This document shows, piece by piece, positions 1 to 64,000 of a DNA stretch of 64,000 nucleotides (positions are counted from its first letter, which is position 1; each line of letters starts with the position of its first letter). The stretch lies in contig JBGSMD010000030.1 of the NCBI GenBank assembly GCA_041740355.1, forward strand, positions 96,001-160,000, given 5' to 3'. The translations under genes were made by a program, and so were the position numbers. The notes under the pieces are model-generated. The model saw only the letters and a list, made by a program, of their open reading frames with translations, made no database searches and was not told the DNA's origin. Source of the stretch: Bdellovibrionota bacterium. Lineage in GTDB: Bacteria > Bdellovibrionota_C > UBA2361 > CALJRW01.

Positions 1-171
1 TAGTTGTTTCATGGTTAAAATTTAAATGATTTTGTCCATGAGTTTTAACCAACTAGTGTCTCTACGCTTAATTTACTTTGTAAATTGACTCCTTAAAGGA
101 ATTTAAACTTTCTCCACAAGAATACCTGAAAGGTTCGATTTAACTATTTATTATGCCTAAAAACCTTAGTT

Positions 172-522
172 ATGACTAAATACCTTACTTTATTATCCAT
201 CTTCTTACTTATTTCCACAACCGAGCTATTAGCGCAACAACCTGTAGCTACTGATTTGCCATTAACAGTTAAGTTAATGCAGATGGCTCCGATGTTTGTG
301 ATAGTTTTCATGATTTTCTATTTCTTGGTTGTTAAGCCGCAAAACCAAAAATTAAAGACTCACCAACAATTGCTTTCAGATTTGAAATCTGGTGATCGTG
401 TCATTACAACTGGTGGGATCTTAGGTAAAGTTGCTTCGATTGATGAAGAATCCATTAGCTTAGAGGTTGCCCCAAACGTTAAAATAAAGTTTGATAAAGA
501 GTTTATTACAAAAAAAGTTTAA
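172..522 (+). CDS. yajC: Preprotein translocase subunit YajC
   Basis: FYFLVVKPQ and LKSGDRVITTGGILGKV motifs; directly upstream of secD/secF. Confidence 0.95.
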   Translation: MTKYLTLLSIFLLISTTELLAQQPVATDLPLTVKLMQMAPMFVIVFMIFYFLVVKPQNQKLKTHQQLLSDLKSGDRVITTGGILGKVASIDEESISLEVAPNVKIKFDKEFITKKV

Positions 523-524
523 TT

Positions 525-2096
525 ATGAATTCTAATTTAAAAAATCGAGCCATAATCTTTTTTGCTGTTGTGATTATAGCAGCCTTGTTCCTATTCCCAA
601 CAGTAAATTCTGCCTATCGCAGTATCACTGGCCAAGGAGTTGCAGGGGAAGATAGCATTGTTAGTAAATGGTTTTCTAAGCCCATTTCTTTAGGCTTAGA
701 TCTAAGTGGTGGAGTGCATTTAGTTTATCAGGTAGTTGGCGAAGAGGCTGTTACTTCTCGTCTCCAAACTGCGGCATCATCTTTTCGCGCGGAACTTAGA
801 GCCGAGAAAATTGCTGTTACTAAAGCTCGTGTAACTCCAGGAAATTTATTAGAGATTAATTTACTCAGCTCTCGTCACTTGGAGAAAGCTAAAGAATTAA
901 TGATCTCAAGTAATCGTGGGTATGAATTTGTTTCTGATGAGCAAGTCGGGTCAGGCTCAAAGCTTGTTTATCGAATCAGTGAATTAGAGCAAGTTAAGAT
1001 TAAGGACTCGGCCGTTAATCAAGCGATTGAAACCTTACGTGCTCGGGTTGACCAATTCGGTGTTGCGGAGCCATTAATACAAAAAGTTGGAACGGATCGA
1101 ATTTTACTGCAAATGCCTGGCATTCAAGATATTGAAGCAGTGAAAAAAGTAGTTGGAAAGATTGCAAAATTAGAATTTCGCTTATTACCTGGTAGTGGTG
1201 CTACGACAGATAATGTCAGTCTAAAAGATCGGGAAGGAGCTCCAATTCAAGTTGAAGACAGTGTACAAATGTCTGGGGAGTCAATTGATAATGCCACGGT
1301 CGGTTTCGATCCAAATGGACGAGTTGAGGTAATGCTAAGTTTCAATTCTGATGGAGCTAAAAACTTTGCTAATATTACGGGGTCAAATGTTGGTCGTAAT
1401 TTAGCAATTGTGCTGGACGGAGTTGTTTATTCTTCTCCTACAATTAATGAAAGAATTGCTGGTGGACGTTGCAGTATTACTGGAGCATTTCAAATTGAAG
1501 AAGCTAAGGAATTAGCACTTGTTTTAAGAGCAGGTGCATTACCTGCACCGCTTAAAGTTTTAGAAGAAAGAACAGTTGGTCCAAGCTTGGGCGCCGATTC
1601 AATTCGTAGCGGAGTTATGGCGATCTTAATTGGATTCTTAGCAATTCTCACTTTTATGGTTATTTATTATAAGAAATCTGGATTTGTTGCTGCTATTATT
1701 TTACTAGTTAATTTGTTTTTAATCTTAGGAGCTTTGTCCGCTTTTGGTGCAACATTAACTTTGCCGGGGCTAGCAGGTTTAGCTTTAACTATTGGTATGG
1801 CTGTTGATGCTAATATTATTAGCTTTGAGCGAATTAAAGAAGAGATGCGGAATGGTTCAGATCGCGACGCTTCAGTTTCAGAGGGATTTGCTAAAGCACT
1901 CAGTGCTATTTTAGATTCTAACTTTACTACACTTCTTGCTGGTGTGATTCTTTTCTATTTTGGAACTGGACCAATTCGAGGCTTTGCTGTGACTCTATCG
2001 ATCGGGGTACTTTCAACTGTTTTTTGTGCAACTTTCGTTGCTCAATTAGCTTTTGATTATTTTTCACTGAAAAATAAAAAAGGACTGTCGATTTAA
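525..2096 (+). CDS. secD: Protein translocase subunit SecD
   Basis: LGLDLSGG, RVDQFGVAEP, LRAGALPAPL, TVGPSLG and GMAVDANIISFERIKEE motifs. Confidence 0.97.
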   Translation: MNSNLKNRAIIFFAVVIIAALFLFPTVNSAYRSITGQGVAGEDSIVSKWFSKPISLGLDLSGGVHLVYQVVGEEAVTSRLQTAASSFRAELRAEKIAVTKARVTPGNLLEINLLSSRHLEKAKELMISSNRGYEFVSDEQVGSGSKLVYRISELEQVKIKDSAVNQAIETLRARVDQFGVAEPLIQKVGTDRILLQMPGIQDIEAVKKVVGKIAKLEFRLLPGSGATTDNVSLKDREGAPIQVEDSVQMSGESIDNATVGFDPNGRVEVMLSFNSDGAKNFANITGSNVGRNLAIVLDGVVYSSPTINERIAGGRCSITGAFQIEEAKELALVLRAGALPAPLKVLEERTVGPSLGADSIRSGVMAILIGFLAILTFMVIYYKKSGFVAAIILLVNLFLILGALSAFGATLTLPGLAGLALTIGMAVDANIISFERIKEEMRNGSDRDASVSEGFAKALSAILDSNFTTLLAGVILFYFGTGPIRGFAVTLSIGVLSTVFCATFVAQLAFDYFSLKNKKGLSI

Positions 2097-2100
2097 AACC

Positions 2101-2136
2101 ACCGTCATTCATTTTTTCTTAAAAATGAATGACGGT
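2101..2136. repeat. Perfect 16-bp inverted repeat (ACCGTCATTCATTTTT / AAAAATGAATGACGGT, 4-nt loop); member of the CATTTT..AAAAT hairpin family
   Basis: Read directly; similar hairpins at 9347-9375 and 36065-36107. Confidence 0.85.
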
Positions 2137-2162
2137 TAGTATAATTTAGACAATTTAAAACT

Positions 2163-3056
2163 ATGGAACTGATTTCAACTAAAACAAATATAAATTTTCT
2201 AAGTAAAGCAAAATATGCGATTGCACTATCAACTGTGCTTATCGCTTATTCATTATTCCTTTGGTTTTCAATGGGTGATACTAAGTACGGAGTTGATTAC
2301 ACTGGAGGTAATGAATTTATTATTTCTGCGCCATCAGCTAGCACGGATCAAATTAGAACAAGTTTAAAAGCTTCTGATATTGATGGTGCTGTTGTTCAAG
2401 AATTTGAGAAAGGTAGTGGAGAATATTCCATTCGTCTTTCCGCTAATTTTCAAGATACTCAAGTTCTTCAAGATAAAATCCTTACAAGTATTAAATCAAT
2501 TGAAGCTAATACTAAAATACTTAGTTCCAACTTTGTGGGACCTACAATTGGTGAAGAGTTAAGACGAAGTGCAATGATTGCTATTATTATTGGCTTAATA
2601 GGTATGTTGGCTTACATCTCTTACCGATTTGAGTTTGCTTTTGCGCTAGGGGCTGTTGTTGCTTTGACGCATGACGTAATCATTTCTTTAGGTGTTTATT
2701 TGTTTTTTGATTTGCCACTGAGCATGGCAACACTTGCGGCGGCTATGTCGATAGTTGGTTATTCCGTAAATGATACAATTATTATTTTTGACCGCGTTCG
2801 TGAAGAAATGACGAAACGAAAGGAGTTTGTGCTTGATGAAGTAGTTAACTACAGTGTTAATGCAACTTTATCTCGTACTATCATTACAAGTTTATTAACT
2901 CTTTTCTCAGCATTAGCCCTTTATGTTTTCGGTGGCGGAGCAATTAAAGAATTAGCCTTATTTCTTGTTGCTGGTATTATTGTTGGTTCTTACTCGACAA
3001 TCTTCATCGCATCTCCCGTTGCTCTTGCTTGGGAAAAATGGCGCGCGGGAAAGTAA
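2163..3056 (+). CDS. secF: Protein translocase subunit SecF
   Basis: GVDYTGG, VGPTIGEEL, HDV, GYSVNDTIIIFDRVRE and TLSRTIITS motifs. Confidence 0.97.
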   Translation: MELISTKTNINFLSKAKYAIALSTVLIAYSLFLWFSMGDTKYGVDYTGGNEFIISAPSASTDQIRTSLKASDIDGAVVQEFEKGSGEYSIRLSANFQDTQVLQDKILTSIKSIEANTKILSSNFVGPTIGEELRRSAMIAIIIGLIGMLAYISYRFEFAFALGAVVALTHDVIISLGVYLFFDLPLSMATLAAAMSIVGYSVNDTIIIFDRVREEMTKRKEFVLDEVVNYSVNATLSRTIITSLLTLFSALALYVFGGGAIKELALFLVAGIIVGSYSTIFIASPVALAWEKWRAGK

Positions 3057-3133
3057 TCTGATTTTAGCGAAAATTATCATCATTGGCGCTATTTAGAGTT
3101 AGGCATCACCTGTACTAAAGGGGAAATTTACTA

Positions 3134-4774
3134 ATGAAACTCAAAGTAACTGTTGCACAAATCACTAGTGATCCAGCTTGCTTTGAGGAAAATTTTCATA
3201 AGATCTCTAATGCTATTACTAAGGCTAAATCTGAAAATTCACAGTTAGTAGTATTCCCTGAGCTCGCTCTCTGTGGTTATGCTCATTTAGATCTAGCTAA
3301 AAGAGATAGTTTTCTAAAATCCAATCAAGAGTATCTTCAGCGACTACTTCCTTTAACAAAAAATCTAGCAGTAATAATTGGATTTGTGGACGCAGATTTT
3401 AATACACTGCAAGCTGAAGGAAAACCAATCCTATATAATTCTGCCGCTGTAATTGAAAATGGAATTTTAAAATCAATTATTAGAAAACAGCTACTTCCAA
3501 CATATGATATCTTTTTTGAAGAAAGATATTTTCGATCTGGAGCTGCTTCCAAGGTAATTACTATTGCTGGAGTAAAAGTCGGAATCGGAATTTGTGAAGA
3601 TCTCTGGGATCAAGGTTATAATCGTCAGATATATGAAAATTTAATTGCTGATGGCGCTGAGTTATTAGTTAATATTTCGGCCTCACCTTTTGAGCCAGCT
3701 AAACTTAGCAAGCGACTCGATTTAGTTCAACAGCTAGGAGAATTACCATTTATTTACACAAACCTAACTGGTTCGTTTGATGGCTATGACGGGGAAGTTG
3801 TTTTTGATGGGCAAAGTTTTATTAGCGGTACTAAAGGAAAATTATTTTACCTAGCCCCTGCTTGCCAAGAATCAATTTCTACAGTTGATCTCTCTGTTTC
3901 TGAACAAATTACATTTAATTTAGAAAATCCCCTGAAGGAGATTACTCAGGCTTTAATTTTAGGAATCCGTGAATACTTTCGGCGTTCTGGCTTAAAACGT
4001 GCTTATATTGGCTTGAGTGGGGGAATTGATTCGGCCCTAACAGTTGCTTTAGCAGTGCAGGCCTTAGGACCCACGAATGTAATCGGTATAACGATGCCAT
4101 CAGAGGTTACCTCTAAGGAAACAAAATCTGATGCACATCTCGTAGCAAATAATTTAGGAATTAAAATAGAAGAACGTCCTATCAAAAGTATGTATCAAAA
4201 TTGGTTAACTGATTTTCGTCAGATACATGGTTTTGAGCCAGAGCGTTTAACAAAGCAAAATATTCAAGCACGTTTTCGTGGAATGATTTTGATGGAATAC
4301 ACTAATCAAGATCGTGATGGCTTAGTCCTTAGTACTGGAAACAAAACTGAGTTAGCATTAGGATATTGCACGATGTACGGTGATATGTGTGGTGGACTGG
4401 CTGTAATTGCGGATCTTAGTAAGTTAAAAGTTTATCAGCTTTCAGATTATATTAATAAATCAAGTCATAAGGAACTTATTCCGCAAACTACAATCGATCG
4501 CCTGCCAACAGCAGAGTTAGAACTAGATCAAACTGATGCTGATAACTTACCAGCTGATTATGACATTCTCTCTCCATTAGTTGATGATTTAGTAGATCAT
4601 GAATTATCATTAGATCAATTGGAGCTTAAGTATGATCCAAGAATTATTCGCGAAACAGCCAGGCTGTTAAAGATCAATGAATTTAAGCGTCGCCAAGCTG
4701 CCCCTGGAATTCGTGTAACTGGTAAGGCTTTTGGTGTAGGCCGACGAATCCCAATTAGCCATGGGTCATACTAG
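3134..4774 (+). CDS. nadE: Glutamine-dependent NAD+ synthetase
   Basis: N-terminal nitrilase-like domain (FPEL, ICED) fused to a synthetase domain (GLSGGIDSA, QNIQAR, STGNKTE, GYCTMYGD, NEFKRRQ). Confidence 0.95.
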   Translation: MKLKVTVAQITSDPACFEENFHKISNAITKAKSENSQLVVFPELALCGYAHLDLAKRDSFLKSNQEYLQRLLPLTKNLAVIIGFVDADFNTLQAEGKPILYNSAAVIENGILKSIIRKQLLPTYDIFFEERYFRSGAASKVITIAGVKVGIGICEDLWDQGYNRQIYENLIADGAELLVNISASPFEPAKLSKRLDLVQQLGELPFIYTNLTGSFDGYDGEVVFDGQSFISGTKGKLFYLAPACQESISTVDLSVSEQITFNLENPLKEITQALILGIREYFRRSGLKRAYIGLSGGIDSALTVALAVQALGPTNVIGITMPSEVTSKETKSDAHLVANNLGIKIEERPIKSMYQNWLTDFRQIHGFEPERLTKQNIQARFRGMILMEYTNQDRDGLVLSTGNKTELALGYCTMYGDMCGGLAVIADLSKLKVYQLSDYINKSSHKELIPQTTIDRLPTAELELDQTDADNLPADYDILSPLVDDLVDHELSLDQLELKYDPRIIRETARLLKINEFKRRQAAPGIRVTGKAFGVGRRIPISHGSY

Positions 4775-4849
4775 TTCTCCCCTTTTGGGTCGCATTAGAT
4801 AAACTAATTATCATTTGCAATTCTTGGCGTCCCAAAAGGGGAGAATTGG
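4771..4849. terminator. About 23-bp inverted repeat between convergent nadE and fadJ-like genes (terminator-like or palindromic element)
   Basis: CTAGTTCTCCCCTTTTGGGTCGC ... GCGTCCCAAAAGGGGAGAATTGG with a 33-nt spacer; loop is long for a classical terminator. Confidence 0.5.
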
Positions 4850-4964
4850 GAAGCAGAAAGAACGTATTGTAAACCCAAAACTAAATTCCTAAAAAGAGTT
4901 GATCGGATCACAATATAGGTATTCGTGATTTCACTAAGATTAATTGATGCTAGTAATTAATCTT

Positions 4965-7082
4965 CTACTCATAAAATCCGATTCCTTTTTCCGCTCTCGT
5001 TAGAATCCCTGTTACCGGTCGAAAGCGGGCATCGATCTGACGCTCTAAGCTTTGCATCATATGTACTAATTTAGCAGCGCCAATACTGTTGGCATAGTAA
5101 ATTACTCCACCCCTAAATGCTGGAAAGCCTGTACCCATAACAGTTCCTAGATCGATTTGCCTGGCAGCATCACGTCCAGGAGTTCCTGCCACGCCTTCAT
5201 CTAAGCACAGCACTGCTTCATTAATTAAACTTAGAATTAAACGATCTTGAATATGCTGAGTATCGTTTGGTTTGAAGGTTTTAATTTCTAAGATGTCATA
5301 TACTTTCGGATCTAAAACTGCTTTTTTAGTTTGATAGTTATAGAAACCCAAGGAACTTTTCTTTCCAATCCGATCTGCTAACAGTAATTTTTCAACATGA
5401 TTAGGTGCCGCCATTCTTTTGCCATAACCATTAATCATCGTTTTGTAGACATGACTAGCAACGTCTAATCCTATTTGGTCAAGGAGTCTAATCGGACCCA
5501 TTGGTAACCCAAAGTTTAAAGCAGCATTATCGATATCAGGAATTGTGAAGCCATCTTGTAATAAAAATGCTGCTTCGTTTAAGTAGGCACTGAGAATTCG
5601 ATTAACTAGAAAGCCAGGAACATCTTCTACGACGATTGGAAATTTACCGATTTTCGTAGCTAGGGCGGCAATTAAACAAATAGTCTGATCACTAGTTTGA
5701 TGACCACGAATAATTTCAACTAAGGGTAACTGTGGGACTGGATTAAAGAAATGCATTCCAACAACCCGTTCTGGATTAGGGATATGATTGGCAATTTCAG
5801 TAATAGAAAGCGATGAGGTATTAGAAGCGATGATGGCATTAGGCGCAACTCGACAAGCAGCTTCCTCTAGGATTATAGATTTTAATTCTAAGTTTTCAAA
5901 AATTGCTTCGATTACAAAATTTACTTTTGCTAAGGCATCTTCCGTGTATTCTGTTATGCCCCTGACGCTTTGTAGGATATTTGCTTGATCCTGCTCAGTT
6001 AGTGATTGTCTGTAACTTAAATTCTTTTTTATTGTTTCTAGTCCGGCATTAATTGCTTCTTGTTTTGTATCTTTAAGAATTACAGGGTATTGATTGCGAG
6101 CTAATTCCCCCGCAATCCCAGCACCCATAATTCCAGAACCAATAACTAAAGTATTTAGATTCTTAATATATTCTTTGGCAGACTTTCCAATTCCTTTAGC
6201 ATTTTCAGAAAGGAAAAATAAATTTGCTAATGCCTTACATTCGGGTGTAACAATCAATTCACCTAGTCCACGTGCTTCATAAATGAACCCTTTAGTCTTG
6301 CCTTCCGCTAGTCCATATAGCACACAGTCTAAAGCTCTAAGCGGTGCAGGATAGTGTCCATTCGTTTTTTTTAGTAAATCTTTTTTAGCAATATTCGCAA
6401 CAAAGTTACGGATAAAAGGTATCTTTGTAATTAAATTATCCTTAAAGCTCATTCTTGGTTTTACAGAACTTGGATTGTTGATTAATCCTTCGGCAGCAGT
6501 AATTAAATCCTTGTACGCAACTACCGCATCTACAAGGCCTACTTTTTTCGCTTTCCAAGAACGCAGTACATTCCCAGATAGAATAATTTTTAAAGATTCC
6601 GTTAATCCAATTAATCTGGGCAGTCTTTGAGTACCACCAAATCCAGGTAGAATTCCAATCTTAACTTCCGGAAGTCCAATTGAACTTTTATCATTGTCCG
6701 AGATAACTCTAAATGAGCAGGCTAGTGCTAATTCACAAGCGCCACCAACGCAAGGACCACTAATTGCAGCTACCGTTTTAATTGGCAAATTCTCAATTAG
6801 ATTAAAAACATCTTGTCCTTTTTTCGCCAGGGCTTGACCTTCGTTTGCATCAGCAATCGCTTGAATCACGTTAATATCAGCACCAGCTGAAAACATCCCC
6901 TCAGAATTTCCAGCAATGATCAAACCTTTTGGTAGGTCCTTGGCAATTGAGATTAATGTTTCTTCTAGTTTTTCAAGTCTTTCACGGCTAAGGATAATTA
7001 CTTTTTCCTCTGGTAGCCCTAGCCGAATTAAACCAATACCGGAAGAAAGTTTTTCATATGAAATCAGATTGTAACTAGTCAT
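4965..7082 (-). CDS. fadJ: Fatty acid oxidation complex alpha subunit (enoyl-CoA hydratase / 3-hydroxyacyl-CoA dehydrogenase), FadJ/FadB type
   Basis: AGADI, GGACELALAC, GLPEVKIGILPGFGGTQRLPRL, GSGIMGAGIA, SNTSSL, GMHFFNP and PGFLVNR motifs. Confidence 0.9.
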   Translation of the reverse strand: MTSYNLISYEKLSSGIGLIRLGLPEEKVIILSRERLEKLEETLISIAKDLPKGLIIAGNSEGMFSAGADINVIQAIADANEGQALAKKGQDVFNLIENLPIKTVAAISGPCVGGACELALACSFRVISDNDKSSIGLPEVKIGILPGFGGTQRLPRLIGLTESLKIILSGNVLRSWKAKKVGLVDAVVAYKDLITAAEGLINNPSSVKPRMSFKDNLITKIPFIRNFVANIAKKDLLKKTNGHYPAPLRALDCVLYGLAEGKTKGFIYEARGLGELIVTPECKALANLFFLSENAKGIGKSAKEYIKNLNTLVIGSGIMGAGIAGELARNQYPVILKDTKQEAINAGLETIKKNLSYRQSLTEQDQANILQSVRGITEYTEDALAKVNFVIEAIFENLELKSIILEEAACRVAPNAIIASNTSSLSITEIANHIPNPERVVGMHFFNPVPQLPLVEIIRGHQTSDQTICLIAALATKIGKFPIVVEDVPGFLVNRILSAYLNEAAFLLQDGFTIPDIDNAALNFGLPMGPIRLLDQIGLDVASHVYKTMINGYGKRMAAPNHVEKLLLADRIGKKSSLGFYNYQTKKAVLDPKVYDILEIKTFKPNDTQHIQDRLILSLINEAVLCLDEGVAGTPGRDAARQIDLGTVMGTGFPAFRGGVIYYANSIGAAKLVHMMQSLERQIDARFRPVTGILTRAEKGIGFYE

Positions 7083-7471
7083 ATTAAGTAAAGCAGTAAT
7101 AGATTTATGAGGTACTGAAAAAATTACACAGTATTTGATTTTCTGCGACTAAAAATGACTACGCCATTATTTAGGTCGCTCTACGACTTTTCGTTTTAGA
7201 CAAAACTTAATGTCGCTGGATACAATAATAGCCTAGAAATGCTTAATTCATAAGATACAAAGTTAGTATTTTCAACAATTTTTACTCTTTTTTGTGATAT
7301 ACTAGCTGACTTTGAAAACTACCATTTAAATCTGTTCACCTAGCATCTCAAGCACAGCATACTCTAAGCGACTTTCTTGGGGTCTTTAGTTTTTATACTT
7401 ACAAGCTAAGCTTACTAACTGAGGGGGTTTAATGATTCTAACCTTAGTGGCGACAGGCTTTTAAAAAATTC

Positions 7472-8476
7472 TTAATCAAGTTTGATATAGTAAAGCGGAT
7501 GGTCACTAGCATCTTTATCGATTGCCAGCATTTTTACTGAGATTTTTTTCCGTTCCGACTTAGACATTTGATCTAAGCTTTGTTGCGATATCAAAATATC
7601 ATCAATTCTTTTAAATTTTTTGAAGGGCTTTGCTAATTGCTTCGGACCAATCTCAGCTTGTTGTAAAAGACTGATGTATTCTGCTTGATCTGAGAACTTT
7701 AAGTTGCAACTGGCGGTATGGTCTTTAGAAAGCGAGCAAAGTTTTTGTTGAAAGTGTGAAAGGTCTAACTCTCCCGCAAGTACTTTAGAACTTGCCGAAT
7801 AATTATCACTATTACGGTCTCCAAGTAGGATGAATACTCGAGTAGGATTTTGGTTTTCTACCTCTCTTGCAATATCATACAAACCCTGCGCCATTTGCAC
7901 GCGATCATACTCAAAACCAAATTTAGCACTATCAAAACTATTAAATGCTGCAATCGATTTAAAATGAAAATTAAACAAAGTTAATTTCCTTCCCGTTCTT
8001 ATTTCTGTAAGATCTATTCGCAGTGGACCTCGGGAAAAATATCGGTTTTTCTCCCAACGAGTTATTGGTTTTAGTAGGTAATAGCTATATGATAAAGCAA
8101 AGTCTAAATGAAAAAGATCTGCTCTGAAAATGTATCCTTGTTTTGATAATGGATCGTTCGATCTGCCCGAAAGTACCAGATACTTTTTTTTTGTTAACTC
8201 TGCAAGGCTTGAGGCTAATAGTTCTAAAACTTTCACAGCTTCTGATGGATTTTTAGAAATTACTTCTTGTGTAGCAATTAAATCACATTTTGCCTGCCAA
8301 AACCTTTTGGCCAGGGCCAGTCTTTGTTTATCTAGTTGTGCCTCTGATTTTTCTGTTCTTTCCGCTACTGTCTTTACATATCCAAAATTTCCTAGGTTCT
8401 GAGTGCAGATTCTTATGGAAGCATAGGATGGTTGAGCTAATAAGAAGCTAATGAATATAATAAACTTGAGAAACAT
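7472..8476 (-). CDS. Endonuclease/exonuclease/phosphatase (EEP) family protein with signal peptide
   Basis: TQNL, TQEV, HFKS, GDRN, RIDDI and SDHP motifs of the DNase I-like fold; hydrophobic N-terminus ending SYA. Confidence 0.85.
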   Translation of the reverse strand: MFLKFIIFISFLLAQPSYASIRICTQNLGNFGYVKTVAERTEKSEAQLDKQRLALAKRFWQAKCDLIATQEVISKNPSEAVKVLELLASSLAELTKKKYLVLSGRSNDPLSKQGYIFRADLFHLDFALSYSYYLLKPITRWEKNRYFSRGPLRIDLTEIRTGRKLTLFNFHFKSIAAFNSFDSAKFGFEYDRVQMAQGLYDIAREVENQNPTRVFILLGDRNSDNYSASSKVLAGELDLSHFQQKLCSLSKDHTASCNLKFSDQAEYISLLQQAEIGPKQLAKPFKKFKRIDDILISQQSLDQMSKSERKKISVKMLAIDKDASDHPLYYIKLD

Positions 8477-9091
8477 TTAGGCAACTTTAAATTTACGACG
8501 GGAGACAACTCTTTCTAGAGATCTCAAATATAAATCAACTGGGGTATCACTTGCTAGTGCTGATTTTACTCGGCTGATGGCTAAAGATCCAATCAGAATG
8601 GCATCAACTATATCTTGGTGTTTCTTTAGGTTTTCAGAGGAAGAACTAAAACCAATTCGTTCTAAATTATTTTTTTGAGTTTTTTCAACTATTCCTACGG
8701 CCAGATCTTTAACGATGGTTCGTTCTAACTGTTTGCCCCGTAATCCCATAATTTCGTATTGAATTGTTCGGGGGTTAATTCTTCCAGGAACCTGAATATT
8801 TAATTCTCTAGCAAGAGCTTCAAAGATACACCTTACTTGTTCAACTTTAAAGGCAGCAGAGGGATCTTTCATTGAGGTGGGAGACTCACAGATTAAAATG
8901 TCATCTTTTGTTAATTTAAGATTTTTTAAAAGATCATTTACTTGAGTTTGTAAGTTGTCTAGGCGGATGGCTAGAGTATGAATGGAAGGAAGTGGTTTAA
9001 TTTTACCCACACCCAATAATCGTTCTGATTGGACATCAAATAGTGCCCAACCAGTACAAGTTATACTTGGATCAATAGCTACTAATCGCAA
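8477..9091 (-). CDS. RuvC-like crossover junction endonuclease (divergent)
   Basis: AIDPSITCTGW (D), LICES (E) and DIVDAILIG (D-x-x-D) RNase H-fold catalytic pattern; TTG start. Confidence 0.75.
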   Translation of the reverse strand: MRLVAIDPSITCTGWALFDVQSERLLGVGKIKPLPSIHTLAIRLDNLQTQVNDLLKNLKLTKDDILICESPTSMKDPSAAFKVEQVRCIFEALARELNIQVPGRINPRTIQYEIMGLRGKQLERTIVKDLAVGIVEKTQKNNLERIGFSSSSENLKKHQDIVDAILIGSLAISRVKSALASDTPVDLYLRSLERVVSRRKFKVA

Positions 9092-9117
9092 TTAAACCCT
9101 CTGGAAATAAAATTTGT

Positions 9118-9375
9118 GGAGGGCGAGCGTAATCTTGGTATTTTTATCAGACTTAGCCCTGGCGAAGTCTGAAGCCAAGTTACGCCGTAGAAGACAAAAC
9201 CAATACTCACCGCCGAGTTGCGTCGGGTTTGGTAGTATTTTCTACGGCAAAACCTGTTTTCCACCTCCGCTTCCCCCTTCGCTAAAGCTGCGGAGGACAA
9301 GAAAGCTATGGCGGACAAGGTAACAGGATTTTGCTCGTTCCCCCTTCTTTTCATTTTATTATCAAAAATGAAAAG
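9118..9375. repeat. Composite multi-hairpin intergenic element containing three 30-nt REP-like units (9143-9172 minus; nested pair at 9260-9319)
   Basis: Closing stem GGGCGAGC/GCTCGTTC, three internal stems and a terminal CTTTTCATTTT/AAAATGAAAAG hairpin; partial homologue at 36011-36107. Confidence 0.8.
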
Positions 9376-9391
9376 CTGTGAGTATATATCC

Positions 9392-10489
9392 TTATGCTAC
9401 TTTTTTTGTAGTCTTTTTACCTTTGACATCATCTTCTTTTTCCAGGCCCGCAGGATTTTCAATTAGATTAAACGCTACTTCTTTTGCGCTGGGCTTGTCA
9501 TTACCAACATCTAAAGTTTCCAAAATTAATCTCTTCATCTCTTGAGTTAGTTCTGGATTCTGAGTCATGTATTCCTTAGCACCTTCACGTCCTTGTCCCA
9601 GTCTTTCTCCTTTATAAGAGTACCAAGCGCCAGACTTATCGATAATGCCTTGGGTCACACCAAGATCTAGAATCTCGCCAATTTGATTAATACCTTCATT
9701 GAAGATGATATCAAACTCAGCTTCACGGAATGGAGGAGCAACTTTATTTTTTACAACCTTCACACGAGTTCTGCTGCCACTAACAACATCATTCTCTTTA
9801 ATTGAAGCAATTCTTCGGATATCCATCCGAACACTACTGTAAAACTTCAGTGCATTTCCACCAGCTGTTGTTTCGGGCGATCCAAACATCACACCAATCT
9901 TCATTCGAATTTGGTTAATAAACAGAATTGAACAATTTGCTTTATGAGTATGAGCCGTTAACTTTCTTAGGCCTTTACTCATTAAGCGGGCTTGCATCCC
10001 AGGTTGCATGTCAGTCATTTCGCCATCAATTTCGGCACGTGGTGTTAAGGCTGCAACTGAGTCGATAATTACGAATTGCACTGCACCAGAAAGAATTAAT
10101 GCTTCACAAATTTCTAATGCTTGCTCTCCACAATCTGGTTGGCTGACTAATAATTTAGAAGTATCAACACCAAGTTTTTTAGCATATCCAACATCAAGTG
10201 CGTGTTCGGCATCAATAAATACTACTGTTCCACCAGTTTTTTGAACTTCAGCAGCGATGTGCAGTGCTAGCGTTGTTTTACCTGAGGATTCTGGTCCATA
10301 GATCTCACAGATTCTTCCTTTAGGAAGACCGCCTATTCCTAGGGCAATATCCAAACCCAAACTTCCTGTTGAGTAGGATTCAATTTTCTCATGTGGCTTA
10401 TCACCTAAGTTCATGATTGTGCCTTTGCCATATCTTTTTTCGAGTTGGCTAATAGCAGTCTCTAATTCTCTTGTTTTATTGTCTGTCAT
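9392..10489 (-). CDS. recA: Recombinase RecA
   Basis: [40 protein letters not shown] and KNKVAPPF motifs. Confidence 0.99.
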
Positions 10490-10561
10490 GTTTATTTCCT
10501 TTTACAAATACTGCAAGTCATTTAGCGATTAGCTAAAGTCTTAAAATCTTTTTAAATATTA

Positions 10562-11188
10562 TTAATGTAATTCTCTCATTATTCCGATTACTCTTCCCTG
10601 AACTGTTACGCTATCTAAGGTAATTGGTTGTAGAGTAGGGTTAGCAGGTATTAGCATAACTTGCCCGCTCTTTAATCGACGATATTTTTTTAAAGTTGCT
10701 GTGCCATCATCTAAAAGTGCCACAACAATTTGTCCATTCTCTGCCGTATCTTGCTTACGAATTACAACAATGTCGCCGTCACAAATGTGCTCATCAATCA
10801 TTGACTCTCCGCTAACTTCCAAGCAATAAATTTCACCTTTGCCATTAATCATGCTTGGTGGAATATCAATCATTGTTTGTTGCTCGATGGCTTCAATCGG
10901 ACGACCGGCAGCAATTACTCCGGCAAGTGGAACTGCTGTTGGACTCATCTCTGGGGAATCACAATCAATTAACTCAATTGCTCCATCATCGCCTCTTTGG
11001 ATAAAGCCTTTGCTTTCTAGTCTTTCTAAGTGAAAGTGAGCAGTAGAAGGGGATTTTACTCCAATTGATGTGCAGATATCTTTAAGGGTTGGCGCAAAGC
11101 CATGCTCTGCCATGAAATTTCTTAAGAATTCCAATGTTTTACGTTGTACAGGGGCGAGACTACTAGTTTTATGGGAGTTAGTGCTCAT
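10562..11188 (-). CDS. lexA: SOS repressor LexA
   Basis: wHTH (PTLKDI..SPSTAHFHLERL), AAG cleavage site, GESM serine and TLKK lysine. Confidence 0.96.
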   Translation of the reverse strand: MSTNSHKTSSLAPVQRKTLEFLRNFMAEHGFAPTLKDICTSIGVKSPSTAHFHLERLESKGFIQRGDDGAIELIDCDSPEMSPTAVPLAGVIAAGRPIEAIEQQTMIDIPPSMINGKGEIYCLEVSGESMIDEHICDGDIVVIRKQDTAENGQIVVALLDDGTATLKKYRRLKSGQVMLIPANPTLQPITLDSVTVQGRVIGIMRELH

Positions 11189-11204
11189 AATATTTGAATA
11201 TCTT

Positions 11205-11252
11205 AAAATCCGTTAGGATTTTGTTATATCCAAAAATACTAGAAACCGTCAA
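11205..11252 (-). promoter_or_regulatory. Putative sigma70 promoter of lexA-recA (TTGACG-N18-TATAAC) with a downstream palindrome AAAATCC-N4-GGATTTT (candidate LexA operator)
   Basis: -35 at 11247-11252, -10 at 11223-11228 on the minus strand; palindrome 11205-11222 over the expected start site. Confidence 0.5.
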
Positions 11253-11348
11253 GAGGTTATTTTAAATATTTACTCCTCAAGTATTTCCTTCTACTAATTA
11301 GGCAAGTAATTTCATGACCTTAGCTATTTCATTAGATTATTGTATTGA

Positions 11349-11726
11349 TTATTCCTCTCGCCAAATCATTTGAAAAAAATCTGGGTCAACAGATTTTGCT
11401 GGGGAAGAGACCGGCAAAATCTCGGGAAACTGGCTAAGAATCGCCGCGACACCTAATTGAATAGCGCATGGTCTCCCCCCCAAGTAAGGCAAATTATCCT
11501 TGGTTGTAAGAAATGTTTCATAATTAAATGTTTTAGCTTGGTAACTATCTAAATCAACTTGACCATTTACTAAAGTAACATCATGAATTGTTCGGCAGTG
11601 ACCATCGGTAACATTTATAACTAGTGTATGTCCTGGAGTCGCAGTAGATCTAAAAAGCGAAGTTTTTTTGCCTTCAATTGTTGCCTCATGAATGCGGCCG
11701 TCAGAATCTGGTGCTTTAAAAATCAT
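11349..11726 (-). CDS. Hypothetical protein
   Basis: 125-aa ORF filling an intergenic gap; no recognised motif. Confidence 0.55.
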   Translation of the reverse strand: MIFKAPDSDGRIHEATIEGKKTSLFRSTATPGHTLVINVTDGHCRTIHDVTLVNGQVDLDSYQAKTFNYETFLTTKDNLPYLGGRPCAIQLGVAAILSQFPEILPVSSPAKSVDPDFFQMIWREE

Positions 11727-11830
11727 AATATTTACTACTTATTAATAAGATTTATAACATGATATCAAAATTCAGATGCTAAGCAATTTTAAAAAAACAA
11801 AGCAGCTAAGTCTGGTTAAACTTCTTACCT

Positions 11831-12604
11831 TTGGCTATATTGCAAATGGTGTTAAAACTTAAAATTACTAAAATTTGTGTAAATAAGGCTTTTTTGCTCA
11901 ACCTTCAAAAGACAGTACTCTTAATTCTAATTGTCCTTAGCCTATCTTCCTGCTCAATGTTTTACACAACTGAGCGAAATTACATTTATCAAGTAAAGCT
12001 AGGAGATACACTCGCTAGTATCGCCGCAAATTTTCAGATGGATTTCCGAGAATTAGCCCGCTATAACAGGATTACGAACGCTAATCAGATTATTGTTGGC
12101 CAGGTTTTAGAAATACCACTAAGTGCCCAAGTTAATGTAACTAGAAGGTCTGCTAATCCAATTGAGTTTGCCAAACCGGCCAAGTTTTTTAGAAAAAAAG
12201 GTAAATCTAACCACAATCTTCTAGCTTGGCCAATCAGAACTAATAAAGCTCGTCTAAGCTCAGACTATGGCTGGCGTTGGGCGAAATTTCATGAAGGCTT
12301 AGACATTGCTGCAGCTACTGGCACACCAATCTATGCTGCGCATTCTGGTCGCGTAATGATGAGTGGATATCAAATAAGTGGTTATGGTAAAATGTTAATT
12401 ATTCAAAAAGATAATATGCTAACCGTTTATGCCCATAACAGCGTTAACTATGTTGATGTTGGTCAGAATGTTAGTGCTGGACAACACATTGGCGATGTTG
12501 GTGCGACAGGGAAAGCCACAGGGCCGCACTTACACTTCGAAGTACGTTTCCGTAATTCCGATCGTAAATTTGTATCAGTTGATCCTGGAGAGTATCTGCC
12601 TTAG
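11831..12604 (+). CDS. LysM + M23 peptidase lipoprotein (NlpD/MepM-like); true start may be downstream
   Basis: Lipobox LSSC, LysM (YQVKLGDTLASIA), HEGLD, YAH and TGPHLHFEV motifs. Confidence 0.9.
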   Translation: MAILQMVLKLKITKICVNKAFLLNLQKTVLLILIVLSLSSCSMFYTTERNYIYQVKLGDTLASIAANFQMDFRELARYNRITNANQIIVGQVLEIPLSAQVNVTRRSANPIEFAKPAKFFRKKGKSNHNLLAWPIRTNKARLSSDYGWRWAKFHEGLDIAAATGTPIYAAHSGRVMMSGYQISGYGKMLIIQKDNMLTVYAHNSVNYVDVGQNVSAGQHIGDVGATGKATGPHLHFEVRFRNSDRKFVSVDPGEYLP

Positions 12605-12622
12605 AATAAAGGAATTAATTAA

Positions 12623-12696
12623 GTCCTCGTAGCTCAGCTGGATAGAGCACTAGTTTCCTAAACTGGGGGTCGGATGTTCGAATCATCTCGGGGACA
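12623..12696 (+). tRNA. tRNA-Arg(CCT), CCA not encoded
   Basis: Acceptor GTCCTCG/CGGGGAC, D arm AGCTCAGCTGGATAGAGC, anticodon loop TT-CCT-AA, T loop GTTCGAATC. Confidence 0.96.
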
Positions 12697-12893
12697 CTTT
12701 GACTTAAAGCGGAGATACTGTTTGGAAAAGTTCACTTGTCGCGCCGAAGCGACTTCAGATAGCTTGTAAAAATTTAAAGCTAGTTAGCAAAGATCGAGGT
12801 TTACAAGTCAACGTTTAATCGAAAAACTTAAACTTTATAATTAATAACTGACTTACTAAACATACCAAGTGAAAGTTAGATTTATTACCTAAT

Positions 12894-13925
12894 ATGCAAT
12901 ATTTAAAACTAAAATATTTATTGAGTTCCTTTTTCATATTTTTATCTTTAATAAATGATTCGTTTGCTGAGACCTTTCCAGAAATGAAGCTAATACCTGC
13001 TGGAGAATTCCAAATTGGTTCGCAGTCTGATGGTTCAATGCCAAATGAAAAACCTGTGTATCCAGTAAAGATAGCTAGTTTTTTGATGGACGAAACTCCG
13101 GTAACAAATCTATAATTTGAAAAATTTGTCCAAGCTACAAAGTTTCTTACGACTGCCCAACAGCCTTTAGATTGGGAAGAGCTAAAAAAACAAGTTCATC
13201 CAGAGACACCTAAACCTCCTGAGGATATTCTTAAACCAGGGTCATTAGTATTTGTTCCGCCTGACCATGCTGTTGATGTGGGTCACTTAGAGAATTGGTG
13301 CTTCTTGGAAAAATCCGCAAGGACCAAATAGTAATGTCAACGACAAACAAGATTATCCAGTTACTCAGGTTGGGATGATGCCAAAGTATATTGCGCTTGG
13401 GCTAAAAAACGCTTACCGACTGAAGTGGAGTGGGAATATGCGGCACGCGGTGGAAAATCGAGTGCTCGTTATTTGTGGGGTAATGAGTTTAAACCTAATG
13501 GAAAATGGATGGCAAATACATTCACCGGAACTTTTCCATTTAACAATACAATAGAAGATGGCTTTGAAAAAACTTCACCAGTAAAAGCTTTTCCTGCAAA
13601 CAATTATGGACTTTACGATATGGCTGGAAATGTCTGGCAGTGGACGGCAGATCTTTACAGTGTAAATTCCCACGTTGAGGCAGCCAGCGAAATTAAAAGC
13701 AAACAGTTGTCTTGTCATAGTAATCCACAAGGCCCTAAAGAAACATTCAATCCTATCCGCGCAGTTCCAAATTCCCCAGAGCGAGTAATCAAAGGGGGAT
13801 CTTTTTTATGTCATGTAAGTTACTGCGAAAGTTATCGGCCTTCTGCGCGTCGCGGCACACCACCTGATACAAGTTCAGAGCATGTGGGATTCAGATGTGC
13901 CAAAGATAGCAAATCAGAAATCTAA
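12894..13925 (+). pseudogene. Formylglycine-generating enzyme (SUMF1/FGE) pseudogene
   Basis: FGE motifs (MDETPVTN, RLPTEVEWEYAARGG, NNYGLYDMAGNVWQW, KGGSFLCHVSYC, GFRC) broken by an in-frame TAA at 13113-13115 and frameshifts near 13297 and 13371. Confidence 0.9.
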
Positions 13926-13981
13926 ATTTGTTTCTCTAGTATCTTTGATAAAAATTCTTGATTAGGGCATTTTTTAAAAAT

Positions 13982-14128
13982 AGTAATAACAAAAAATAAT
14001 TTACTGCCTGCCTAGCCGAAGCTTCAGCGAAGGCTGGTTAGTAAATTGCATAGCTAAAAACAACATTAATAGTGAGTTCAAGCAAAATCGTTAATCATTT
14101 AAAGTAATTTATTTATTGGACTCACTAT
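13982..14128 (+). repeat. About 147-bp composite repeat, copy A (inverted relative to 17830-18052)
   Basis: Near-identical to the reverse complement of 17830-18052 apart from a 77-nt insert there; contains a REP-like unit and a TAGTGAGT..ACTCACTA element. Confidence 0.9.
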
Positions 14129-14311
14129 ATCTTACTATCTCCTAAAAATATGCAATTTATCCTAAGTAAAAATCTGCTTGTTAATTGCAAATTTTTGAAG
14201 TAATTCAAAGTATAATGTAATTGTCTTTTGCCATTAAAGATCAAGCAAAAGTCTTATTCACAAACAATTTGATCTAAACGGATCTCAAATTTAAAAATAA
14301 GAGGAAACAAA

Positions 14312-15715
14312 ATGAATTTCAAAGACACTAAATTCCATTTCTTCCGAGAAGTTATCGCAGCTTCAATTTACGGAATATTGGCTTTAACATCAATTTCTAA
14401 TTTAGTTATCGCCGAAGAAGACACTTCTGCTGTGCAGTCTGATCAAGTGCAAATGGAAACAAGCCAAACTCAAGGCATTCTTCCTCTTCCAGATTATACA
14501 GGAGACATATGGAAAAGAAGTTTTCTAACTGGTGATTGGGGTGGAACTCGCACTGCTTGGGCGGAAAATGGAATCCAAATGGATTTGAATTATACTCAGA
14601 CTTTACAATCGGTGGAAGATGGAGGGCGTAATGAAAACTCAGCTTATAACGGTACGCTCGACTACAATGCAATTTTCGATTTACAAAAAATGGGAGTTTT
14701 GCCTGGAGCAATTGTTAAAGTTCGTGCTGAAACAAATTATGGTGAATCTGCAAATCGTAATTCAGGTGCGATCCTTCCAGTTAACACTGATGGGTTTTTT
14801 CCACTGACTGAACCACTTGATCAAGATATTCCGATAACTCTCACCAATTTAACATATATCCAGTTTTTATCAGAACAGTTTGCTCTAATGCTTGGTAAGT
14901 TTGACACACTCGATGCCGATACTAATGAGTTTGCTGGAGGACGAGGCACAAGTCAGTTCCAAAATTCAAACTTCGTTTTTAACTCTGCGGTCGCGCTTAC
15001 ATCTCCATATAGTACTTTAGGAACAGGGGCAATCTGGATGCCCTCTAAGAACATAACGGTCAGTAGTACAGTTTATAATACTAACGATTCTTCACGATCT
15101 ACGGGCTTCGATGATGTTGGTGATGGAGGATCTTGGGCAACTGAACTTCAAGCTAAGTATCGCTTGAAAAATTTACCGGGGGGGCAGAACGTCGGCTACA
15201 TTTATTCATTTAACAATGAGTTTTTTGAGCTTAATGGAAGATTCTCATTCCAACCAGGACAAGGTATTGTTGCTCCAAGAACTGATAAAACTTGGTCTGC
15301 GTACTGGAGTGGTTGGCAGTATCTTTATGTAGAAAATCCAAATGATGCACCAATTGATACAACTAATGGAAAAGTTGATCAGCAGGGCTTTGGATTATTC
15401 TCACGTTTTGGATTTGCGGATGATGATGTTAATCCAGTTGATTGGTCTTTAAGTGGTGGTCTAGGAGGAAAAGGTATCATCCCTAGTCGCGATGATGATA
15501 TGTTAGGGCTTGGGTACTTCTATACAAGCATCCAGAATGATAGATTTAGCGGAATTGATCTGGTCGCAGATTATGTAGATGGCTTAGAAGCTTTTTATAG
15601 CTTTGCTATTACGCCAGCTGTTAATCTGACTTTTAATGTGCAGAGTATTAAATCTGTCCAAAATAATCTAGATGAAGCAACAATACTCGGGTTGCGCTTA
15701 GGAATGCGTTTCTAA
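14312..15715 (+). CDS. Carbohydrate-selective porin, OprB family
   Basis: LTGDWGGTRT..AENGI, GKFDTLD, FGLFSRFGFAD and EAFY motifs; C-terminal LGLRLGMRF. Confidence 0.85.
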   Translation: MNFKDTKFHFFREVIAASIYGILALTSISNLVIAEEDTSAVQSDQVQMETSQTQGILPLPDYTGDIWKRSFLTGDWGGTRTAWAENGIQMDLNYTQTLQSVEDGGRNENSAYNGTLDYNAIFDLQKMGVLPGAIVKVRAETNYGESANRNSGAILPVNTDGFFPLTEPLDQDIPITLTNLTYIQFLSEQFALMLGKFDTLDADTNEFAGGRGTSQFQNSNFVFNSAVALTSPYSTLGTGAIWMPSKNITVSSTVYNTNDSSRSTGFDDVGDGGSWATELQAKYRLKNLPGGQNVGYIYSFNNEFFELNGRFSFQPGQGIVAPRTDKTWSAYWSGWQYLYVENPNDAPIDTTNGKVDQQGFGLFSRFGFADDDVNPVDWSLSGGLGGKGIIPSRDDDMLGLGYFYTSIQNDRFSGIDLVADYVDGLEAFYSFAITPAVNLTFNVQSIKSVQNNLDEATILGLRLGMRF

Positions 15716-15770
15716 TTTGTAATCCATCGCTCAGTTATTTTGTAGATTATTGATTGCTGATAGTGGTAGA

Positions 15771-15824
15771 TATAGTTATGACAAAAAGTAATTCCCTAAG
15801 GAAATTAATTTTGGAATCTCTATA
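15771..15824. repeat. TATAG...CTATA miniature inverted-repeat element
   Basis: TATAGTTATGACAAAAAGTAATTCC..GGAAATTAATTTTGGAATCTCTATA; arms shared with 26888-26953 and 37044-37098. Confidence 0.7.
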
Positions 15825-15830
15825 TTTACC

Positions 15831-16907
15831 ATGACATTTAGGCACTTCTTTATTTTATTATTAGTTTCTAGCTCATTATTAGCAGAAGAAAAATTCCAAG
15901 TTGGAAATATTTTGCCTTTATCAGGCGCGTACCATGAGTATGCCCATGAATGTCAGGAAGGTTTCAAAATGGCAGAACGGGAATCTTCCGATCTGTTAAA
16001 GCAAAAGATCCAATTTTTAGTAGAAGACGATCAATCGACCCCCAAGGGGGCTGTGAATGCACTTCAAAAATTATTAATTAATAAAAATTTATTAGCAGTT
16101 AGCCTTTTTAGCAGTTCCCCCGTGTTAGCTAATCAATCTAACCTTGTTACAAATCGTTTGCCTATGTTAGGACTTTCAGGACACCCCGATTTTTTGCCAA
16201 ACAATCCTTATGCAGTAAGTAACTGGCAAGAAACGTCGACAGAAGCGAAAGCTTATTTTAATTGGTTAACGGAAAATAATATTAAATCACTGGGAATCGT
16301 CACTTTTGAAAATGATTATCCTTTAGCCGTTAGAAAATACTTAAAGGAGTGGAGTGAGAAATCTGGGATTTCAATTTCCTTTGATGAAGAAGTTGTTGAT
16401 AGTGTCGATTTCAGGGCACTAATAGCAAGAATCAAGAAAAATCCCCCGGAAGTTTTTATGGTTAACTTGCTAGCCGGAACATTTGTTCCCTTTGTTCGTC
16501 AATTAAGAGAACAAGGCTATCAGGGGAAAATTTTATCTCTGAATGCTAATGGACGAAATGAGTATTTAAAGTCAATTGGAATAGAAGCTTCCAATGGTAT
16601 AATTTTTTTCGGACCAAACTATCATCAAGAATATTTTTTAAGTAGGCTTGCTCCAAATGTTTTGGAGGAAATGCCTCTGTCCTATGTTTACACTTGTTAT
16701 CTTGGTATGAAACTAATTACCACTAAGTTGGAAAAACGCTTAGAATCAAACACTCTAAGCAAAGAAAATTTTCTTCAGGATTTAATTTCGGCAGAATCTT
16801 TTATGATCGACGATCAAAAAATAGGCATTAAGAATCGCCGGATAAATTTTGATTTTGCAAAAATGGTGGCGCAAGAGGGGAGAATAGTCCATGATAGTGT
16901 TGATTAA
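15831..16907 (+). CDS. Periplasmic substrate-binding protein, LivJ/branched-chain amino acid type (orphan)
   Basis: Signal peptide; VGNILPLSG, EDDQSTPKGAV and DFRALIARIK motifs. Confidence 0.8.
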   Translation: MTFRHFFILLLVSSSLLAEEKFQVGNILPLSGAYHEYAHECQEGFKMAERESSDLLKQKIQFLVEDDQSTPKGAVNALQKLLINKNLLAVSLFSSSPVLANQSNLVTNRLPMLGLSGHPDFLPNNPYAVSNWQETSTEAKAYFNWLTENNIKSLGIVTFENDYPLAVRKYLKEWSEKSGISISFDEEVVDSVDFRALIARIKKNPPEVFMVNLLAGTFVPFVRQLREQGYQGKILSLNANGRNEYLKSIGIEASNGIIFFGPNYHQEYFLSRLAPNVLEEMPLSYVYTCYLGMKLITTKLEKRLESNTLSKENFLQDLISAESFMIDDQKIGIKNRRINFDFAKMVAQEGRIVHDSVD

Positions 16908-17014
16908 TTTATTAACTTGAGTTCTACATTAGATTCGTAACGAGATATGCAAAGTGATTGAATTTCACAAGCTTAAATTATTAAAACTTTAGACACACTT
17001 TATAAGAATTAAAT

Positions 17015-17554
17015 ATGTTAAAAAAAGGCATTTGTTTTTCATTGTTTCTTCTCGGATTATTTTATTTTAATCCAGTAAGTGCCGATCTTAATAATGGAGA
17101 TTGTTCTCTTGAATGGCCAAAAAATTGGGAAGTAACATCAATGCCTCAATTTAGAGATGATCATGATAACTCCTTTGGTGGAAAACGATTTCGGGCGATG
17201 TTAAAAGACAATGAGGATCTAAAAGTTGCTCTGGAATTTACCTGTATTCCTTTAGCTAATAGAAAACTAAGTTTAGAAGGAGAGTTTGAAGCGGCTTCAA
17301 AAGCAATTGAGGCAGGATATCAAAAGATGGGACTGGAGGCGCAGTTTAGTCCAGCAACAAAAAATCCCCTAAACCAATCATCCACTCTGGAAACAGAAAT
17401 TACTGTCAGTGCTCCAGAAATAACTCTTAAACAAGCCTTGTTAATTGCGATTGATTCTCAATATCTTTATTCGCTTAGCTACACAGGTGTAGAATCTGAA
17501 TTTCAAAATAATCTTAAGGCCTATCAGGAAGCTCGGGCTAGTTTAGCTAAGTAG
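17015..17554 (+). CDS. Secreted hypothetical protein, possibly DcrB/PsbP-like fold
   Basis: Signal peptide; SLEWPKNW start and YLYSLSYTG...FQ end resemble the Mog1/PsbP fold. Confidence 0.55.
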   Translation: MLKKGICFSLFLLGLFYFNPVSADLNNGDCSLEWPKNWEVTSMPQFRDDHDNSFGGKRFRAMLKDNEDLKVALEFTCIPLANRKLSLEGEFEAASKAIEAGYQKMGLEAQFSPATKNPLNQSSTLETEITVSAPEITLKQALLIAIDSQYLYSLSYTGVESEFQNNLKAYQEARASLAK

Positions 17555-17829
17555 TCATATTTTTAATTAACCTTCATTTTAAGATGTGAGTCTTAATTAC
17601 ATAGCCTAAAGCCTTAAAAAATGAGGATATTTTAACTGTCTCGATAATACAGATTTAATCAAATGAGTAGATCGGCAGGCCCTAATTTTTTTCTTGATTA
17701 TTCAATTATTATTTAGTAAATAATTTGCCCAAATATACTTGGTAAAGTTTGTCCATGTTTGAAACAGCCTCTTACGAGGCAGCTTTGCAAAACAAGCAAT
17801 TCTTGTTTTAAGGCTGACTGGCATATTCT

Positions 17830-18052
17830 ATAGTTAGTCCATAAAATAATTACTTTAAAAAACCAAGGATTTTGCTTGGACTCACTATTTATGTTGTTTT
17901 TAGCTATGCAAACTTGAATACTTGTCCGCCATAGCTTTAGCGAAGGTGGGAATCCAAGATTTGCATTAGCCGTAATGACTCTGTTTAATTTACTAACCAG
18001 CCTTCGCTGAAGCTTCGGCTAGGCAGGCAGTAAATTATTTTTTGTCATTACT
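17830..18052 (-). repeat. Composite repeat copy B, with a 77-nt insert (17911-17987) carrying a 30-nt REP-like unit (17921-17950)
   Basis: Manual alignment with 13982-14128. Confidence 0.9.
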
Positions 18053-18079
18053 TTTATATGTTTTAGTGTCCATTTAAAT

Positions 18080-19048
18080 TTGGAGATTCCAATGCACTTG
18101 CGGTCTTATTGTAAGTTATTATTCCTTTCTTTTCTAATCTCCCTAAATTCTTTTGCTCAACCATCAAATCAAGAGATTCGTAGTGAATTCGATCAACGTG
18201 TTAATGCAGGTGTGAATGCGGTTACATTATTTAATTCAGATATGTCTGTATCAGCAGGTAATTATAAATTTGATGATACAGAATCAGATGCTAAATTTGA
18301 TTTATTTAAATTGCCCTATCAACATAAATTTGAGGCCCTTGATAATGGAATGAAGCCTGAGTTAAATTTGCTAGTTGCAAATTCTAAGATTACTAGTTCA
18401 CCAGAAATGCAACCTTCCGCCATTGGGATTAATGATTTCTCCGTAGTTGAAACCAATAGTTTTCAAGCTGGAGTTGGGTTGGCAATTCCAATTTTGGATC
18501 GACTGTCAATTATCCCAAGGGGGTCAGCAACTTATAGTCACTTAAAACGTAGCTATGATTTTAATAATAGCTTTAGCCAGACAAATCTTCAGCCCTACGA
18601 CAGAGATGCCTATAATACGAGTATCGATATCATGACCTACACGCCTAGTTTAGAGCTCCGCTACGAAACTAACGAAGAAAATTCCGGCAACTATGCAGTT
18701 TATACCCGATACAGCCAGTTATATAATCATTCTTTCGCCACGAAAAGTAGATTTGCTGATGTTGACTCTGATTCTGGTTTATTACAAAGTGGTCTGGAGT
18801 ATAATCAAAAATTAGCAAATAAAGTTTTAGATCGAGAAGTTTACTTTAAGCCTTACTTTGTTCAAACTAATTTGTATGGAGAAGCTAGGGAAGCACTAGA
18901 TGTTAGCTATTTTCATGAACTTGGTTTTAGTTTTAATATGATGGAAAAAAATCCTGAATTTATTTTAAGCCAGTATAATATCGGATTGTCTTATACTTAT
19001 GGAGAAGAATTTGATGGTATTAAATTTGAATTAGGATTTAAGCTTTAA
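18080..19048 (+). CDS. Outer-membrane beta-barrel protein (solitary autotransporter beta-barrel-like); ATG at 18092 is the likelier start
   Basis: Signal peptide, amphipathic aromatic-rich strands, C-terminal FELGFKL. Confidence 0.6.
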   Translation: MEIPMHLRSYCKLLFLSFLISLNSFAQPSNQEIRSEFDQRVNAGVNAVTLFNSDMSVSAGNYKFDDTESDAKFDLFKLPYQHKFEALDNGMKPELNLLVANSKITSSPEMQPSAIGINDFSVVETNSFQAGVGLAIPILDRLSIIPRGSATYSHLKRSYDFNNSFSQTNLQPYDRDAYNTSIDIMTYTPSLELRYETNEENSGNYAVYTRYSQLYNHSFATKSRFADVDSDSGLLQSGLEYNQKLANKVLDREVYFKPYFVQTNLYGEAREALDVSYFHELGFSFNMMEKNPEFILSQYNIGLSYTYGEEFDGIKFELGFKL

Positions 19049-19111
19049 ATTTACAATTTTATATTTGATGGCGACTCTTTTGATTAGCCAACTTATTGTT
19101 TTTACTAAATT

Positions 19112-21505
19112 ATGAATATAAAAATAAAACAAACTTTGCCTGTTATTTTCATGAGTATAATTATACTCGTATCTTGTTCACCTTTAGAGAAATCCTCTAA
19201 TCCGCAACATAAGGTAGATCAAAGTTTTGATCGCAGCATATTGCCAATCAAGGAACCAAAAGCACCAGTTTACACCGAACTTGATGCTCGAAATGCTACA
19301 CCACCAGCACGTTTTGAAGTTACTGCTCCTGATAAAGCACCAAACATTGTTGTTGTCTTGATAGATGATATTGGATTTGGACATTCCAGTGCATTTGGCG
19401 GTCCAATTAACATGCCAACACTTGATCGTTTAGCAGGTAACGGATTGAAATATAATCGCTTTCATACGACGGCTCTTTGTTCTCCAACACGCACAGCGCT
19501 ACTTACTGGTTATAATCATCATTCCAATAATGCCGGTGCAATTATGGAGGTAGCAACTGCTTTTCCTGGGAATACCGGCATTAGACCGCAATCAATTACT
19601 CCCGTTGCTAACGTTTTAAAAATGAACGGCTATAATACAGCTGCTTTTGGAAAGTATCATGAAACTCCACCTTGGGAGGGATCTGTTTCTGGTTCATATG
19701 ATCGCTGGCCAACAGGTTCTGGTTTTGAAAAATTTTATGGGTTTATTGGTGGTGAGACTAATCAGTTTCACCCAATGTTGTATGATGGGACTACTCGGGT
19801 TTATCCTGATGTTGAGAATAAGGATTATCATTTCACTAATGACATGACCGATCAGGCTCTTACTTGGATGAATACTCAGCAGTCTCTTACTCCGAATAAA
19901 CCTTTTTATATGTATTTTGCAACTGGTGCTACTCATGCTCCACACCATGCACCAAAGAGCTACATTGATAAGTATAAAGGAAAATTTGCTGGTGGATGGG
20001 ATCGTTTGCGAGAAGAAACCTTAGTTAGACAGAAAGCCTTAGGTGTTGTTCCGCAAGATACTGTTTTAGCAGCTAAGCCCGAGGCCATTAAAGACTGGGA
20101 CAATTTAACGGCTGATGAAAAAAGACTCTTTGAAAAACAAATGGAAGTCTTTGCTGGATTTGCTGAACATACTGATGCGCAAGTCGGACGACTAGTTGCT
20201 GCCTTAGAGGAACGAGGTGAGTTAGATAACACACTTTTTTTCTATCTAGTAGGAGACAATGGTTCTAGCGCTGAGGGAGGTATGATTGGCATGTATAATG
20301 AAAATACATATTTTAACAGTGTGACAGAAACATTAGATATGCAACTTAAAGTTATTGATGAACTAGGATCGGAGAAAGCCTATAATCACTTTGCAGCTGG
20401 ATGGGCAGTTGCTGGAAACACGCCATTTACTTGGACCAAACAAGTTGCCTCTAATTTTGGCGGAACTCGCAATGGTTTAGTTGTTCATTGGCCAGCTGGA
20501 ATCAAATCTAAGGGTGAAGTTCGTTCACAATTTCATCATGTGATTGATGTAGCTCCAACTATTTATGATGCTGTTGGCGTTCCGGCACCAGAGATGGTTA
20601 ATGGTGTGAAGCAAGCTCCGATTGAAGGAGTTACTATGGCTTATTCTTTTGATGAAGCTAGCGCCACAGATACTAGAAAGACTCAATATTTTGAGATGGT
20701 GGGTAACCGTGCAATTTATCATGATGGTTGGTTTGCAGGAACAATTCACAAGGCTCCTTGGGAAGCACAGCCAAGAGGTCCTTTGCTTGATGATGTTTGG
20801 CAACTATACGACGTAAATGCTGATTTTAGTTTGTCAAATGATTTAGCGAAGGAGAATCCAACGATGCTCAAAAAACTTCAAGCTAAATTCATGGATGAAG
20901 CAGAGAAATATCATGTCTTGCCGATTGACGATCGTTCAATTGAGCGATTTGATCCAACAATTGCTGGGCGTCCTGACTTAATGAATGGTCGTACCAAATT
21001 AGTTCTTTACCCAGGTGCTAAAGGTATTCCTGAGAATGCCTTCATCAACATTAAAAATAGGTCTCTATCACTTACGGCAGAAGTAGATGTTAAAGATTCA
21101 GCTTCTGGTGTTCTAATATGCCAAGGTGGAGATTTCGGTGGATGGTCGTTGTATATGAAAAATGGCCGACCTCATTATACATATAACTGGGTTGGCTTAG
21201 AGTCTTACACAATTGCAGCTGATCGAGCAGTTCCATCAGGCAAACATACAGTCAAATTCGATTTTGACTATGATGGTGGTGGTCGTGGGGCAGGTGGTCT
21301 GGGAACTATTTACATTGATGGTGTTAAAGCCGGAGCTGGAAGAATTGCTAAGACAAATGCTAATACTTTTGGAATTGATGAGTCAGCAGATGTTGGAGTT
21401 GATGAAAACACATCCGTTGTACCGGCCTATGGATTTAGAGAGAAAAATAAATTCACAGGAGAGATTGCTAAAGTTACAGTGGAAACATTCCCTGCTAAAC
21501 CATAG
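19112..21505 (+). CDS. Arylsulfatase (Cys-type, lipoprotein)
   Basis: Lipobox LVSC; PNIVVVLIDDIG, CSPTRTALLTG, GKYH, HAPHH, GDNG motifs; C-terminal LamG-like domain. Confidence 0.95.
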   Translation: MNIKIKQTLPVIFMSIIILVSCSPLEKSSNPQHKVDQSFDRSILPIKEPKAPVYTELDARNATPPARFEVTAPDKAPNIVVVLIDDIGFGHSSAFGGPINMPTLDRLAGNGLKYNRFHTTALCSPTRTALLTGYNHHSNNAGAIMEVATAFPGNTGIRPQSITPVANVLKMNGYNTAAFGKYHETPPWEGSVSGSYDRWPTGSGFEKFYGFIGGETNQFHPMLYDGTTRVYPDVENKDYHFTNDMTDQALTWMNTQQSLTPNKPFYMYFATGATHAPHHAPKSYIDKYKGKFAGGWDRLREETLVRQKALGVVPQDTVLAAKPEAIKDWDNLTADEKRLFEKQMEVFAGFAEHTDAQVGRLVAALEERGELDNTLFFYLVGDNGSSAEGGMIGMYNENTYFNSVTETLDMQLKVIDELGSEKAYNHFAAGWAVAGNTPFTWTKQVASNFGGTRNGLVVHWPAGIKSKGEVRSQFHHVIDVAPTIYDAVGVPAPEMVNGVKQAPIEGVTMAYSFDEASATDTRKTQYFEMVGNRAIYHDGWFAGTIHKAPWEAQPRGPLLDDVWQLYDVNADFSLSNDLAKENPTMLKKLQAKFMDEAEKYHVLPIDDRSIERFDPTIAGRPDLMNGRTKLVLYPGAKGIPENAFINIKNRSLSLTAEVDVKDSASGVLICQGGDFGGWSLYMKNGRPHYTYNWVGLESYTIAADRAVPSGKHTVKFDFDYDGGGRGAGGLGTIYIDGVKAGAGRIAKTNANTFGIDESADVGVDENTSVVPAYGFREKNKFTGEIAKVTVETFPAKP

Positions 21506-21532
21506 TTAAGGTCACTTAATTATAAGTAAGAT

Positions 21533-21569
21533 TTGCGGTACTCAAGACTCCTTGTCTTGAGTACCGCAA
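21533..21569. terminator. Probable bidirectional terminator hairpin (16-bp stem)
   Basis: TTGCGGTACTCAAGAC-TCCTT-GTCTTGAGTACCGCAA between convergent genes. Confidence 0.7.
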
Positions 21570-21630
21570 TCTAAAAATCTTGTTTCCTAAATTTATTCTA
21601 CTTAGAAGCTAATACTTCAAGTCAAAATAA

Positions 21631-22005
21631 TTATTTTTCAAACCAAACTTTATTTTGAGACTCTGGGTCACCATTATAATTTACTAGGATTTCCTCACCT
21701 TTTTTGATTGCTTTAATTGCTTTGAAAGTAATTGTCTTGGAAGTATAGTTTGTTTTATAACGAGCATTAGGTTGATAGGAGTGGTTATAAATTGAGCCGT
21801 AACCTAGTGCAATTGCACTCCCCTGATCCTTCCAAGAGAAATAATAGTTATATAATTCAGTACCATCAATTTGCTTAGTGTCATTCTGGTTTAGTATGAT
21901 AACGGGGCAGACTTCAATAACTTCTCCAATCTCAATTTTCTCTAAGGCAAAAACTCCTTTCTTGTGAAGCTTACTTTTTTTGATGGTGATTTTCATTCCT
22001 ACCAT
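21631..22005 (-). CDS. SET domain protein (lysine methyltransferase-like); start possibly 21996
   Basis: GVFA..I..GEVI, NHSYQPNA and GEEILVNY motifs. Confidence 0.9.
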   Translation of the reverse strand: MVGMKITIKKSKLHKKGVFALEKIEIGEVIEVCPVIILNQNDTKQIDGTELYNYYFSWKDQGSAIALGYGSIYNHSYQPNARYKTNYTSKTITFKAIKAIKKGEEILVNYNGDPESQNKVWFEK

Positions 22006-22055
22006 GATACTCGATTTATTTTTGTATTACTTATACATTATTTTGAAATAATTTT

Positions 22056-23162
22056 TTACTCTTTAATGATTAAATAGCGTTCCGAAAATTCATTATTAGC
22101 AACAGCGTTAATCCAAGTATTTCCCCCGTATGACTTAATAATTGCTTTTTTAAATTCCTCTGATCCTGCAACTCCTTCGGCTCTAATGCTTGTGAATACG
22201 TCTTCCACAGTAGTTAAGTTTTTACTTAACATCATTTCCTTTATTGCCTGGGCAGTAAGAGCTTTGGATAATAGATAATTAGGGTTGCTAGAGGTAAGAA
22301 TTCTACTTGCTTCAGCTATTAGGAGTTCGCCATCGCAGACATGGTAAGAACAATAATCAGAGAAAGCTTCTGATAAATGAAGGACTGATAATTTATCGGT
22401 AATTTTACCTGTCCATAATGCAACCGGAACTTTTTGTCTGAAAAAAGCATTTGCTAATTCATTGACAATTGTTTGAGTTTTCATGGCTTCGAATAAAACC
22501 GGGTCGTTTTTTGCACGAAGCTTGATTGCCTCTTCAAAGATTAAGATTTTTTCCACTTTGCCGGTTTCCGCTGTGATGGTTTGCCCAAAAAATAAGGCAT
22601 CATTTTTTAAAGGCCAGAACTTAGTTTTTCTTACATCGGGAGTAAGAGCCTTTTCTACCATCAAAACAGGAACAGCATCTAAATCCTTGAGTCCTAGTTT
22701 GCTAAAAAGCTGAGTTTGCCGATCGACATTGGCGGAGGTTCCGGAAAAGAATCGAGTATTTATAGCAAACTCATCATCTTTGACTCTAATCAAGACATGC
22801 AACAATCCCAAGCTATGCTTAGCTAAAACTTGGTTTACTTGATATAAGTATTCAGAGATAGCAGTTTGGTTTTGGCCAGCTGGTAGTTTCGGGCAAGCAA
22901 ATGCCTGAAGCTCAGGTTGAATTTCAGTTAAACAACGAATGTATTCCTTCTCGGCAAGCTCAAAAGAATAACCCCGCTTATTTTTAAATACTTCTGATTG
23001 TCTTTCATAGAAATCTAATATTTTTGTCTGTAAAGCTACTTCTTTAGCTTTTAAATCCAATACATTTTTAGTTTTAATTTGTTCTTCAGCCCTAATCTTT
23101 GGCAGGCTAGCTCCAATTGTGGCCAGAGACAGATTAGTTAAAAAGTTACGGCGCGATATCAT
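22056..23162 (-). CDS. Tat-exported hypothetical protein
   Basis: SRRNFL twin-arginine signal; NELAN...EAFSD pattern resembling a degenerate gluzincin. Confidence 0.7.
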   Translation of the reverse strand: MISRRNFLTNLSLATIGASLPKIRAEEQIKTKNVLDLKAKEVALQTKILDFYERQSEVFKNKRGYSFELAEKEYIRCLTEIQPELQAFACPKLPAGQNQTAISEYLYQVNQVLAKHSLGLLHVLIRVKDDEFAINTRFFSGTSANVDRQTQLFSKLGLKDLDAVPVLMVEKALTPDVRKTKFWPLKNDALFFGQTITAETGKVEKILIFEEAIKLRAKNDPVLFEAMKTQTIVNELANAFFRQKVPVALWTGKITDKLSVLHLSEAFSDYCSYHVCDGELLIAEASRILTSSNPNYLLSKALTAQAIKEMMLSKNLTTVEDVFTSIRAEGVAGSEEFKKAIIKSYGGNTWINAVANNEFSERYLIIKE

Positions 23163-23307
23163 TATAAAATTTATTAATATAATCCAATTCAGGGAGAATT
23201 ATTTTAACAGATTAAAGTCCTTAATCAATTATTCTTTAGATGGAAGAATTAAACATCCGGATCTCGTTTCAATAGACTTTCTCAACTCCAAGTAGTAAAA
23301 CTAAGGC

Positions 23308-24672
23308 ATGACCCATTCTATCTTCTATGACTTAGAAACCAGCGATTTAAATTTCATCGGGCAAATCCTGAACTTTAGTTTTATTGTAGTTGATGCTGAA
23401 TGGAAGGTGATTGATGAGTTTAGTTCTGAAATAAAGATTACTCGATTACAGCTTCCAAGAGCGAGGGCAATTGCCGCTAATCGGATTAATGTTATCGAAC
23501 ACCAAAAAAAAGCTAAATATACCGAAGCCAGTGCCATGGCTAGAATAGCAGAGTTCCTGCAAGATTTTGTTGTGAATTGTGGTTCAAGTTCCGGGCAATT
23601 AATTGGATTTAATTCAGCTAATTTTGATTTGCCTTATTTACGAACGAGTTTAATTAGAAATGGACATAGTCCATATTTCAAAGTTCATAATCGTGATTTG
23701 TTTATCCTTGCTCAAAAACTTTGGATTACGAATGAAGATTTTCGTAAGAAAATTTTAACATATGCCGAAGCCAATTCTTTAACTGCAAATTTAAAATTAG
23801 AGACTCTTTGCAAAGCGCATAATTTACTAGAAGGTAAACAGTTGCATGAAAGTAGAGACGATGTTTTGCTAACAATTGAATTGGCTAAGAATTTACTTAA
23901 TCTTTATGGAGCAGATGTTCGAAGTTTTGAGCCTTATGAAGGACGAACGTTACATCGCAAACCTCGTGGTTCTGTTTATCAAGTAAAAACAGGGATTCAT
24001 AAGTTAGAACCTGTTGTTAGCCACTACACTCTACTCCAAGCTGAGAATAAGAGTGCCTTATGGGTTGATTTAGATCACCTAAAGAAATGTATGGAAGGAG
24101 GGAAAGAATTAAAGTCAGCCGTTAGGTGGATTAAATTTGAAGCTAAGATTTTTATTACTGATGGAGTTGAAGTTTTAGATCCGGAGTACGTTGCACTAGC
24201 AAATCAGGCACAGGAAGAATTTAAAGATTTACAAATTGATAATTTTTTTGAAAAAACTACCTGTGACATAGAACAATTTATTTACCGAATTCCATTTGAT
24301 AGCTTCAGGTTATTGGCTAAATATATGCAAGATCCCAAAGGTTCAGGGCAGTTAAGTAATGACGAAAAAGATTTGGTGAAGCGTTATCGCTTAGCTAATT
24401 ATGAATTAGGCTCTGGGGATGATGCTAAGATTTATTCAGCTCTAAAGGAATATGCTGAATATCGCTATGGTGGACAAGCACAGCTAGCTAATACCATTAA
24501 TACTGATTTACAAGGCAAAGAAAATCCGAAAGATTTTCACCCAACAATAATTGATCTAATTGCCGAAATAGATCAAGTCGCGAATGAAGATCCTGATAGT
24601 GCCAGTTTAATGCAAAGCCTTGGTGAGTTTTATCGAAAGTCAGAAATTTATAACCTACTAAAAGCAGATTAA
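23308..24672 (+). CDS. DEDDh 3'-5' exonuclease, exonuclease I (SbcB)-like
   Basis: FYDLETS (ExoI), GFNSANFD (ExoII), LKLETL and HESRDDV (ExoIII) motifs. Confidence 0.8.
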   Translation: MTHSIFYDLETSDLNFIGQILNFSFIVVDAEWKVIDEFSSEIKITRLQLPRARAIAANRINVIEHQKKAKYTEASAMARIAEFLQDFVVNCGSSSGQLIGFNSANFDLPYLRTSLIRNGHSPYFKVHNRDLFILAQKLWITNEDFRKKILTYAEANSLTANLKLETLCKAHNLLEGKQLHESRDDVLLTIELAKNLLNLYGADVRSFEPYEGRTLHRKPRGSVYQVKTGIHKLEPVVSHYTLLQAENKSALWVDLDHLKKCMEGGKELKSAVRWIKFEAKIFITDGVEVLDPEYVALANQAQEEFKDLQIDNFFEKTTCDIEQFIYRIPFDSFRLLAKYMQDPKGSGQLSNDEKDLVKRYRLANYELGSGDDAKIYSALKEYAEYRYGGQAQLANTINTDLQGKENPKDFHPTIIDLIAEIDQVANEDPDSASLMQSLGEFYRKSEIYNLLKAD

Positions 24673-24717
24673 GATTAGTCTGATCTTAATCCAGTTATGG
24701 TAAACAAATGCTAGCAA

Positions 24718-24777
24718 TCCGCCTTTGCCAAGGCTTCCACCTTCGCTGAAGCTTCGGCAGACAAGTCGGCGCGATAG
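24718..24777 (+). repeat. Nested pair of 30-nt REP-like units
   Basis: TCCGCCTTTGCCAAGGCT[TCCACCTTCGCTGAAGCTTCGGCAGACAAG]TCGGCGCGATAG. Confidence 0.85.
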
Positions 24778-24812
24778 TTTTCTTTGGTTTTTTAAAAAAC
24801 CAAAGAAAACTA
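24775..24812. repeat. Perfect 38-bp palindrome with no loop, between convergent genes
   Basis: TAGTTTTCTTTGGTTTTTT|AAAAAACCAAAGAAAACTA. Confidence 0.85.
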
Positions 24813-26807
24813 AATTAATAGGTACTTATCGAGTGCTTGAATCTTTTCAATATTTCCAAAAATATAAATAATATCATCTGGTAGAATTTTTTCTTCAGCA
24901 GTAATTTGAGTAATAAACTGATCTCCACGTTTAATTGCTAGGATGTTAATTTCAAACTCTTGGCGAATATTACTTTCGGCAAGTGATTTACCAACGATTC
25001 GATTCTTTCCTTGTTGAACTGTGAGAGTCGAGATTTCCATGTTAGGTAGGTGGAGCACAGGAGAAATTTGATTTGCAGGCAAACGAAATAGTTCATAATT
25101 CTGAGATCTGATTTGTTGCGTGAATAATTGGATCTCATCATTTGGTATCAAATATTTACGAAGGACACGATTAAAGATTTCAATTGAGGTCTCAAATTCT
25201 TCAGGGATAATTTCATCAGCACCCAATTTAATAGATTCTGGGATTTCTTTAATAAAACGTGTGCGCACAATTAAGTAAGCATTGTGAGTAAGGGATCTAA
25301 CTTTAGTAATAATTAATTTAGTTGCTAAGGGGTCAGAAATTGCAATTACTACTACGCGTGCTTCAGGTACGTGTAAGTGTTGTAAGATAGTTTCATGCGT
25401 TGCATCTCCAAAAAATATTGGCTCGCCAGATTTTTTTGCTTCTTCAATGGAATCGGGATTAAGTTCTACAATTACATAGGAAATACCTGCTTGCTTAGCA
25501 GCCTTGGCTAAATTTTGACCATTTATTCCATAGCCAATAATTACTAAGTGATCTTTTAGTTTTTGACCATCTTGATCCGTTACTTCAGGGAATTTTCGGC
25601 TATTATTAATCACCTTTAATCTTTCTCTCACTCTTATTGGCAGAGGGCGTTTTAATAACCAGTTTGAAATTCTACTTGCTGAACCGATCACAAAAGGAGT
25701 GATCCCCATCGTTAGAATAGAAATTGCTAAGAAGTATTGGTAGACCTCGGGAGTTAATACTTTGTAATGCATACCAGTAGCGGAGAGTATAAAAGCAAAC
25801 TCTCCTACTTGAAACAGCATTAAGGTAGACATGATCACGGTTCTGGCCGCGTAACGTAAGATAGCCACAGTTGCGGCGATTACTAAACTTTTAACAACTA
25901 CAACGCCTAGGGTGAAAACTAAGATTGCCGGAAAATTTTTAATTACAAATGATAAATCAAGGAGCATTCCGATGGAAACAAAGAAAAAACTAACAAAGAT
26001 CTCCCTAAATGGTAAGACAATTGCAGCTGCCTGATGATGGTAATCCGATTCAGAAATTACTAAGCCTGCAAAAAACGCACCAAGTGCCAGGGATAATCCA
26101 ACCGAGGAAGTAAGCCACGCTGTGGCAAAGCAAAGAACTAGAATGGTCATCATGAATAATTCGTTACTTCTAGTTTTAACTACTTGAGTTAATAAATAAG
26201 GAACTACAAAACGAGCAAGGACAATAATTATTCCAAGAACACTGGCAAATTTAACAACCATCAAGAAGAGCGTCATGGGAATATTCTCTGCTTGTCCGGC
26301 AAGAATCGGAGTAAGTAACATCATCGGGACAACAATAATATCTTGGAAGATCAAGATACCAACTGAGATTCGTCCATGAGGGGAGGTAATCTCACCATTA
26401 CTATGTAAGATTTTTAAGACAATTGCTGTACTACTTAGGGATAGTAGAAACCCCATAAAGATTGCTTGATTTAAGGCGAGACCAAGGATGTAACTGACCA
26501 GTGCGGTTACTAAGATTGTTCCACCCACTTGCAGTAATCCACCACCGATGACAGTTTTACGAATTGCAACTAAACTTTTTAAGGAAAATTCAATCCCGAT
26601 AACGAAGAGAAGGAAAATAACCCCAATCTCAGCTAGTAATTCTACTTCATGTGTAGCATGAATAAACCCTAATGCTGATGGACCGATCAGTGCGCCAGTT
26701 ATTAAGAAGCCTAAAATTGCTGGGAGCTTTAATTTCTGAAAAATTAGAATCGTAAAAACCGAACAGGCAAGAATGATAACGATCTCGGAGAGTAAAGGAA
26801 TATTCAT
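24810..26807 (-). CDS. CPA2 monovalent cation:proton antiporter with TrkA-N and TrkA-C (RCK) domains
   Basis: LAEIGVIFLLFVIGIEFS, SLSSTAIV, FQDI, LGAFFAG, QVGEFAF, IIGYGING and GDAT motifs. Confidence 0.92.
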   Translation of the reverse strand: MNIPLLSEIVIILACSVFTILIFQKLKLPAILGFLITGALIGPSALGFIHATHEVELLAEIGVIFLLFVIGIEFSLKSLVAIRKTVIGGGLLQVGGTILVTALVSYILGLALNQAIFMGFLLSLSSTAIVLKILHSNGEITSPHGRISVGILIFQDIIVVPMMLLTPILAGQAENIPMTLFLMVVKFASVLGIIIVLARFVVPYLLTQVVKTRSNELFMMTILVLCFATAWLTSSVGLSLALGAFFAGLVISESDYHHQAAAIVLPFREIFVSFFFVSIGMLLDLSFVIKNFPAILVFTLGVVVVKSLVIAATVAILRYAARTVIMSTLMLFQVGEFAFILSATGMHYKVLTPEVYQYFLAISILTMGITPFVIGSASRISNWLLKRPLPIRVRERLKVINNSRKFPEVTDQDGQKLKDHLVIIGYGINGQNLAKAAKQAGISYVIVELNPDSIEEAKKSGEPIFFGDATHETILQHLHVPEARVVVIAISDPLATKLIITKVRSLTHNAYLIVRTRFIKEIPESIKLGADEIIPEEFETSIEIFNRVLRKYLIPNDEIQLFTQQIRSQNYELFRLPANQISPVLHLPNMEISTLTVQQGKNRIVGKSLAESNIRQEFEINILAIKRGDQFITQITAEEKILPDDIIYIFGNIEKIQALDKYLLI

Positions 26808-26834
26808 AATGTAATAATGCCTTGCCGTATAGAA

Positions 26835-26953
26835 ATAGTGAGTCCAATAAGTAGTTTCCGCAGGGAATTACTTTTTGAGGTTTACTTTAGTTATGACAAA
26901 AAATCACAAAACTAACTTTCCAATATTCGGAAGTTACTTTTGTCATAACTATA
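26835..26953. repeat. Two abutting (TA)TAG...CTA(TA) miniature inverted-repeat elements
   Basis: ATAGTGAGTCCAATAAGTAGTTTCC..GGAATTACTTTTTG and TAGTTATGACAAAA..TTTTGTCATAACTA. Confidence 0.75.
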
Positions 26954-27169
26954 AACCTGAGTTTTGGATAAGCTTTCTGTTACAAAAGTTGAACTAGTTG
27001 GAATTGCTGTGAAAAATCACAAATTGGTACTCGCTGTGGCGTGCCTTACACACCTCCGTTCCAATTTATGATTTTACTTCGCACTTCACAATTATTAAAA
27101 ATCTTCAATTTTTAATAATTTCAACTACTTCACCTTTCTCACAACGAATTCTTATCCAAAACTCAGGTT
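26954..27169. mobile_element. 216-bp MITE-like element with perfect 19-bp terminal inverted repeats
   Basis: AACCTGAGTTTTGGATAAG ... CTTATCCAAAACTCAGGTT, imperfect inner extension, internal hairpins, ATA on both flanks, no ORF. Confidence 0.75.
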
Positions 27170-27234
27170 ATAACTTGATGGAAGCAAGTATAACGAATAT
27201 CAGCTTGATTGCCCAGACTGTAAGCAGATCCTGG

Positions 27235-28842
27235 TTAGGAGCTACATGATAGTGAGGCACACCCTGGTTTTGTCCTTGCCCATTCAGGGCGTCGGGCAAA
27301 GAATTTCTTGGTAAATTCATTTTCTTGATACGGTGTTTTAAGGGCCTCCATGATGGAATCAAGCTCTGCGCGATCGCCGACTGCTAATTTCTCTAATGCT
27401 TCTTGAACAATGTAATTTCGTAGAATAAAATAGGGGTTATTATTATTCATTAATTCTATTTTTTTGGATGTTGCTAAGGGATTTTTTGCCTGTATCGCTA
27501 AATAAGACTTAGTCCAATCAACTAATGGCTTAGAAACTTCGGAGAGTAATTCTTGTTGATAAAAAGCAGGTTGAAGTAGGGCTAGGATTTCTTCGTTAGA
27601 AAGTTGAGCATCTTCAGACTTTTCCAAGATTTTGGCTAGTTGTCGATAAAAAATTGTGGGATCAGTTTCCGTTGCTCGAAGGGCAGAATCAAGTTCTGTA
27701 ATTAACACTGTACTATGCTCGGCATTTAAATCATCAAATCCAAGCTTGGCAGACATTGATTTAAGGATCTCTTTTTCAAAAGTTTGCTTGTAAATATCTA
27801 ATCCGGCAATTAGTTCAACTTCTGATTCAATTAGTGGTTCTAGTGCTTCAGCAAGTTTAGTTAAATTCCAAAAGGCTATGTTGGCTTGATTACCAAAGCG
27901 GTAACGGCGAAATTCATTATCGGTGGTGTTGGGAGTCCAGTCCGGATCGTAAACATCTAGCCAACCATAGGGCCCATAATCAATAGTCATTCCCAGAATT
28001 GAAAGATTGTCAGTGTTCATTACCCCATGAACGAATCCAACTCGTAACCACTCTGCCATTAATTTGGCTGTTCGTTCACAGACTAAGGTAAACCAATTGA
28101 GATATTTGTCTGTGGTCAGATTATGAAATTCTGGGTAGTGGTATTCTATTGTATAATCAACTAAACCTTTTAGTAGTTTAAATTCACCTGAAGCTGAAAG
28201 TATTTCATAATGTCCAAATCGTAAAAAACTAGGTGCAATTCTGGTAGTAATTGCTCCAGGTTCTAATTCTGGGTGACCATCATAAAATAAATCTCGCATT
28301 ACTTTTTCCCCTGTTAAGGTGCAACAGAGCGCGCGAGTTGTCGGAACATTTAAGTAAAACATTGCTTCGCTACAAAGAAATTCACGAAGGGAAGACCGAA
28401 GCACTGCACGGCCGTCAGCTCTTCGGGAATATGGGGTTGGCCCGGCACCTTTTAATTGAATTTCCAGTCTTTGATTTTTAGAATTAATTACTTCACCCAA
28501 GGAAATTGCACGACCATCACCCAATTGTCCTGCCCAGTATCCAAATTGATGTCCCCCATAGCGCGTGGAGTAAGGAAGCATTCCGGTAAGCATTTTATTA
28601 CCGGCAAATACTTCTGCCTCCAATCCAATTGGATTAGAAGGAGAATCTAAGTCAAGTAATCTTCCAGTTGATTTCGACCAAATTAATATTTCTGGTTTAC
28701 AGACTGCGGTTGGTGCATTCTGGCAGAAAAGGATTTCTGGAGTAGCTCGAGAAGTAGAATCGTTTGTTAGTTCTCCGGGGAAGTTAGAAATAAAGCTATT
28801 ATCAAAGCTAAGCTTTTCAAGGTTCGACTTACTCATAAACAT
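27235..28842 (-). CDS. selO: Protein adenylyltransferase SelO (YdiU)
   Basis: YGGHQFG..AGQLGDGRA, QLKGAGPTPYSR, GFVHGVMNTDN, IDYGPY and C-terminal SCSS motifs. Confidence 0.96.
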   Translation of the reverse strand: MFMSKSNLEKLSFDNSFISNFPGELTNDSTSRATPEILFCQNAPTAVCKPEILIWSKSTGRLLDLDSPSNPIGLEAEVFAGNKMLTGMLPYSTRYGGHQFGYWAGQLGDGRAISLGEVINSKNQRLEIQLKGAGPTPYSRRADGRAVLRSSLREFLCSEAMFYLNVPTTRALCCTLTGEKVMRDLFYDGHPELEPGAITTRIAPSFLRFGHYEILSASGEFKLLKGLVDYTIEYHYPEFHNLTTDKYLNWFTLVCERTAKLMAEWLRVGFVHGVMNTDNLSILGMTIDYGPYGWLDVYDPDWTPNTTDNEFRRYRFGNQANIAFWNLTKLAEALEPLIESEVELIAGLDIYKQTFEKEILKSMSAKLGFDDLNAEHSTVLITELDSALRATETDPTIFYRQLAKILEKSEDAQLSNEEILALLQPAFYQQELLSEVSKPLVDWTKSYLAIQAKNPLATSKKIELMNNNNPYFILRNYIVQEALEKLAVGDRAELDSIMEALKTPYQENEFTKKFFARRPEWARTKPGCASLSCSS

Positions 28843-28882
28843 ATAGTATACTACGTCGCTCTAATTTACTATTAAACATAAA

Positions 28883-29494
28883 ATGTCTGTTTCTGCGGTC
28901 CAAAAGGACCAAGTTGTTATTTCTCCGCTTGTTAATCTTGCCACTACCAATCTGGCATCTTACCAAAGCACTCTTGGTAATCTGGCTCGTGTTCTTAAAA
29001 ATGTTAATTGTACAGTGCTTAGTAAAAGCATTAGTGACTTATTTATTAATCCTAAAAACCAAGAAATTTTAAATGATCCCAAAATTAATACCCTGGCTAG
29101 TAAGTTAGTGCAGGGATTTTTGCATTTGCAGCGGGAATATTTAACGGAAGCTTTAACTTACCTTTCCCTTCACACTTCTAAGTTAAAGCTACAGGGGGAG
29201 GAAACTATTCCTGCAATTTCTGATACTAGCCTTAAGTCGGCGATTCGAGTCCTTGGCGTTCCAAGATTTGAAGATAGATTTAAAAAGCGAATTATTATTA
29301 ATCTTGTTGAAGCACTTTCGGATCCTGCTATTCGTAAAGAAATTAAGTTAAGTGGCGAATCTGATTCAAAGAATCAAGAGAATCTTAGAACTTACCTATT
29401 GGTTGAAGCTACATTGAAATTTCGCGATGAGGTTATAGATCTTGTTACTAGGCAAGATCTTAAACAATTCAATTCAAAAAATTCAATTAACTAA
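28883..29494 (+). CDS. Hypothetical protein
   Basis: 203-aa ORF, helical character, no recognised motif. Confidence 0.6.
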   Translation: MSVSAVQKDQVVISPLVNLATTNLASYQSTLGNLARVLKNVNCTVLSKSISDLFINPKNQEILNDPKINTLASKLVQGFLHLQREYLTEALTYLSLHTSKLKLQGEETIPAISDTSLKSAIRVLGVPRFEDRFKKRIIINLVEALSDPAIRKEIKLSGESDSKNQENLRTYLLVEATLKFRDEVIDLVTRQDLKQFNSKNSIN

Positions 29495-29528
29495 GTACAT
29501 TTAGGCAGGTACTAAATTTATTTCTAAA

Positions 29529-32500
29529 CTAACTGTCTGTATTTTCTGCTGGTAAAGTTACCTTAGGTTTTTGTTTATACCATCCCCCATTAGTAGTGTA
29601 GGCATCAAAGCCCCACTTAACCCAGTGGATAATTGATGCAGCTAACCAAAGAGCCCAAAGTAGCATTAGGATTCTGTAATACCAAATATCAAAAGCAAGA
29701 AACCAAGGCATTGGAATGGATCCAGTCGTTAAATCCTGATACCAATTAAGACTAAAACTACTGGAATAATTTCCAGCAATCTTCATCACTGGGGATCCAA
29801 GGAGTCCTGTTTTAATTGCTTGGTATAATGCTTGAAATGCCCAGAAAGACCAGAAAGCTAAAAAGATTTGCATTAATGGAAATCTTAAAGTGTGATTAGA
29901 AAGTTTGGTTTTTGCTCGGAGGCCAAGAAAAACAAACCATGTAATTACCATTAGATTGAGGCCGATGTTTACCTGACTTAATCCGATTAATAACAAGCAC
30001 CACTGATAAAATTTAAGTGGCAGATCTTTAAAACGGCTGAGAATAAATGCTAGGAAAATAGCGAGAGGAAAATATCCCCAGAAAAGAACGGCTGGGCCGT
30101 AATTCGTTCCACCAGTTGCAACTACCCAACTTCTTTCTGATAATTGATAATTTAAATTTAAATTTGCGGTCGGGGCATTAAGTTTAATTTCAGGTAATTT
30201 GTAATATTTATTAAGAGCTTTTTTCTCACGCCACTCGATATCAATTGTTTGCGAACCAGGAATTAAATTCAAATCTATTTTACTAGAATCAGCTTTAAAT
30301 GACTGCGCTAGTTGATTAATCTTAACACTGGTAATTTCAATACCAACTGGCAGATCAAGAGGATGAATTTCTCCTTTACTAGACTTAATCAAAAAATTAA
30401 GGGAATATTTTTGTAAATCTTTACCAAGATTTGCTGTTAGGTTCAAAGATTCAATTGTTTTGGTTGTACCAACAATTCCAATTGGCTTCTCAAGTTTTAT
30501 GGCTAAACTTTCACCGGGCCTAGGATGCCATTCGGGAATTTCTTGGTTGAAATAAATCCTTGGTGTTCCGGTGTAATCAAAATGCCAAAGATTGCTAGCA
30601 CTTAAATACCAAATCTCATTCCAAATTTTATTATTAGCAGCTGTCAGCTCAACTTTGTCAGTCGCTTTTAAAATAGATTTAAAAGTTTTTTGGTATTCAT
30701 TAGGCTTAAATTCAGCAATTAAGTCGCCATTTTTTACTTCAACTCCCGGAGTAACTAATGATTCATCCTTTAGGAGGGCATAGCGAATTTCAAAGCTACT
30801 ATTAGCAGGGGAAATCCTTTGAATGGTAGTAGTAATAGTGGCATCATAAGCTAATTCAATTTGCCGACTAATCGTAAATTGTTGTGCAAGTTTTAGTGGT
30901 TTAACAGTGTCTTTTTCGTTACTATCGGGCGCAGATTTTTGTGCAATTGTTTTTTGAATTTTAGTTAAACTAATTACTTGATCAACTTTTCCGGAGTCAC
31001 TAATCCCCGTAACTATCCAATCTTTTACTTGGAATTTTCCATAGCTAGGAATTACAGGGAAGGCCAGATTTATAGTTTCTCGATCTTTTAGTGTCCCTGA
31101 TAGTACTAAATTATTAATTCCCTGTTTAAGGGCAACTAATAATAATTCTCCCGATGTTTTTAGTCGTAGTGCTTCACTAGTATCGTTGATGGTAATCTCT
31201 TCTACCGAAAAATCTGTTCTATTAAAAGGTAGCGTAAAGTAGGAATCGCTTAAGCTATGAACTTCAAAACTCAATTTGAATTTCTGCTCCTCAAGATCAA
31301 TCTCAAACTGAGCAATATTTGCACAATTTGGTAAACATTCGGGAGCTTCTTGTTGATTCTTACTGACATAGTTAGATAGATCCTGAAGAATGCGATCGTT
31401 TGGAAAGATGCCATTAGGGTCTGCTTCTTGAGCCATGACCTCTGTTTGGCTAATGAGTAAACAAAATAAAATTGCCAGGCCTTTTGACATCGGGATCCTG
31501 AAAGGTAAAGAATTAAATAAAAATCTTGCTAGTAAAAGCATGATTAAAATCGCTCTTAAAAAGCTGAGGAAAATATTTTGAGTCGGGGAAATTAAACTAA
31601 ATTCAATTTTTTGATCTTGAATCACAGGAGTTCTCCATCCAAAGCTGTATGAATTGCTCGATTGCCAGTTAGAAACACCCCGACCAGTTTGTACGGCTTG
31701 ATCGATATTGGTTTGATAAAGTTGTTTAGCAACGTTTACCTTACTTTCCTCGCTCTCGTATGTAGCAGATTTTTTCATACGAGAGAGTGAGCCAATCAAA
31801 CCACCAGAGGCAGAAGGCATATCTGCAGACTCCATTATCTGCGAGGCTGGGGCAACAGAATCTGCTCTTCCTTCAAAATTACCATAAGCATAATCAGCTT
31901 CTTGATTAAAATAAACTCCTTTTAGTTGGGGGTGAATGGCGAGCTTGATGTCATTAAAAATTGCCACCAGAACAAAAAGTGCCGTGCCAGCAATGATTGT
32001 AAATTTAAATTTATTACAAAAGCTGACAAATCTTTGATGTTTAACATAGAAAGCTAATGCAGCCAGAGCTGTCGCAAAAAGAATAATTCCAGTTATGCTA
32101 AAAATTGTTTTTTCAAAGAGGAGTAAAGCACTAAAAGCTAATAAGGAACTCTGCCAATTATAAACTTTGAAGATAGCGACAACAGTAAGCATTACCAGAA
32201 AAATATCTAACAAGGTCCATTTAGCAAACCAACTACCGTTCACATAATCAACCCCCCAGATGTGAAATAATTGCCAACCGGGGGCTAAATACAAACTGTT
32301 ACTAATTGAATTAAATTCTGATTTCCAACCAGGGAAGTTTAATTCCTTAATATTTGCTACTTGGCTATTCGCAGTTAAATTAAGATCTCCAGGTCGTACT
32401 TCGATTCCAACTAACTCACCAGAAGTCGAAGTTTTTGTGATCAGTTGATCAATCCCATTAATATTTACATTTCCTAGATTATAATCTGGATCGATTGTTA

Positions 32501-33644
32501 AGTGTTGATCGCTAGCAATTTGACCACTTACTTGGTCGCGGATTGAGAAGGAGCTACCATCAAAATTTAACTTAACAACGCGATTTAAATTTAACGAATT
32601 ACTAGACTGCTTTGCTTCGCCTCTTTTTCTCTCAATAATTTGTAAAGTTTGAGTAGGCTCAATTTTATAGGTATTAAGATTCTGCCATTCTGAAGGAATA
32701 TTATATAATGTTGGATCGATCGCACTAGCACCGCTTAAATCAACCACTCGTAGGCTTGGATTACTGGCAAAGGACCAAAGTTCAAAAGGAACCCAGTCTT
32801 CACCAGTTGGAAAACTAACTGCTTCCAGCGCAGCACTTCGATAACTTTCTGTTTGAATTGTGTAAGAACCAGCACGCGCTTGCACTATGATGTTTCCTTG
32901 TTGATCGATATTAATTGGTAGTTCTGAGCTAATATTGGTTAAGGCAAATCCTGGCAGGCTAATTTGATTAAGTTTTATTTCACGGGATTTTCCAGAGATT
33001 TCTAATTTAACTATTGTTTCTAATTTAGCAGGAAGATTATCCTCTATTCTGCGAAAAACTTTTAAATCTAAATAATTGATTTCCGCGGTAACTACCTCCG
33101 TTGTAGATTGATTAAGTGTTAAGTGTCCGTTCTGCACATTAGGAAAAGAAAGTTTTTCACCATCTAGAGTAATATTTAAGAGGGCAACATTTGGGGGTAA
33201 ATTAAATTTATCGGGAAGAGTAGCCCAAAAATAATCACCTGAAATTTGATATTCACCAGCTTCTAAATAAATTGTTGGAGTACCATTAATATTTGTGATT
33301 GGTTCTAGCTTATTATTTACTTTCACAGCCTGGGGCCAGAACTGCAGACTACCAGGAAGATTAATTGTCCCTTTGTCATCTAAAATTACGTTGTAAGTAA
33401 AATTTCCTCCACTAGAATTTAAAGCTAAGTTTAATTTTGATTCCCAAGAACAGATTCGTTCTTCAAAGTTTCGAAAGTTAAAATTACATTTGTTGATTTC
33501 TAAATCTCGACTGACCCACTTGACCCACGGCTTTAGATTGTCGGGGATGCTTTCCTGCCAATTAGGATTAGCGAATAAGCTTTGTGGAAGAAGGACAAGT
33601 AAGATAATTATTTGGATAAGTATTTTCATGGTATTGAAAAGCAA
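29529..33644 (-). CDS. Large uncharacterised multi-pass membrane protein with large extracytoplasmic domains
   Basis: 1371-aa ORF; signal peptide; two TM clusters; Trp/Pro-rich motifs (PDNLKPWVKW, GPAVLFW, YRILMLLWALWLA). Confidence 0.85.
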   Translation of the reverse strand: MLFNTMKILIQIIILLVLLPQSLFANPNWQESIPDNLKPWVKWVSRDLEINKCNFNFRNFEERICSWESKLNLALNSSGGNFTYNVILDDKGTINLPGSLQFWPQAVKVNNKLEPITNINGTPTIYLEAGEYQISGDYFWATLPDKFNLPPNVALLNITLDGEKLSFPNVQNGHLTLNQSTTEVVTAEINYLDLKVFRRIEDNLPAKLETIVKLEISGKSREIKLNQISLPGFALTNISSELPINIDQQGNIIVQARAGSYTIQTESYRSAALEAVSFPTGEDWVPFELWSFASNPSLRVVDLSGASAIDPTLYNIPSEWQNLNTYKIEPTQTLQIIERKRGEAKQSSNSLNLNRVVKLNFDGSSFSIRDQVSGQIASDQHLTIDPDYNLGNVNINGIDQLITKTSTSGELVGIEVRPGDLNLTANSQVANIKELNFPGWKSEFNSISNSLYLAPGWQLFHIWGVDYVNGSWFAKWTLLDIFLVMLTVVAIFKVYNWQSSLLAFSALLLFEKTIFSITGIILFATALAALAFYVKHQRFVSFCNKFKFTIIAGTALFVLVAIFNDIKLAIHPQLKGVYFNQEADYAYGNFEGRADSVAPASQIMESADMPSASGGLIGSLSRMKKSATYESEESKVNVAKQLYQTNIDQAVQTGRGVSNWQSSNSYSFGWRTPVIQDQKIEFSLISPTQNIFLSFLRAILIMLLLARFLFNSLPFRIPMSKGLAILFCLLISQTEVMAQEADPNGIFPNDRILQDLSNYVSKNQQEAPECLPNCANIAQFEIDLEEQKFKLSFEVHSLSDSYFTLPFNRTDFSVEEITINDTSEALRLKTSGELLLVALKQGINNLVLSGTLKDRETINLAFPVIPSYGKFQVKDWIVTGISDSGKVDQVISLTKIQKTIAQKSAPDSNEKDTVKPLKLAQQFTISRQIELAYDATITTTIQRISPANSSFEIRYALLKDESLVTPGVEVKNGDLIAEFKPNEYQKTFKSILKATDKVELTAANNKIWNEIWYLSASNLWHFDYTGTPRIYFNQEIPEWHPRPGESLAIKLEKPIGIVGTTKTIESLNLTANLGKDLQKYSLNFLIKSSKGEIHPLDLPVGIEITSVKINQLAQSFKADSSKIDLNLIPGSQTIDIEWREKKALNKYYKLPEIKLNAPTANLNLNYQLSERSWVVATGGTNYGPAVLFWGYFPLAIFLAFILSRFKDLPLKFYQWCLLLIGLSQVNIGLNLMVITWFVFLGLRAKTKLSNHTLRFPLMQIFLAFWSFWAFQALYQAIKTGLLGSPVMKIAGNYSSSFSLNWYQDLTTGSIPMPWFLAFDIWYYRILMLLWALWLAASIIHWVKWGFDAYTTNGGWYKQKPKVTLPAENTDS

Positions 33645-33777
33645 GAAATATTGGGTACTTACTTTACTATAGTAGAAAGATTTTTGACTTACTAGAAGAA
33701 AAATAAGGTCTTTCCCTAATATTTACGACTGGCATGGTTCAAATACTTAATGCTATGATTAGAGACTTTGATAAAGT

Positions 33778-34935
33778 TTGATTTTTCGAAATTTGCATAC
33801 TGTGCCTTACAAAACTTTAAATGATTCCGCTGTAACTGTTGCCCAGATTAACCTGGCAAATTTGGCACATAATTTTTCAGTTATAAAAAAATTAGCCGGT
33901 AGCGCTGGTGTTATGGCAATGGTTAAGGCCGATGCATATGGCCATGGGATGATTCCAGTTTCGGAGCGACTAATTTCTTTAGGGGTAGATTACTTAGGAG
34001 TTGCCTTTGTGGATGAGGGAATTGCTCTTCGTGAAGCTGGGATTAAAGTTCCGATATTAGTTACTGGAGGTATTCTTGGCAAGCAATTTGCACAGTTCTT
34101 AGAGTATGATTTAGAGATTACACTATCTTCCCTTTTTAAATTAGAAGAGTTGGAGGCTGTTTGTCAGTTAAAAAATAAAAAAGCCTTAGTGCATTTAAAA
34201 ATCGATACTGGTATGGAGCGAATTGGAATTCACTCAGCAAATGCCAGTAAGTTAATTGATCGGGCAATTAAGTCTAAGTGGCTTGAGATCAAAGGAATCT
34301 ACTCCCATTTTGCTTGTGCTGATCATACTGATACAAGTTTTACTAAACTACAATTAGAAAAGTTTTTAACTGTTACCGATTATTTTGAAAAACAAAACTA
34401 TAATGGCAAAGTATTAAGGCACATCACTAACTCTGCTGGACTTGTTACTTGTCCTGAAAGTTGTTTGGATTTAGTACGACCAGGGATTTTTCTTTATGGC
34501 TGTTACCCGAATAATAATTTTCATCTAGCAGTTGATCTGCTGCCAGTTTTATCACTAACTTCTAAAATTGTTTATTTTAAAGTGGTTCCTGCCAATACAG
34601 GGGTAAGCTATAGTCACAGTTGGAAATCTACGGAGCAAACAAGAGTCGTGACTTTACCGATTGGGTATGGCCATGGATATAGTAGGTCTCTGTCAAATCG
34701 GGCCGACGTTTTGATTCATGGAAAACGTTTCTCGCTTGTGGGAAATATTTGTATGGATCAGTTGATGGTAAATCTAAGAGATCAAGAAGCTTATGTAGAT
34801 GATTCTGTTATTCTTATTGGCAGTGATGGCCAAGAGAAAATTAGTGCGGAAGAACTAGCTGAATTAGTAGGAACAATCTCTTATGAAATTTTAACTAATC
34901 TTAAATCTCGAATTGCCAGGATTTATCAGAACTAG
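33778..34935 (+). CDS. alr: Alanine racemase
   Basis: VKADAYGHG, HLKIDTGMERIG, SHF, RPG, PIGYGHG, ICMDQ and TISYE motifs. Confidence 0.96.
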   Translation: MIFRNLHTVPYKTLNDSAVTVAQINLANLAHNFSVIKKLAGSAGVMAMVKADAYGHGMIPVSERLISLGVDYLGVAFVDEGIALREAGIKVPILVTGGILGKQFAQFLEYDLEITLSSLFKLEELEAVCQLKNKKALVHLKIDTGMERIGIHSANASKLIDRAIKSKWLEIKGIYSHFACADHTDTSFTKLQLEKFLTVTDYFEKQNYNGKVLRHITNSAGLVTCPESCLDLVRPGIFLYGCYPNNNFHLAVDLLPVLSLTSKIVYFKVVPANTGVSYSHSWKSTEQTRVVTLPIGYGHGYSRSLSNRADVLIHGKRFSLVGNICMDQLMVNLRDQEAYVDDSVILIGSDGQEKISAEELAELVGTISYEILTNLKSRIARIYQN

Positions 34936-34948
34936 TTTTTGAACTTCT

Positions 34949-36010
34949 ATGAACGATACTCAAATCTCCGCTAAACTCTTAAATGCTGCGGAATTATTCC
35001 ACTACGCAAATAAATTTCGGGGACAACTCTTCGTGATTCTTTTTAAAAATCAGGCTGATTTTTTTAGTTTAATTAGCGATATAAAAGTTTTGCATAAAGC
35101 TCAGATTAATTTGATTGTGGTCCTTGAGCAGGCTATGGATTTTGCTATGGTACAAGAGCATTGTCGCTTCGACCTTGAGTTTAAAACCTTAGAGATTACT
35201 GATTATTCCAAAAACACTGAGATCCTCATACTACAGGAACAAGGTTTTTGCCCTGTTGTAAATTTACACTTGGGTTCTACGATTGATTTGATTGAAGATC
35301 TGAACACTAAACGCTTAGTAAATAAGTTAATTTTTGCAGGGTCATATCAACCATTAATGATTGCTGATCAGGTGAAATATTTTATTTCTAAAGGTGATAT
35401 GATTCAAAATGTTCAACATAATGAATCATATAAATTATTAACGGAGTATTTTCATTTACTAGATCATCAAACTGACTTAGTTTTAATTCCAGCAAAACAA
35501 GGGGAATTATTTCGGGAAATCTTTACCTACATGGGTGCCGGAACATTAATAACTGCTCAAACTGAAATATTATTTCAGACTGCCTTACTAAAACAAGTTT
35601 CACAAATTTATTACATTTTACTGACCTATGTAGATGAAGGTTTAATTCTGCCCATTAGCGAAAAGGAAATAGCCGAAAGAATTAATGATTTTTTTGTGCT
35701 CAGTATTGATGAGGAAGTAATCGGGGTTGTATCAATCAAGATTTACGAGCAAGCGGCGGAAGTCGCCAAGCTTTGTACGCTCCCTAGATATAGAAATAAG
35801 GGTTTAGCCAGTAGTTTGATTCAACAAGTTATTGCTTATTGTCAGGAGCGCGATTTGGATTACTTGTTTGCCTTAAGCCGTAATAAAAATGTCTTGGATA
35901 TTTTTAGAAGCTTTGGATTTCAAGATTGTGAGAGAGAGGAGTTGCCTTTGACATGGCAAGCTGGTTACGATTTTGCAAGGCCCTCCAAGTCTTGTCGCTT
36001 GAAAATCTAG
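34949..36010 (+). CDS. ArgA-like N-acetyltransferase (eroded amino-acid-kinase-like domain + GNAT)
   Basis: YANKFRGQLFVI and EIFTYMGAGTLI match ArgA hallmarks; GNAT YRNKGLAS; ELP...Y...RPSK tail. Confidence 0.7.
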   Translation: MNDTQISAKLLNAAELFHYANKFRGQLFVILFKNQADFFSLISDIKVLHKAQINLIVVLEQAMDFAMVQEHCRFDLEFKTLEITDYSKNTEILILQEQGFCPVVNLHLGSTIDLIEDLNTKRLVNKLIFAGSYQPLMIADQVKYFISKGDMIQNVQHNESYKLLTEYFHLLDHQTDLVLIPAKQGELFREIFTYMGAGTLITAQTEILFQTALLKQVSQIYYILLTYVDEGLILPISEKEIAERINDFFVLSIDEEVIGVVSIKIYEQAAEVAKLCTLPRYRNKGLASSLIQQVIAYCQERDLDYLFALSRNKNVLDIFRSFGFQDCEREELPLTWQAGYDFARPSKSCRLKI

Positions 36011-36107
36011 GGGTTTGATTTTATTTTTCTACGGCAAAAAATAGCTAAGCTATTATTTTGCTCTCCGACCGGCATTCATTTTTTATTTAAAAATAGATGC
36101 CGGTCGG
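36011..36107. repeat. Partial copy of the 9118-9375 structured element
   Basis: GGGTTTG..TTTTCTACGGCAAAA-hairpin-ATTTTGCTC followed by a CCGACCGGCAT..ATGCCGGTCGG hairpin. Confidence 0.75.
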
Positions 36108-36307
36108 TTTATACTTGCTTTATCTTTCCTAAATGACTAGTATCATTACTTATTTGATATTTAACCAAGAATTCCTATAATTAGTATGAATTTTAAGGTT
36201 ATGCGGTTAATAAAATAATGCGATATTGTATTTTACCTGAAAATCGAGTTAGCTTAGCTCTCAAAAGGTAAAACAGCTTAAACGTCATTATAATTTAATT
36301 TGTTGTT

Positions 36308-36604
36308 ATGAATAAATCTGAACTCATTGAAAAATTAGCAATTAAATCAAACATCAGTATTCTACAGGCTGAAGAGATCATTAACTTAATCTTTCGAAAG
36401 ATGCGTGATACCTTGGTGAGTGATGGAAGAATTGAAATCCGTGGTTTCGGTAGTTTTGTTGTTAAAAAATACCAATCCTATAAAGGGCGAAACCCTAAGA
36501 CTGGTGATGAAATTCCAGTTCCTGATAAGAGATTGCCAGCTTTTAAAGTAGGTAAAGAATTAAAAGAGCGAGTCGATGCCTATCGCAAGCCTGGTGAGTC
36601 GTAG
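36308..36604 (+). CDS. ihfB: Integration host factor beta / HU family DNA-binding protein
   Basis: MNKSELI, RIEIRGFGSF, GRNPKTG and FKVGKELKERV motifs. Confidence 0.88.
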   Translation: MNKSELIEKLAIKSNISILQAEEIINLIFRKMRDTLVSDGRIEIRGFGSFVVKKYQSYKGRNPKTGDEIPVPDKRLPAFKVGKELKERVDAYRKPGES

Positions 36605-36611
36605 TTCTAAG

Positions 36612-36899
36612 ATGCATTTACCACAAAGAATCAAAGTTCAAGCCTTACTTCAATCTAGATACAGTGTGGAGCAGTGTAATGATTTTTCTGGATTAAATCG
36701 TCCTGCGAATTGGGATAACCGCGTATCTGGGCAGGATCAAATATTAACTACTGAAGGCCATGAAATTCTCCTAAGGTCTAATGGTGCGCAGTCTACACCG
36801 AAGGTTGGTTGGGTTCTGTTATTAACTTCGGGCAATCCCGCCGAAGGTTATGACTGGACATTGTATGGTATCCCTAAAGTTGTTCAGAATCAGTCGTAA
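36612..36899 (+). CDS. Small hypothetical protein (ATG at 36612 preferred over 36576, which overlaps ihfB)
   Basis: Open frame with protein-like composition (QSTPKVGW, WTLYG). Confidence 0.6.
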   Translation: MHLPQRIKVQALLQSRYSVEQCNDFSGLNRPANWDNRVSGQDQILTTEGHEILLRSNGAQSTPKVGWVLLLTSGNPAEGYDWTLYGIPKVVQNQS

Positions 36900-36951
36900 A
36901 AGATCTACCGCTTATTAAAATAAATTCTTATTAGATAAGTCTTTTGGGGGG

Positions 36952-37098
36952 ATATAGTTATTACAAAAAATAAATTACGTATAAATAAAATAGCGTAGCT
37001 TGTTTTTTGTAATAACTATATGTTTTTACTACGCTTGCGGGGGATAGAAAGCCCCAAAAAGTAGTTTCCTTACGTAAATTACTTTTTGGACTTTCTAT
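36952..37098. repeat. Two tandem TATAG...CTATA-type miniature inverted-repeat elements
   Basis: Perfect 19-bp IR ATATAGTTATTACAAAAAA (36952-36970 / 37003-37021) and ATAGAAAG..CCAAAAAGTA / TACTTTTTGG..CTTTCTAT (37044-37098). Confidence 0.8.
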
Positions 37099-37128
37099 AC
37101 TCAGTTTTTTAAATTTTATAAATGAAGC

Positions 37129-38133
37129 ATGAAAATTACTAATCCGAAAATTGCCATTGTTGGATGTACTGGGGTTGTTGGTACCGAGATGTTAAATGTC
37201 TTAAAGGAACGTAATTTTCCTTATGCCGAGATTCGACTATTAGCTTCAGCTAATTCGGCTGGCGAATTATATGATTTTGATGATCAAGAATTGATCGTTG
37301 AAGAGTTAAATGAAAATTCTTTTGAACAGGTTGATATTGCATTATTTGCTACAAGTGCCGAATTATCTGCTAAGTATGTTCCTTGTGCTCAAAAAGCGGG
37401 TGCAATTTCGATTGATAACTCTAGCTATTATCGGATGGATCCGAATGTTCCACTTATTGTGCCGGAGGTAAATGCCCACGCTATTCAAGCAAGTGATTTT
37501 ATTATTGCCAATCCAAATTGCTCCACGATTCAGTTAGTTCCAGTTCTAAAAGCTTTAGAAAAAGCCGCGGGAATAAAGCGAGTAGTTGTTTCTACCTATC
37601 AGGCAGTATCTGGGGCAGGAAAAGCAGCGATGGAAGAACTTTGGCAACAGACTGTTGGGATTTTAAATCAAAAAGAAGTTGCGCCAGAAGCATTTTTACA
37701 CCAAATTGCGTTTAACTGCATTCCTCAAATTGATGTTTTTCGTGAGGATGGTTATTCCAAAGAAGAAGCCAAAGTGATGGCAGAGAGCCGCAAGATTTTA
37801 GAGTTACCTGAACTTGCTATAACCTGCACTGCCGTTCGTGTTCCAGTTTTTAATTCTCATGCCGAGAGTGTTAATGTGGAGTTAAAACAAGATTTATCTT
37901 GGGAAGATTTAATAGCCAAGTTAAAAGATACTCCTGGTGTTAATGTTTCGACTGATGCCAGTGACTATCCAATGCAGATTAATGTATCTGGTACCGATGA
38001 AATTTTTGTCGGTCGAATTCGTCGTGATACTTCAGTTCCTTATGGTTATAATTTTTGGATTGTCGCGGATAATCTCAAAAAAGGTGCGGCACTTAATGCT
38101 GTGCAGATTGCCGAATTATTAATTGCCAAATAG
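37129..38133 (+). CDS. asd: Aspartate-semialdehyde dehydrogenase
   Basis: GCTGVVG, DNSS, NPNCST, STYQAVSGAG, RVPVFNSH and DNLKKGAALNAVQ motifs. Confidence 0.97.
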   Translation: MKITNPKIAIVGCTGVVGTEMLNVLKERNFPYAEIRLLASANSAGELYDFDDQELIVEELNENSFEQVDIALFATSAELSAKYVPCAQKAGAISIDNSSYYRMDPNVPLIVPEVNAHAIQASDFIIANPNCSTIQLVPVLKALEKAAGIKRVVVSTYQAVSGAGKAAMEELWQQTVGILNQKEVAPEAFLHQIAFNCIPQIDVFREDGYSKEEAKVMAESRKILELPELAITCTAVRVPVFNSHAESVNVELKQDLSWEDLIAKLKDTPGVNVSTDASDYPMQINVSGTDEIFVGRIRRDTSVPYGYNFWIVADNLKKGAALNAVQIAELLIAK

Positions 38134-38136
38134 TTA

Positions 38137-38898
38137 TTGCTCAATCGATATGCCATGCTCAATTACAAGATTATTTTGGAGTATGATGGTTCTAGTTTTC
38201 AAGGCTGGCACCAACAAAAAAACCAGGCTTCGATCTCACAAGAATTATTAAAAACTTTGGCCATCATTTTGCCGTCTCCAGTGAATGAGATATTTGCTTC
38301 GGGACGAACGGATTCGGGAGTACATGCCAGAGGACAGGTGGCAAATTTTCATTATCCCGATAATCTTGATCTACAGGCCTTAGCGCTTAGCATTAGCAGT
38401 TTATTACGTGGTCGAGTAGCTGTTATCGGAATAGAGATAGTTCCCGACGATTTTCATGCCCGTTACTCAGCTATAGGGAAAACTTATAGTTATCAAATTT
38501 TAAATCGTGCTGCGCCACCAACAATCAATCGAAATCAAGTTTGGCATGTTCCACAAAAATTAAATTTAGAATTAATGCAATTGCAATCTAAAGATTTAAT
38601 TGGTGAACACGACTTCACTAGTTTTCGTGCGAGCAATTGTGAAGCCAAGTCTGCTATTCGAACAATTACTGAAATTAATTTTCAAGTTAATGGGGATCTA
38701 ATTCGAATTGAAGTCTCGGGAGAGGGGTTTTTAAAGCAAATGGTAAGAAATATAGTTGGTACACTGGTCGATTTTGGAATGGGTAGTAGCCGACTAAAAA
38801 ACTCTTCCATTAAACAAATTTTAGATTCTAAGGATCGACATCTAGCTGGACAAACCGCCCCAGCAGAGGGACTCTGTTTGGAACAAGTTTTTTACTAA
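38137..38898 (+). CDS. truA: tRNA pseudouridine(38-40) synthase (start may be ATG 38155)
   Basis: YDGSSFQGW, GRTDSGVHA, GEHDFTSF, GFLKQMVRNIVG and TAPAEGL motifs. Confidence 0.96.
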   Translation: MLNRYAMLNYKIILEYDGSSFQGWHQQKNQASISQELLKTLAIILPSPVNEIFASGRTDSGVHARGQVANFHYPDNLDLQALALSISSLLRGRVAVIGIEIVPDDFHARYSAIGKTYSYQILNRAAPPTINRNQVWHVPQKLNLELMQLQSKDLIGEHDFTSFRASNCEAKSAIRTITEINFQVNGDLIRIEVSGEGFLKQMVRNIVGTLVDFGMGSSRLKNSSIKQILDSKDRHLAGQTAPAEGLCLEQVFY

Positions 38899-38954
38899 AT
38901 TAATATTTAGATTAGGCGAGATTGCCGTTAAATTAATAATTTCTAGATTTAATT

Positions 38955-40622
38955 CTATTCTTTTAGATCGTTAGCAAAATCCTCTGAGAAATCCAATTCG
39001 TCAGCATCAATCGTAAAGTTACCAAAGAGATAAGGAGTCAATTGTTTATTGGCTCTTTGAACTCCATAGCTAGTAGGGAGGGAGTTCGTATCAAGTTTGT
39101 CGGGCACAATAAAGTTTACACGTATACTCGTATTATCCGTATTTCGACGTCCAGATATTCTGATATTTCCTATTTGTGAGGTAATCTTATCTTTCGTACT
39201 AATTTCAAGCGTTGCCTCACCAAGAATAGTAAAGTCGGAAGTGCTTTCTTGCGTTAGCAGTGTTTTTGTAAGAGTTACTCTTCTTAGTTGTGGCTCAGGA
39301 TTAGATGTGAGGGGAGGAGAGGCTTTAAATGTTAAATTTTGAATTTTACCTTGATTAAAATTAAGTGTGGCGTCAATGAAAACAGAGTTAACATCTTTAA
39401 AAACAACTACTTGATCTGGGAGGGTCTTTTTAGGTGTCACTATAAGTTTCGGAGCTACAATAATTGGTGCGATCGGGCGCTTGTTAGCTTGATATTTTTC
39501 ATAAATTAAATATCCAAAGATTCCCAAAGCAAGAAAAGGGAAAACGTAGAGGATAGTTACAAAATGATTCTTCTTACTTTTCTTCACAATCGTTCTTGTC
39601 ACATATGGGGAATGAACAAGTTTTTGTTTAGTAAGATCGATCACCTCGCTTTTATAGTTTTGAGCAAATGCTTTTGGTTTGTTACCAACAGCTTCATCTA
39701 CAGAATTTTTTAATTCGTACGTAGCTCGATTGTGATTATCTAGATGATTTGAGTTGTGAGAGAATGTTCCCACATCCTGAGTATTAATTTCAGCTAGGGC
39801 TTCGACCATTTCTAAACATGTTTGAAAGCGATCTTTGGGAGAGATTGTAATCGCGTGATTTATCCAAAGTGCAAGCTTTTCAGGACAGTCATTGCGGTAC
39901 ATTCGAGGATCGTATGGGTTGACTTGAGTTCGCTGTTGCATCTTAATAAAGATATTATCTCCGGGAAAAGGGTCGGTTCCTGTAACCATTTCATAGGCGA
40001 TAATGCCAAGGGCATAAATATCTGTTCTTTCGTCTACTTTTTGATATTGAATGTACTCTGGGGCGATGTAGTTGGTTGATCCAAGGAGTGCTCCTGTTTC
40101 GGTCATGCGAGAATTTTTATCGATCATCGAAATCCCAAAATCGGAAATTTTAACAACATTATCTTCCGTTATTAAAATATTTTCTGGCTTTAAATCTCGG
40201 TGAATAATTCCGTGTCGGTGAAGTGCCGCAGTGCCGGCACACATTTGAAAAAGATAATCGATGATCAGTTCAATTGACAGTTGCGAATTAATCATCATTT
40301 TATCTGCTAGATCTCCACCACGAATATACTCCATCGTATAACCAACTAGCGGATCTTCTTTGATAAATTCGTAAGCTCGAACTACGTTTTCATGAGATAC
40401 ATTTAGGGCGGCAATAACTTCATTATGAAATCGCTTCATAATGGTTTCGTCGTTGGAAATCTCGGGCTTTAATACTTTCAAAACAAATAGCTTCTCTTGT
40501 AAATCTTTATGGGAGCAAAGATAAACATCTCCCATGGCTCCTTGTCCAAGAGCTGAAATAATTTTATAACGCCCAGAAATCATAGTGCCTGGAGTTATGC
40601 CTGAGAAATTTAAGTCATTCAC
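38955..40622 (-). CDS. Hanks-type Ser/Thr protein kinase with one TM segment and an extracytoplasmic domain
   Basis: LGQGAMGDVY, HRDLKPEN, DFG, YIAPE and DIYALG motifs; TM TILYVFPFLALGIFGYLIY. Confidence 0.93.
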   Translation of the reverse strand: MNDLNFSGITPGTMISGRYKIISALGQGAMGDVYLCSHKDLQEKLFVLKVLKPEISNDETIMKRFHNEVIAALNVSHENVVRAYEFIKEDPLVGYTMEYIRGGDLADKMMINSQLSIELIIDYLFQMCAGTAALHRHGIIHRDLKPENILITEDNVVKISDFGISMIDKNSRMTETGALLGSTNYIAPEYIQYQKVDERTDIYALGIIAYEMVTGTDPFPGDNIFIKMQQRTQVNPYDPRMYRNDCPEKLALWINHAITISPKDRFQTCLEMVEALAEINTQDVGTFSHNSNHLDNHNRATYELKNSVDEAVGNKPKAFAQNYKSEVIDLTKQKLVHSPYVTRTIVKKSKKNHFVTILYVFPFLALGIFGYLIYEKYQANKRPIAPIIVAPKLIVTPKKTLPDQVVVFKDVNSVFIDATLNFNQGKIQNLTFKASPPLTSNPEPQLRRVTLTKTLLTQESTSDFTILGEATLEISTKDKITSQIGNIRISGRRNTDNTSIRVNFIVPDKLDTNSLPTSYGVQRANKQLTPYLFGNFTIDADELDFSEDFANDLKE

Positions 40623-40840
40623 TAGTCTATTTTCCTTATCTTTTTAACTGAACGAGGGCAATTTGTTTTACAGCCGATTGAAACTTAATTAGTTCATCGG
40701 TGCTTTCATTTTAAATCTTAAGCTTTAGGAAAATTTTGCTACTATCGGTTTATAACCCTTGGTAGCTAATTTGCAAGGAGATTTTCACTACTTACACCTA
40801 TTTTCCTAGCTAAAGCTTTGTCTTAAAACACCCTTGATTT

Positions 40841-40965
40841 GCCACCTTCGCCAAGGCTAAGGAGGCACGATGATTCAAGTTTGAATGCCTAAAGACATCA
40901 AATACAGTAAGCCCGACAGGAATTCCGAAAGAATTTTACGGAAATTACTTCTTGGGCTTACTTTA
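40841..40965. repeat. 30-nt REP-like unit (40841-40870) and an AGTAAGCCC..GGGCTTACT inverted-repeat element (40903-40965)
   Basis: GCCACC-TTCGCCAAGGCTAA-GGAGGC; second element carries the GGAAATTACTT core of the TATAG family. Confidence 0.7.
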
Positions 40966-40984
40966 TACTTTGAAATAGTCGTTT

Positions 40985-41899
40985 TTAATAGAGAAAAAAT
41001 TCAGCTTGTTGGAGATGAATTTCATCGGCACCCAAGATTTTATTTAACAAGCTAAGCTTACTGCCAAAAATCTTTTTGAATCTAGCTAACTTATCATCGC
41101 TATAAATCAATTTTGGTGTTTCATTTTTAGCAAGTGCCTCACCCTTTATTTCGTAAACGGCTCGAGCTGCGGCATAAATATCACCAATTTCATCGGCCAG
41201 CCCCAATTTAACTGCCTCACTTCCTAGGATTAGTCGACCGTCGGCGTATTTTTTTACCTCTTCCACAGGTAAATTTCGACCTTCAGCAACATCATTTAAG
41301 AATTGTTGGTAAATCTTATCAACAGTTCCTTGTAGGAACTCCCGATCCAAGTCTGTTAAAGCTCGAGTTGGATTGCCAACATCTTTTAACTGCCCACTTT
41401 TAATCGTTAAAAAATCAACTCCATACTTGTCGGTCAATTTATGGAAATTTGGAATTTGAACGATTACCCCAATCGACCCTGTCTGCGTTCCTGGTTGTAA
41501 GAATATCTTACTAGCTCCAAGTGCCGAATAAAGTCCACCGGAGGCAGCAACAGAACCCATTGATACTACAATCGGTTTAATTGATTTTAGTGTTTTGACT
41601 GCTGTGTAAATTTCTTGAGATGGTGCAACTGCGCCACCTGGGGAATCAATTCTTAGTACAATTCCGTCTACGCTGGAATCATTTGCTTGTTTATATAAGT
41701 CTTCAACAATGGCTTTAGAGTCCATGATTGGCCCCAGAAGTTCAACCACGGCAATCTTATGTTTGTTCGGTAACAGAGTAGAAGAGTCATTGTTACTAGC
41801 AATCTTACCAATTGTAGTGGCAATTAAAACTGGAATCAAAAAAATGAAAATAAACAAAACTGTGAGAAATTTTGTTAACCAAAGAAGATAAGCTTTCAT
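40985..41899 (-). CDS. sppA: Signal peptide peptidase SppA (36K type, S49)
   Basis: LRIDSPGG, SMGSVAASGG, TGSIGV and KSGQLKD motifs. Confidence 0.93.
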   Translation of the reverse strand: MKAYLLWLTKFLTVLFIFIFLIPVLIATTIGKIASNNDSSTLLPNKHKIAVVELLGPIMDSKAIVEDLYKQANDSSVDGIVLRIDSPGGAVAPSQEIYTAVKTLKSIKPIVVSMGSVAASGGLYSALGASKIFLQPGTQTGSIGVIVQIPNFHKLTDKYGVDFLTIKSGQLKDVGNPTRALTDLDREFLQGTVDKIYQQFLNDVAEGRNLPVEEVKKYADGRLILGSEAVKLGLADEIGDIYAAARAVYEIKGEALAKNETPKLIYSDDKLARFKKIFGSKLSLLNKILGADEIHLQQAEFFLY

Positions 41900-41901
41900 A
41901 T

Positions 41902-42306
41902 TTATTTATTAAGTATAGTTAAGAAGACAATTAAGAACATACAAAGGCCTGTAACACCATGAATTACCATTGGTAGTTTAGATTCCTTGCTTGGGTTGCG
42001 AACCAGTTTAATCATTAAAATACTGGCAACAAAAAGAATTATTGCTAGGGTAAGCTTCCCATGAAACCAACCTTGGGTCATATAAAAGCCGACGCCCTTA
42101 TAAATTAGTTGGTAAAGACCAGTTAATAATGTCAAAATTAATCCTGGCAACATCCATCCAAAAACAATTTTTTTGGACCAAGCTGATACACTGGCAAGTT
42201 GATTATTTTTAGAAGACAAGGCTATGATACGTGAAGAGATTAAGAGACTTCCCGTCCACATGATAAATCCGATAATGTGAAGAGCGATTGAAATTTTTAG
42301 TTCCAT
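41902..42306 (-). CDS. hemJ: HemJ/CopD-family membrane protein (putative protoporphyrinogen IX oxidase)
   Basis: ALHIIGFIMW and GWFHGKL motifs; four TM helices. Confidence 0.65.
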   Translation of the reverse strand: MELKISIALHIIGFIMWTGSLLISSRIIALSSKNNQLASVSAWSKKIVFGWMLPGLILTLLTGLYQLIYKGVGFYMTQGWFHGKLTLAIILFVASILMIKLVRNPSKESKLPMVIHGVTGLCMFLIVFLTILNK

Positions 42307-42341
42307 TAGTTTTTGTTAGTTAAATTCCCTGAGACAGTATC

Positions 42342-42632
42342 ATGAGAGATAAGATAATTGAAGAGTTAAAAAAAATTGAAGATCCTGATGTATTTTTAGA
42401 CATTTGGTTTCTGGGGTTAATTTACGAAATTGATTATCAAGAGGCTGATGAATCAGTAAAAATAATGATGACTTTTACTACGCCATTATGTCCTTCTGGT
42501 CCAGATTTAGTTCAACAGGTAAATGACCGTTTATTAGATTTGGATGGTATTTCACAAGTAGAGGTGATAGTTACCTTTGATCCAGCTTGGCAGGCGAGTG
42601 AGGATGTTAAGGCGCTGTTGGGATTAATCTGA
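42342..42632 (+). CDS. Metal-sulfur cluster assembly factor (DUF59/SufT-like)
   Basis: DP...DI..LGLIY, MTFTTPLCP and FDPAW motifs. Confidence 0.92.
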   Translation: MRDKIIEELKKIEDPDVFLDIWFLGLIYEIDYQEADESVKIMMTFTTPLCPSGPDLVQQVNDRLLDLDGISQVEVIVTFDPAWQASEDVKALLGLI

Positions 42633-42681
42633 AAAATTCATTTTATTGCACCCTTTTTTAGCTCTGAATCGGGAAGAAGTG

Positions 42682-43056
42682 TTATCGGAGTGAGTTCTGC
42701 TTTTTAAGGAAATCTTGAACATCACTGATTGATTTAAACCACGGATTGTCATTAATCCTTGCGATTGTAGATAGTCTATTCAGTAGTTCTTCACGACGCA
42801 AATCTCCCCGTGTTAAAATAATATTACCTTCAAGGGAAAAGGGTATGAATCCTAAGATCTTACGTTTAACTGTTGGAGGATCAAGAGTTGGAATTAGTTC
42901 ATAACCAGAGGAATCAAAGAAACTGTACTCGCCATTTTCTATATCTATAGCTTCATATTCTCGATGAAGGTTCTTTTCATCACTATGAACACTTAGGGTA
43001 TTGTCGTCTAGTAAAACAAATATCATTTTTTGAGTTAGAAAAAAGGAAGTCGTCAT
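42682..43056 (-). CDS. Hypothetical protein
   Basis: 124-aa ORF; EAIDIENGEY.FFD..G motif; no function recognised. Confidence 0.6.
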   Translation of the reverse strand: MTTSFFLTQKMIFVLLDDNTLSVHSDEKNLHREYEAIDIENGEYSFFDSSGYELIPTLDPPTVKRKILGFIPFSLEGNIILTRGDLRREELLNRLSTIARINDNPWFKSISDVQDFLKKQNSLR

Positions 43057-43275
43057 ATACTTGGATTTAATACTATAATATCAGGCTTTTACGGGCAATC
43101 AAGAATTCATAAAGTATTGTTTTATTCACACTCCGTCTTCGCTAGAAGATATAAGAGAGTAGGAAGTCATTTATGGGCTTTGGCGCGGGAAAGTCTAAGT
43201 ATTTTTTAGTTTGCTAGGCAAACATTTTTTGAAGACTTCCCTTTACTTAAAATTAAAATCTTGCTATTTTGCCAC

Positions 43276-43398
43276 CTGTATCAAGAGGGTGTGTTTCTGC
43301 ATTGCACATCCAGCAACCTTTATAATTTAAAGGTGCTCGCAGTAAGTCCTTCGTTACTAATTAAGTTTTTAGTGATTGGAGTTAGGATATTGATACGG
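43276..43398 (+). ncRNA. SAM riboswitch of the SAM-I clan, variant lacking the P2 kink-turn
   Basis: ATCAAGAG ... CAGCAACC ... GGTGC ... GAT core; P1 CTGTATCAA/TTGATACGG; P2 GGTGTG/CACATC; pseudoknot CTGC/GCAG; P4 TCCT/AGGA; upstream of a MetX-like gene. Confidence 0.8.
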
Positions 43399-43535
43399 TC
43401 ATCACGACAAAAATTAGGATCAAGCTCTCACTTCTCCTAACTAAATTCGTATACCGGTTAACAATATAAGCCTGCTTAAGACTGTTTTTCTAGTGTTTTT
43501 TTCTGTTTTCGCTCGTTTTTTAAGCAACTTCTTTC

Positions 43536-44834
43536 TTGATACATGTATTTAGTTTTTGTACGTGTATGTCTGTTGCTTCATCTTCTGCTGCTATCTTAGA
43601 GCCTACTACGGAAATTGGATCCGAACGGATCATTGATATTTCGCTTCATACAAATTCTGGACTTCGATTTGCTTCCGGCATGCAACAATCCTTTGTTGAA
43701 GATCGCTTCACCCTTCGTTCTGGACAAGTAGTTGCGGCAGAACTTAATTATCGACTCTATCACAACGAACAAGGGAATCCTTGGGAAAAAGAAATTGTTA
43801 TTGTTCATTCGGCATTAACTGGATCGGCGAAGGCATTTACAAAAGGTCCTGCAACTCAGGGTGATGGTTGGGCCAACATGATGAGCGATCTGCCAAAATT
43901 CAACTTAGATAAATACACCGTATTAGTAGCCGAACCACTAGCTGGTAATGCTCAAGGGTTAAGTAAAGAGCATTGTTGTTCGGGTCGGGATTTTCATTTT
44001 AAATACCCAGAAGTTCAAACAACTAGTTATGATGCCGTGGCACTAATCAGCAAATTATTACAGTCAAAAGGCTTGGATGAAGTTCATAATATTTCCTGTT
44101 TTTCTATGGGAGGCATTAATTTGCCAGCTTGGTTAGCTCAAGATGCGATCAAGGTACGAGAGATTGATAATCATTTTAGTAATTATCAACTTACTCCCGA
44201 AACTAGAGCATATTGGAAGATTCAACTGGATCTATTAACTGTGGGAGCAGAAGCGCCAAATTTTGCAAAAATTTCTGAGCGATTAGCCAAGAATTTTGGT
44301 TTTGAGCTAGAGAGCTTAGGAGATTTTGTGATTAATTCTCCATTTAATGCCTGTATCTATAGTTTAGCAGGTAGGGTTCAGCAGTTACAAAAAGTGTATG
44401 AAAGCTCAGATACAGCGGAATACTTAAATGAAGCCTTAAAGGTTGTTCGTGGGATTTCATTTTTAAGATTTCAGACTAGAGAGAACTATGATTGTCGTAA
44501 GACTGGAAGTTGTTTGGATTTCTTAGAGAGTCAAGGTGATAGTTTTCCAGCAAGAATGGATCCCTACAACTATGCTTCTTTGTTAAGACAGATGCTTGAT
44601 AAATCATTTGATACGCCTAAGCAATTACAAGCACTGAAGGAAGCAAAAGAAGATCGACCAGTAATTACATATATTATGTCAGGAAATGAATTATTATTTC
44701 CAAGACCATTTAATTGCCCAGAGGCAACTAGGCTGGCGGATCAAACTGTAGTCTTAAAAACTGAAGATTGGGGACATGATTTCTTTCTATCTCCACAGTA
44801 TTCTAGTACCTTGCGATCTTTTATGCGCAAATAA
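43536..44834 (+). CDS. Divergent homoserine O-acyltransferase (MetX)-like alpha/beta hydrolase; ATG 43566 is the likelier start
   Basis: FTLRSG, SALTGS, DGW, FSMGG nucleophile elbow, QGDSFPARMDP and GHDFFL motifs parallel MetX; SAM-type leader. Confidence 0.72.
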   Translation: MIHVFSFCTCMSVASSSAAILEPTTEIGSERIIDISLHTNSGLRFASGMQQSFVEDRFTLRSGQVVAAELNYRLYHNEQGNPWEKEIVIVHSALTGSAKAFTKGPATQGDGWANMMSDLPKFNLDKYTVLVAEPLAGNAQGLSKEHCCSGRDFHFKYPEVQTTSYDAVALISKLLQSKGLDEVHNISCFSMGGINLPAWLAQDAIKVREIDNHFSNYQLTPETRAYWKIQLDLLTVGAEAPNFAKISERLAKNFGFELESLGDFVINSPFNACIYSLAGRVQQLQKVYESSDTAEYLNEALKVVRGISFLRFQTRENYDCRKTGSCLDFLESQGDSFPARMDPYNYASLLRQMLDKSFDTPKQLQALKEAKEDRPVITYIMSGNELLFPRPFNCPEATRLADQTVVLKTEDWGHDFFLSPQYSSTLRSFMRK

Positions 44835-44960
44835 TTTCTTAGCAGTAGTTAATCGTTGTAACTAGGATTGTTTAGTATCTACGCTTTCAGTAAGGTATGC
44901 TCTAAGCCGTTCGGTATAAGCTAATCTGTTTTAGTAGGCACTCTCAAGAAAAAAGTTAAA

Positions 44961-45635
44961 ATGTTAGAAAGAATTTATCCCCTGTTAGAAAACGCCTTAT
45001 ACATTATTCCACCCCTATTGGTTGCAATGGTGTTGCATGAAGTTGCCCATGCCTATATTGCTTATCGATTGGGTGATCCAACTGCGAAGAATTTAAATCG
45101 GCTCAATTTAAATCCAATTGTACACATTGATCCAATCTGGACATTACTCGTTCCAGGATTATTAATTTTAAGTAGTTCTCCCTTTGTCTTTGGCGCTGCT
45201 AAGCCAGTTCCTGTTGATCCGAGATATTTTAAAGATCCACGACGGGGGATGATGTGGGTAGCGATTGCTGGACCAATTATCAATTTTATTCTCGCAATAA
45301 TTTCAGCATTGTTATTTTTCTTAGCAATTTTAGTAGTTCCGGAAGATTTCTATTTAGCGAAGTTAATCTTTACTTGGTTGGTATATAGCGTCATGATTAA
45401 TTTGGTTTTGGGGTTATTTAATTTACTTCCAATTCCACCACTTGATGGTGGTAGGATTATGGTTGGGATTTTACCCCTAAAACTTGCCATTAAATATGCT
45501 CAAATTGAACGCTTTGGATTTATTCTAGTGATAGCTTTAATCTATTTTAAAGTTCCAGAAATGTTCCTTGGACCTGTTCTAGATTGGGTTCAGAAGATGC
45601 TTTTTTTGATTGCTAGTAATGGAATTCCTGCTTAA
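44961..45635 (+). CDS. Site-2 protease family (M50) membrane metalloprotease
   Basis: HEVAH, GDPTA, AGP and NLLPIPPLDG motifs. Confidence 0.94.
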   Translation: MLERIYPLLENALYIIPPLLVAMVLHEVAHAYIAYRLGDPTAKNLNRLNLNPIVHIDPIWTLLVPGLLILSSSPFVFGAAKPVPVDPRYFKDPRRGMMWVAIAGPIINFILAIISALLFFLAILVVPEDFYLAKLIFTWLVYSVMINLVLGLFNLLPIPPLDGGRIMVGILPLKLAIKYAQIERFGFILVIALIYFKVPEMFLGPVLDWVQKMLFLIASNGIPA

Positions 45636-45701
45636 TCACAGGAATCGTTTCTCTCTTTTATTAGATGAAGTAGCATTAAGTCTCAAAACCTAATCAAGTT
45701 G

Positions 45702-45735
45702 TTGATTTATAAGCGAAAATTGCTAAACTGTATCG
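45702..45735 (+). promoter_or_regulatory. Putative promoter giving a leaderless ilvB transcript
   Basis: TTGATT-N16-TAAACT with extended TG; -10 ends 6 nt before ATG; no Shine-Dalgarno. Confidence 0.5.
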
Positions 45736-47424
45736 ATGTCAAAAATTTCAGGGTCTGAAGCCCTTATTAAATCATTATTAGCGGAAGATGTTAAAACTAT
45801 TTTCGGCTACCCAGGTGGTGCAATCATGCCAATTTATGATGCCCTTTATGACTATCAAGATCAAATTAAACATATTCTAGTCCGGCACGAACAAGCTGCT
45901 GCCCATGCGGCAGAAGGGTTTGCTCGAATGACAGGAACTCCGGGAGTATGTTTTGCAACATCCGGTCCTGGGGCTACAAATTTAGTTACCGGCATTGCTG
46001 ACGCTATGATGGATTCAGTGCCAATAGTTTGTATTACTGGACAAGTTGCTAGCAGTTCACTTGGAACGGATGCTTTTCAAGAAACAGATGTAATTGGAAT
46101 TACAATCCCAATTACAAAATGGAATTATCAAGTAAGCCGTGCTGCTGAAATTCCAGAAATTATTGCGAAAGCTTTTTACATAGCTAAGAGTGGACGACCT
46201 GGACCGGTTCTTGTTGATATCACTAAAGATGCTCAGTTTGAATTGATTGAGAATTTCTCTTATCAGCGAATGGAAAAGCATCCAACTTATTTTTTACCTC
46301 CTGCTCCAAAAGAGTCATTGCTAGCAGAAGCTGCCAAGCTAATTAATAGTGCTGAGCGACCACTGATTTTAGCAGGGCACGGAATCTTAATTTCTAAAGC
46401 AGAGAAAGCTTTAGTTGAATTTGCTGAGAAATCGGGCATTCCTGTTGCTTGTACATTACATGGACTGTCTTCATTTCCTACTGGTCATGCCAATTACGTT
46501 GGCATGCTTGGAATGCATGGAAATTACGGACCAAATTATCTGTGCAACGAAGCCGATGTAGTAATTGCCGTGGGAATGCGCTTTGACGATCGTGTTACAG
46601 GCAAAGTTGATTCTTACTTACCTAACTCTAAAATCATTCATATCGAGATTGATGTCGCCGAGATTGATAAAGTTAAAAGAGCAGAAATTGCGATTTGTGC
46701 TGATGCTAAAGTTGCCTTGGTTGGATTAACAAAGGTAGTCAACCAAAAAACTTATTCCACATGGATGCAGAAATTTAAAGCTTGTTATGAGGAAGAATAT
46801 AAAGAAGTAATTGGTGAAGCCGTCAATTATAAAGGGGACAAGCCTCGAATGGTTCAAACAATTCATATGCTGTCTGAGAAAACTGAAGGCAAGGCGGTAA
46901 TTGTAGGGGATGTTGGACAACATCAAATGATGGCCGCAAGATACTACCAGTATCAATTACCAGATAGTTGGATTACATCCGGTGGTCTTGGAACAATGGG
47001 CTTTGCTTTGCCAGCTGCGATGGGGGCAAAAGTTGCAACCGATCGAGAGGTCATTGCAATAATTGGTGACGGTTGCTTTCAAATGACAATTCAGGAATTA
47101 GCTACTTTAGCCCAAGATGATATTGCTGTGAAAGTAATAGTTCTTAATAATAATTTCCTAGGTATGGTTCGACAGTGGCAGGAATTATTTTTTCAGAAGC
47201 GATATTCTTTTGTAGAATTAAAAAATCCAAATTTTGTGATGGTTGCTGAAGGGATGGGAGTTACCGCTAGTAAAGTGACTGATAGCTCCCAATTGTCTGA
47301 AGCGCTAGATGTAATGCTTGCTCACAAAGGTCCGTACGTTCTAGAAGTTGTTGTAGAACGTGAAGATAATGTTTTTCCAATGGTGCCGGCTGGACAGGGA
47401 GTTCGGGATATTCGTTTAAAATAA
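45736..47424 (+). CDS. ilvB: Acetolactate synthase large subunit
   Basis: FGYPGGA, RHEQ, TSGPGATN, GMLGMHG, GMRFDDR, GDG..NN ThDP motif and GMVRQWQ. Confidence 0.97.
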   Translation: MSKISGSEALIKSLLAEDVKTIFGYPGGAIMPIYDALYDYQDQIKHILVRHEQAAAHAAEGFARMTGTPGVCFATSGPGATNLVTGIADAMMDSVPIVCITGQVASSSLGTDAFQETDVIGITIPITKWNYQVSRAAEIPEIIAKAFYIAKSGRPGPVLVDITKDAQFELIENFSYQRMEKHPTYFLPPAPKESLLAEAAKLINSAERPLILAGHGILISKAEKALVEFAEKSGIPVACTLHGLSSFPTGHANYVGMLGMHGNYGPNYLCNEADVVIAVGMRFDDRVTGKVDSYLPNSKIIHIEIDVAEIDKVKRAEIAICADAKVALVGLTKVVNQKTYSTWMQKFKACYEEEYKEVIGEAVNYKGDKPRMVQTIHMLSEKTEGKAVIVGDVGQHQMMAARYYQYQLPDSWITSGGLGTMGFALPAAMGAKVATDREVIAIIGDGCFQMTIQELATLAQDDIAVKVIVLNNNFLGMVRQWQELFFQKRYSFVELKNPNFVMVAEGMGVTASKVTDSSQLSEALDVMLAHKGPYVLEVVVEREDNVFPMVPAGQGVRDIRLK

Positions 47425-47436
47425 AAATATATTCTT

Positions 47437-47964
47437 ATGATGGAAAATACCAAAGACAGATTATTTACAATTTCTGCCTATACTGAAAATAGTCCTGGGG
47501 TACTGCAAAGAATTGCTACTTCTTTTACAAAAAGAAAAATTAACATTGAAACACTAACAGTCTCCGAAACATCGCAGCCAGGATTGTCTTTGTTCACAAT
47601 CACGGCTTATATCGATCCTAAAATTGTTCCAACAATTGTTAAGCAAATTGAAAGAATTATTGAAGTTCGCAAAGCATTTGCCTGTGATGACGAAAATCTA
47701 ATTTTTGTGGAAGTTGCTTTAATACGGGTCAATCGCAAGGAGCAGTCGGATTTGACTAAAGTTGAAGCTATTGCCAAAGCGCACGAAGCCCAGGTAGTTT
47801 ATAGTGATGAAGAAACAATAGTCGTCGAAACTTATGGGAAAGAGGCAGACACAAAAGCGATTTATAATGAACTTAAAGCCTTTGAGGTTTTACAGTTTGT
47901 AAGAAGTGGAAGAATTGCCCTTCGAAAAAAATATCAAAGCATTTACGTTAACGATAACGAATAA
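47437..47964 (+). CDS. ilvN: Acetolactate synthase small (regulatory) subunit
   Basis: ACT domain ENSPGVLQRI..F.KRKINI and VRSGRIAL; directly after ilvB. Confidence 0.92.
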   Translation: MMENTKDRLFTISAYTENSPGVLQRIATSFTKRKINIETLTVSETSQPGLSLFTITAYIDPKIVPTIVKQIERIIEVRKAFACDDENLIFVEVALIRVNRKEQSDLTKVEAIAKAHEAQVVYSDEETIVVETYGKEADTKAIYNELKAFEVLQFVRSGRIALRKKYQSIYVNDNE

Positions 47965-47999
47965 GTTGTCCGTTCTATTAATACTAAAATAAAAACCAC

Positions 48000-49676
48000 A
48001 TGAAACTTAATAAGTATTCTTCACGTTTAACAGAAGTAAAATCGCAAGGCGCTTCCCAAGCAATGTTGCTGGGCACTGGATTAACATTAAGTGATCTGGA
48101 AAAAGCTCAAGTAGGTATTGCCTCAGTTTGGTATGAGGGAAATACCTGTAATATGCACTTAAATGATTTAGCTATCGAAGTTAAAAAAGGTGTTACGAAA
48201 GCAGATTTAGTGGGAATGCGTTTTAATACTATTGGAGTTAGTGACGGAATTTCGATGGGGACTGATGGAATGAGTTACTCATTACAGTCACGAGATTTAA
48301 TTGCTGATTCAATTGAAACTGTAATGTCAGCTCAGTGGTATGATGGCTTAATTACTATTCCAGGCTGCGATAAAAATATGCCCGGATGTATCATGGCCAT
48401 GGCTCGTTTAGATCGACCATCTATTATGGTTTATGGTGGAACGATTAAAGCTGGATGTACTAAAAAATACGATAAGCTTGATGTGGTTTCAGCTTTTCAA
48501 AGTTATGGTGAATTGTTAGCTGGAAAAATTGATGAAACCGAGCGGAATGATATCTTAAGATCTTCTTGTCCTGGGGCTGGAGCTTGTGGAGGGATGTACA
48601 CTGCAAACACGATGTCTAGTGCGATTGAGGCGATGGGCATGAGCTTACCCTATAGCTCGTCGACGCCGGCTGCTACAGAGCAAAAAATCCAAGAATGTAT
48701 TGCGGCAGGTATACAGATCAAAAAATTATTGGAATTAGATCTAAAACCTTCTCAAATTATGACTCGCCAAGCTTTTGAAAATGCCATGGTAGTAATTATG
48801 GCGACAGGCGGCTCTACAAATGCAGTCTTACATTTGATTGCAATGGCAAAGGCTATAGGTGTTAATTTAACAATTGATGATTTCCAAAAAGTTAGTGATC
48901 GCATCCCATTTATTGCCGACTTAAAACCAAGTGGAAAATATGTGATGGAAGATTTACATGCCGTGGGTGGAATTCCTGCTGTTATGAAATTGTTACTAGC
49001 CGAAGGATTAATTGATGGTAGTTGCTTAACTGTCACAGGTAAAACTATTGCCGAGAATTTAGCAGAGTTGCCCGGGTTATCGGAAGGACAAAAAATCATC
49101 ACTTCGATTCAGCAACCAATTCAATCTAAGGGGCACTTAAAAATCCTTAAAGGAAACTTAGCGCCGGAAGGATCTGTTGCTAAGATTACTGGCAAAGAAG
49201 GAGATTATTTTAAAGGTCCTGCAAAAGTCTACTACCAAGAAGAAGCAATGTTAAAAGCTTTGGAAGAAAAGAAAATCCAAAAAGGTGATGTAATTGTTAT
49301 TCGTTATGAAGGTCCGAAAGGTGGACCTGGTATGCCAGAGATGCTGACCCCAACTTCGGCAGTTATGGGAGCAGGGTTAGGTAATGATGTTGCCCTTATA
49401 ACCGACGGAAGATTCTCAGGTGGATCTCATGGATTCATCATCGGTCATATCTGTCCTGAAGCTCAAGAAGGCGGGCCAATTGCTCTAATTGAAGAAGGTG
49501 ATGTGATAACAATTGATGCTAGAAATTTAACGATCTCAGTTGATCTAGCAGATGAAATATTAGCCACGAGACGTGCTAAATGGCAAATGCCAGCATATTT
49601 AGCAACGAAAGGCACACTATTTAAATATATTAAAACAGTTAAGTCCTCTAGTCAGGGATGTGTCACTGACGAATAG
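48000..49676 (+). CDS. ilvD: Dihydroxy-acid dehydratase
   Basis: [35 protein letters not shown] and TDGRFSGG motifs. Confidence 0.98.
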
Positions 49677-49752
49677 ATAGAGAGTAAGGAAATTACTAGA
49701 TCTTATGTCTGATTGTTGGCAACTTAATGATTTTAAATAATACATCAGCAAT

Positions 49753-50301
49753 ATGAAACTTAGAATACTACTTAATCTTTTAATCCTTATGCTTGTTAAT
49801 CCCTTATATGCTGAAACGAAATTTTATGATTTATCAGCTAAGTTAGGAGACGGAACTATCAAGAGTTTATCTGACTACAAAGGTCAAGTTGTCTTGATAG
49901 TAAATACTGCATCAAATTGTGGATTTACTTCGCAGTATGAAGGGCTCCAAGAAATTTATTTGAAGTATAAAGATCAAGGCTTTGTAGTGTTAGGTTTTCC
50001 ATCGAATGATTTTGGAGGACAAGAACCAGGGTCAAATGAAGAAATTGCTCAATTTTGTCAGAGTAAATTCAATGTAACCTTCCCACTGTTTGAAAAAAGT
50101 GTTGTTAAAGGCGATGAGAAGACAGATTTGTTTACTTTCTTAACTGAGTACGCCAATCCTAATCTTGTTGGCGGAATTAAATGGAACTTTGAAAAGTTTT
50201 TAATTGGAAAGAATGGTCAACTAATTGAAAGATTTGGTTCAATGACTGGGCCTAATAGTTCAAAAATTATCAATTTGATTGAATCAGAATTAAAAAAATA
50301 A
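49753..50301 (+). CDS. Glutathione peroxidase family protein (Cys type) with signal peptide
   Basis: VNTASNCGFT, LGFPSNDFGGQEPG and KWNFEKFL motifs. Confidence 0.95.
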   Translation: MKLRILLNLLILMLVNPLYAETKFYDLSAKLGDGTIKSLSDYKGQVVLIVNTASNCGFTSQYEGLQEIYLKYKDQGFVVLGFPSNDFGGQEPGSNEEIAQFCQSKFNVTFPLFEKSVVKGDEKTDLFTFLTEYANPNLVGGIKWNFEKFLIGKNGQLIERFGSMTGPNSSKIINLIESELKK

Positions 50302-50488
50302 ACTTCCCCCACAACTTAGATCCTCAGCTAGCGATTAGTTTTCTAGCTAAAGCTATAATAGCCCGAACGAAATAAGTTATTTGGTCGGATTGCTAGTATT
50401 TCTAAGCACTTACCTCCTTTTGATTATAACTTTTATTGGAATAGAGATTTTTCTCAGGCAGAAATGCATGAATTTTGATTTAAAATAC

Positions 50489-50523
50489 TTGCAAAAAGAA
50501 ATGTGAAAAGTTAAGATTAGGAT
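50489..50523 (+). promoter_or_regulatory. Putative promoter giving a leaderless transcript of the AbiE-like operon
   Basis: TTGCAA-N17-TAAGAT; -10 ends 6 nt before ATG. Confidence 0.55.
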
Positions 50524-51108
50524 ATGAAAGTTAGTAGTGAGCAAAAATTATATGCAGCAATGAAAGAGGGCAGAGTTTATCGTCGTGAAGAGCTTTTAAA
50601 TTTTTCTAAGGCATTGGATCGTGATTTAGATAAGTTGGTGAGTGAGAGTTTTCTTCGCAAGCCTCATGCTGGTCTTTATTATCGACCAAAAAAATCAAAA
50701 TGGGGAGAGGTGCCTGCTGAAGATGGGGAATTAGTGCGCGCATTTTTAAAAACAACAGATTTTTTATTAACTTCTTCTAATGATTATAATCATCTTCCAC
50801 TTGGATTAACTCAGCTTAGTAATGTAGTGACAGTATATAATCGCAAACGTTTGGGACGCTTTAAGCTAGGCACAACAGTTTTCGATTTTCGTAAACCAGT
50901 GAATTATCCAAAGAAGTTAGATACCGAATATTTATATGTTGATTTGTTAAATAACTTAGAGGCCTTGCCGGAATATTCCGCTGAGTTAGATCTAAAAATA
51001 AAAACATCTTTGTTAGATCTTTCTGTACAAAAGTTACTCAAGTACGCCGAGTTATATGGGAAAAGAAGCACACAAAAAAAATTAAATTATCTTTTAGAGT
51101 ATGCCTAA
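50524..51108 (+). CDS. Putative AbiEi-like antitoxin / transcriptional regulator
   Basis: wHTH-like N-terminus (GRVYRREEL..GLYY.P), LGLTQL; overlaps the downstream AbiEii gene by 8 bp. Confidence 0.7.
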   Translation: MKVSSEQKLYAAMKEGRVYRREELLNFSKALDRDLDKLVSESFLRKPHAGLYYRPKKSKWGEVPAEDGELVRAFLKTTDFLLTSSNDYNHLPLGLTQLSNVVTVYNRKRLGRFKLGTTVFDFRKPVNYPKKLDTEYLYVDLLNNLEALPEYSAELDLKIKTSLLDLSVQKLLKYAELYGKRSTQKKLNYLLEYA

Positions 51109-52051
51109 GAAAAAGTTTCTACATGAGGATTCTAGTTTTAGGGAATTAATCAGTATCGTTGCTGAGCAAAAGGGAATGTTACCATTTCTAATCGAGAAAG
51201 ATTATTGGTTAATGCATTGCCTATGGGGACTGCAAGAAGCAAGCTTTAAATTTGAATTAAAAGGTGGGACTTCACTTTCCAAGGGCTTTAAGTTAATTGA
51301 TCGTTTTTCAGAAGATGTTGATATTAGAATAGAGCCTCCAGCAAGCTTGAAAGTAAAATGTGGGAAAAATCATAATAAGCCAGATCATCTTGAATCAAGA
51401 AGAGACTTTTTTAGTTGGATAGTAAGCACTTTAAAAATTCCTGGAATTATTTCGATAGTGAGAGATCTGGATTTTGATGATGATAAGCTCAGAAATGGTG
51501 GAATTAGGTTAAATTATCAAAGTTATTTTACGGAAGTTTCCGTTATTAAACCGTTTGTTTTATTAGAAGTAGGGTTTGATGAAATTACTCCTACTGAAGC
51601 ACATGATATTTCATCTTGGGCTTGTGAATATGCTTTTTCCCTTGATGATAAATTCGTTGATAACCGAGCAAGACAAATTAAATGTTATCTTCCTGAATAT
51701 ACATTGATTGAAAAGCTTGACGCCGTAATTCGTCGATTCCATAAGGAGCAAAAAACTGGAGTGATGCCTAAGAATTTTCTTCGCCATTATTACGATATCT
51801 ATTGTCTTTTACAGTCAGAGAGAGTTCGCCACTTTATTAAAAGTAACGACTATCAAAATATTAAGGCAACTCGAATGACTAGTGAGTTAGGATTCGATTT
51901 GTCTAGAGAAGAAGCATTCTTGCTAGGTAATCGGGATGCTCGTGAGCGATATAAAATGAGATTTAATCAAATTAAGGATTTTTTCTATAAAGAACCCCCA
52001 GAGTTTGAGGAGATTTTAACAGAAATCCAAAAATATTTACCTAAGCTCTAA
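51101..52051 (+). CDS. AbiEii/AbiGii family nucleotidyltransferase toxin (type IV TA)
   Basis: IEKDYW, KGGTSLSK, RFSEDVD, EK and RHYYDIY motifs. Confidence 0.92.
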   Translation: MPKKKFLHEDSSFRELISIVAEQKGMLPFLIEKDYWLMHCLWGLQEASFKFELKGGTSLSKGFKLIDRFSEDVDIRIEPPASLKVKCGKNHNKPDHLESRRDFFSWIVSTLKIPGIISIVRDLDFDDDKLRNGGIRLNYQSYFTEVSVIKPFVLLEVGFDEITPTEAHDISSWACEYAFSLDDKFVDNRARQIKCYLPEYTLIEKLDAVIRRFHKEQKTGVMPKNFLRHYYDIYCLLQSERVRHFIKSNDYQNIKATRMTSELGFDLSREEAFLLGNRDARERYKMRFNQIKDFFYKEPPEFEEILTEIQKYLPKL

Positions 52052-52097
52052 CCTAAGTGAACGATCTTATACCTTCCTGATCAATCAGGATTAAGCC

Positions 52098-53333
52098 CTA
52101 GGTGGCAGCTTGCCCAGCAATCCAACCTGTAGTCCAAGCGGACTGAAAATTAAAACCACCGGTAATCCCATCAATATCAAGCACTTCACCGGCAAAAAAT
52201 AATCCTGGAACAATTTTGCTTTCCATGCGAGTGAAATCAACTTCTTTTAAATGCACTCCTCCACAGGTAACAAACTCTTCTTTAAATTTACCTTTTCCAG
52301 CAATTGAAAATGTACCTTGGGTAAGTTCAGTGGCTAAATTTTGCAATTGTTGTTTGGTAAATTCAGCCCAAGTTTGTTTATCTTTCGTAATAATCTGATC
52401 GATTATTTTTGCCCAATAACGTTTGGGGATATTAAGAAAAGAATCAGAATGAGCTACTTGTCGTGGACTCTTTTCCTTATGATCAATTAGAATTTTTAGG
52501 ATTGATTCCCAGTTTTCTGAGGGAATAAAATTAATTTTTAATGTTGCAGAATAATCACTGATAAAAAGATCTTTGGCAGCTAAGGCAGAAAGTTTAATTG
52601 TTGCGGGACCACTAAAGCCCCAATGAGTGATTAAAACTGGACCTTGTTGCTTAAACTTGTTTCCACTTTTAGCCATTAGTTCTAACCTGATATCAGGAAA
52701 GCTTACACCCGCTAGTTCTAATAATTTTGGATCGTTAATTTCAAAACTAAAAAGAGAGGGAACGAGATCGGTGATTGTGTGACCAAGAGATCTCGCAAGT
52801 TCTAAACTACTTTTTGTTCCTCCAGTTGTTAGAATTATCTTATCCACAGTGATTACTTCTGCCCCATTTATTGTCATTTGAAATTGATTTTGATTGGTCC
52901 TAGTAATCTTAGTGATCTTTTGTTTTGTGCAAATATTTACTCCCAGATGTTTAGCTTTATTAATTAAACACTTAGCAATTGTTTCTGAGCTATCGGTAAT
53001 TGGAAACATACGTTTGTCTGGCTCTGTTTTTAATTCCACTCCATTCTTGGCAAACCAAGCAATGGTGTCCTTGGTGGCAAATTTAGAGAATGGGCCACGT
53101 AATTCCTTACTTCCTCTGGGATAATTCTTAATGAGATCACTAACTTCTGGAGTATTGTTAGTTACATTGCATCTTCCGCCACCAGAAATTAGTACTTTTG
53201 CTAGCAGTTTATTTGTTGCTTCATAAATGCTAACTTCTGCCTCTGGATTGTGTTCGGCAGAGCTTAGCGCACTAAAAAATCCAGCGGCACCTCCACCGAT
53301 TACAGCAATTTTTGTTTTATTAGATTCAGTCAT
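52098..53333 (-). CDS. HI0933/YhiN/BaiN family flavoprotein
   Basis: GGGAAG, KVLISGGGRCNVTN, THWGFSGP, VTCGGV and GEVLDIDGITGGFNFQ motifs. Confidence 0.93.
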   Translation of the reverse strand: MTESNKTKIAVIGGGAAGFFSALSSAEHNPEAEVSIYEATNKLLAKVLISGGGRCNVTNNTPEVSDLIKNYPRGSKELRGPFSKFATKDTIAWFAKNGVELKTEPDKRMFPITDSSETIAKCLINKAKHLGVNICTKQKITKITRTNQNQFQMTINGAEVITVDKIILTTGGTKSSLELARSLGHTITDLVPSLFSFEINDPKLLELAGVSFPDIRLELMAKSGNKFKQQGPVLITHWGFSGPATIKLSALAAKDLFISDYSATLKINFIPSENWESILKILIDHKEKSPRQVAHSDSFLNIPKRYWAKIIDQIITKDKQTWAEFTKQQLQNLATELTQGTFSIAGKGKFKEEFVTCGGVHLKEVDFTRMESKIVPGLFFAGEVLDIDGITGGFNFQSAWTTGWIAGQAAT

Positions 53334-53523
53334 AATAACTTTTGTAATTCTAGACTATTAATAGTTTTTTCAAAAGTCTTTGCGATTATTTCGCGACGAG
53401 CATAACACTATTGATGTTATTTTTGCGGCACAAAACTGGAATCCAGTATTTGTGCTCGCTGTAAATTCAGTATGATCCTGGCAAGGATTTCTGAAATTTA
53501 CTATAAGTTTTTTAAAAATAAGT

Positions 53524-55317
53524 ATGAGTACCTTGATCAGTTTGGATTCCGTATCCCACCTAATTGGCAATAAACAGCTTTTTACCGATTTGAAATTAGC
53601 CATTAACGATGATTCTCGTTTGGGGATTATTGGACCAAATGGTTCTGGTAAATCAACATTAATGAAGATTCTAGCAGAGGAAATTACACCAGATAGTGGT
53701 CGAGTAGTTCGTGGACGAAGTGTGAGAGTAGCTTATGTCCCACAGATGGATAATTTTGACATCAAAAAATCCGCGGAAGAAGTTATGGTTGAGGAGCTAA
53801 GTAAATCATTTACTGATTTAGAAGCTACAACTCGAGCAGGAAAATTTTTAGGAAAAGTTGGTTTTGAAGATTTTAATCAAAAAGTAGGGGATTTGTCAGG
53901 AGGTTGGCGTAAGCGATTAGCCTTAGCAGTTGCCTTAGCAAGTGAGCCAGAAGTTTTATTGCTAGATGAGCCAACTAACCATTTAGATTTGGCAGGACTT
54001 CTTTGGTTAGAGACTCTATTAAATAATGCTAACTTTGCTTGGGCACTTATTTCTCATGACAGATACTTCTTAGAGCAAACAGTTAAAGAAGTAATGGAAG
54101 TTGCTCCTTGTTATAAAAATGGGATTTTAAAACTTGGTGGATCGTATGAAGTATTTTTAGAAAAGCGAGCTGAATTTTTAGATCAAGAAGCTAAAGGAAT
54201 CGCTTCTCTTGCCAATAAAGTTCGTAATGAACAAGAGTGGGCTTCGCGCGCTCCCAAAGCTAGGGGAACAAAAGCAAATTATCGCATGAAAGAAACAGAT
54301 CGCCTTGATGCCGAACTGCGAGAGCGTAAATCAAGAGTTACTGGGGATACTGCTAAAGTTTCTTTTACTTCCAGTAATCGTCAGACTAAAGAATTAGTAG
54401 AGTTTATCAATGTATCTTTTGGATTTGGTGATTTGAAAATCCTTACTCAGGAAAGTTTCATTGTTAATAGCGGAGTTTGCCTGGGAGTCCTTGGGATTAA
54501 TGGACAAGGGAAGTCCACAGTCTTGAAATTAATCGGTGGAGCCTTGGAACCAGAAAGCGGTAAAGTTAAACGCGCCGGACATTTAAAGGTTGTTTACTTT
54601 GATCAGCTTCGTGGCTCACTTAGTAATGCTAAAACACTACGTGATGGTTTGGCTGATGGTTATGACCAAGTAGTCTATCAAGGGAAAAGTACTCATATCA
54701 TAAGTTGGGGTAAGAAATTTGGTTTTGATCCAGCGGATCATGATAAGCAAATAAAAAATCTTTCTGGTGGAGAACAAGCAAGACTTTTGCTCTCAATTCT
54801 AGTTAGACAAGAAGCAGACTTATTAATTCTTGATGAACCCACTAATGATCTTGATTTACCAATGTTAGAAACCTTGGAAGCAATTCTGATGGATTTTCCA
54901 GGCGCCGTAATTTTAGTAACGCACGATCGTTACATGCTAGATAAAGTATGCACTAATTACATTGGCTTTGACCAAGAACAGAAGTTGCTTAGCTTTGCTT
55001 CTTATTCTCAATGGCAAGAAAGTCGTGCTCGGGTTCAACATTCCAAGGAAGTGCGGGGATCAGGAAGTATTCCATCTATTCCTGTTACTAAAAAAATGTC
55101 TCCGGAAGATTTACGAGAATATGGACAGATGGAGAAAAAGATAATTAAAGCCGAACAAGAGCTAGCCTTAATCGAAGATCGAGCTGTTAAAGCGGCCAAT
55201 GCCAATGATCACCATTTAATGGTGCAGATGGCTAACGAACTTAAAGTTGCCCAAGAAAAAGTGGAAGGCTTGTATCAACGTTGGGATCAGTTAGAAACTT
55301 TAAGTGGAAAGCTCTAA
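53524..55317 (+). CDS. uup: ABC-F family ATPase (Uup-like)
   Basis: Two ABC domains (GPNGSGKST/LSGG/DEPTN and GINGQGKST/LSGGE/DEPTND), PKARGTK linker, coiled-coil C-terminus ending LYQRWDQLE. Confidence 0.85.
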   Translation: MSTLISLDSVSHLIGNKQLFTDLKLAINDDSRLGIIGPNGSGKSTLMKILAEEITPDSGRVVRGRSVRVAYVPQMDNFDIKKSAEEVMVEELSKSFTDLEATTRAGKFLGKVGFEDFNQKVGDLSGGWRKRLALAVALASEPEVLLLDEPTNHLDLAGLLWLETLLNNANFAWALISHDRYFLEQTVKEVMEVAPCYKNGILKLGGSYEVFLEKRAEFLDQEAKGIASLANKVRNEQEWASRAPKARGTKANYRMKETDRLDAELRERKSRVTGDTAKVSFTSSNRQTKELVEFINVSFGFGDLKILTQESFIVNSGVCLGVLGINGQGKSTVLKLIGGALEPESGKVKRAGHLKVVYFDQLRGSLSNAKTLRDGLADGYDQVVYQGKSTHIISWGKKFGFDPADHDKQIKNLSGGEQARLLLSILVRQEADLLILDEPTNDLDLPMLETLEAILMDFPGAVILVTHDRYMLDKVCTNYIGFDQEQKLLSFASYSQWQESRARVQHSKEVRGSGSIPSIPVTKKMSPEDLREYGQMEKKIIKAEQELALIEDRAVKAANANDHHLMVQMANELKVAQEKVEGLYQRWDQLETLSGKL

Positions 55318-55439
55318 TCAGTCAGCCTTTGGCGTATCTCGAAAGAAACGACTAGTTTAAAAACAGTATTTTTCAAGCTCGCCTAGCATATTACGCGGGC
55401 TAGCTATTCAAAAATTCTTGTTTAATGTAAGATTCTTTA

Positions 55440-57185
55440 ATGTTAATTGCCAGTTATCTCGCCTATTTTATTGGTCCATTTGTTTATCAGTTGTTCAGCA
55501 GGCTGAAACATGGATTACCAATCCTAGAGGGGTTTATCGTCCTAGCGATAACTGGACTGAGTGCTTCCCATGTTATGCAGTTTATTGGAGAGCATAATAT
55601 TTTTCTGATCGCTGGAATTTTATGCATTGGGCTCTACTTACCAAACATTTTTGAGGGGATTTTTTCCAAAGCCAAAACTGATATTCACAGTTTTTTACAT
55701 ATCCTTGTAGTTATTGCTTTTCTAGTTCATGTTTTTTTAGAAGCTTCAGTTCTTGGGCATAAAGATAATGCCAGTAATTTTAGTGCGTTAAATTCTGGTA
55801 TTTTAATTCACAGGGTTACTGATGGGATGTTAATCTGGTGGTTACTTCGTCCTAAATATGGCAATAAAATTGCCGGAATTGGTATTACGCTTTTGATTAT
55901 TGCCAATCTTGTGGGCTTTACTTATGCCGATAGTTTTCCTCTCGTATCAAAATTTAGAGATTACTTGGAAATCTTAATGGCTGGGATGTTGTTACATGTT
56001 CTGTTATTTAGTTTTCATCTAAATCCGCAGAACCATAGTCATGGTAAAAAATCATGTTGTAAGTCCGAGCATACTCATGAAAAGCCAAAAAAGAATTTTT
56101 ATCGAGGGATCGGATATCTTCTTGGATTAATATTCCTAGTTGGTTTTTTCTATTTTACGAATCATGATCACCATGGACATGATGCCAGTAATCAAGCAGC
56201 TTTTTTCCATAATTTGATAGAACTATTCTATTTAAGTGCTCCCGCTTTGTTAATTGCGTTTCTGCTTTCAGGAGTGATTCAGGTTTTTATTACACTTAAA
56301 ACTCTTAAGTGGTTTAATCGCGGTAATAAATATGTGCAAGCAATTAAGGGAATGGTCTTAGGATTGCCTTTGCCAATATGTAGCTGTGGAATTTTACCAT
56401 TCTATCAAACACTTACCAAAAAAGGCTTAGCACCTGCTGCTGGACTTGCATTTCTGATTGCCACTCCTGAATTAGGTTTGGATGCCTTACTTATTTCATT
56501 GCCTTTACTAGGTTTTGATTTAACAATTACCCGATTAATTGCCGCGATTTTTTTATCTTTGGGGATCTCATTAATTTTAAGTCCATTCTTAAAAACTAAG
56601 ATTACTACCATGGCATCCGTTGAAGAATTAGAAGGAAATTCGGATGAGCCTAAACTAAAACAGATTTGGCGATATGCTACAAAAAAAATTGTAGATGATA
56701 TTGCTCCTTTAGTTATGCTTGGAATTGCAGTAGCAGCTCTGTTCGAATTAGTTTTGGATCAATATAATCTGGCAGACTATCAAGGTTGGGATATCCTCCT
56801 AGCATCAATTGCCGGTGTATTTTTATATGTTTGCGCTAGCGGAGCTACCCCGGTTGTGGCAATCTTTATTGCCGGTGGAGTATCTCCAGGCGCAGCAATT
56901 AGTTTTTTAATGACAGGACCAGCTACTAACTTGAGCACTTTTGCGATGCTTTCTAAAATGCATGGTAAGAAATTTTCAATAGCCTTTGCAGTAGTCGCTA
57001 TTATCTTAGCGCTATTAGCTGGTTTTGTTACTAATTTGGTTTTTGAGTCGGCAGGATTATCTTTACAAGAAACCAATAGCCATCAGCATGCTCATTATGC
57101 TTGGTGGGAGCATTCTGCAGTAGCTATCGTTGGCGTGCTATTTTTATTGTCTTATTTGAGACGGATTGGTCTTCTAAAAAAATAA
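55440..57185 (+). CDS. His-rich permease (ArsP_1/DUF318 type), probable metal transporter
   Basis: PICSCG, AFLIATPE, YVCASGATP and GPATN motifs; His/Cys-rich loops. Confidence 0.85.
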   Translation: MLIASYLAYFIGPFVYQLFSRLKHGLPILEGFIVLAITGLSASHVMQFIGEHNIFLIAGILCIGLYLPNIFEGIFSKAKTDIHSFLHILVVIAFLVHVFLEASVLGHKDNASNFSALNSGILIHRVTDGMLIWWLLRPKYGNKIAGIGITLLIIANLVGFTYADSFPLVSKFRDYLEILMAGMLLHVLLFSFHLNPQNHSHGKKSCCKSEHTHEKPKKNFYRGIGYLLGLIFLVGFFYFTNHDHHGHDASNQAAFFHNLIELFYLSAPALLIAFLLSGVIQVFITLKTLKWFNRGNKYVQAIKGMVLGLPLPICSCGILPFYQTLTKKGLAPAAGLAFLIATPELGLDALLISLPLLGFDLTITRLIAAIFLSLGISLILSPFLKTKITTMASVEELEGNSDEPKLKQIWRYATKKIVDDIAPLVMLGIAVAALFELVLDQYNLADYQGWDILLASIAGVFLYVCASGATPVVAIFIAGGVSPGAAISFLMTGPATNLSTFAMLSKMHGKKFSIAFAVVAIILALLAGFVTNLVFESAGLSLQETNSHQHAHYAWWEHSAVAIVGVLFLLSYLRRIGLLKK

Positions 57186-57295
57186 AGCTCTCTTTTGCGA
57201 CTATAATTCTATCTTTCCAAGCTACCAACCCTGTTTTATAGTGGTCACTGTTGTGATTTAAACACGCGGTTTTCAATTTCAGAAAGGTTTTTACT

Positions 57296-60200
57296 ATGGT
57301 TAATCCTCGCCTAGTCTTTACGGCTTTCATTTCTATTGCCATAATTTTCTTTACCAATATTGCTTGCTCCGAAGAGGAAGGACCAGTTAATCACGTGGTT
57401 CCCTTAATGGATGTTCAGGTTCCACTGATTCCAAATTTAGGTCAATTTGATTCTAGTATTAAATATTCTGCTGGTACTTTTTTAGGTCAGGTTTTAATTT
57501 CCGAAAGTAATTTAACTTATGTCATTCCCAAGTTTGAAGAAAATTCCTTAACTCCCGAATCTGGTGAAATCCCTGCTGTGATTCTTAGAGAAAGTTTTGT
57601 TGGTGTAGAATCCTACAACTTAACAAGTGGTACTGAGGCTGGAATTGCTGCTAATTTTTATAATCAACCGGAAGCATTTTTATCAGATGTAACAACTTAT
57701 CAAGAAGTGAAGGCCTTAGAATTATGGCCAGGGATTAATTTAACTCTAAGAGCGGGTTATTCTAATTTAGAAAAAATATTTGAAGTTGAACCTGGTATTG
57801 ATACTCAGCAAATCCAAATTAGTTTTGAAGGACATGAGTCTTTAAGTATTGATTCGGAAGGTCAGTTAGAAGTTGAGACAGGCTTAGGTATTATTAGATT
57901 TTCAGCACCAATAGCTTGGCAACAATTAGGATCTGAAGCAGTCGCAGTTGAAGTACAGTATCGAATTGTAAATCAGAACGTTTATGGATTTACACTTGGC
58001 GAATATAATTCGGATTATCCAGTATTAATCGATCCTTTAATTGTAGCTACTTACATTGGTGGCACTGGAACAGAAAATTTAAATGGAATTGCCAAGGATA
58101 GCTCTGGTAATGTTTATGTAGTCGGCAATTCTAGTGTTAGTAATGGCTTAACTGGCGCACCTTATACTCCACCTGGACCAGGTGTGGGAACTGTTACTGC
58201 TGGGCAAGATGTTGTTGTGTTTAAACTTAATCCACAGTTAACCAGTTTAACTAGTTGGGCAGTCTTAGGTGGAACTGGAACTGATGTCGGTAGAGACATT
58301 GCCGTATCACCTGCTGGAGATGTCTATGTGCTTAGTACTTGCACTGCTCTTTTCCCAACAACAATTGGTGCCTATGACACTTTAGTAAATAGTACCGCTG
58401 ATATTTGTATTTCTCGCTTAACTTCTGGACTTAATACTTTAACGGCCTCAACATTCATTGGCGGTAGTGCTGCTGAAGTAGCTGGAAATATTTTATATGA
58501 CAATACTAACAATCGCGTAATTATCTCGGGAACTGCTGGTGCTGCTTATCCAGTAACTTGTACTTTAGAAGGAGTGTGTACAGCATTCCAAGCGGTGGCA
58601 TCGACTAGTCCTGATTTTGTTCTTTCGGTTTTTAATCCAAGTTTGAGCACAACTTCCTTACTAAGTTCTACATATTATGGAGGAACTGGAACTGAAAGTA
58701 TTCCAGGCTTAGGGTTAACAGCGACTGATACACTCGCCTTAGATAGTGCTGGAAATATTATTTTCACAGGACTAACAGGCTCCTCTGGCTTGGCTAGTAT
58801 CGGTGGCTATGATAGCACAGCAATTGCTGGCACAAGTGATGCAATTATTGCTAAGTTTAGTCCAAGCCTATCATTAACTAGTAGAATTGGAGCTACGTAT
58901 TATGCGGAAACTAGTGGCGCCACAGTGGAAGCAGGATATGCGGTAGAGGTTGATAGTGCTGATAATATTTATATGGCTGGAACTGTTGCGGCAAATACAG
59001 TTCCCACAACTTTTGGTGCTTATAGTCAATTTCTTCATGGTACTACTGATATTATTCTAACAAAATTTAACAGCACGCTTTCCTCATTATTAGCAGGAAC
59101 TTTCTTGGGTGGGACGGGTGTTGATACGCCGACAAGTTTATCACTAGATAGTAATGGCAAATTAATTATTACTGGGAATGTCTCGGCAGCTATCGCCACA
59201 AATCCAACCGCTTGTTATCCAACTTTTGTCACTTCCACGGAAGGTGTTGTAATTAAGATTTCTACGGACTTAGCAACAGCTTATCAAGCAACTTATTTTG
59301 CAGGCACGGGTGCAAATGAATCAGTCAATGATTTAATTATGCATGATGATTTAATTCATTTTGTCGGAAATACTAATACCACAGGTTTATCGGGTGGTGT
59401 GGATACCGTTATTTCGGGCATCGATGGTTTTATTGCTCGGATGGACGCGGATCTCTGTGTCGCGCCAGCAGTTATTAATATTACCAGCTCTGTGGCAAAT
59501 GGAACTTATGGGATTGGAGATATTATTCCGATTGATGTTGTCTTTACTGGACCAGTAAATGCAATTGGAATTCCTGCCTTAACATTAGAAACCGGAACTA
59601 CCGACCAAGTTATTAATTATAGTAGTGGGACTGGGACAGCTACTTTGACATTTAATTATACAGTGGTAGCAGGGGATAGTAATGCAGATTTAGATTACCT
59701 TTCCACATCAGCACTCAGTACTATTATTCAAAGTATTGGTGGAACTGCTGCCAACCTGACCCTATTTGACCCAGGCAATGAGTACTCACTGAGTCATAAT
59801 AAAAATATTGTTATTGATGGGACTGCTCCAAGCATACCAAGTGTTAGTGCCCCTTTAACAGGCAGTCAAATTAATGATAGCACTCCAACAATTGCCGGAT
59901 TAGCAGAAGTTGGTGCGACTGTTAATGTTAATAATGGCATGCTTAATTTGTGCTCAGTAATTGCTGACAGTTTTGGTGTTTGGAGTTGCACGTTACCAGC
60001 TCAAATTGATGCTACTTATAATCTTAGTATTACAGCAACTGACACTGCTGGTAATGATAGTTCGGTTTTGAACTATTCTCTGATAATAGATACAGTTGCA
60101 CCTAGTGGCATTTCAATTTCTGATCCGACAGCATTATCTATCACTAGTGATCAGACTTACACAGTTATAGGGACGACCGAGGCATTTGCTGAAGTTGTTG

Positions 60201-62485
60201 TCACAGAAGGTGCTAATACTCTTTGTAATACTGTAGCTAATGCGATTGGAGACTGGACTTGTACAACTATCTCTTTGATTGATGGGCCACATACAATTAT
60301 TGCTACTGCTACAGATAATGCTGAGAATACTCTTGCCTCTGGCTCCACTACTTTTTCTATAGACACAGTAGCGCCAAATCCGATTATTATTTCAGTTCCA
60401 AGTAATAATTTTATTACCAATGATTCAACACCACTAGTTAGTGGCGTAGGTGAAACGGGTACTACCATCGAGGTGAAAGAAGGTACAGATTTACTTTGCT
60501 CTACAGTTGTGATTGCAGGTGCTTGGTCTTGTAGCTCTACTTTATTACTAGAGGGGACACATTTAATTTTTACTGAGTCTGTTGATCTTGCCGGAAATAT
60601 GGCGGTAAGTAGTTCTATTTCTTTTGATTTAGATCTTACCTTACCAAATCCACCTATTATTACTTCGCCAGTTAATAATACGACTACTTCCGATACAACA
60701 CCACTTATAAGTGGATCGGCAGAGGCAAATTCGATCATATCAATTTATGATGGAATAACTCTACTTGGTACTAGTATTGCTAATGGATCTGGCGATTGGT
60801 CATATGCGTCTGTTGGAATCCTAAGTGACGGGGTTCATAGTATTAATGTTCAAGCCAAAGACTCTGCCAATAATGATAGTGCGATGAGTGGAATAAATTT
60901 GATTATCGACACTACGTCTCCAATTATTCCTAGCATTAACTTACCATTAAACGGAAGCAAAACTAATGATACTTCACCTGAACTAAGTGGTTTAGCAGAA
61001 GTTGGCACAACAGTTAGTGTTAATTTAGGACTTACAACATTGTGTACCGATATTGCTGATGGATTAGGAAGTTGGTCATGTACCTTACCAGCACAATTAG
61101 ATGGTGAATATATATTTAATGTCTTTGCAACTGATGATGCTGGAAATAACAGCTTAGTAGTTAATAGTAATTTTGAAATTGATACACTCCCTCCTACTAG
61201 TGTCGATATTTTAGATCCAAGCGAACTTCAAGTTACCAGTGATAATACTTATGGGATTACAGGTACGACGGAAGGCTTAGCTTCGATTACAGTAAGCGAA
61301 GGTCTTAATATTCTTTGCAGCACAAATGCTGATCTTGTTGGTGCTTGGACTTGTAATACTGTAGCTCTAGTCGATGGGGCTCATTCAATAATAGCTACAG
61401 CAACAGACGCAGCTGGTAATTCCGTATCATCTTCGGCAGTAGCCTATAGTGTCGATACTGTTGCTCCCAATTCAGTTGTAATTACAAACCCAGTTAATAA
61501 TTTTGTTACTAATAACTCTGTACCAAATATTAGTGGTGTCGGAGAAACTGGTGTTAATATTGAAGTAAATGAAGGCGGCACAACTCTTTGTTCAACAACT
61601 GTTACCGCTGGTGCTTGGTCATGTACATCTTCGGTTTTAACTGATGGTAGCCATGATTTATTTGTTGAAGCTACAGATGCTGCGAGTAATAATGCAACAG
61701 GTAATATAATTACTTTAAATGTTGATACTTCAAAACCATCGGCACCAATTATTTCTTCTCCTAGTAATAATTCGAATACAGAAGACCGAACGCCACTTTT
61801 TGTAGGAACTGCGGAAGTAAATTCTGTTGTTTCAATTTACGATGGTGCAGTCTTGCTTGGAACTACAAATACAAATAATTTAGGGGCTTGGGTTTATGCT
61901 TCCGGTAGTGCACTTACTGATGGAGCTCATAATATTAATATCAGAGCGACTGATTCAGCAGGCAATGAAAGTGAAAGTACGGCTATAACTTTAAATGTCA
62001 TTTCGTTTAGCAATTTACTTTGTCAGGAAGTAAATTATAATAATACTTTGTCAATTATAGATCGTCAGGCATTAAAATTAAATAAAAGAGTTGCTAGTGC
62101 TGGACGTTTAAATCGACAATTAGCTCGTGCTGGTATTTGTAAAAGAGTAACTGCTCAGATAAAAAATGCTAATCGTGATGCTGCAGAGCTTGATTATGCT
62201 GATATTAGTTTTGTTCTTGCTAATGCTTTACCCCAAGATCAAACATATCAATGTGCTAGTGGATTACCGGCGGGTTGTTCAGCCGTTGAGATTCAAACTT
62301 CAAGGGATAAAATTAATGCCCGTTCCAGTAATATAGAAAATCTAATTAATAAAAATCTCGGAAATTGTCGGGATTTAAATTCCTCAGCACTGTCTCAGGC
62401 GTTGCGCGCCAGAAAACTTGTTATGAAGATTAATTCTAGTGCTTTAGAGATACCGGTGGACCTTAGTTATTGTCCATTATCATGA
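57296..62485 (+). CDS. Large secreted/surface protein: SBBP beta-propeller repeats + bacterial Ig-like repeats + basic Cys-containing C-terminal domain
   Basis: N-terminal PNLGQFD..IDP domain, repeated TY(I/Y)GGTGT(E/D)..D..GN motifs, eight DT..P..ATD.AGN Ig units. Confidence 0.88.
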   Translation: MVNPRLVFTAFISIAIIFFTNIACSEEEGPVNHVVPLMDVQVPLIPNLGQFDSSIKYSAGTFLGQVLISESNLTYVIPKFEENSLTPESGEIPAVILRESFVGVESYNLTSGTEAGIAANFYNQPEAFLSDVTTYQEVKALELWPGINLTLRAGYSNLEKIFEVEPGIDTQQIQISFEGHESLSIDSEGQLEVETGLGIIRFSAPIAWQQLGSEAVAVEVQYRIVNQNVYGFTLGEYNSDYPVLIDPLIVATYIGGTGTENLNGIAKDSSGNVYVVGNSSVSNGLTGAPYTPPGPGVGTVTAGQDVVVFKLNPQLTSLTSWAVLGGTGTDVGRDIAVSPAGDVYVLSTCTALFPTTIGAYDTLVNSTADICISRLTSGLNTLTASTFIGGSAAEVAGNILYDNTNNRVIISGTAGAAYPVTCTLEGVCTAFQAVASTSPDFVLSVFNPSLSTTSLLSSTYYGGTGTESIPGLGLTATDTLALDSAGNIIFTGLTGSSGLASIGGYDSTAIAGTSDAIIAKFSPSLSLTSRIGATYYAETSGATVEAGYAVEVDSADNIYMAGTVAANTVPTTFGAYSQFLHGTTDIILTKFNSTLSSLLAGTFLGGTGVDTPTSLSLDSNGKLIITGNVSAAIATNPTACYPTFVTSTEGVVIKISTDLATAYQATYFAGTGANESVNDLIMHDDLIHFVGNTNTTGLSGGVDTVISGIDGFIARMDADLCVAPAVINITSSVANGTYGIGDIIPIDVVFTGPVNAIGIPALTLETGTTDQVINYSSGTGTATLTFNYTVVAGDSNADLDYLSTSALSTIIQSIGGTAANLTLFDPGNEYSLSHNKNIVIDGTAPSIPSVSAPLTGSQINDSTPTIAGLAEVGATVNVNNGMLNLCSVIADSFGVWSCTLPAQIDATYNLSITATDTAGNDSSVLNYSLIIDTVAPSGISISDPTALSITSDQTYTVIGTTEAFAEVVVTEGANTLCNTVANAIGDWTCTTISLIDGPHTIIATATDNAENTLASGSTTFSIDTVAPNPIIISVPSNNFITNDSTPLVSGVGETGTTIEVKEGTDLLCSTVVIAGAWSCSSTLLLEGTHLIFTESVDLAGNMAVSSSISFDLDLTLPNPPIITSPVNNTTTSDTTPLISGSAEANSIISIYDGITLLGTSIANGSGDWSYASVGILSDGVHSINVQAKDSANNDSAMSGINLIIDTTSPIIPSINLPLNGSKTNDTSPELSGLAEVGTTVSVNLGLTTLCTDIADGLGSWSCTLPAQLDGEYIFNVFATDDAGNNSLVVNSNFEIDTLPPTSVDILDPSELQVTSDNTYGITGTTEGLASITVSEGLNILCSTNADLVGAWTCNTVALVDGAHSIIATATDAAGNSVSSSAVAYSVDTVAPNSVVITNPVNNFVTNNSVPNISGVGETGVNIEVNEGGTTLCSTTVTAGAWSCTSSVLTDGSHDLFVEATDAASNNATGNIITLNVDTSKPSAPIISSPSNNSNTEDRTPLFVGTAEVNSVVSIYDGAVLLGTTNTNNLGAWVYASGSALTDGAHNINIRATDSAGNESESTAITLNVISFSNLLCQEVNYNNTLSIIDRQALKLNKRVASAGRLNRQLARAGICKRVTAQIKNANRDAAELDYADISFVLANALPQDQTYQCASGLPAGCSAVEIQTSRDKINARSSNIENLINKNLGNCRDLNSSALSQALRARKLVMKINSSALEIPVDLSYCPLS

Positions 62486-62575
62486 GAATAATTATTTCTA
62501 TTTAGTAATTAATAAGCACCATTATGCTTTTTAGTAGATTTTGTTAGTTTTAATAATTTATTTTTAAAATTACTA

Positions 62576-64000
62576 CTATCCACCATTAACATACCGCTCT
62601 GTAATATATCTAAAGAGCACATTATTCCAGTAGTGCGTAATCCCCATTGTGTTCAATACTGATATTAATGATTTATTGACATCCCCGTTAACAGAGCGGT
62701 AACCAGAATAGGTCCAAGAGGGGCTAGCATCACAGGCTGTCCATCCTGATTTCCATTCGGGCATACCAATATGGCTATCGCTATATGGTGTCCTTGGAGG
62801 ATTGAATGTTGGGCCTTTGATTTTAGAACAGGCAACATCTTCTTTCGTTACAATAAAATGTTGTTGATCTTCATGGAAAATATTGTTTTGAGTAAAGTTA
62901 GCTTGTCTTTTCATGTCAGCATTGTTAAGCGCCTCTGCCGCAATAATGAGTGGTAGCTTTCTACCCATATGGTGTCCCCCATTTGCTCCCCATACCATTC
63001 CATCATTAGCTAATCCAGCAACATCAATACCCCACTGAATTAAATGAATTGCTACTTCTTCTTTGTTTTCTGCACCCACATTATAGTTTAAGTAGGAGGC
63101 GGCTTGAATGCTTCCAATTGAGATTTCTCGACCATAAGTTCTGATAAGGCCGTTACTTTTCATTTCTAAATTATTTGCTTTAAATGAAGTATTAGGATTA
63201 GCGGAAGGAGAAATTACAAAATCTAAAAGTGGTCGTTTTATATTTGTAATTATTTTTTGCCGATCTGGCAGTGTTCCGGTAACTGGTAGGTTCTTAAAAA
63301 TACCCATATTCACATTTGATCTTCGATATTTAATACTCCGGTCATGCGCTCCTGCATATGCAGGTCTGAAAGCATCTGCGGGTGGGATTTCAGCTAATAC
63401 CGTTAAAACGGCGAACTCATTGAAGTACGTAGCAAGTTGTTTGCGGTCTGCTGCTCCTCCCGCTTGTCCGTTGTTTGTAGAAATTGTAGCAATAGTCGTA
63501 CCGGCAGGTATCAGTTTAGAGAGTTTGTCAGCAATATTTAAATTTGAATCGTATCTAACATAACCGCTGTACGAACCGAACCCTTGAGGTCGAACAGCAT
63601 TGGGTCCTTCATTTGCAACGCGTGGATTTAGGGTGGTTCCGTTCCAAACATCGCTATCTTGTACTTTATAACTATAGACTCCATTACTAAAAGTGACCGC
63701 TGTTACTGTAACTTTATTCAAAGTTATAGGCCCCTTTACCCAGTTATCTCCATTGATAAACTTCCCACATTTGTACATCCCATCAAAATACCAAGTGATA
63801 CCGTACTGACTAATACTACTGCAATCTTTCACGACTCCTAAGCTACCTTTCTCGGAAGTGCAACTGGCGTTTGTACCACCAGATTCGCCTAGGCATTCCC
63901 ACAAGTATTGTGTTGAATTATCAGCCAAATCTCGAAATGTTCCGCTGTTACAATAATTGATGCTACTTCCACAGGTTCCGTTCTGAGGTGGAATTATAAT
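62576..64000 (-). CDS. Hypothetical Cys-repeat protein, 5' end beyond the window (partial)
   Basis: Frame open to the window edge; NGTCG..C..G..WEC.G..GG...SC motif followed by a domain with SQYGITW, FRPAYAG, YGRE, QWGID and NGGHHMGRK motifs. Confidence 0.8.
   Translation of the reverse strand: MIIPPQNGTCGSSINYCNSGTFRDLADNSTQYLWECLGESGGTNASCTSEKGSLGVVKDCSSISQYGITWYFDGMYKCGKFINGDNWVKGPITLNKVTVTAVTFSNGVYSYKVQDSDVWNGTTLNPRVANEGPNAVRPQGFGSYSGYVRYDSNLNIADKLSKLIPAGTTIATISTNNGQAGGAADRKQLATYFNEFAVLTVLAEIPPADAFRPAYAGAHDRSIKYRRSNVNMGIFKNLPVTGTLPDRQKIITNIKRPLLDFVISPSANPNTSFKANNLEMKSNGLIRTYGREISIGSIQAASYLNYNVGAENKEEVAIHLIQWGIDVAGLANDGMVWGANGGHHMGRKLPLIIAAEALNNADMKRQANFTQNNIFHEDQQHFIVTKEDVACSKIKGPTFNPPRTPYSDSHIGMPEWKSGWTACDASPSWTYSGYRSVNGDVNKSLISVLNTMGITHYWNNVLFRYITERYVNGG

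Follow-up and report, generated by a model that had tools for sequence, protein, structure and literature searches.

Can a stretch of DNA as short as 30 nt move as a unit of its own? This question is raised by positions 9260-9319 of the window (the whole 64,000-nt stretch analyzed here, G000:C30:96001-160000, which belongs to a 3.27-Mb metagenome-derived draft genome of 74 contigs with 36% G+C), where one copy of a 30-nt repeat lies inside another copy of itself. A first-pass annotation of the window proposed that the mobile entity is a single 30-nt hairpin plus the tetranucleotide CAAG, and comparison of all copies in the genome bears this out: the 30-nt block is the entity that is repeated and inserted, with exact ends and without duplication of its target. 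In its behavior the unit resembles a mobile element, and it would rank among the smallest known. It is best explained as a non-autonomous mobile element that is moved in trans by a putative single-strand cut-and-join enzyme, a reading to which we assign a probability of about one half.

Two self-nested units in the window

The sequence of 9260-9319 (plus strand) is TCCACCTCCGCT + TCCCCCTTCGCTAAAGCTGCGGAGGACAAG + AAAGCTATGGCGGACAAG, in which one 30-nt unit sits exactly after base 12 of another. The outer unit is split into its bases 1-12 (TCCACCTCCGCT, 9260-9271), which end in a GCT that abuts the inner unit, and its bases 13-30 (AAAGCTATGGCGGACAAG, 9302-9319); the inner, complete unit (TCCCCC...GGACAAG) occupies 9272-9301. 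Excision of 9272-9301 restores an intact 30-nt outer unit with no target duplication, exactly as the first-pass annotation described. The restored outer unit and the inner unit differ at 5 of 30 positions (4, 8, 19, 20, and 23), and they are therefore not a fresh duplication of one another. With ≤3 mismatches allowed, the inner 30-mer occurs only once in the window (0 of 100 shuffled versions matched).

A second nest, also on the plus strand, occupies 24718-24777 and has the structure TCCGCCTTTGCCAAGGCT + 30-nt unit + TCGGCGCGATAG. Here the complete inner unit (24736-24765) follows base 18 of the outer one, whose bases 1-18 (TCCGCCTTTGCCAAGGCT, 24718-24735) and 19-30 (TCGGCGCGATAG, 24766-24777) are more decayed than those of the outer copy at 9260-9319; an unbiased parse of this locus (see below) gives 1-18 | 1-30 | 19-24. 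The earlier description of this locus as the same nesting at a different internal position, with GCT immediately before the insert in both cases (at 9272 and 24736), is thus correct. Directly 3′ of the second nest lies a strong terminator-like hairpin (ttttctttggtttttt aaaaaaccaaagaaaa, window 24778-24815), and a same-genus genome carries neither the second nest nor this terminator-like hairpin.

Logan contigs of sequencing run X1 match both nests without any difference (record 2 covers 9228-14018 and record 7 covers 23295-24804); X1 is possibly the window's source sample, so its contigs exclude an assembler-specific artefact only. No joint that skips the 30 nt at either nest is present in the X1 and X2 contigs, which drop rare variants.

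Sequence, copies, and fold of the unit

The unit has the sequence TCCACCTTCGCTAAAGCTWCGGCGGACAAG and consists of an imperfect hairpin (bases 1-26) and a 4-nt tail, CAAG. A fuzzy search of the genome with the consensus TCCACCTTCGCTAAAGCT[AT]CGGCGGACAAG, allowing ≤8 substitutions, found 92 copies at 90 loci, and the reversed-sequence control found 0. When the ends and flanks of these copies were tabulated, as the first-pass annotation had suggested, the unit ends proved to be sharp and the flanks unrelated, and the same is true of 91 loci from other phyla. The units are intergenic (90 of 92 lie outside crude open reading frame calls). Only five neighboring pairs lie <500 nt apart, and just one of these is inverted (spacing 325 nt), in agreement with the earlier assertion that the unit is not one half of a REP doublet. 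Unit orientation shows no dependence on the sign of the GC skew (23:16 vs 26:25, Fisher p=0.52) and, in tandem gene pairs, is equally unrelated to the direction of the flanking genes (11:10 and 12:11). Rfam has no family at the locus (only two chance miRNA matches with E above 1), and no relevant paper on the unit sequence or its description was found in the literature searched.

Within the hairpin, bases 1-3, 5-6, and 10-12 pair with bases 24-26, 21-22, and 15-17, respectively, and there is a conserved 3x3 mismatch of bases 7-9 with bases 18-20. At pair 4-23 the usual combination is A.C, which in the master sequence becomes a G.U wobble on the strand that begins with CTTG; outside this pair, wobble-type mismatches are equally frequent on both strands (46 vs 45). 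Good folding is seen for the CTTG-first strand only. Folded as DNA it reaches -4.5 kcal/mol (12 of 200 shuffled sequences are as good), against -1.7 kcal/mol (z +0.31) for the other strand, and folded as RNA it reaches -11.4 kcal/mol (z -2.25; 7 of 200 shuffled sequences are as good), against -6.2 kcal/mol.

Junctions between unit pieces

To describe composite copies the unit is divided below into segments A (bases 1-12), B (13-18), and C (19-30). A position-weight model built from the 92 copies was used to parse each locus ±70 nt by the Viterbi algorithm, with any-to-any jumps allowed at one fixed penalty. The 90 parsed loci comprise 54 single units, 12 two-sided nests (seven at 12|13, four at 18|19, and one with both), and 24 loci with a one-sided extra piece in forms such as ABC|BC, ABC|C, ABC|BC|BC, A|ABC, and AAAGCT|ABC; ABCCC-like runs resemble tandem arrays. 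The contiguous junctions fall at 12|13 or 18|19 in 52 of 62 cases in this genome. Four junction types dominate, 30->13 (15 cases), 30->19 (13), 12->1 (12), and 18->1 (12), and every other type occurs at most twice; the same four types make up 32 of the 47 junctions in the 91 loci parsed from other phyla.

Target preference

Immediately 5′ of the 92 units, the three positions favor G (44 units), C (55), and T (59), respectively, over backgrounds of 0.18, 0.18, and 0.32. Of the 31 nested inserts, 30 lie directly after CT and 27 directly after GCT. The unit itself contains GCT twice, in its apical loop (bases 10-12) and at bases 16-18; every insertion at 12 is into an outer copy that has GCT at bases 10-12 (16 of 16), and outer copies with GCC at these bases are hit at 18 instead (nine cases). 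The presence of two GCT sites thus makes the unit its own best target, and from this follow the two nested structures, A[ABC]BC and AB[ABC]C. At free sites, where a unit touches no other unit piece, CT precedes only 14 of 43 units in this genome, and CT or CA precedes 27 of 55 in other phyla. The preference for (G)CT that the first-pass annotation pointed to is supported; it is sharp for nested inserts, and at free sites the left-flank motif is a preference and no rule.

Some targets are also structured. A perfect flanking stem of ≥6 bp surrounds 19% of the sites in this genome, some of which come from one host family and so are not independent, and 19% of those elsewhere, against 3.6% of 3000 random intergenic points; about 80% of the sites have no perfect flanking stem. 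Overall, the unit inserts preferentially just 3′ of (G)CT, often in the unpaired loop of a host hairpin.

Host repeats and empty sites

The first nest lies in such a loop. It is placed between TT (9258-9259) and GTA (9320-9322) in the loop of a host hairpin whose left arm (CTACGGCAAAACCTGT) is at 9242-9257 and right arm (ACAGGATTTTGCTCG) at 9323-9337, both on the plus strand. This hairpin is part of a dispersed MITE-like repeat (9093-9389); in the same-genus genome G001 the orthologous intergenic region lacks this whole block. There are 35 two-armed copies of this CTACGGCAAAACCTGT/ACAGGATTTTGCTCG family in the genome. In 24 of them the loop is 4-6 nt long, and 18 of these loops start with CT (for example, CTGCG); eight hold one unit, which in seven cases follows the loop's CT, several having the structure CT + 30 nt + GCG; two hold nested or partial forms (one is the 9260-9319 nest), and one holds an unrelated insert. 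The empty CTGCG loop is thus converted to CT + 30 nt + GCG with no target duplication.

A second MITE-like family (..cttggatt^tatccaag.., where the caret marks the insertion point) is represented in the window by a copy at 17835-18000 that carries a single unit in its loop (17921-17950, minus strand). This family has 60 copies in the genome, of which 24 are empty, ten contain a unit or unit nests, one contains another insert, and eight were unparsed; the fills at ggatt^tatcc are exactly 30 nt long, which is also the exact difference between a nested copy and a single-unit copy. No target duplication accompanies any fill in the two host families. In 17 of the 60 copies the loop is filled by a related 31-nt hairpin (CTTGTC..AAAGCAAAAGCT..GGCGGA; for example, G000 C46:77955, C39:1120, and C13:41943, all outside the window), which has the same insertion point as the 30-nt unit but the opposite sense, the CTTG tag being at its other side. 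This hairpin appears to represent a second family that shares the target of the 30-nt unit. In the second host family, the youngest unit-free copies are almost identical to one another and are frequently found at the ends of contigs.

A blast search of the genome with each locus found co-linear unit-free match pairs for 16 loci. Clean empty sites, which the first-pass annotation had wished to see in related genomes, are thus present among sister copies of the host repeats within this genome; an orthologous pair that differs by the unit only was not found, as the same-genus genome G001 lacks the entire host block at both nested loci. Many unit copies are in fact passengers in MITE-like repeats, and the number of independent insertions is therefore smaller than the copy number. 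In a tree of the host arms the empty copies form a young, near-identical burst and the filled copies are scattered (eight changes for ten rows) on poorly supported branches; the starred branches force only one change, so that single and multiple origins of the filled copies both fit.

Distribution across genomes

An exact 29-mer (bases 2-30, with W at 19) is present in 92 stretches from at least ten phyla in a collection of species-representative genomes. By their record titles the carriers belong to Verrucomicrobia, Kiritimatiellae, Lentisphaeria, Bacteroidota, several Patescibacteria lineages, Acidobacteriota, Alpha-, Gamma-, and Deltaproteobacteria, Bdellovibrio, Cloacimonadota, and Latescibacteria, and one isolate genome is among them. 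That one master sequence is identical in so many phyla implies continued multiplication of only those copies which meet a conserved recognition requirement. In five genomes of other phyla, copies with ≤3 mismatches number 93, 26, 25, 17 (in a 1.3-Mb genome), and 4 (the reversed-pattern control gave 0). The settings of the units in these other phyla are terminator-like hairpins, host repeats, and the interior of tandem heptamer arrays; the exact copies of one acidobacterial genome have one host repeat in common. In the window's own order the unit was found in nine of 61 genomes, with 44 copies by this count in the present genome and 14 in the same-genus genome, and none were found in one other genome of the same family.

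Two settings in other genomes deserve mention. In one Verrucomicrobia metagenome-assembled genome (MAG; L019 5040-5200 and L077) units alternate with runs of the heptamer AAGTCCA, which equals the last three bases of the unit followed by its first four, the sequence of a circle or tandem-pair junction; this match may be due to chance, since the heptamers of other genomes differ. In a Deltaproteobacteria MAG (L042, near position 989, minus strand) the unit lies inside a different, shorter hairpin repeat, after TTCGCT (..gatccttcgct^tcgctcaggatgac..), which hints at a wider superfamily with a common TTCGCT target.

The unit carries no gene, shows no linked gene, and has no visible vector: it has 0 matches in phage records, 0 exact matches in IMG/VR viral contigs, and one weak partial match in plasmids. 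Two assignments that might otherwise have been considered were rejected. A lineage-specific REP is ruled out by the occurrence of the same 29-mer in many phyla, and a cyanobacterial small dispersed repeat (SDR) in a Nostoc-like genome is ruled out, as regards the organism, by a search for phycobilisome genes, which found none here (the control was positive in Synechococcus), and by the cross-phylum copies.

Candidate enzymes

The first-pass annotation had connected the unit with the IS200/IS605 TnpA and REP-associated (RAYT) family of Y1 transposases and had called for a search for such a gene flanked by units. This connection was not borne out. Six matches to Y1_Tnp are present in the genome, in frames of about 330 aa, the best NCBIfam match being REP_Tyr_transpos (REP-associated tyrosine transposase) at 59 bits, under the cut-off of 80, and none of the six is flanked by units; the nearest unit is 1.9-64.5 kb away from each of them. 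Three of the Y1 genes belong instead to 1.2-kb repeats of their own, with about 91-93% mutual identity and with ends unrelated to the unit. These repeats (L001 1258-2462 on G000:C16, and L002 and L003 on G000:C51) each contain one gene for a 341-aa HUH Y1 (RAYT-like) protein with HIHFLV and YIYTNPV-type motifs. Y1 genes are present in all five unit-rich genomes of other phyla, including the 1.3-Mb genome with 17 units; in the window's order, however, they occur in 56 of 61 relatives and the unit in only nine of 61, so the presence of Y1 is uninformative. The Y1 protein of this genome has distant partial matches (≤32% identity) in the five unit-rich genomes, with none in two of the five, and the orientation of the units lacks the GC-skew bias (see above) that IS200/IS605-type single-strand elements would be expected to have.

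No recurring gene family lies beside the unit across 92 loci by neighbor-gene clustering, and no unit lies within about 1.5 kb of 19 Y1 or reverse transcriptase (RT) loci in six genomes. A search for an IS91-type Y2 transposase gave no match, in a test whose control was also silent everywhere. Three RVT_1 genes are present in this genome (G000:C16:131684, C63:95505, and C11:29354, in frames of 439-472 aa), none of them near a unit; RVT_1 matches exceed the family cut-off in three of the five unit-rich genomes, and there is no RVT_1 match in one that has 25 units.

A possible mechanism and its alternatives

The fixed junctions suggest that a trans-acting enzyme would cut after (G)CT in the target and after CAAG at the end of the unit, and it would probably act on the strand that folds, the CTTG-first one. 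Abortive transfers between the same cut sites could have produced the one-sided forms (ABC|BC, ABC|C, and A|ABC), or these could be what was left when nests collapsed later. The tag-plus-hairpin anatomy and the CT preference make an HUH-type nuclease/transferase the best candidate, yet every direct linkage test failed. A broader version of this scheme, which we regard as tentative and somewhat doubtful, is that of a pan-bacterial 30-nt element that encodes no transposase and exploits a conserved, perhaps housekeeping, ssDNA-processing activity; its targets would be (G)CT in unpaired loops, its own included, and it would for this reason be identical in Bacteroidota, Acidobacteriota, Verrucomicrobiota, Patescibacteria, Proteobacteria, and others.

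Could the units have spread by other means? The many copies in two host families, the single host repeat that houses the exact copies of one acidobacterial genome, and a host-copy tree in which the starred branches force only one change would all agree with a unit that spreads solely as a passenger of larger MITE-like repeats, the filled and empty copies representing one old gain, or precise loss, per host family. We give this little chance, since more than half of the distinct-flank units (43 of 74 in this genome, 55 of 80 elsewhere) stand free of any other unit piece and between unrelated flanks, one and the same host site holds the unit in one orientation or the related 31-nt hairpin in the other, and transposition of a host repeat cannot produce self-nesting at fixed sites; the filled copies are, moreover, scattered in the (poorly supported) host tree. 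Errors of replication are rather improbable as well. Hairpins are slippage hot spots, and slippage, template switching, or gene conversion at hairpin tips could yield A-A, BC-BC, and C-C duplications without any dedicated element, a nest being then two adjacent duplications; the 24 of 90 loci that have one-sided pieces only (ABC|C, ABC|BC|BC, A|ABC) and the array-like ABCCC runs are what such errors would leave. Against them stand the 5 of 30 differences between the inner and outer copies at 9260-9319, which speak against local duplication, the exact 30-nt fills in unrelated host loops that offer no unit sequence to slip on, the recurrence of the same two breakpoints in many phyla (after CT in 30 of 31), and the lack of microhomology between GCT and the unit end AAG that might guide slippage. 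That the nests are artefacts of assembly or sequencing has a negligible probability: the genome is a metagenome-derived draft of 74 contigs, and repeats do break contigs, but a second assembly of reads, possibly from the source sample, reproduces both nests, and dozens of independent genomes, an isolate included, have diverged copies, nests, and fills as well.

The alternative with the most in its favor is RNA-mediated spread, in which the CUUG-first RNA hairpin would be reverse-transcribed, or spliced into another transcript, and then fixed in the genome; Elhai et al. in 2008 reportedly proposed such a route for the cyanobacterial SDRs. The CTTG-first strand folds best as RNA, its pair 4-23 becomes a G.U wobble, the genome has three RVT_1 genes, and the units within tandem heptamer arrays in other phyla recall templated repeat synthesis. 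We nevertheless consider it unlikely. Not a single RVT_1 match is present in a genome with 25 units, the cut-off is passed in only three of the five unit-rich genomes, no RT gene lies near a unit, the random orientation relative to tandem gene pairs makes insertion into sense transcripts unlikely, and wobble-type mismatches other than at pair 4-23 do not favor either strand.

Comparison with known systems

Should the unit move alone, it would be at the lower size limit for mobile DNA, with its recognition signals packed into one hairpin and a 4-nt tail. Its self-nests would then be a natural read-out of the cut sites (after GCT and after CAAG), so that the spread of mini-repeats, a long-open question, becomes testable with oligonucleotides. 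The units also have a practical side, in that they split hairpins and terminators and break metagenome assemblies.

The REP-associated transposase of E. coli, TnpA-REP, cleaves at CT, and the CT preference of the unit resembles this cleavage. Like the REP/REPIN-RAYT sequences (PMC3116915, PMC3733652), the unit is an extragenic imperfect palindrome present in many copies (92 here) with a conserved 4-nt tag at the hairpin foot (CTTG on the folding strand) and no target duplication. Its tag, CAAG/CTTG, is on the other hand neither the GTAG nor the CGTC given for REPs (PMC3733652). The unit differs from REP/REPIN further in that it forms no inverted doublets, does not flank a RAYT gene, and has a sequence that is not lineage-specific.

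The IS200/IS605 elements, which are mobilized by the Y1 transposase TnpA, have two different subterminal hairpins, a fixed tetra- or pentanucleotide target, and a replication-strand bias. The unit is similar to them and to their gene-less derivatives in the lack of target duplication, in its hairpin-defined ends, and in that the folding strand is the probable substrate; its insertion 3′ of a short motif agrees with theirs at nests and only in part at free sites. It is unlike them in having one hairpin plus 4 nt, a loose target ((G)CT, and CW at free sites), and no replication-strand bias. IS1397-type insertion sequences that target the loops of REP hairpins are kilobase-sized, encode a transposase, and generate target duplications; the unit, too, has the tip of a palindrome as its target, but the DNA that it inserts is the 30-nt hairpin only. 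Classical MITEs, which depend on DDE transposases and have terminal inverted repeats and target site duplications, are different in that the fills described here are exactly 30 nt long and have no duplicated flank.

The unexpected property of the unit, which we place among the very small mobile hairpin repeats, is a master sequence that is identical across phyla; the literature searched does not contain this sequence. Ordinary vertical descent of REP-like repeats hardly accounts for such identity when there is no linked gene and neither a phage nor a plasmid to carry the unit; either a conserved enzyme that acts in trans or frequent seeding by horizontal transfer is indicated.

The closest precedent appears to be the small dispersed repeats SDR1-8 that Elhai, Kato, Cousins, Lindblad, and Costa are said to have described in 2008 (Genome Res 18:1484) in Nostoc punctiforme and its relatives. 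These are reportedly very short hairpin repeats, some of them self-nested, that lie inside minitransposons and tandem heptamer arrays and are said to insert precisely and without target duplication. Papers that cite the 2008 study give them as 21-27 nt long, confined to Nostocaceae, and possibly mobile. The unit would share with them the short hairpin, the self-nesting, the location in minitransposon-like repeats and heptamer arrays, and the precise insertion without target duplication; in contrast to the SDRs, with their 21-27 nt and their restriction to Nostocaceae, it is 30 nt long, resides in a genome that lacks phycobilisome genes, and has identical copies in many phyla. If the pan-bacterial reading of the unit is true, the SDRs of cyanobacteria would be one local offshoot of a far broader class.

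Follow-up and report, generated by a model that had tools for sequence, protein, structure and literature searches.

A 30-Nucleotide Tagged DNA Hairpin Repeat, Its Insertion Sites and a Linked Gene for a Small GIY-YIG Nuclease

Copies of the Unit in the Window

The window, that is, the whole 64-kb stretch of DNA analysed, contains exactly seven full copies of a 30-nt unit as scored by a covariance model (31–42 bits; the next match reaches 10.9 bits), and two further, older copies, each split by a second, nested copy (Table 1). The pattern CNNAGCYYYRGCGAAG has seven matches in the window vs. none in each of 100 dinucleotide shuffles. All copies in the window are intergenic, though intergenic DNA makes up 10.6% of it. 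The stems, half unit and flanking arms of the original prediction were all found with small offsets only: the hairpins it placed at 17998–18022 and 14012–14036 lie at 17997–18022 and 14012–14037. The full copies at 9272–9301 and 24736–24765, each nested in an older copy, were absent from it. Its core pattern also occurs at 6823, inside a gene and with the stem missing, which is a chance match. The half unit at 12735–12750 was not recovered in the window by the covariance model at E ≤ 5, so its assignment is by resemblance only. The copies at 14007–14037 and 17997–18027 share a duplicated segment and are therefore counted as one event.

The sites of insertion in the window mostly belong to two repeat families, A and B, both with empty copies there, and in two cases the host is the unit itself. 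The host hairpin at 17907–17965 is probably of family A, with the unit in the opposite orientation, and the flanks of the unit at 40841–40870 are homologous to those of the unit at 17921. The host hairpins had been described as unrelated; this holds for their relation to the unit, whereas most of them are related among themselves.

Table 1. Units, host hairpins and empty host copies in the window
Position	Strand	Feature	Score or remark
9127..9185	.	Host hairpin, family A (CTACGGC...GCTC type), unit in loop	
9143..9172	+	Full 30-nt unit, degenerate tag, TCAGAC/GTCTGA stem	31 bits
9247..9334	.	Host hairpin, family A, inverted partner of 9127–9185, carries nested pair	
9260..9319	-	Older unit split by 9272..9301 (18 nt + 12 nt = full unit)	score 29.9
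9272..9301	-	Full unit in apical loop (TTT^A) of older unit, without target duplication	41.8 bits
12735..12750	+	5' half unit, 38 nt 3' of tRNA-Arg (12623–12697)	resemblance only
14007..14037	+	Full unit, one extra base in 5' arm, central loop of family-B palindrome (13998–14047)	
15782..15812	.	Empty copy of host family B	others at 26845–26875, 37055–37085
17921..17950	+	Full canonical unit in host hairpin 17907–17965	40.9 bits
17997..18027	-	Twin of 14007–14037 in inverted duplicated segment, host arms 17987–18036	97% over 69 nt
24718..24777	-	Older unit split by 24736..24765; own flanks without hairpin	score 31.3
24736..24765	-	Full unit in internal loop (GA^A) of older unit, without target duplication	38.4 bits
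36029..36063	.	Empty copy of host family A, short loop, without unit	
40841..40870	-	Full unit between CTTGA/TCAAG arms (40833–40879)	

Fold and Covariation

One scan of GTDB found the unit at no fewer than 122 loci in many phyla. Among the matches listed, a stem filter reduced the 132 found to 113 for the sequence logo and to 111 for the excision set. The covariation count comprises 138 rows, 128 of them distinct; the few chance matches to the pattern, among them L060, L061, L030 and L048, were kept in this count, most of them being removed from the other two sets by the stem filter.

The unit consists of an unpaired 4-nt CYTG tag followed by a 26-nt hairpin, which has a 6-bp covarying stem, a 3 × 3 purine-rich internal loop (GWA/GAA), a 3-bp inner stem and a TT loop. 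In the 113 GTDB copies among the matches listed, sequence information is limited to the 30 positions. The prevailing tags there are CTTG, CCTG and TTTG, and CTTG or CCTG is intact in only 48 of the 113. Pair counts and MIp were used to measure covariation. Stem positions are paired in 94.3% of cases, with a covariation score of 0.402 vs. 0.150 for shuffled alignments (0 of 500 shuffles); the four highest-ranking MIp pairs all belong to the stem, and three covarying pairs show all eight combinations. The covariation of the stem is thus borne out as predicted. An excess of G·T over A·C cells (37 vs. 14, p 0.002, among the GTDB matches listed) points to the strand that folds. Under standard DNA parameters, which leave sheared G·A pairs unmodelled, the predicted fold of several single units is no more stable than that of shuffles.

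Insertion Junctions and Nesting

Insertions add a block of exactly 30 nt, duplicate none of the target and face either way with respect to genes; a few copies suggest a length of 29 or 31 nt. Removal of a nested copy rejoins an intact unit: 9272 and 24736 in the window and L084 elsewhere, with L035 weaker, and L050 and L074 by eye. In protein alignments, the corresponding 10-aa gaps are exact in Tgt and in a mercuric-reductase-like protein. Flank repeats of 2–5 nt occur near shuffled levels (11 vs. 7.0, 4 vs. 1.6, 0 and 0 of 113 copies), and a target-site duplication model was rejected; 7-nt flank repeats were seen in three copies, one or more of which lie within a tandem repeat. The junctions of the GTDB copies listed show neither a fixed dinucleotide nor a fixed target tetranucleotide. 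The idea that the outer stem is borrowed from the target was also rejected, since the last base of nested copies differs at the same target. An apparent nesting in opposite orientation in Acidobacteriota turned out to be two units fused head-to-head, not a loop insertion. The unit also inserts into other repeats, namely GTAG-type hairpins (L038) and, at L086 and L109, repeats that we take to be of a CGTC-like family.

Sites of Insertion

A tight loop was defined as one of at most 8 nt closed by at least five Watson–Crick pairs after in silico excision of the unit. By this measure five of the seven window sites, or four of six without the duplicate, lie in tight loops, vs. 8.9% of 5755 intergenic control positions (binomial p 0.0008 for 4/6). 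At four or more pairs, the values are 5/6 and 26%. Among the GTDB matches listed, 12 of 111 copies lie in tight loops, compared with 6.1% of neighbouring positions and 4.8% of swapped flanks. By class, this enrichment is non-significant: 4/26 in genes (p 0.06), 0/11 beside tRNAs and 8/74 elsewhere (p 0.08). A spanning fold energy of −3 kcal/mol or lower was found for 30% of the listed copies vs. 30% of neighbours and 23% of swapped flanks, i.e., without excess, and in the subset with an intact tag an inverted-repeat score of 8 or more was found in 10 of 47 vs. 6–11%. The predicted siting in hairpin loops and the proposed excision check therefore hold in the window, where rejoined flanks beat the intergenic control, but the siting is weak elsewhere and the check shows no GTDB excess by fold energy. 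In these data, targeting to loops and survival in loops give the same picture.

The predicted avoidance of genes describes the window copies but not the family: among the GTDB matches listed, 26 of 111 copies are in frame within Pfam-verified genes, including those for UvrD, RecF and ligase, and 22 of these have no tight hairpin. Each such insertion adds ten amino acids. In Tgt, the unit peptide occurs in 15 of 120 homologues at three hot spots, two of which are used in both orientations. This pattern points to selection, so that survival shapes where copies are seen. Copies are also enriched beside tRNA genes: 10 of 124 copies among the matches listed lie within 10 nt of one, vs. 0.22% of random positions; both orientations of the unit are present after tRNAs. 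One copy (L075) forms helix P3 of RNase P RNA.

A Linked GIY-YIG Nuclease Gene

A tight linkage exists between the unit and the 5' side of genes from a single clade, which encode 80-aa single-domain GIY-YIG proteins. A frequent layout is a tRNA 3' end, a unit, an inverted unit and the GIY-YIG gene. Among the GTDB matches listed, 4 of the 122 loci have such a gene 6–92 nt away from the index unit, and a variant unit lies 20 nt before a fifth gene. A test that is independent of the DNA pattern gave the same linkage: mis-extended N-termini of homologues contain unit-coded 6-mers in 19 of 43 and 15 of 72 cases, against a background of 0.5–1%, and C-terminal extensions contain them in 0 of 9 and 0 of 43. 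No unit was seen 3' of the gene in L026 or L029. The window holds no GIY-YIG gene of the linked clade.

Residues Y5, Y17, G19, R27, H31 and E63 are retained in at least 95% of 120 homologues; two linked genes are broken, by a frameshift in L029 and a stop in L094. The closest solved relatives of the protein are UPF0213 and SLX1. NCBIfam has no model for it, and the ESM Atlas confirms GIY-YIG and nothing more specific. TBLASTN of the protein against plasmids and phages gave nothing at E 1e-5 and, at E ≤ 10, only distant plasmid relatives (15), of which the four examined carry no unit. The identity to two Ssn-like plasmid proteins is 33–38%, with a different C-terminus, which suggests a clade other than that of Ssn (cd10448); a 15-protein tree is too poorly resolved to be of use.

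Relation to Known Repeats

A literature search, mostly of journals outside subscription, found no published description of the unit or its peptides. BLASTN of one unit against plasmids and phages returned chance-level matches only. A 'COG2827' RNA motif has reportedly been described in one earlier study; an Rfam search of the units gave no match to it or to any other family, the only matches around or next to them being to tRNA, rRNA, RNase P and a riboswitch.

The closest likeness is to the NTS/SRM–Ssn system, which, in the available text of PMC11893778, is an oriented hairpin of about 30 nt with an unpaired tag and one active strand, present in many phyla and linked to a small single-domain GIY-YIG gene. 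The differences are several. The NTS/SRM tag is (C)GTC, whereas the unit has CYTG plus an internal 3 × 3 loop; a degenerate SRM pattern matches 0 of 116 GTDB units among the matches listed and 0 of 7 window units, while finding both repeats around L124. The partner here has 80 aa and is 38% identical over 66 aa to the SRM-flanked 98-aa protein at L124. As described in the same text, repeats flank ssnA on both sides (NTS-ssnA-NTS) and are intragenic in 2% of cases in N. meningitidis; the unit lies only 5' of its gene, is anchored at tRNAs and is often intragenic. The parts of PMC11893778 available show that SsnA restricts transforming DNA, transposition not being shown there.

Like a GTAG REP, the unit is a many-copy, imperfect hairpin of 20–40 nt that is mostly extragenic. 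As in the GTAG REP/REPIN–RAYT system, so far as the accessible sections of PMC8266576 and PMC3733652 describe it, a 5' tetranucleotide stands at the foot of the hairpin and stem mismatches are conserved; dimers, clusters and a mostly extragenic location with some copies in frame in genes are likewise described in PMC3733652. However, the GTAG tag is present in only 1 of 116 units among the GTDB matches listed, the unit inserts singly and not as a doublet, and the Y1 transposase of the RAYT system was not found among the ORFs and segments at or next to units. CGTC repeats and Rickettsia palindromic elements (PMC3733652, same sections) are also palindromes in frame in housekeeping and DNA-repair genes; the CGTC tag occurs in 0 of 116 units among the matches listed, and the unit differs from these elements in its fixed length of 30 nt and its many, mostly uncultured phyla. 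It has no match in four text supplements of that paper. With the ends of IS200/IS605 elements, as far as PMC8266576 could be consulted, the unit shares an ssDNA hairpin, a guide-like tetranucleotide and the lack of target duplication, but those elements have two ends around a gene and a fixed target tetranucleotide; the unit is one hairpin with neither. It is not a MITE, its ends being asymmetric and target-site duplication absent. On the best reading, the element is a non-autonomous ssDNA one of the REP/NTS-like kind; its tag is new, and its nuclease partner is probably not an Ssn protein.

How the Unit May Spread

The explanation we favour, which we hold to be about evenly poised between right and wrong, is that the unit is a non-autonomous mobile DNA hairpin of 30 nt, of the tagged-palindrome (REP/NTS) kind, with the GIY-YIG nuclease as its putative mobiliser. 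The nuclease would bind the folded purine-rich strand in transient ssDNA and would nick beside it and in accessible target DNA, mildly favouring loops (GA^A, TTT^A) and junctions of the purine^A/T type. The 30-mer would then be sealed into the target by the repair enzymes of the host, and purifying selection would filter the sites. Survivors would be expected in loops of dispensable intergenic repeats, at tRNA-side sites and where a protein tolerates an insert, the frame being kept by 30 nt; the loop enrichment in the window would combine modest structural targeting with the abundance of intergenic palindromes in the genome. GIY-YIG enzymes act by hydrolysis and are not known to carry out strand transfer, so the joining step is left unexplained. 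Since units lie only 5' of the gene, unlike in IS or NTS-ssnA-NTS, they may instead be a regulatory or binding site. We more tentatively suggest, leaning towards doubt, a bolder form, in which an 80-residue SLX1/UPF0213-like GIY-YIG protein mobilises a single 30-nt ssDNA hairpin by a transposition chemistry that is new and involves no covalent tyrosine intermediate. The unit would then rank with the smallest known mobile elements and would supply core proteins across the bacteria, and notably those of Patescibacteria, with defined insertions of 10 amino acids.

A HUH/Y1 transposase of the RAYT or IS200/IS605 type could instead move the element, using CYTG as guide, with the GIY-YIG protein as a passenger or a second unit-binding enzyme. 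HUH chemistry would account for the joining step, and the anatomy of the unit is that of REP and IS608 ends in the available text of PMC8266576. Y1 transposase families are, however, absent from the 266 ORFs and segments (41 + 95 + 130) at or next to units, GIY-YIG recurs there, and the junctions lack a fixed dinucleotide. According to the accessible part of PMC5581495, RAYT genes number about one per genome, so a Y1 gene would rarely be a unit neighbour in a random sample. We regard this explanation as unlikely, yet as the strongest competitor.

It is less probable still that the unit is a host cis-element (a terminator, an RNA stabiliser or a cut site of an Ssn-like restriction/repair nuclease) spreading passively via break repair or gene conversion, with stem covariation arising from template switching at quasi-palindromes. 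The placement after tRNAs and before the genes of one family, the RNase P RNA copy, the restriction activity of SsnA in what is available of PMC11893778, and the more perfect stems of some window copies (9143, 40841) would all fit. Exact 30-nt blocks in unrelated enzymes, in other repeats and in the unit itself call for a dedicated insertion process, and the mismatched internal loop persists, although palindrome correction would erase mismatches.

A slightly poorer prospect is the original proposal that structure alone chooses targets, as extruded ssDNA loops, and that the unit therefore avoids genes. It draws on the tight loops and intergenic location of the window copies, on nested insertions at loop positions and on the roughly twofold loop enrichment among the GTDB copies listed. 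As a general rule it is largely refuted: 99 of the 111 listed copies lie outside tight loops, and the lack of excess at ddG ≤ −3, the in-gene copies without a tight hairpin, the tRNA-adjacent copies (0/11 in loops) and the Tgt hot spots used in both orientations all speak against it. Finally, an RNA origin of the hairpin, as a processed tRNA trailer that enters DNA by reverse transcription or reverse splicing, would suit the tRNA 3' adjacency and the tolerated G·T/G·U wobbles, but is very improbable given both orientations after tRNAs, a linked enzyme of a DNA nuclease family, the lack of an Rfam match and no reverse transcriptase among the unit neighbours scanned.

Significance

The unit bears on the question of how short palindromic repeats spread. 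CGTC repeats are reported without a dedicated transposase in the available portion of PMC3733652, and a mobile origin is offered only as a hypothesis in that of the Ssn paper (PMC11893778). For the unit and its candidate GIY-YIG mobiliser, the ends can be placed to the base, there is a prediction for the active strand and an 80-aa enzyme has been put forward, which makes the system testable with oligonucleotides. The element accounts for the 10-aa inserts that recur in proteins of uncultured bacteria, as in the Tgt homologues, and for mis-called N-termini in annotations. Its study may yield a new sequence- and structure-specific ssDNA nuclease and, if mobility holds, the unit would be one of the smallest mobile elements.

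Structure and distribution of the repeat

The 30-nt unit is a DNA hairpin repeat that is widespread among bacteria. GTDB genomes, scanned once with the 18-nt pattern CCNNAGCYTTRGCGAAGG, contain at least 122 loci, of which 80 have long flanks. Those listed carry 27 phylum-level labels (18 loci are unlabelled), the commonest being groups of Pseudomonadota, Bacteroidota, Verrucomicrobiota, Acidobacteriota and Patescibacteria. A slightly broader pattern gave 132 matches, and the 113 with a good stem and sufficient flank were used to build a logo. Its information ends at positions 1 and 30, and it resolves a CYTG tag, a 6-bp stem, a GWA/GAA internal loop and a GC-YTTR-GC tip. Invariance at columns 9, 10, 13–15, 17, 18 and 20–26 is imposed by the search pattern, a constraint that does not touch the tag or the four outermost pairs.

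The stem covaries, as originally predicted. In 128 distinct rows, with chance matches kept in, 94.3% of stem cells are paired and the covariation score is 0.402 vs. 0.150 after shuffling (0 of 500 shuffles reach it; slid registers give at most 0.11). The top four pairs by APC-corrected mutual information all belong to the stem, and covariation extends to the bases that open and close the loop (CTTG 79, TTTA 42, TTTG 4, CTTA 1; n = 126). Three covarying pairs occur in all eight combinations, which argues against one inherited split. Since G.T cells outnumber A.C cells (37 vs. 14), it is the purine-rich strand that folds. Several single copies fold no better than shuffles under standard DNA energies, a result that would be explained if the internal loop formed tandem sheared G.A pairs.

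No description of the unit was found in the literature texts searched, among them PMC12306157, PMC5737381 and PMC1839093.

Copies in the window

The core pattern matches seven times in the window and never in 100 shuffles; a covariance model recovers the same seven full copies, the next match scoring far lower. Every stem, arm and half unit listed in the original prediction is present, and two full units had been overlooked. Excising exactly 30 nt at these two nested copies restores an older full unit around each, with exact ends and no duplication. The 14.0-kb and 18.0-kb copies lie within one duplicated segment, so six sites are independent. The surrounding genes are ordinary housekeeping genes, and Pfam detects no transposase family in the window.

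Features of the window, of GTDB loci (L) and of Tgt homologues (P)
Source	Position	Feature
Window	8477-11188	lexA-recA, then a RuvC-like ORF; units cluster most densely directly behind recA
Window	9272-9301; 24736-24765	Full units, each nested in an older unit
Window	12900-13925	Fragmented formylglycine-generating-enzyme-like gene; the intact ORF is the 3′ part only
Window	13979-14116; 17841-18055	Mosaic of intergenic repeats, present as an inverted duplication; the second copy is longer by about 75 nt, which contain the unit at 17921 together with its host hairpin
Window	15768-15825; 26832-26960; 36950-37100; 40915-40965	AT-rich, MITE-like palindrome family with conserved inverted ends; filled and empty copies
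Window	26955-27170	Element of about 215 nt with 19-nt terminal inverted repeats and internal hairpins, which we take to resemble TIR elements of RAYT-associated families
Window	50524-52051	AbiEii-type toxin gene preceded by a partner that lacks annotation; likely a type IV toxin-antitoxin pair
L011	12403-13102	Variant units with longer inner stems, recurring after successive tRNA genes
L026	6333-6766	As L011
L050	77-231	As L011
L074	10150-10260	As L011; double nesting of units
L075 (Sphingorhabdus genome)	7891-8260	Helix P3 of RNase P RNA formed by a unit
L063	15600-16100	More distant small GIY-YIG gene 3′ of a tRNA-like sequence split by a different palindrome
L020, L051, L057, L067, L121		Tagless head-to-head fused unit dimers in Acidobacteriota, REPIN-like
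L008, L009, L021, L063, L074, L116		7-nt tandem repeat tracts holding inserted units
L035		Unit adjoining a four-helix-bundle (23S rRNA IVP) gene
P0121-P0240		Further inserts, 7–23 aa long, at the Tgt hot spots that also take units; other repeat families may be their source

Hairpin loops and genes as insertion sites

The original prediction placed the copies mostly in loops of unrelated hairpins, and away from genes. In the window, rejoining the flanks after excision gives a tight loop (no longer than 8 nt, with five or more Watson-Crick pairs closing it) at 4 of 6 independent sites vs. 8.9% of intergenic positions, so the siting in loops holds there. The hosts, however, are mostly akin and do not form a random sample. 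The hairpins at 9127 and 9247 are homologues that have an empty counterpart at 36029. A further homologous pair, at 17907 and 40833, is probably related to the first on a loose alignment. A second family, represented by the host at 14.0/18.0 kb, has empty members at 15782, 26845 and 37055. Outside the window the loop effect is small: tight loops are found at 12 of 111 GTDB copies listed (6.1% and 4.8% in two controls), spanning energies of -3 kcal/mol at 30% (30% and 23%) and of -5 at 18% (13% and 7%). Nested insertions took the loop positions GA^A or TTT^A, and junctions favour purine^A/T (38 and 39 of 48 intact-tag copies).

Avoidance of genes likewise holds in the window, where all copies are intergenic and intergenic DNA makes up only 10.6%, but not across the family. 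Among 80 units in long loci, 42 are located within an ORF of any kind, and for 20 the gene is confirmed by Pfam; short loci add six, giving 26 of 111 listed copies, which is still a depletion because ORFs, crudely called, cover about 90% of the loci. These insertions are in frame: alignments of Tgt and of a mercuric-reductase-like protein show a clean 10-residue gap at the unit, whereas that of KdsB with solved structures is ambiguous there. Unit-coded peptides occur in 15 of 120 close Tgt homologues (none in reversed proteins), at three positions, two of them used in both orientations. This recurrence indicates that survival at tolerant sites shapes the distribution, so targeting cannot be read from present positions.

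A nuclease gene beside the unit

A tRNA gene lies within 10 nt of 10 of 124 listed copies, compared with 0.22% of random positions. In 4 of 122 listed loci the start of a gene for an 80-aa GIY-YIG protein is 6–92 nt away from the unit. The tRNA comes first, followed by an inverted unit or variant (where present), the unit and the gene; variant units show the same arrangement at a fifth locus. A sixth gene, of a more distant type (locus L063), lacks a unit, and the window lacks the 80-aa gene. Linkage was examined independently in homologues picked on protein similarity alone. Their mis-extended N-termini contain unit-coded 6-mers in 2/10, 19/43 and 15/72 cases against a background of 0.5–1%, while C-terminal extensions contain none (0/9 and 0/43). 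By eye, several N-terminal extensions read as translated tRNA ahead of the unit. The likely catalytic residues are conserved, and the solved relatives are UPF0213 and SLX1.

Possible mechanism of spread

The data establish the unit's structure, folded strand and exact ends, its insertion without duplication and also in frame, its wide spread and its linkage to the gene; the steps of its movement are inferred. In our preferred reading, the GIY-YIG nuclease would recognise the folded strand in ssDNA and so initiate movement, host repair would join the 30-mer, loops would be mildly preferred targets, and selection would account for the remaining site pattern. We regard this scheme as a whole as evenly balanced between right and wrong; that the small protein is the mobiliser is, taken separately, a tentative proposal. 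The preferred reading is weakest in that a hydrolytic nuclease is not known to have a joining step and that the gene has units on just one of its sides. Mobilisation by an unseen Y1 transposase is unlikely. No Y1/HUH transposase appeared in the 266 ORFs or segments that contain units or adjoin them. Passive spread of the unit as a host site is quite improbable. Pure loop targeting with gene avoidance, which the window alone would favour, is a shade less credible still, given the few listed GTDB copies in tight loops and those in genes. An RNA route is very improbable.

Known systems work similarly but differ in their defining sequences. The REP/RAYT pairs (PMC8266576; PMC3733652) carry a GTAG tag, found in 1 of 116 units; none of the 116 fits the SRM pattern of NTS/Ssn pairs (PMC11893778) or has the CGTC tag of the group of CGTC repeats and Rickettsia palindromic elements (PMC3733652). 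The arrangement in L063 suggests that further repeat-nuclease pairs exist.

Follow-up and report, generated by a model that had tools for sequence, protein, structure and literature searches.

A probable SAM-I/IV-type riboswitch below the Rfam threshold ahead of the only MetX-like gene of a Bdellovibrionota genome

The window, that is, the whole 64-kb stretch of DNA that we analysed, lies on contig 30 of a 3.27-Mb assembly that is 97% complete (genome G000). Between positions 43229 and 44834 it holds a putative promoter, an RNA element of the SAM clan, a leader that runs for about 140 nt from the aptamer to the start codon, and a divergent MetX-like gene (Table 1). The spacing of the two promoter elements is the reason why a consensus scan did not call the putative promoter. 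A small ORF at 43261-43440, which overlaps the aptamer, was considered and rejected as a coding gene.

For the MetX-like gene, the ATG is the likely start in place of the TTG given by the ORF tool, because the sequence ATG TCT is conserved in a sister species of the same genus (G001). Among the NCBIfam models, those for MetX match the 432-aa product at E 1e-13, with scores that remain far under the cut-offs. No other MetX-model match occurs in this 97% complete genome, which has none to MetA/HTS and encodes one strong Cys/Met PLP enzyme at another place. Pfam returned no family for the product at E <= 0.001 and nothing meaningful at E <= 1, and a phmmer search of the PDB gave 0 matches. A homologue from another genome of the same order (G012; 34% identical across 272 residues) is a fusion protein with a Cys_Met_Meta_PP domain, and a classical SAM-I riboswitch, scoring 84 bits, precedes its gene. 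A role in the methionine pathway is well supported by this genomic context, in agreement with the original prediction, which had placed a gene of that pathway downstream of the element. The product is probably a homoserine O-acyltransferase of an uncultured lineage. Of the sequencing runs, X3 yielded no sequence at this locus and X2 covers the coding part only.

Table 1. Features at the riboswitch locus, numbered from the first letter of the 64-kb window
Feature	Position	Strand	Basis
Putative promoter: TTGAAG (43229-34), TAAAAT (43254-59), 19-nt spacer	43229..43259	+	read from sequence; block conserved in G001
Aptamer as aligned to Rfam SAM-I/IV (RF01725), model positions 1-99	43273..43424	+	covariance-model match
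P1 5′ strand GUAUC, followed by J1/2 AAGA (43283-86)	43278..43282	+	RF01725 alignment, folding
P2, unbroken 7-bp stem (43287-93/43305-11) with 11-nt loop L2 (43294-43304)	43287..43311	+	sequence, alignment, folding
P3 with SAM-clan internal loop GCAACC...GGUGC; L3 UAAUU at 43323-27	43312..43337	+	alignment, folding
J3/4 joiner CGCAG; GCAG (43339-42) would pair with CUGC (43297-43300) in the proposed PK-1	43338..43342	+	complementarity
P4, long irregular hairpin inside the junction, 42 nt	43343..43384	+	MFE and suboptimal folds
J4/1 GGAUAUU	43385..43391	+	contains GAUAU 43386-90
P1 3′ strand GAUAC	43392..43396	+	RF01725 alignment, folding
P5 (SAM-IV naming), 3′ hairpin with 3-bp stem GUC/GAC and 5-nt loop	43398..43408	+	alignment to SAM-I/IV 3′ hairpin, folding
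A-rich linker, then AAUUA (43412-16), candidate PK-2 partner of L3 UAAUU (43323-27)	43409..43416	+	complementarity
Conserved block with putative other partners for the P1 3′ strand and P5	43414..43468	+	conserved in G001; role proposed
Variable U-rich spacer	43469..43534	+	unalignable, partly absent in G001
Anti-P1 word CUUGAUAC, exact complement of GUAUCAAG (43278-85)	43535..43542	+	exact in G000 and G001
Start-codon hairpin, 10 bp (43539-48/43558-67), covers A and U of AUG	43539..43567	+	folding, both species
Divergent MetX-like alpha/beta-hydrolase gene, likely start ATG 43566 (ORF tool: TTG 43536)	43566..44834	+	

The element carries a complete SAM-clan core, with AUC and GAU in P1, AAGAG at J1/2 and the P3 loop GCAACC...GGUGC all aligned to the consensus. 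These are the SAM-contacting elements that the original prediction had listed, and each of them is present (ATC-AAGAG at 43280-43287, GCAACC at 43313-18, GGTGC at 43332-36 and GAT at 43392-94). Judging from this core, the ligand should be SAM. A free minimum free energy (MFE) fold of 43276-43424 yielded P1, P2, P3 and P4 unaided. P1 was not extended further, because positions 43271-76 vary in G001 and in a metagenome contig (X6). The joiner ahead of its 3′ strand contains a second possible P1 3′ strand, GAUAU at 43386-90, which amounts to a small duplication.

P2 proved to be as plain as had been described: it is a 7-bp stem with no internal loop, no bulge and no G-A pairs, and it has no kink-turn, because the dinucleotides GA and AG are absent from both strands. 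The long P4 that had been predicted is found as a hairpin at 43343-84, with lower stems 43343-45/43382-84 and 43347-49/43378-80 and an apical stem 43353-60/43369-76. Since GGA occurs twice, there are two possible lower registers. The one in the MFE fold leaves 7 unpaired nucleotides (GGAUAUU) ahead of P1, and the alternative, 43344-50/43384-91, is flush with P1 and about 5 kcal/mol costlier.

On the 3′ side of P1, a subdomain follows that consists of P5, an A-rich linker and a short tail. P5 is weak (3 bp) and invariant; together with the CAAAAA stretch behind it, which agrees with the SAM-I/IV family consensus, it aligns to model positions 70-90. The tail could form five Watson-Crick pairs with the P3 loop, all of them A-U, and would thereby provide PK-2, a hallmark of SAM-I/IV and SAM-IV. 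A complement as good as this one is equalled by 8.3% of tail shuffles, and its pairs never vary (5/5), with two near-identical sequences being compared. The loop-versus-tail test is no family-wide test of PK-2, because it is crude and detects PK-2 poorly in the relatives.

At gathering thresholds, an Rfam search of the whole 64-kb window returned tRNA only, and no family reached its cut-off at the riboswitch locus. In a permissive scan of 43150-43600, the SAM-I/IV model RF01725 was the sole SAM-clan match. It covers 43273-43424 with 35.1 bits and E 4.7e-4, it is full-length and not truncated, and every unpaired upper-case position of the consensus is matched in the window RNA. The score falls below the gathering score of the family, which is 41.1 bits. 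Furthermore, RF01725 did not recover the element when run on the whole genome, and by score alone the element is not genome-wide significant; rescaled to the 3.27-Mb genome by our own calculation, the 35.1-bit match has an E of about 3. SAM-I (RF00162) had no match at the locus at E <= 1, and SAM-IV (RF00634) had none anywhere in the genome at E <= 10. The scan against the three models, which had been suggested as a check, thereby returned a full-length match to SAM-I/IV, though one that stays under the cut-off, and nothing for SAM-I and SAM-IV.

The alignment to RF01725 contains an insertion of about 52 nt between P3 and the 3′ strand of P1, at a place where the model has no P4. The sub-threshold score of the window RNA can be attributed to its unusually long P4 and its P3-P4 joiner of 5 nt, in combination with a model that lacks P4. 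The lack of P4 in the model likewise explains why several relatives, at 35-39 bits, remain sub-threshold together with the window RNA. From the match and the intact core, we consider 43273-43424 to be, very probably, the aptamer of a SAM-I/IV-type riboswitch, as a divergent and AT-rich member of that type.

The same RNA is present in the sister species G001, where RF01725 scores 34.1 bits and the downstream protein is 58% identical. The aptamers of the two species have a mean column identity of about 96%, and the spacer at 43469-43534 cannot be aligned between them. One U-A pair in P2 has become U-G in G001, so that the pair is kept. The apical stem of P4 shows one change from A-U to G-C, two one-sided changes that keep the pair, and one break at the P4 tip. 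In total, the helices of G001 have three one-sided and one two-sided pair-keeping changes and one break. Two metagenome contigs add to this comparison: X4 spans 43253-43458 and has A43356G, and X6 spans 43203-43422 and has T43355C, A43356G and A43360G, along with seven further differences upstream of position 43277. None of the three P4 substitutions in X4 and X6 disrupts a pair, with the reservation that these are single low-depth contigs in which sequencing error is possible. Taking G001, X4 and X6 together, P4 has six changes that keep pairs, one of them two-sided and five one-sided, and 1 break. The SAM-clan core and P3 are invariant in all four lineages (the window genome, G001, X4 and X6).

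A model built from the window genome and G001 (R1) found the RNA in 2 of the 91 genomes of the order, only within the genus and with one copy per genome. R1 also finds Rfam-validated SAM-I/IV RNAs elsewhere (E 3e-7 to 7e-3), and the core part of these matches is circular, because the loci had been picked by a core pattern taken from the window. Three weak R1 matches (L050-L052, 15-18 bits) were rejected for lack of the core letters. One pattern scan each of genome contigs (6 loci) and metagenome contigs (19 loci) gave no further RNAs of the subtype; the loci that they did return were other SAM-I/IV RNAs, or else chance or coding matches only. For a second model (R2) we used six SAM-I/IV RNAs with P4 from the same order, and this model matches 13 other SAM-I/IV loci. 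It misses G001 and the window element, the latter also with filters off. R2 gave no independent confirmation because the core of the relatives from which it was made is spelled differently (AGGAA, CCAACC, GGUGG). The spelling in the window RNA (GUAUC-AAGAG, CAGCAACC, GGUGCU, GAUACGG) is nearer to that of SAM-I/IV RNAs of other phyla (L025, L028, L036).

The sub-threshold score, the weak P5 and the failure of the order-derived model R2 to match raise the question whether we are looking at decayed or chance SAM-like sequence without any regulatory function. We give this explanation hardly any credit. The aptamer has stayed near-identical in two species despite the divergence of its flanks and of the protein, and it recurs in two further contigs; the changes that are observed preserve the structure; all core positions are intact; and the element lies in the 5′ leader of a gene that is the sole MetX-like one in the genome. 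As judged from its sequence, the element is a real, selected SAM riboswitch that lies below the Rfam threshold and very probably belongs to the known SAM-I/IV family, with no new architecture established. The full-length RF01725 match (E 4.7e-4), the intact core and the conservation of the aptamer thus bear out the claim that a SAM-clan riboswitch is located here.

The original prediction had gone further in proposing a new architectural variant. Of the parts that it named, only PK-1 would be new: the large L2 of a straight P2 would form this pseudoknot with J3/4 without a kink, beside P4 and PK-2. The letters on which this rests are as they had been read, CTGC (43297-43300) being complementary to GCAG (43339-42), and they would give four Watson-Crick pairs. 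Two further observations could be taken in favour of such a variant, namely that the joiner which bears GCAG has 5 nt, compared with 1-3 nt in 15/15 P4-bearing relatives, and that L2 and J3/4 are unchanged in four lineages, in which variation is found in the 5′ flank and at the tip of P4. However, the invariance of L2 is not specific, because almost nothing in the aptamer changes and nearly all of it is invariant. All pairs of the complement (4/4) never vary in the two near-identical sequences, so covariation is powerless here. Furthermore, at least four pairs are reached by chance in 6.7% of L2 shuffles and in 7.8% of random pairs of an 11-nt and a 6-nt sequence (0.067-0.078, or about 0.07), and 0/17 other SAM-I/IV RNAs, several of which have loops of 7-8 nt, show at least three pairs between L2 and J3/4.

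The geometry likewise speaks against a kink-less PK-1. In SAM-I, according to the sections of the article that were accessible, it is the kink that allows the P2 loop to reach its receptor, and once the kink is disrupted SAM is no longer bound (PMC4316175). In the window RNA, GCAG lies 1 nt past P3, at the base of a 7-bp helix without a bend, and by our own geometric estimate the pairing would involve linkers of 3-4 nt and a fold-back of about 20 Angstrom. No account of a kink-less PK-1 came up in literature searches, for which 'SAM-I/IV' was unusable as a query and which did not extend to Additional files 1 and 6 of Weinberg 2010, where the SAM-I/IV variant is described. Altogether, we regard the new variant as unlikely. 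If it were true, P4, PK-2 and PK-1 would all occur in one lineage, so that the kink-turn would be dispensable for PK-1, and the RNA would be a natural intermediate between SAM-I and SAM-I/IV.

With respect to the expression platform, the leader downstream of the aptamer consists of a conserved part, a variable part and the region around the start codon. The block 43414-43468 contains a hairpin UUAGGA/UCCUAA (43414-19/43435-40), UCGUAUACCG (43447-56) and CAAUAU (43462-67), and CAATAT is also found in the loose end of X4. The anti-P1 word at 43535-42 overlaps the 5′ arm of the hairpin over the AUG. This hairpin is retained in G001 with one swap of U-G to G-U and one change of U-G to U-A. A Shine-Dalgarno sequence is not visible ahead of either candidate start of the window gene.

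The arrangement suggests a scheme of the following kind. In the absence of SAM, the 5′ strand of P1 and J1/2 (43278-85) would pair with their exact complement, the 8 nt at 43535-42; the 3′ strand of P1 and the P5 region would pair with the block 43447-67, and the AUG at 43566 would be open. In the presence of SAM, the aptamer would hold both strands of P1, and the freed 43539-48 would close the 10-bp hairpin over the AUG and turn translation off. The conservation of 43447-67 would then be explained by its pairing with the P1 3′ strand and P5 in the anti-P1 state.

Constrained folding is consistent with this scheme in both species. With the aptamer enforced, the probabilities that the A and the U of the AUG are unpaired were 0.03 and 0.11 in the window genome and 0.10 and 0.16 in G001. 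With the anti-P1 pairing enforced, the corresponding values were 0.67 and 0.89 in the window genome and 0.85 and 0.39 in G001, and helices of the P1 3′ strand and P5 with the conserved block formed in both species. Two points count against the scheme. In the window genome the nearest-neighbour model gives ensemble energies of -71.9 kcal/mol with the aptamer formed and -79.7 kcal/mol with the anti-P1 helix formed, a gap of about 8 kcal/mol from which ligand and tertiary energy are excluded. The anti-P1 helix would also have to span about 250 nt.

The relatives within the phylum provide a further line of evidence. Among 11 of them, the anti-P1 8-mer is exact in 4/11, carries a single mismatch, close to the aptamer end, in 4/11, and is absent or displaced in 3/11. 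The word covaries with J1/2, such that CUUG is found for AAG, CCUG for AGG and CGUG for ACG. Behind the word, these relatives have a Shine-Dalgarno sequence and then the AUG. Among SAM-I/IV RNAs from other phyla, the anti-P1 word was found in 0/10.

A mainly transcriptional switch, by Rho-dependent or intrinsic termination in the U-rich leader and with the pairing UCCUAACU/AGUUAGGA acting as an anti-aptamer, would make sense of a pyrimidine-rich leader of about 140 nt, of the conservation of 43420-68 and of the 8-nt complement between 43435-42 and 43380-87. The latter had been noted in the original prediction as an alternative fold. The two strings, TCCTAACT (43435-42) and AGTTAGGA (43380-87), are indeed reverse complements, but one of the 8 pairs is lost in G001, where the complement falls to 6 plus 1 and nothing is lost from the local hairpin UUAGGA/UCCUAA. 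For UCCUAA, the partner UUAGGA at 43414-19 is no worse than 43380-87, and in G001 it is the only one of the two that still pairs perfectly. The pyrimidine-rich tract fared similarly: the sequence is T-rich at about 43480-43535, as had been said, but this tract is not conserved in G001, from which it is largely missing. Neither does the terminator that this tract implied materialize, since there is no terminator-like site, in the sense of a hairpin with a T run, between 43424 and 43566. In addition, the anti-P1 word of the phylum relatives stands directly ahead of the Shine-Dalgarno sequence and the AUG. On these grounds we hold a mainly transcriptional mechanism to be improbable. Translational control by occlusion of the start codon is the most likely mechanism, a preference that we hold with modest confidence, and the switching scheme as a whole is modelled on complementarity and folding. 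Taken together, the assignment to SAM-I/IV and the translational mechanism appear reasonably probable.

With this element, a SAM riboswitch that looks functional has come to light below the curated Rfam threshold. Since the Rfam model has no P4, though P4 is present in 15/17 relatives, it follows that P4-bearing, AT-rich members of SAM-I/IV are likely to be under-called. Furthermore, the riboswitch marks a very divergent alpha/beta-hydrolase as a probable homoserine O-acyltransferase, and it offers a long, putatively translational expression platform with two helices that is testable.

For env87, a SAM-I/IV RNA, a crystal structure was reportedly published by Trausch et al. in 2014 (PDB 4L81). 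Such RNAs bear directly on the claim that the window RNA, with its SAM-I core, its P4 and its lack of a kink-turn, would fit none of the known classes cleanly. In the portion of the RNA-Puzzles III article that was accessible, the env87 sequence has a short hairpin between the 3′ strand of P3 and the 3′ strand of P1, and after P1 it has a hairpin and then a tail complementary to the P3 loop (PMC5393176). Zhang 2019 (PMC6890682), in its accessible sections, describes SAM-I/IV as having an unsplit P2, as lacking PK-1, as having P4 relative to SAM-IV, and as sharing PK-2. SAM-IV is described in the same sections as being without P4, with a P2 that is split by a 4-nt turn and with both PK-1 and PK-2 (PMC6890682). 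Among 17 other SAM-I/IV RNAs that we parsed, P4 is present in 15, always flush with P1 and 1-3 nt past P3. The combination of a SAM-I core, no kink-turn and P4 is thus the known SAM-I/IV combination, as far as these sources go. The claim that it fits no class had left out of account what follows P1: the hairpin, the A-rich linker and the candidate PK-2 tail.

Within the phylum of the window genome, RF01725 at E <= 1 has matches in 15/124 genomes, 6 of them above the cut-off, and two of the weak matches are actually SAM-I. Hairpin inserts are found at the P4 site in these alignments, and in six relatives of the same order P4 shows covariation, with 4 pairs changed on both sides. Four further P4-bearing SAM-I/IV examples were spotted by eye.

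Compared with SAM-I (S box, RF00162), the window RNA has the same ligand-binding core, the same P1 letters UAUC/GAUA and a P4 inside the junction, and its J3/4, as in SAM-I, is several nucleotides long and could pair with L2. Unlike SAM-I, it has a P2 without a kink-turn, and downstream of P1 it has a hairpin and a candidate PK-2 tail, neither of which occurs in SAM-I. With SAM-IV (RF00634) it shares the core, the hairpin after P1 and, as a candidate, PK-2, and it would share PK-1 too if the pairing CUGC/GCAG were real. It differs in having P4 and an unbroken P2, whereas SAM-IV, in the accessible descriptions, is without P4 and has its P2 split into P2a and P2b.

The window RNA also differs from SAM-I/IV (RF01725, env87) in several respects. 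P4 of the window RNA has 42 nt, whereas the whole stretch from P3 to P1 has 14-30 nt in the relatives. The joiners J3/4 and J4/1 have 5 and 7 nt, compared with 1-3 and 0 nt. L2 has 11 nt, four of which are complementary to J3/4, P5 has no more than 3 bp, and about 110 extra nucleotides separate the aptamer from the switching word. In its layout the window RNA resembles SAM-I/IV, as far as the accessible descriptions of the family extend: the SAM-clan core is joined to an unsplit P2 and to a P4 inside the junction, and P1 is followed by a hairpin, an A-rich linker and a tail that could pair with the P3 loop. The likeness extends to the putative anti-P1 platform, which agrees with that of the relatives in the same phylum.

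Sequence searches against Pfam and PDB returned no match for the riboswitch-controlled protein, so highly divergent is its sequence; NCBIfam MetX models alone match it, and these cover the N-terminal half only. It carries an FSMGG motif, which is GxSxG-like. The genes that follow it are listed in the table, together with the other features discussed here.

Genome G012, from the same order, has a SAM-I riboswitch of the classical type, scoring 84.4 bits, 5' of a long open frame that combines a MetX-like alpha/beta-hydrolase part with a Cys_Met_Meta_PP (PLP enzyme) part. The frame apparently fuses two successive steps of the methionine pathway.

Positions of the features
Feature	Sequence	Position	Remark
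Terminator-like hairpin and T run	window	43209-43223	immediately 5' of the transcript's putative promoter
UUAGGAU, two copies	window	43382-43388; 43414-43420	
Tandem GAUAU-U-GAUAC	window	43386-43396	border of P4 and P1
Riboswitch-controlled metX-like gene	window	43566-44834	
Short Peptidase_M50-like ORF, then ilvB/ilvN-like genes (large and small subunit of acetolactate synthase)	window	44961-47964	3' of metX-like gene
tRNA	window	12623-12696	
Classical SAM-I riboswitch	L003 (G012)	1023-1155	
Open frame, >815 aa	L003 (G012)	1315-3759	3' of SAM-I riboswitch; continues past locus end
Core-pattern match	L042 (metagenome contig)	~6683-6800	

At the position equivalent to the terminator-like hairpin, G001, the second species of the genus, also has a hairpin with a T run, but a different one. 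Within the aptamer, the UUAGGAU copies and the GAUAU-U-GAUAC tandem offer alternative registers for the helices P4 and P1 and for the partner of UCCUAA.

In the L042 match no P2 hairpin is obvious, and a word of 6-7 nt in the P2 region is complementary to a stretch 3' of P3. The match was not detected by R1, the covariance model built from the window genome and G001, and may be due to chance.

The tRNA is the sole Rfam gathering-level match within the window. The curated model of SAM-I/IV, RF01725, lacks the P4 helix, and several clear P4-bearing SAM-I/IV riboswitches of this phylum (among L012-L019, the loci compared) score 35-39 bits with it, below its gathering score of 41.1 bits.
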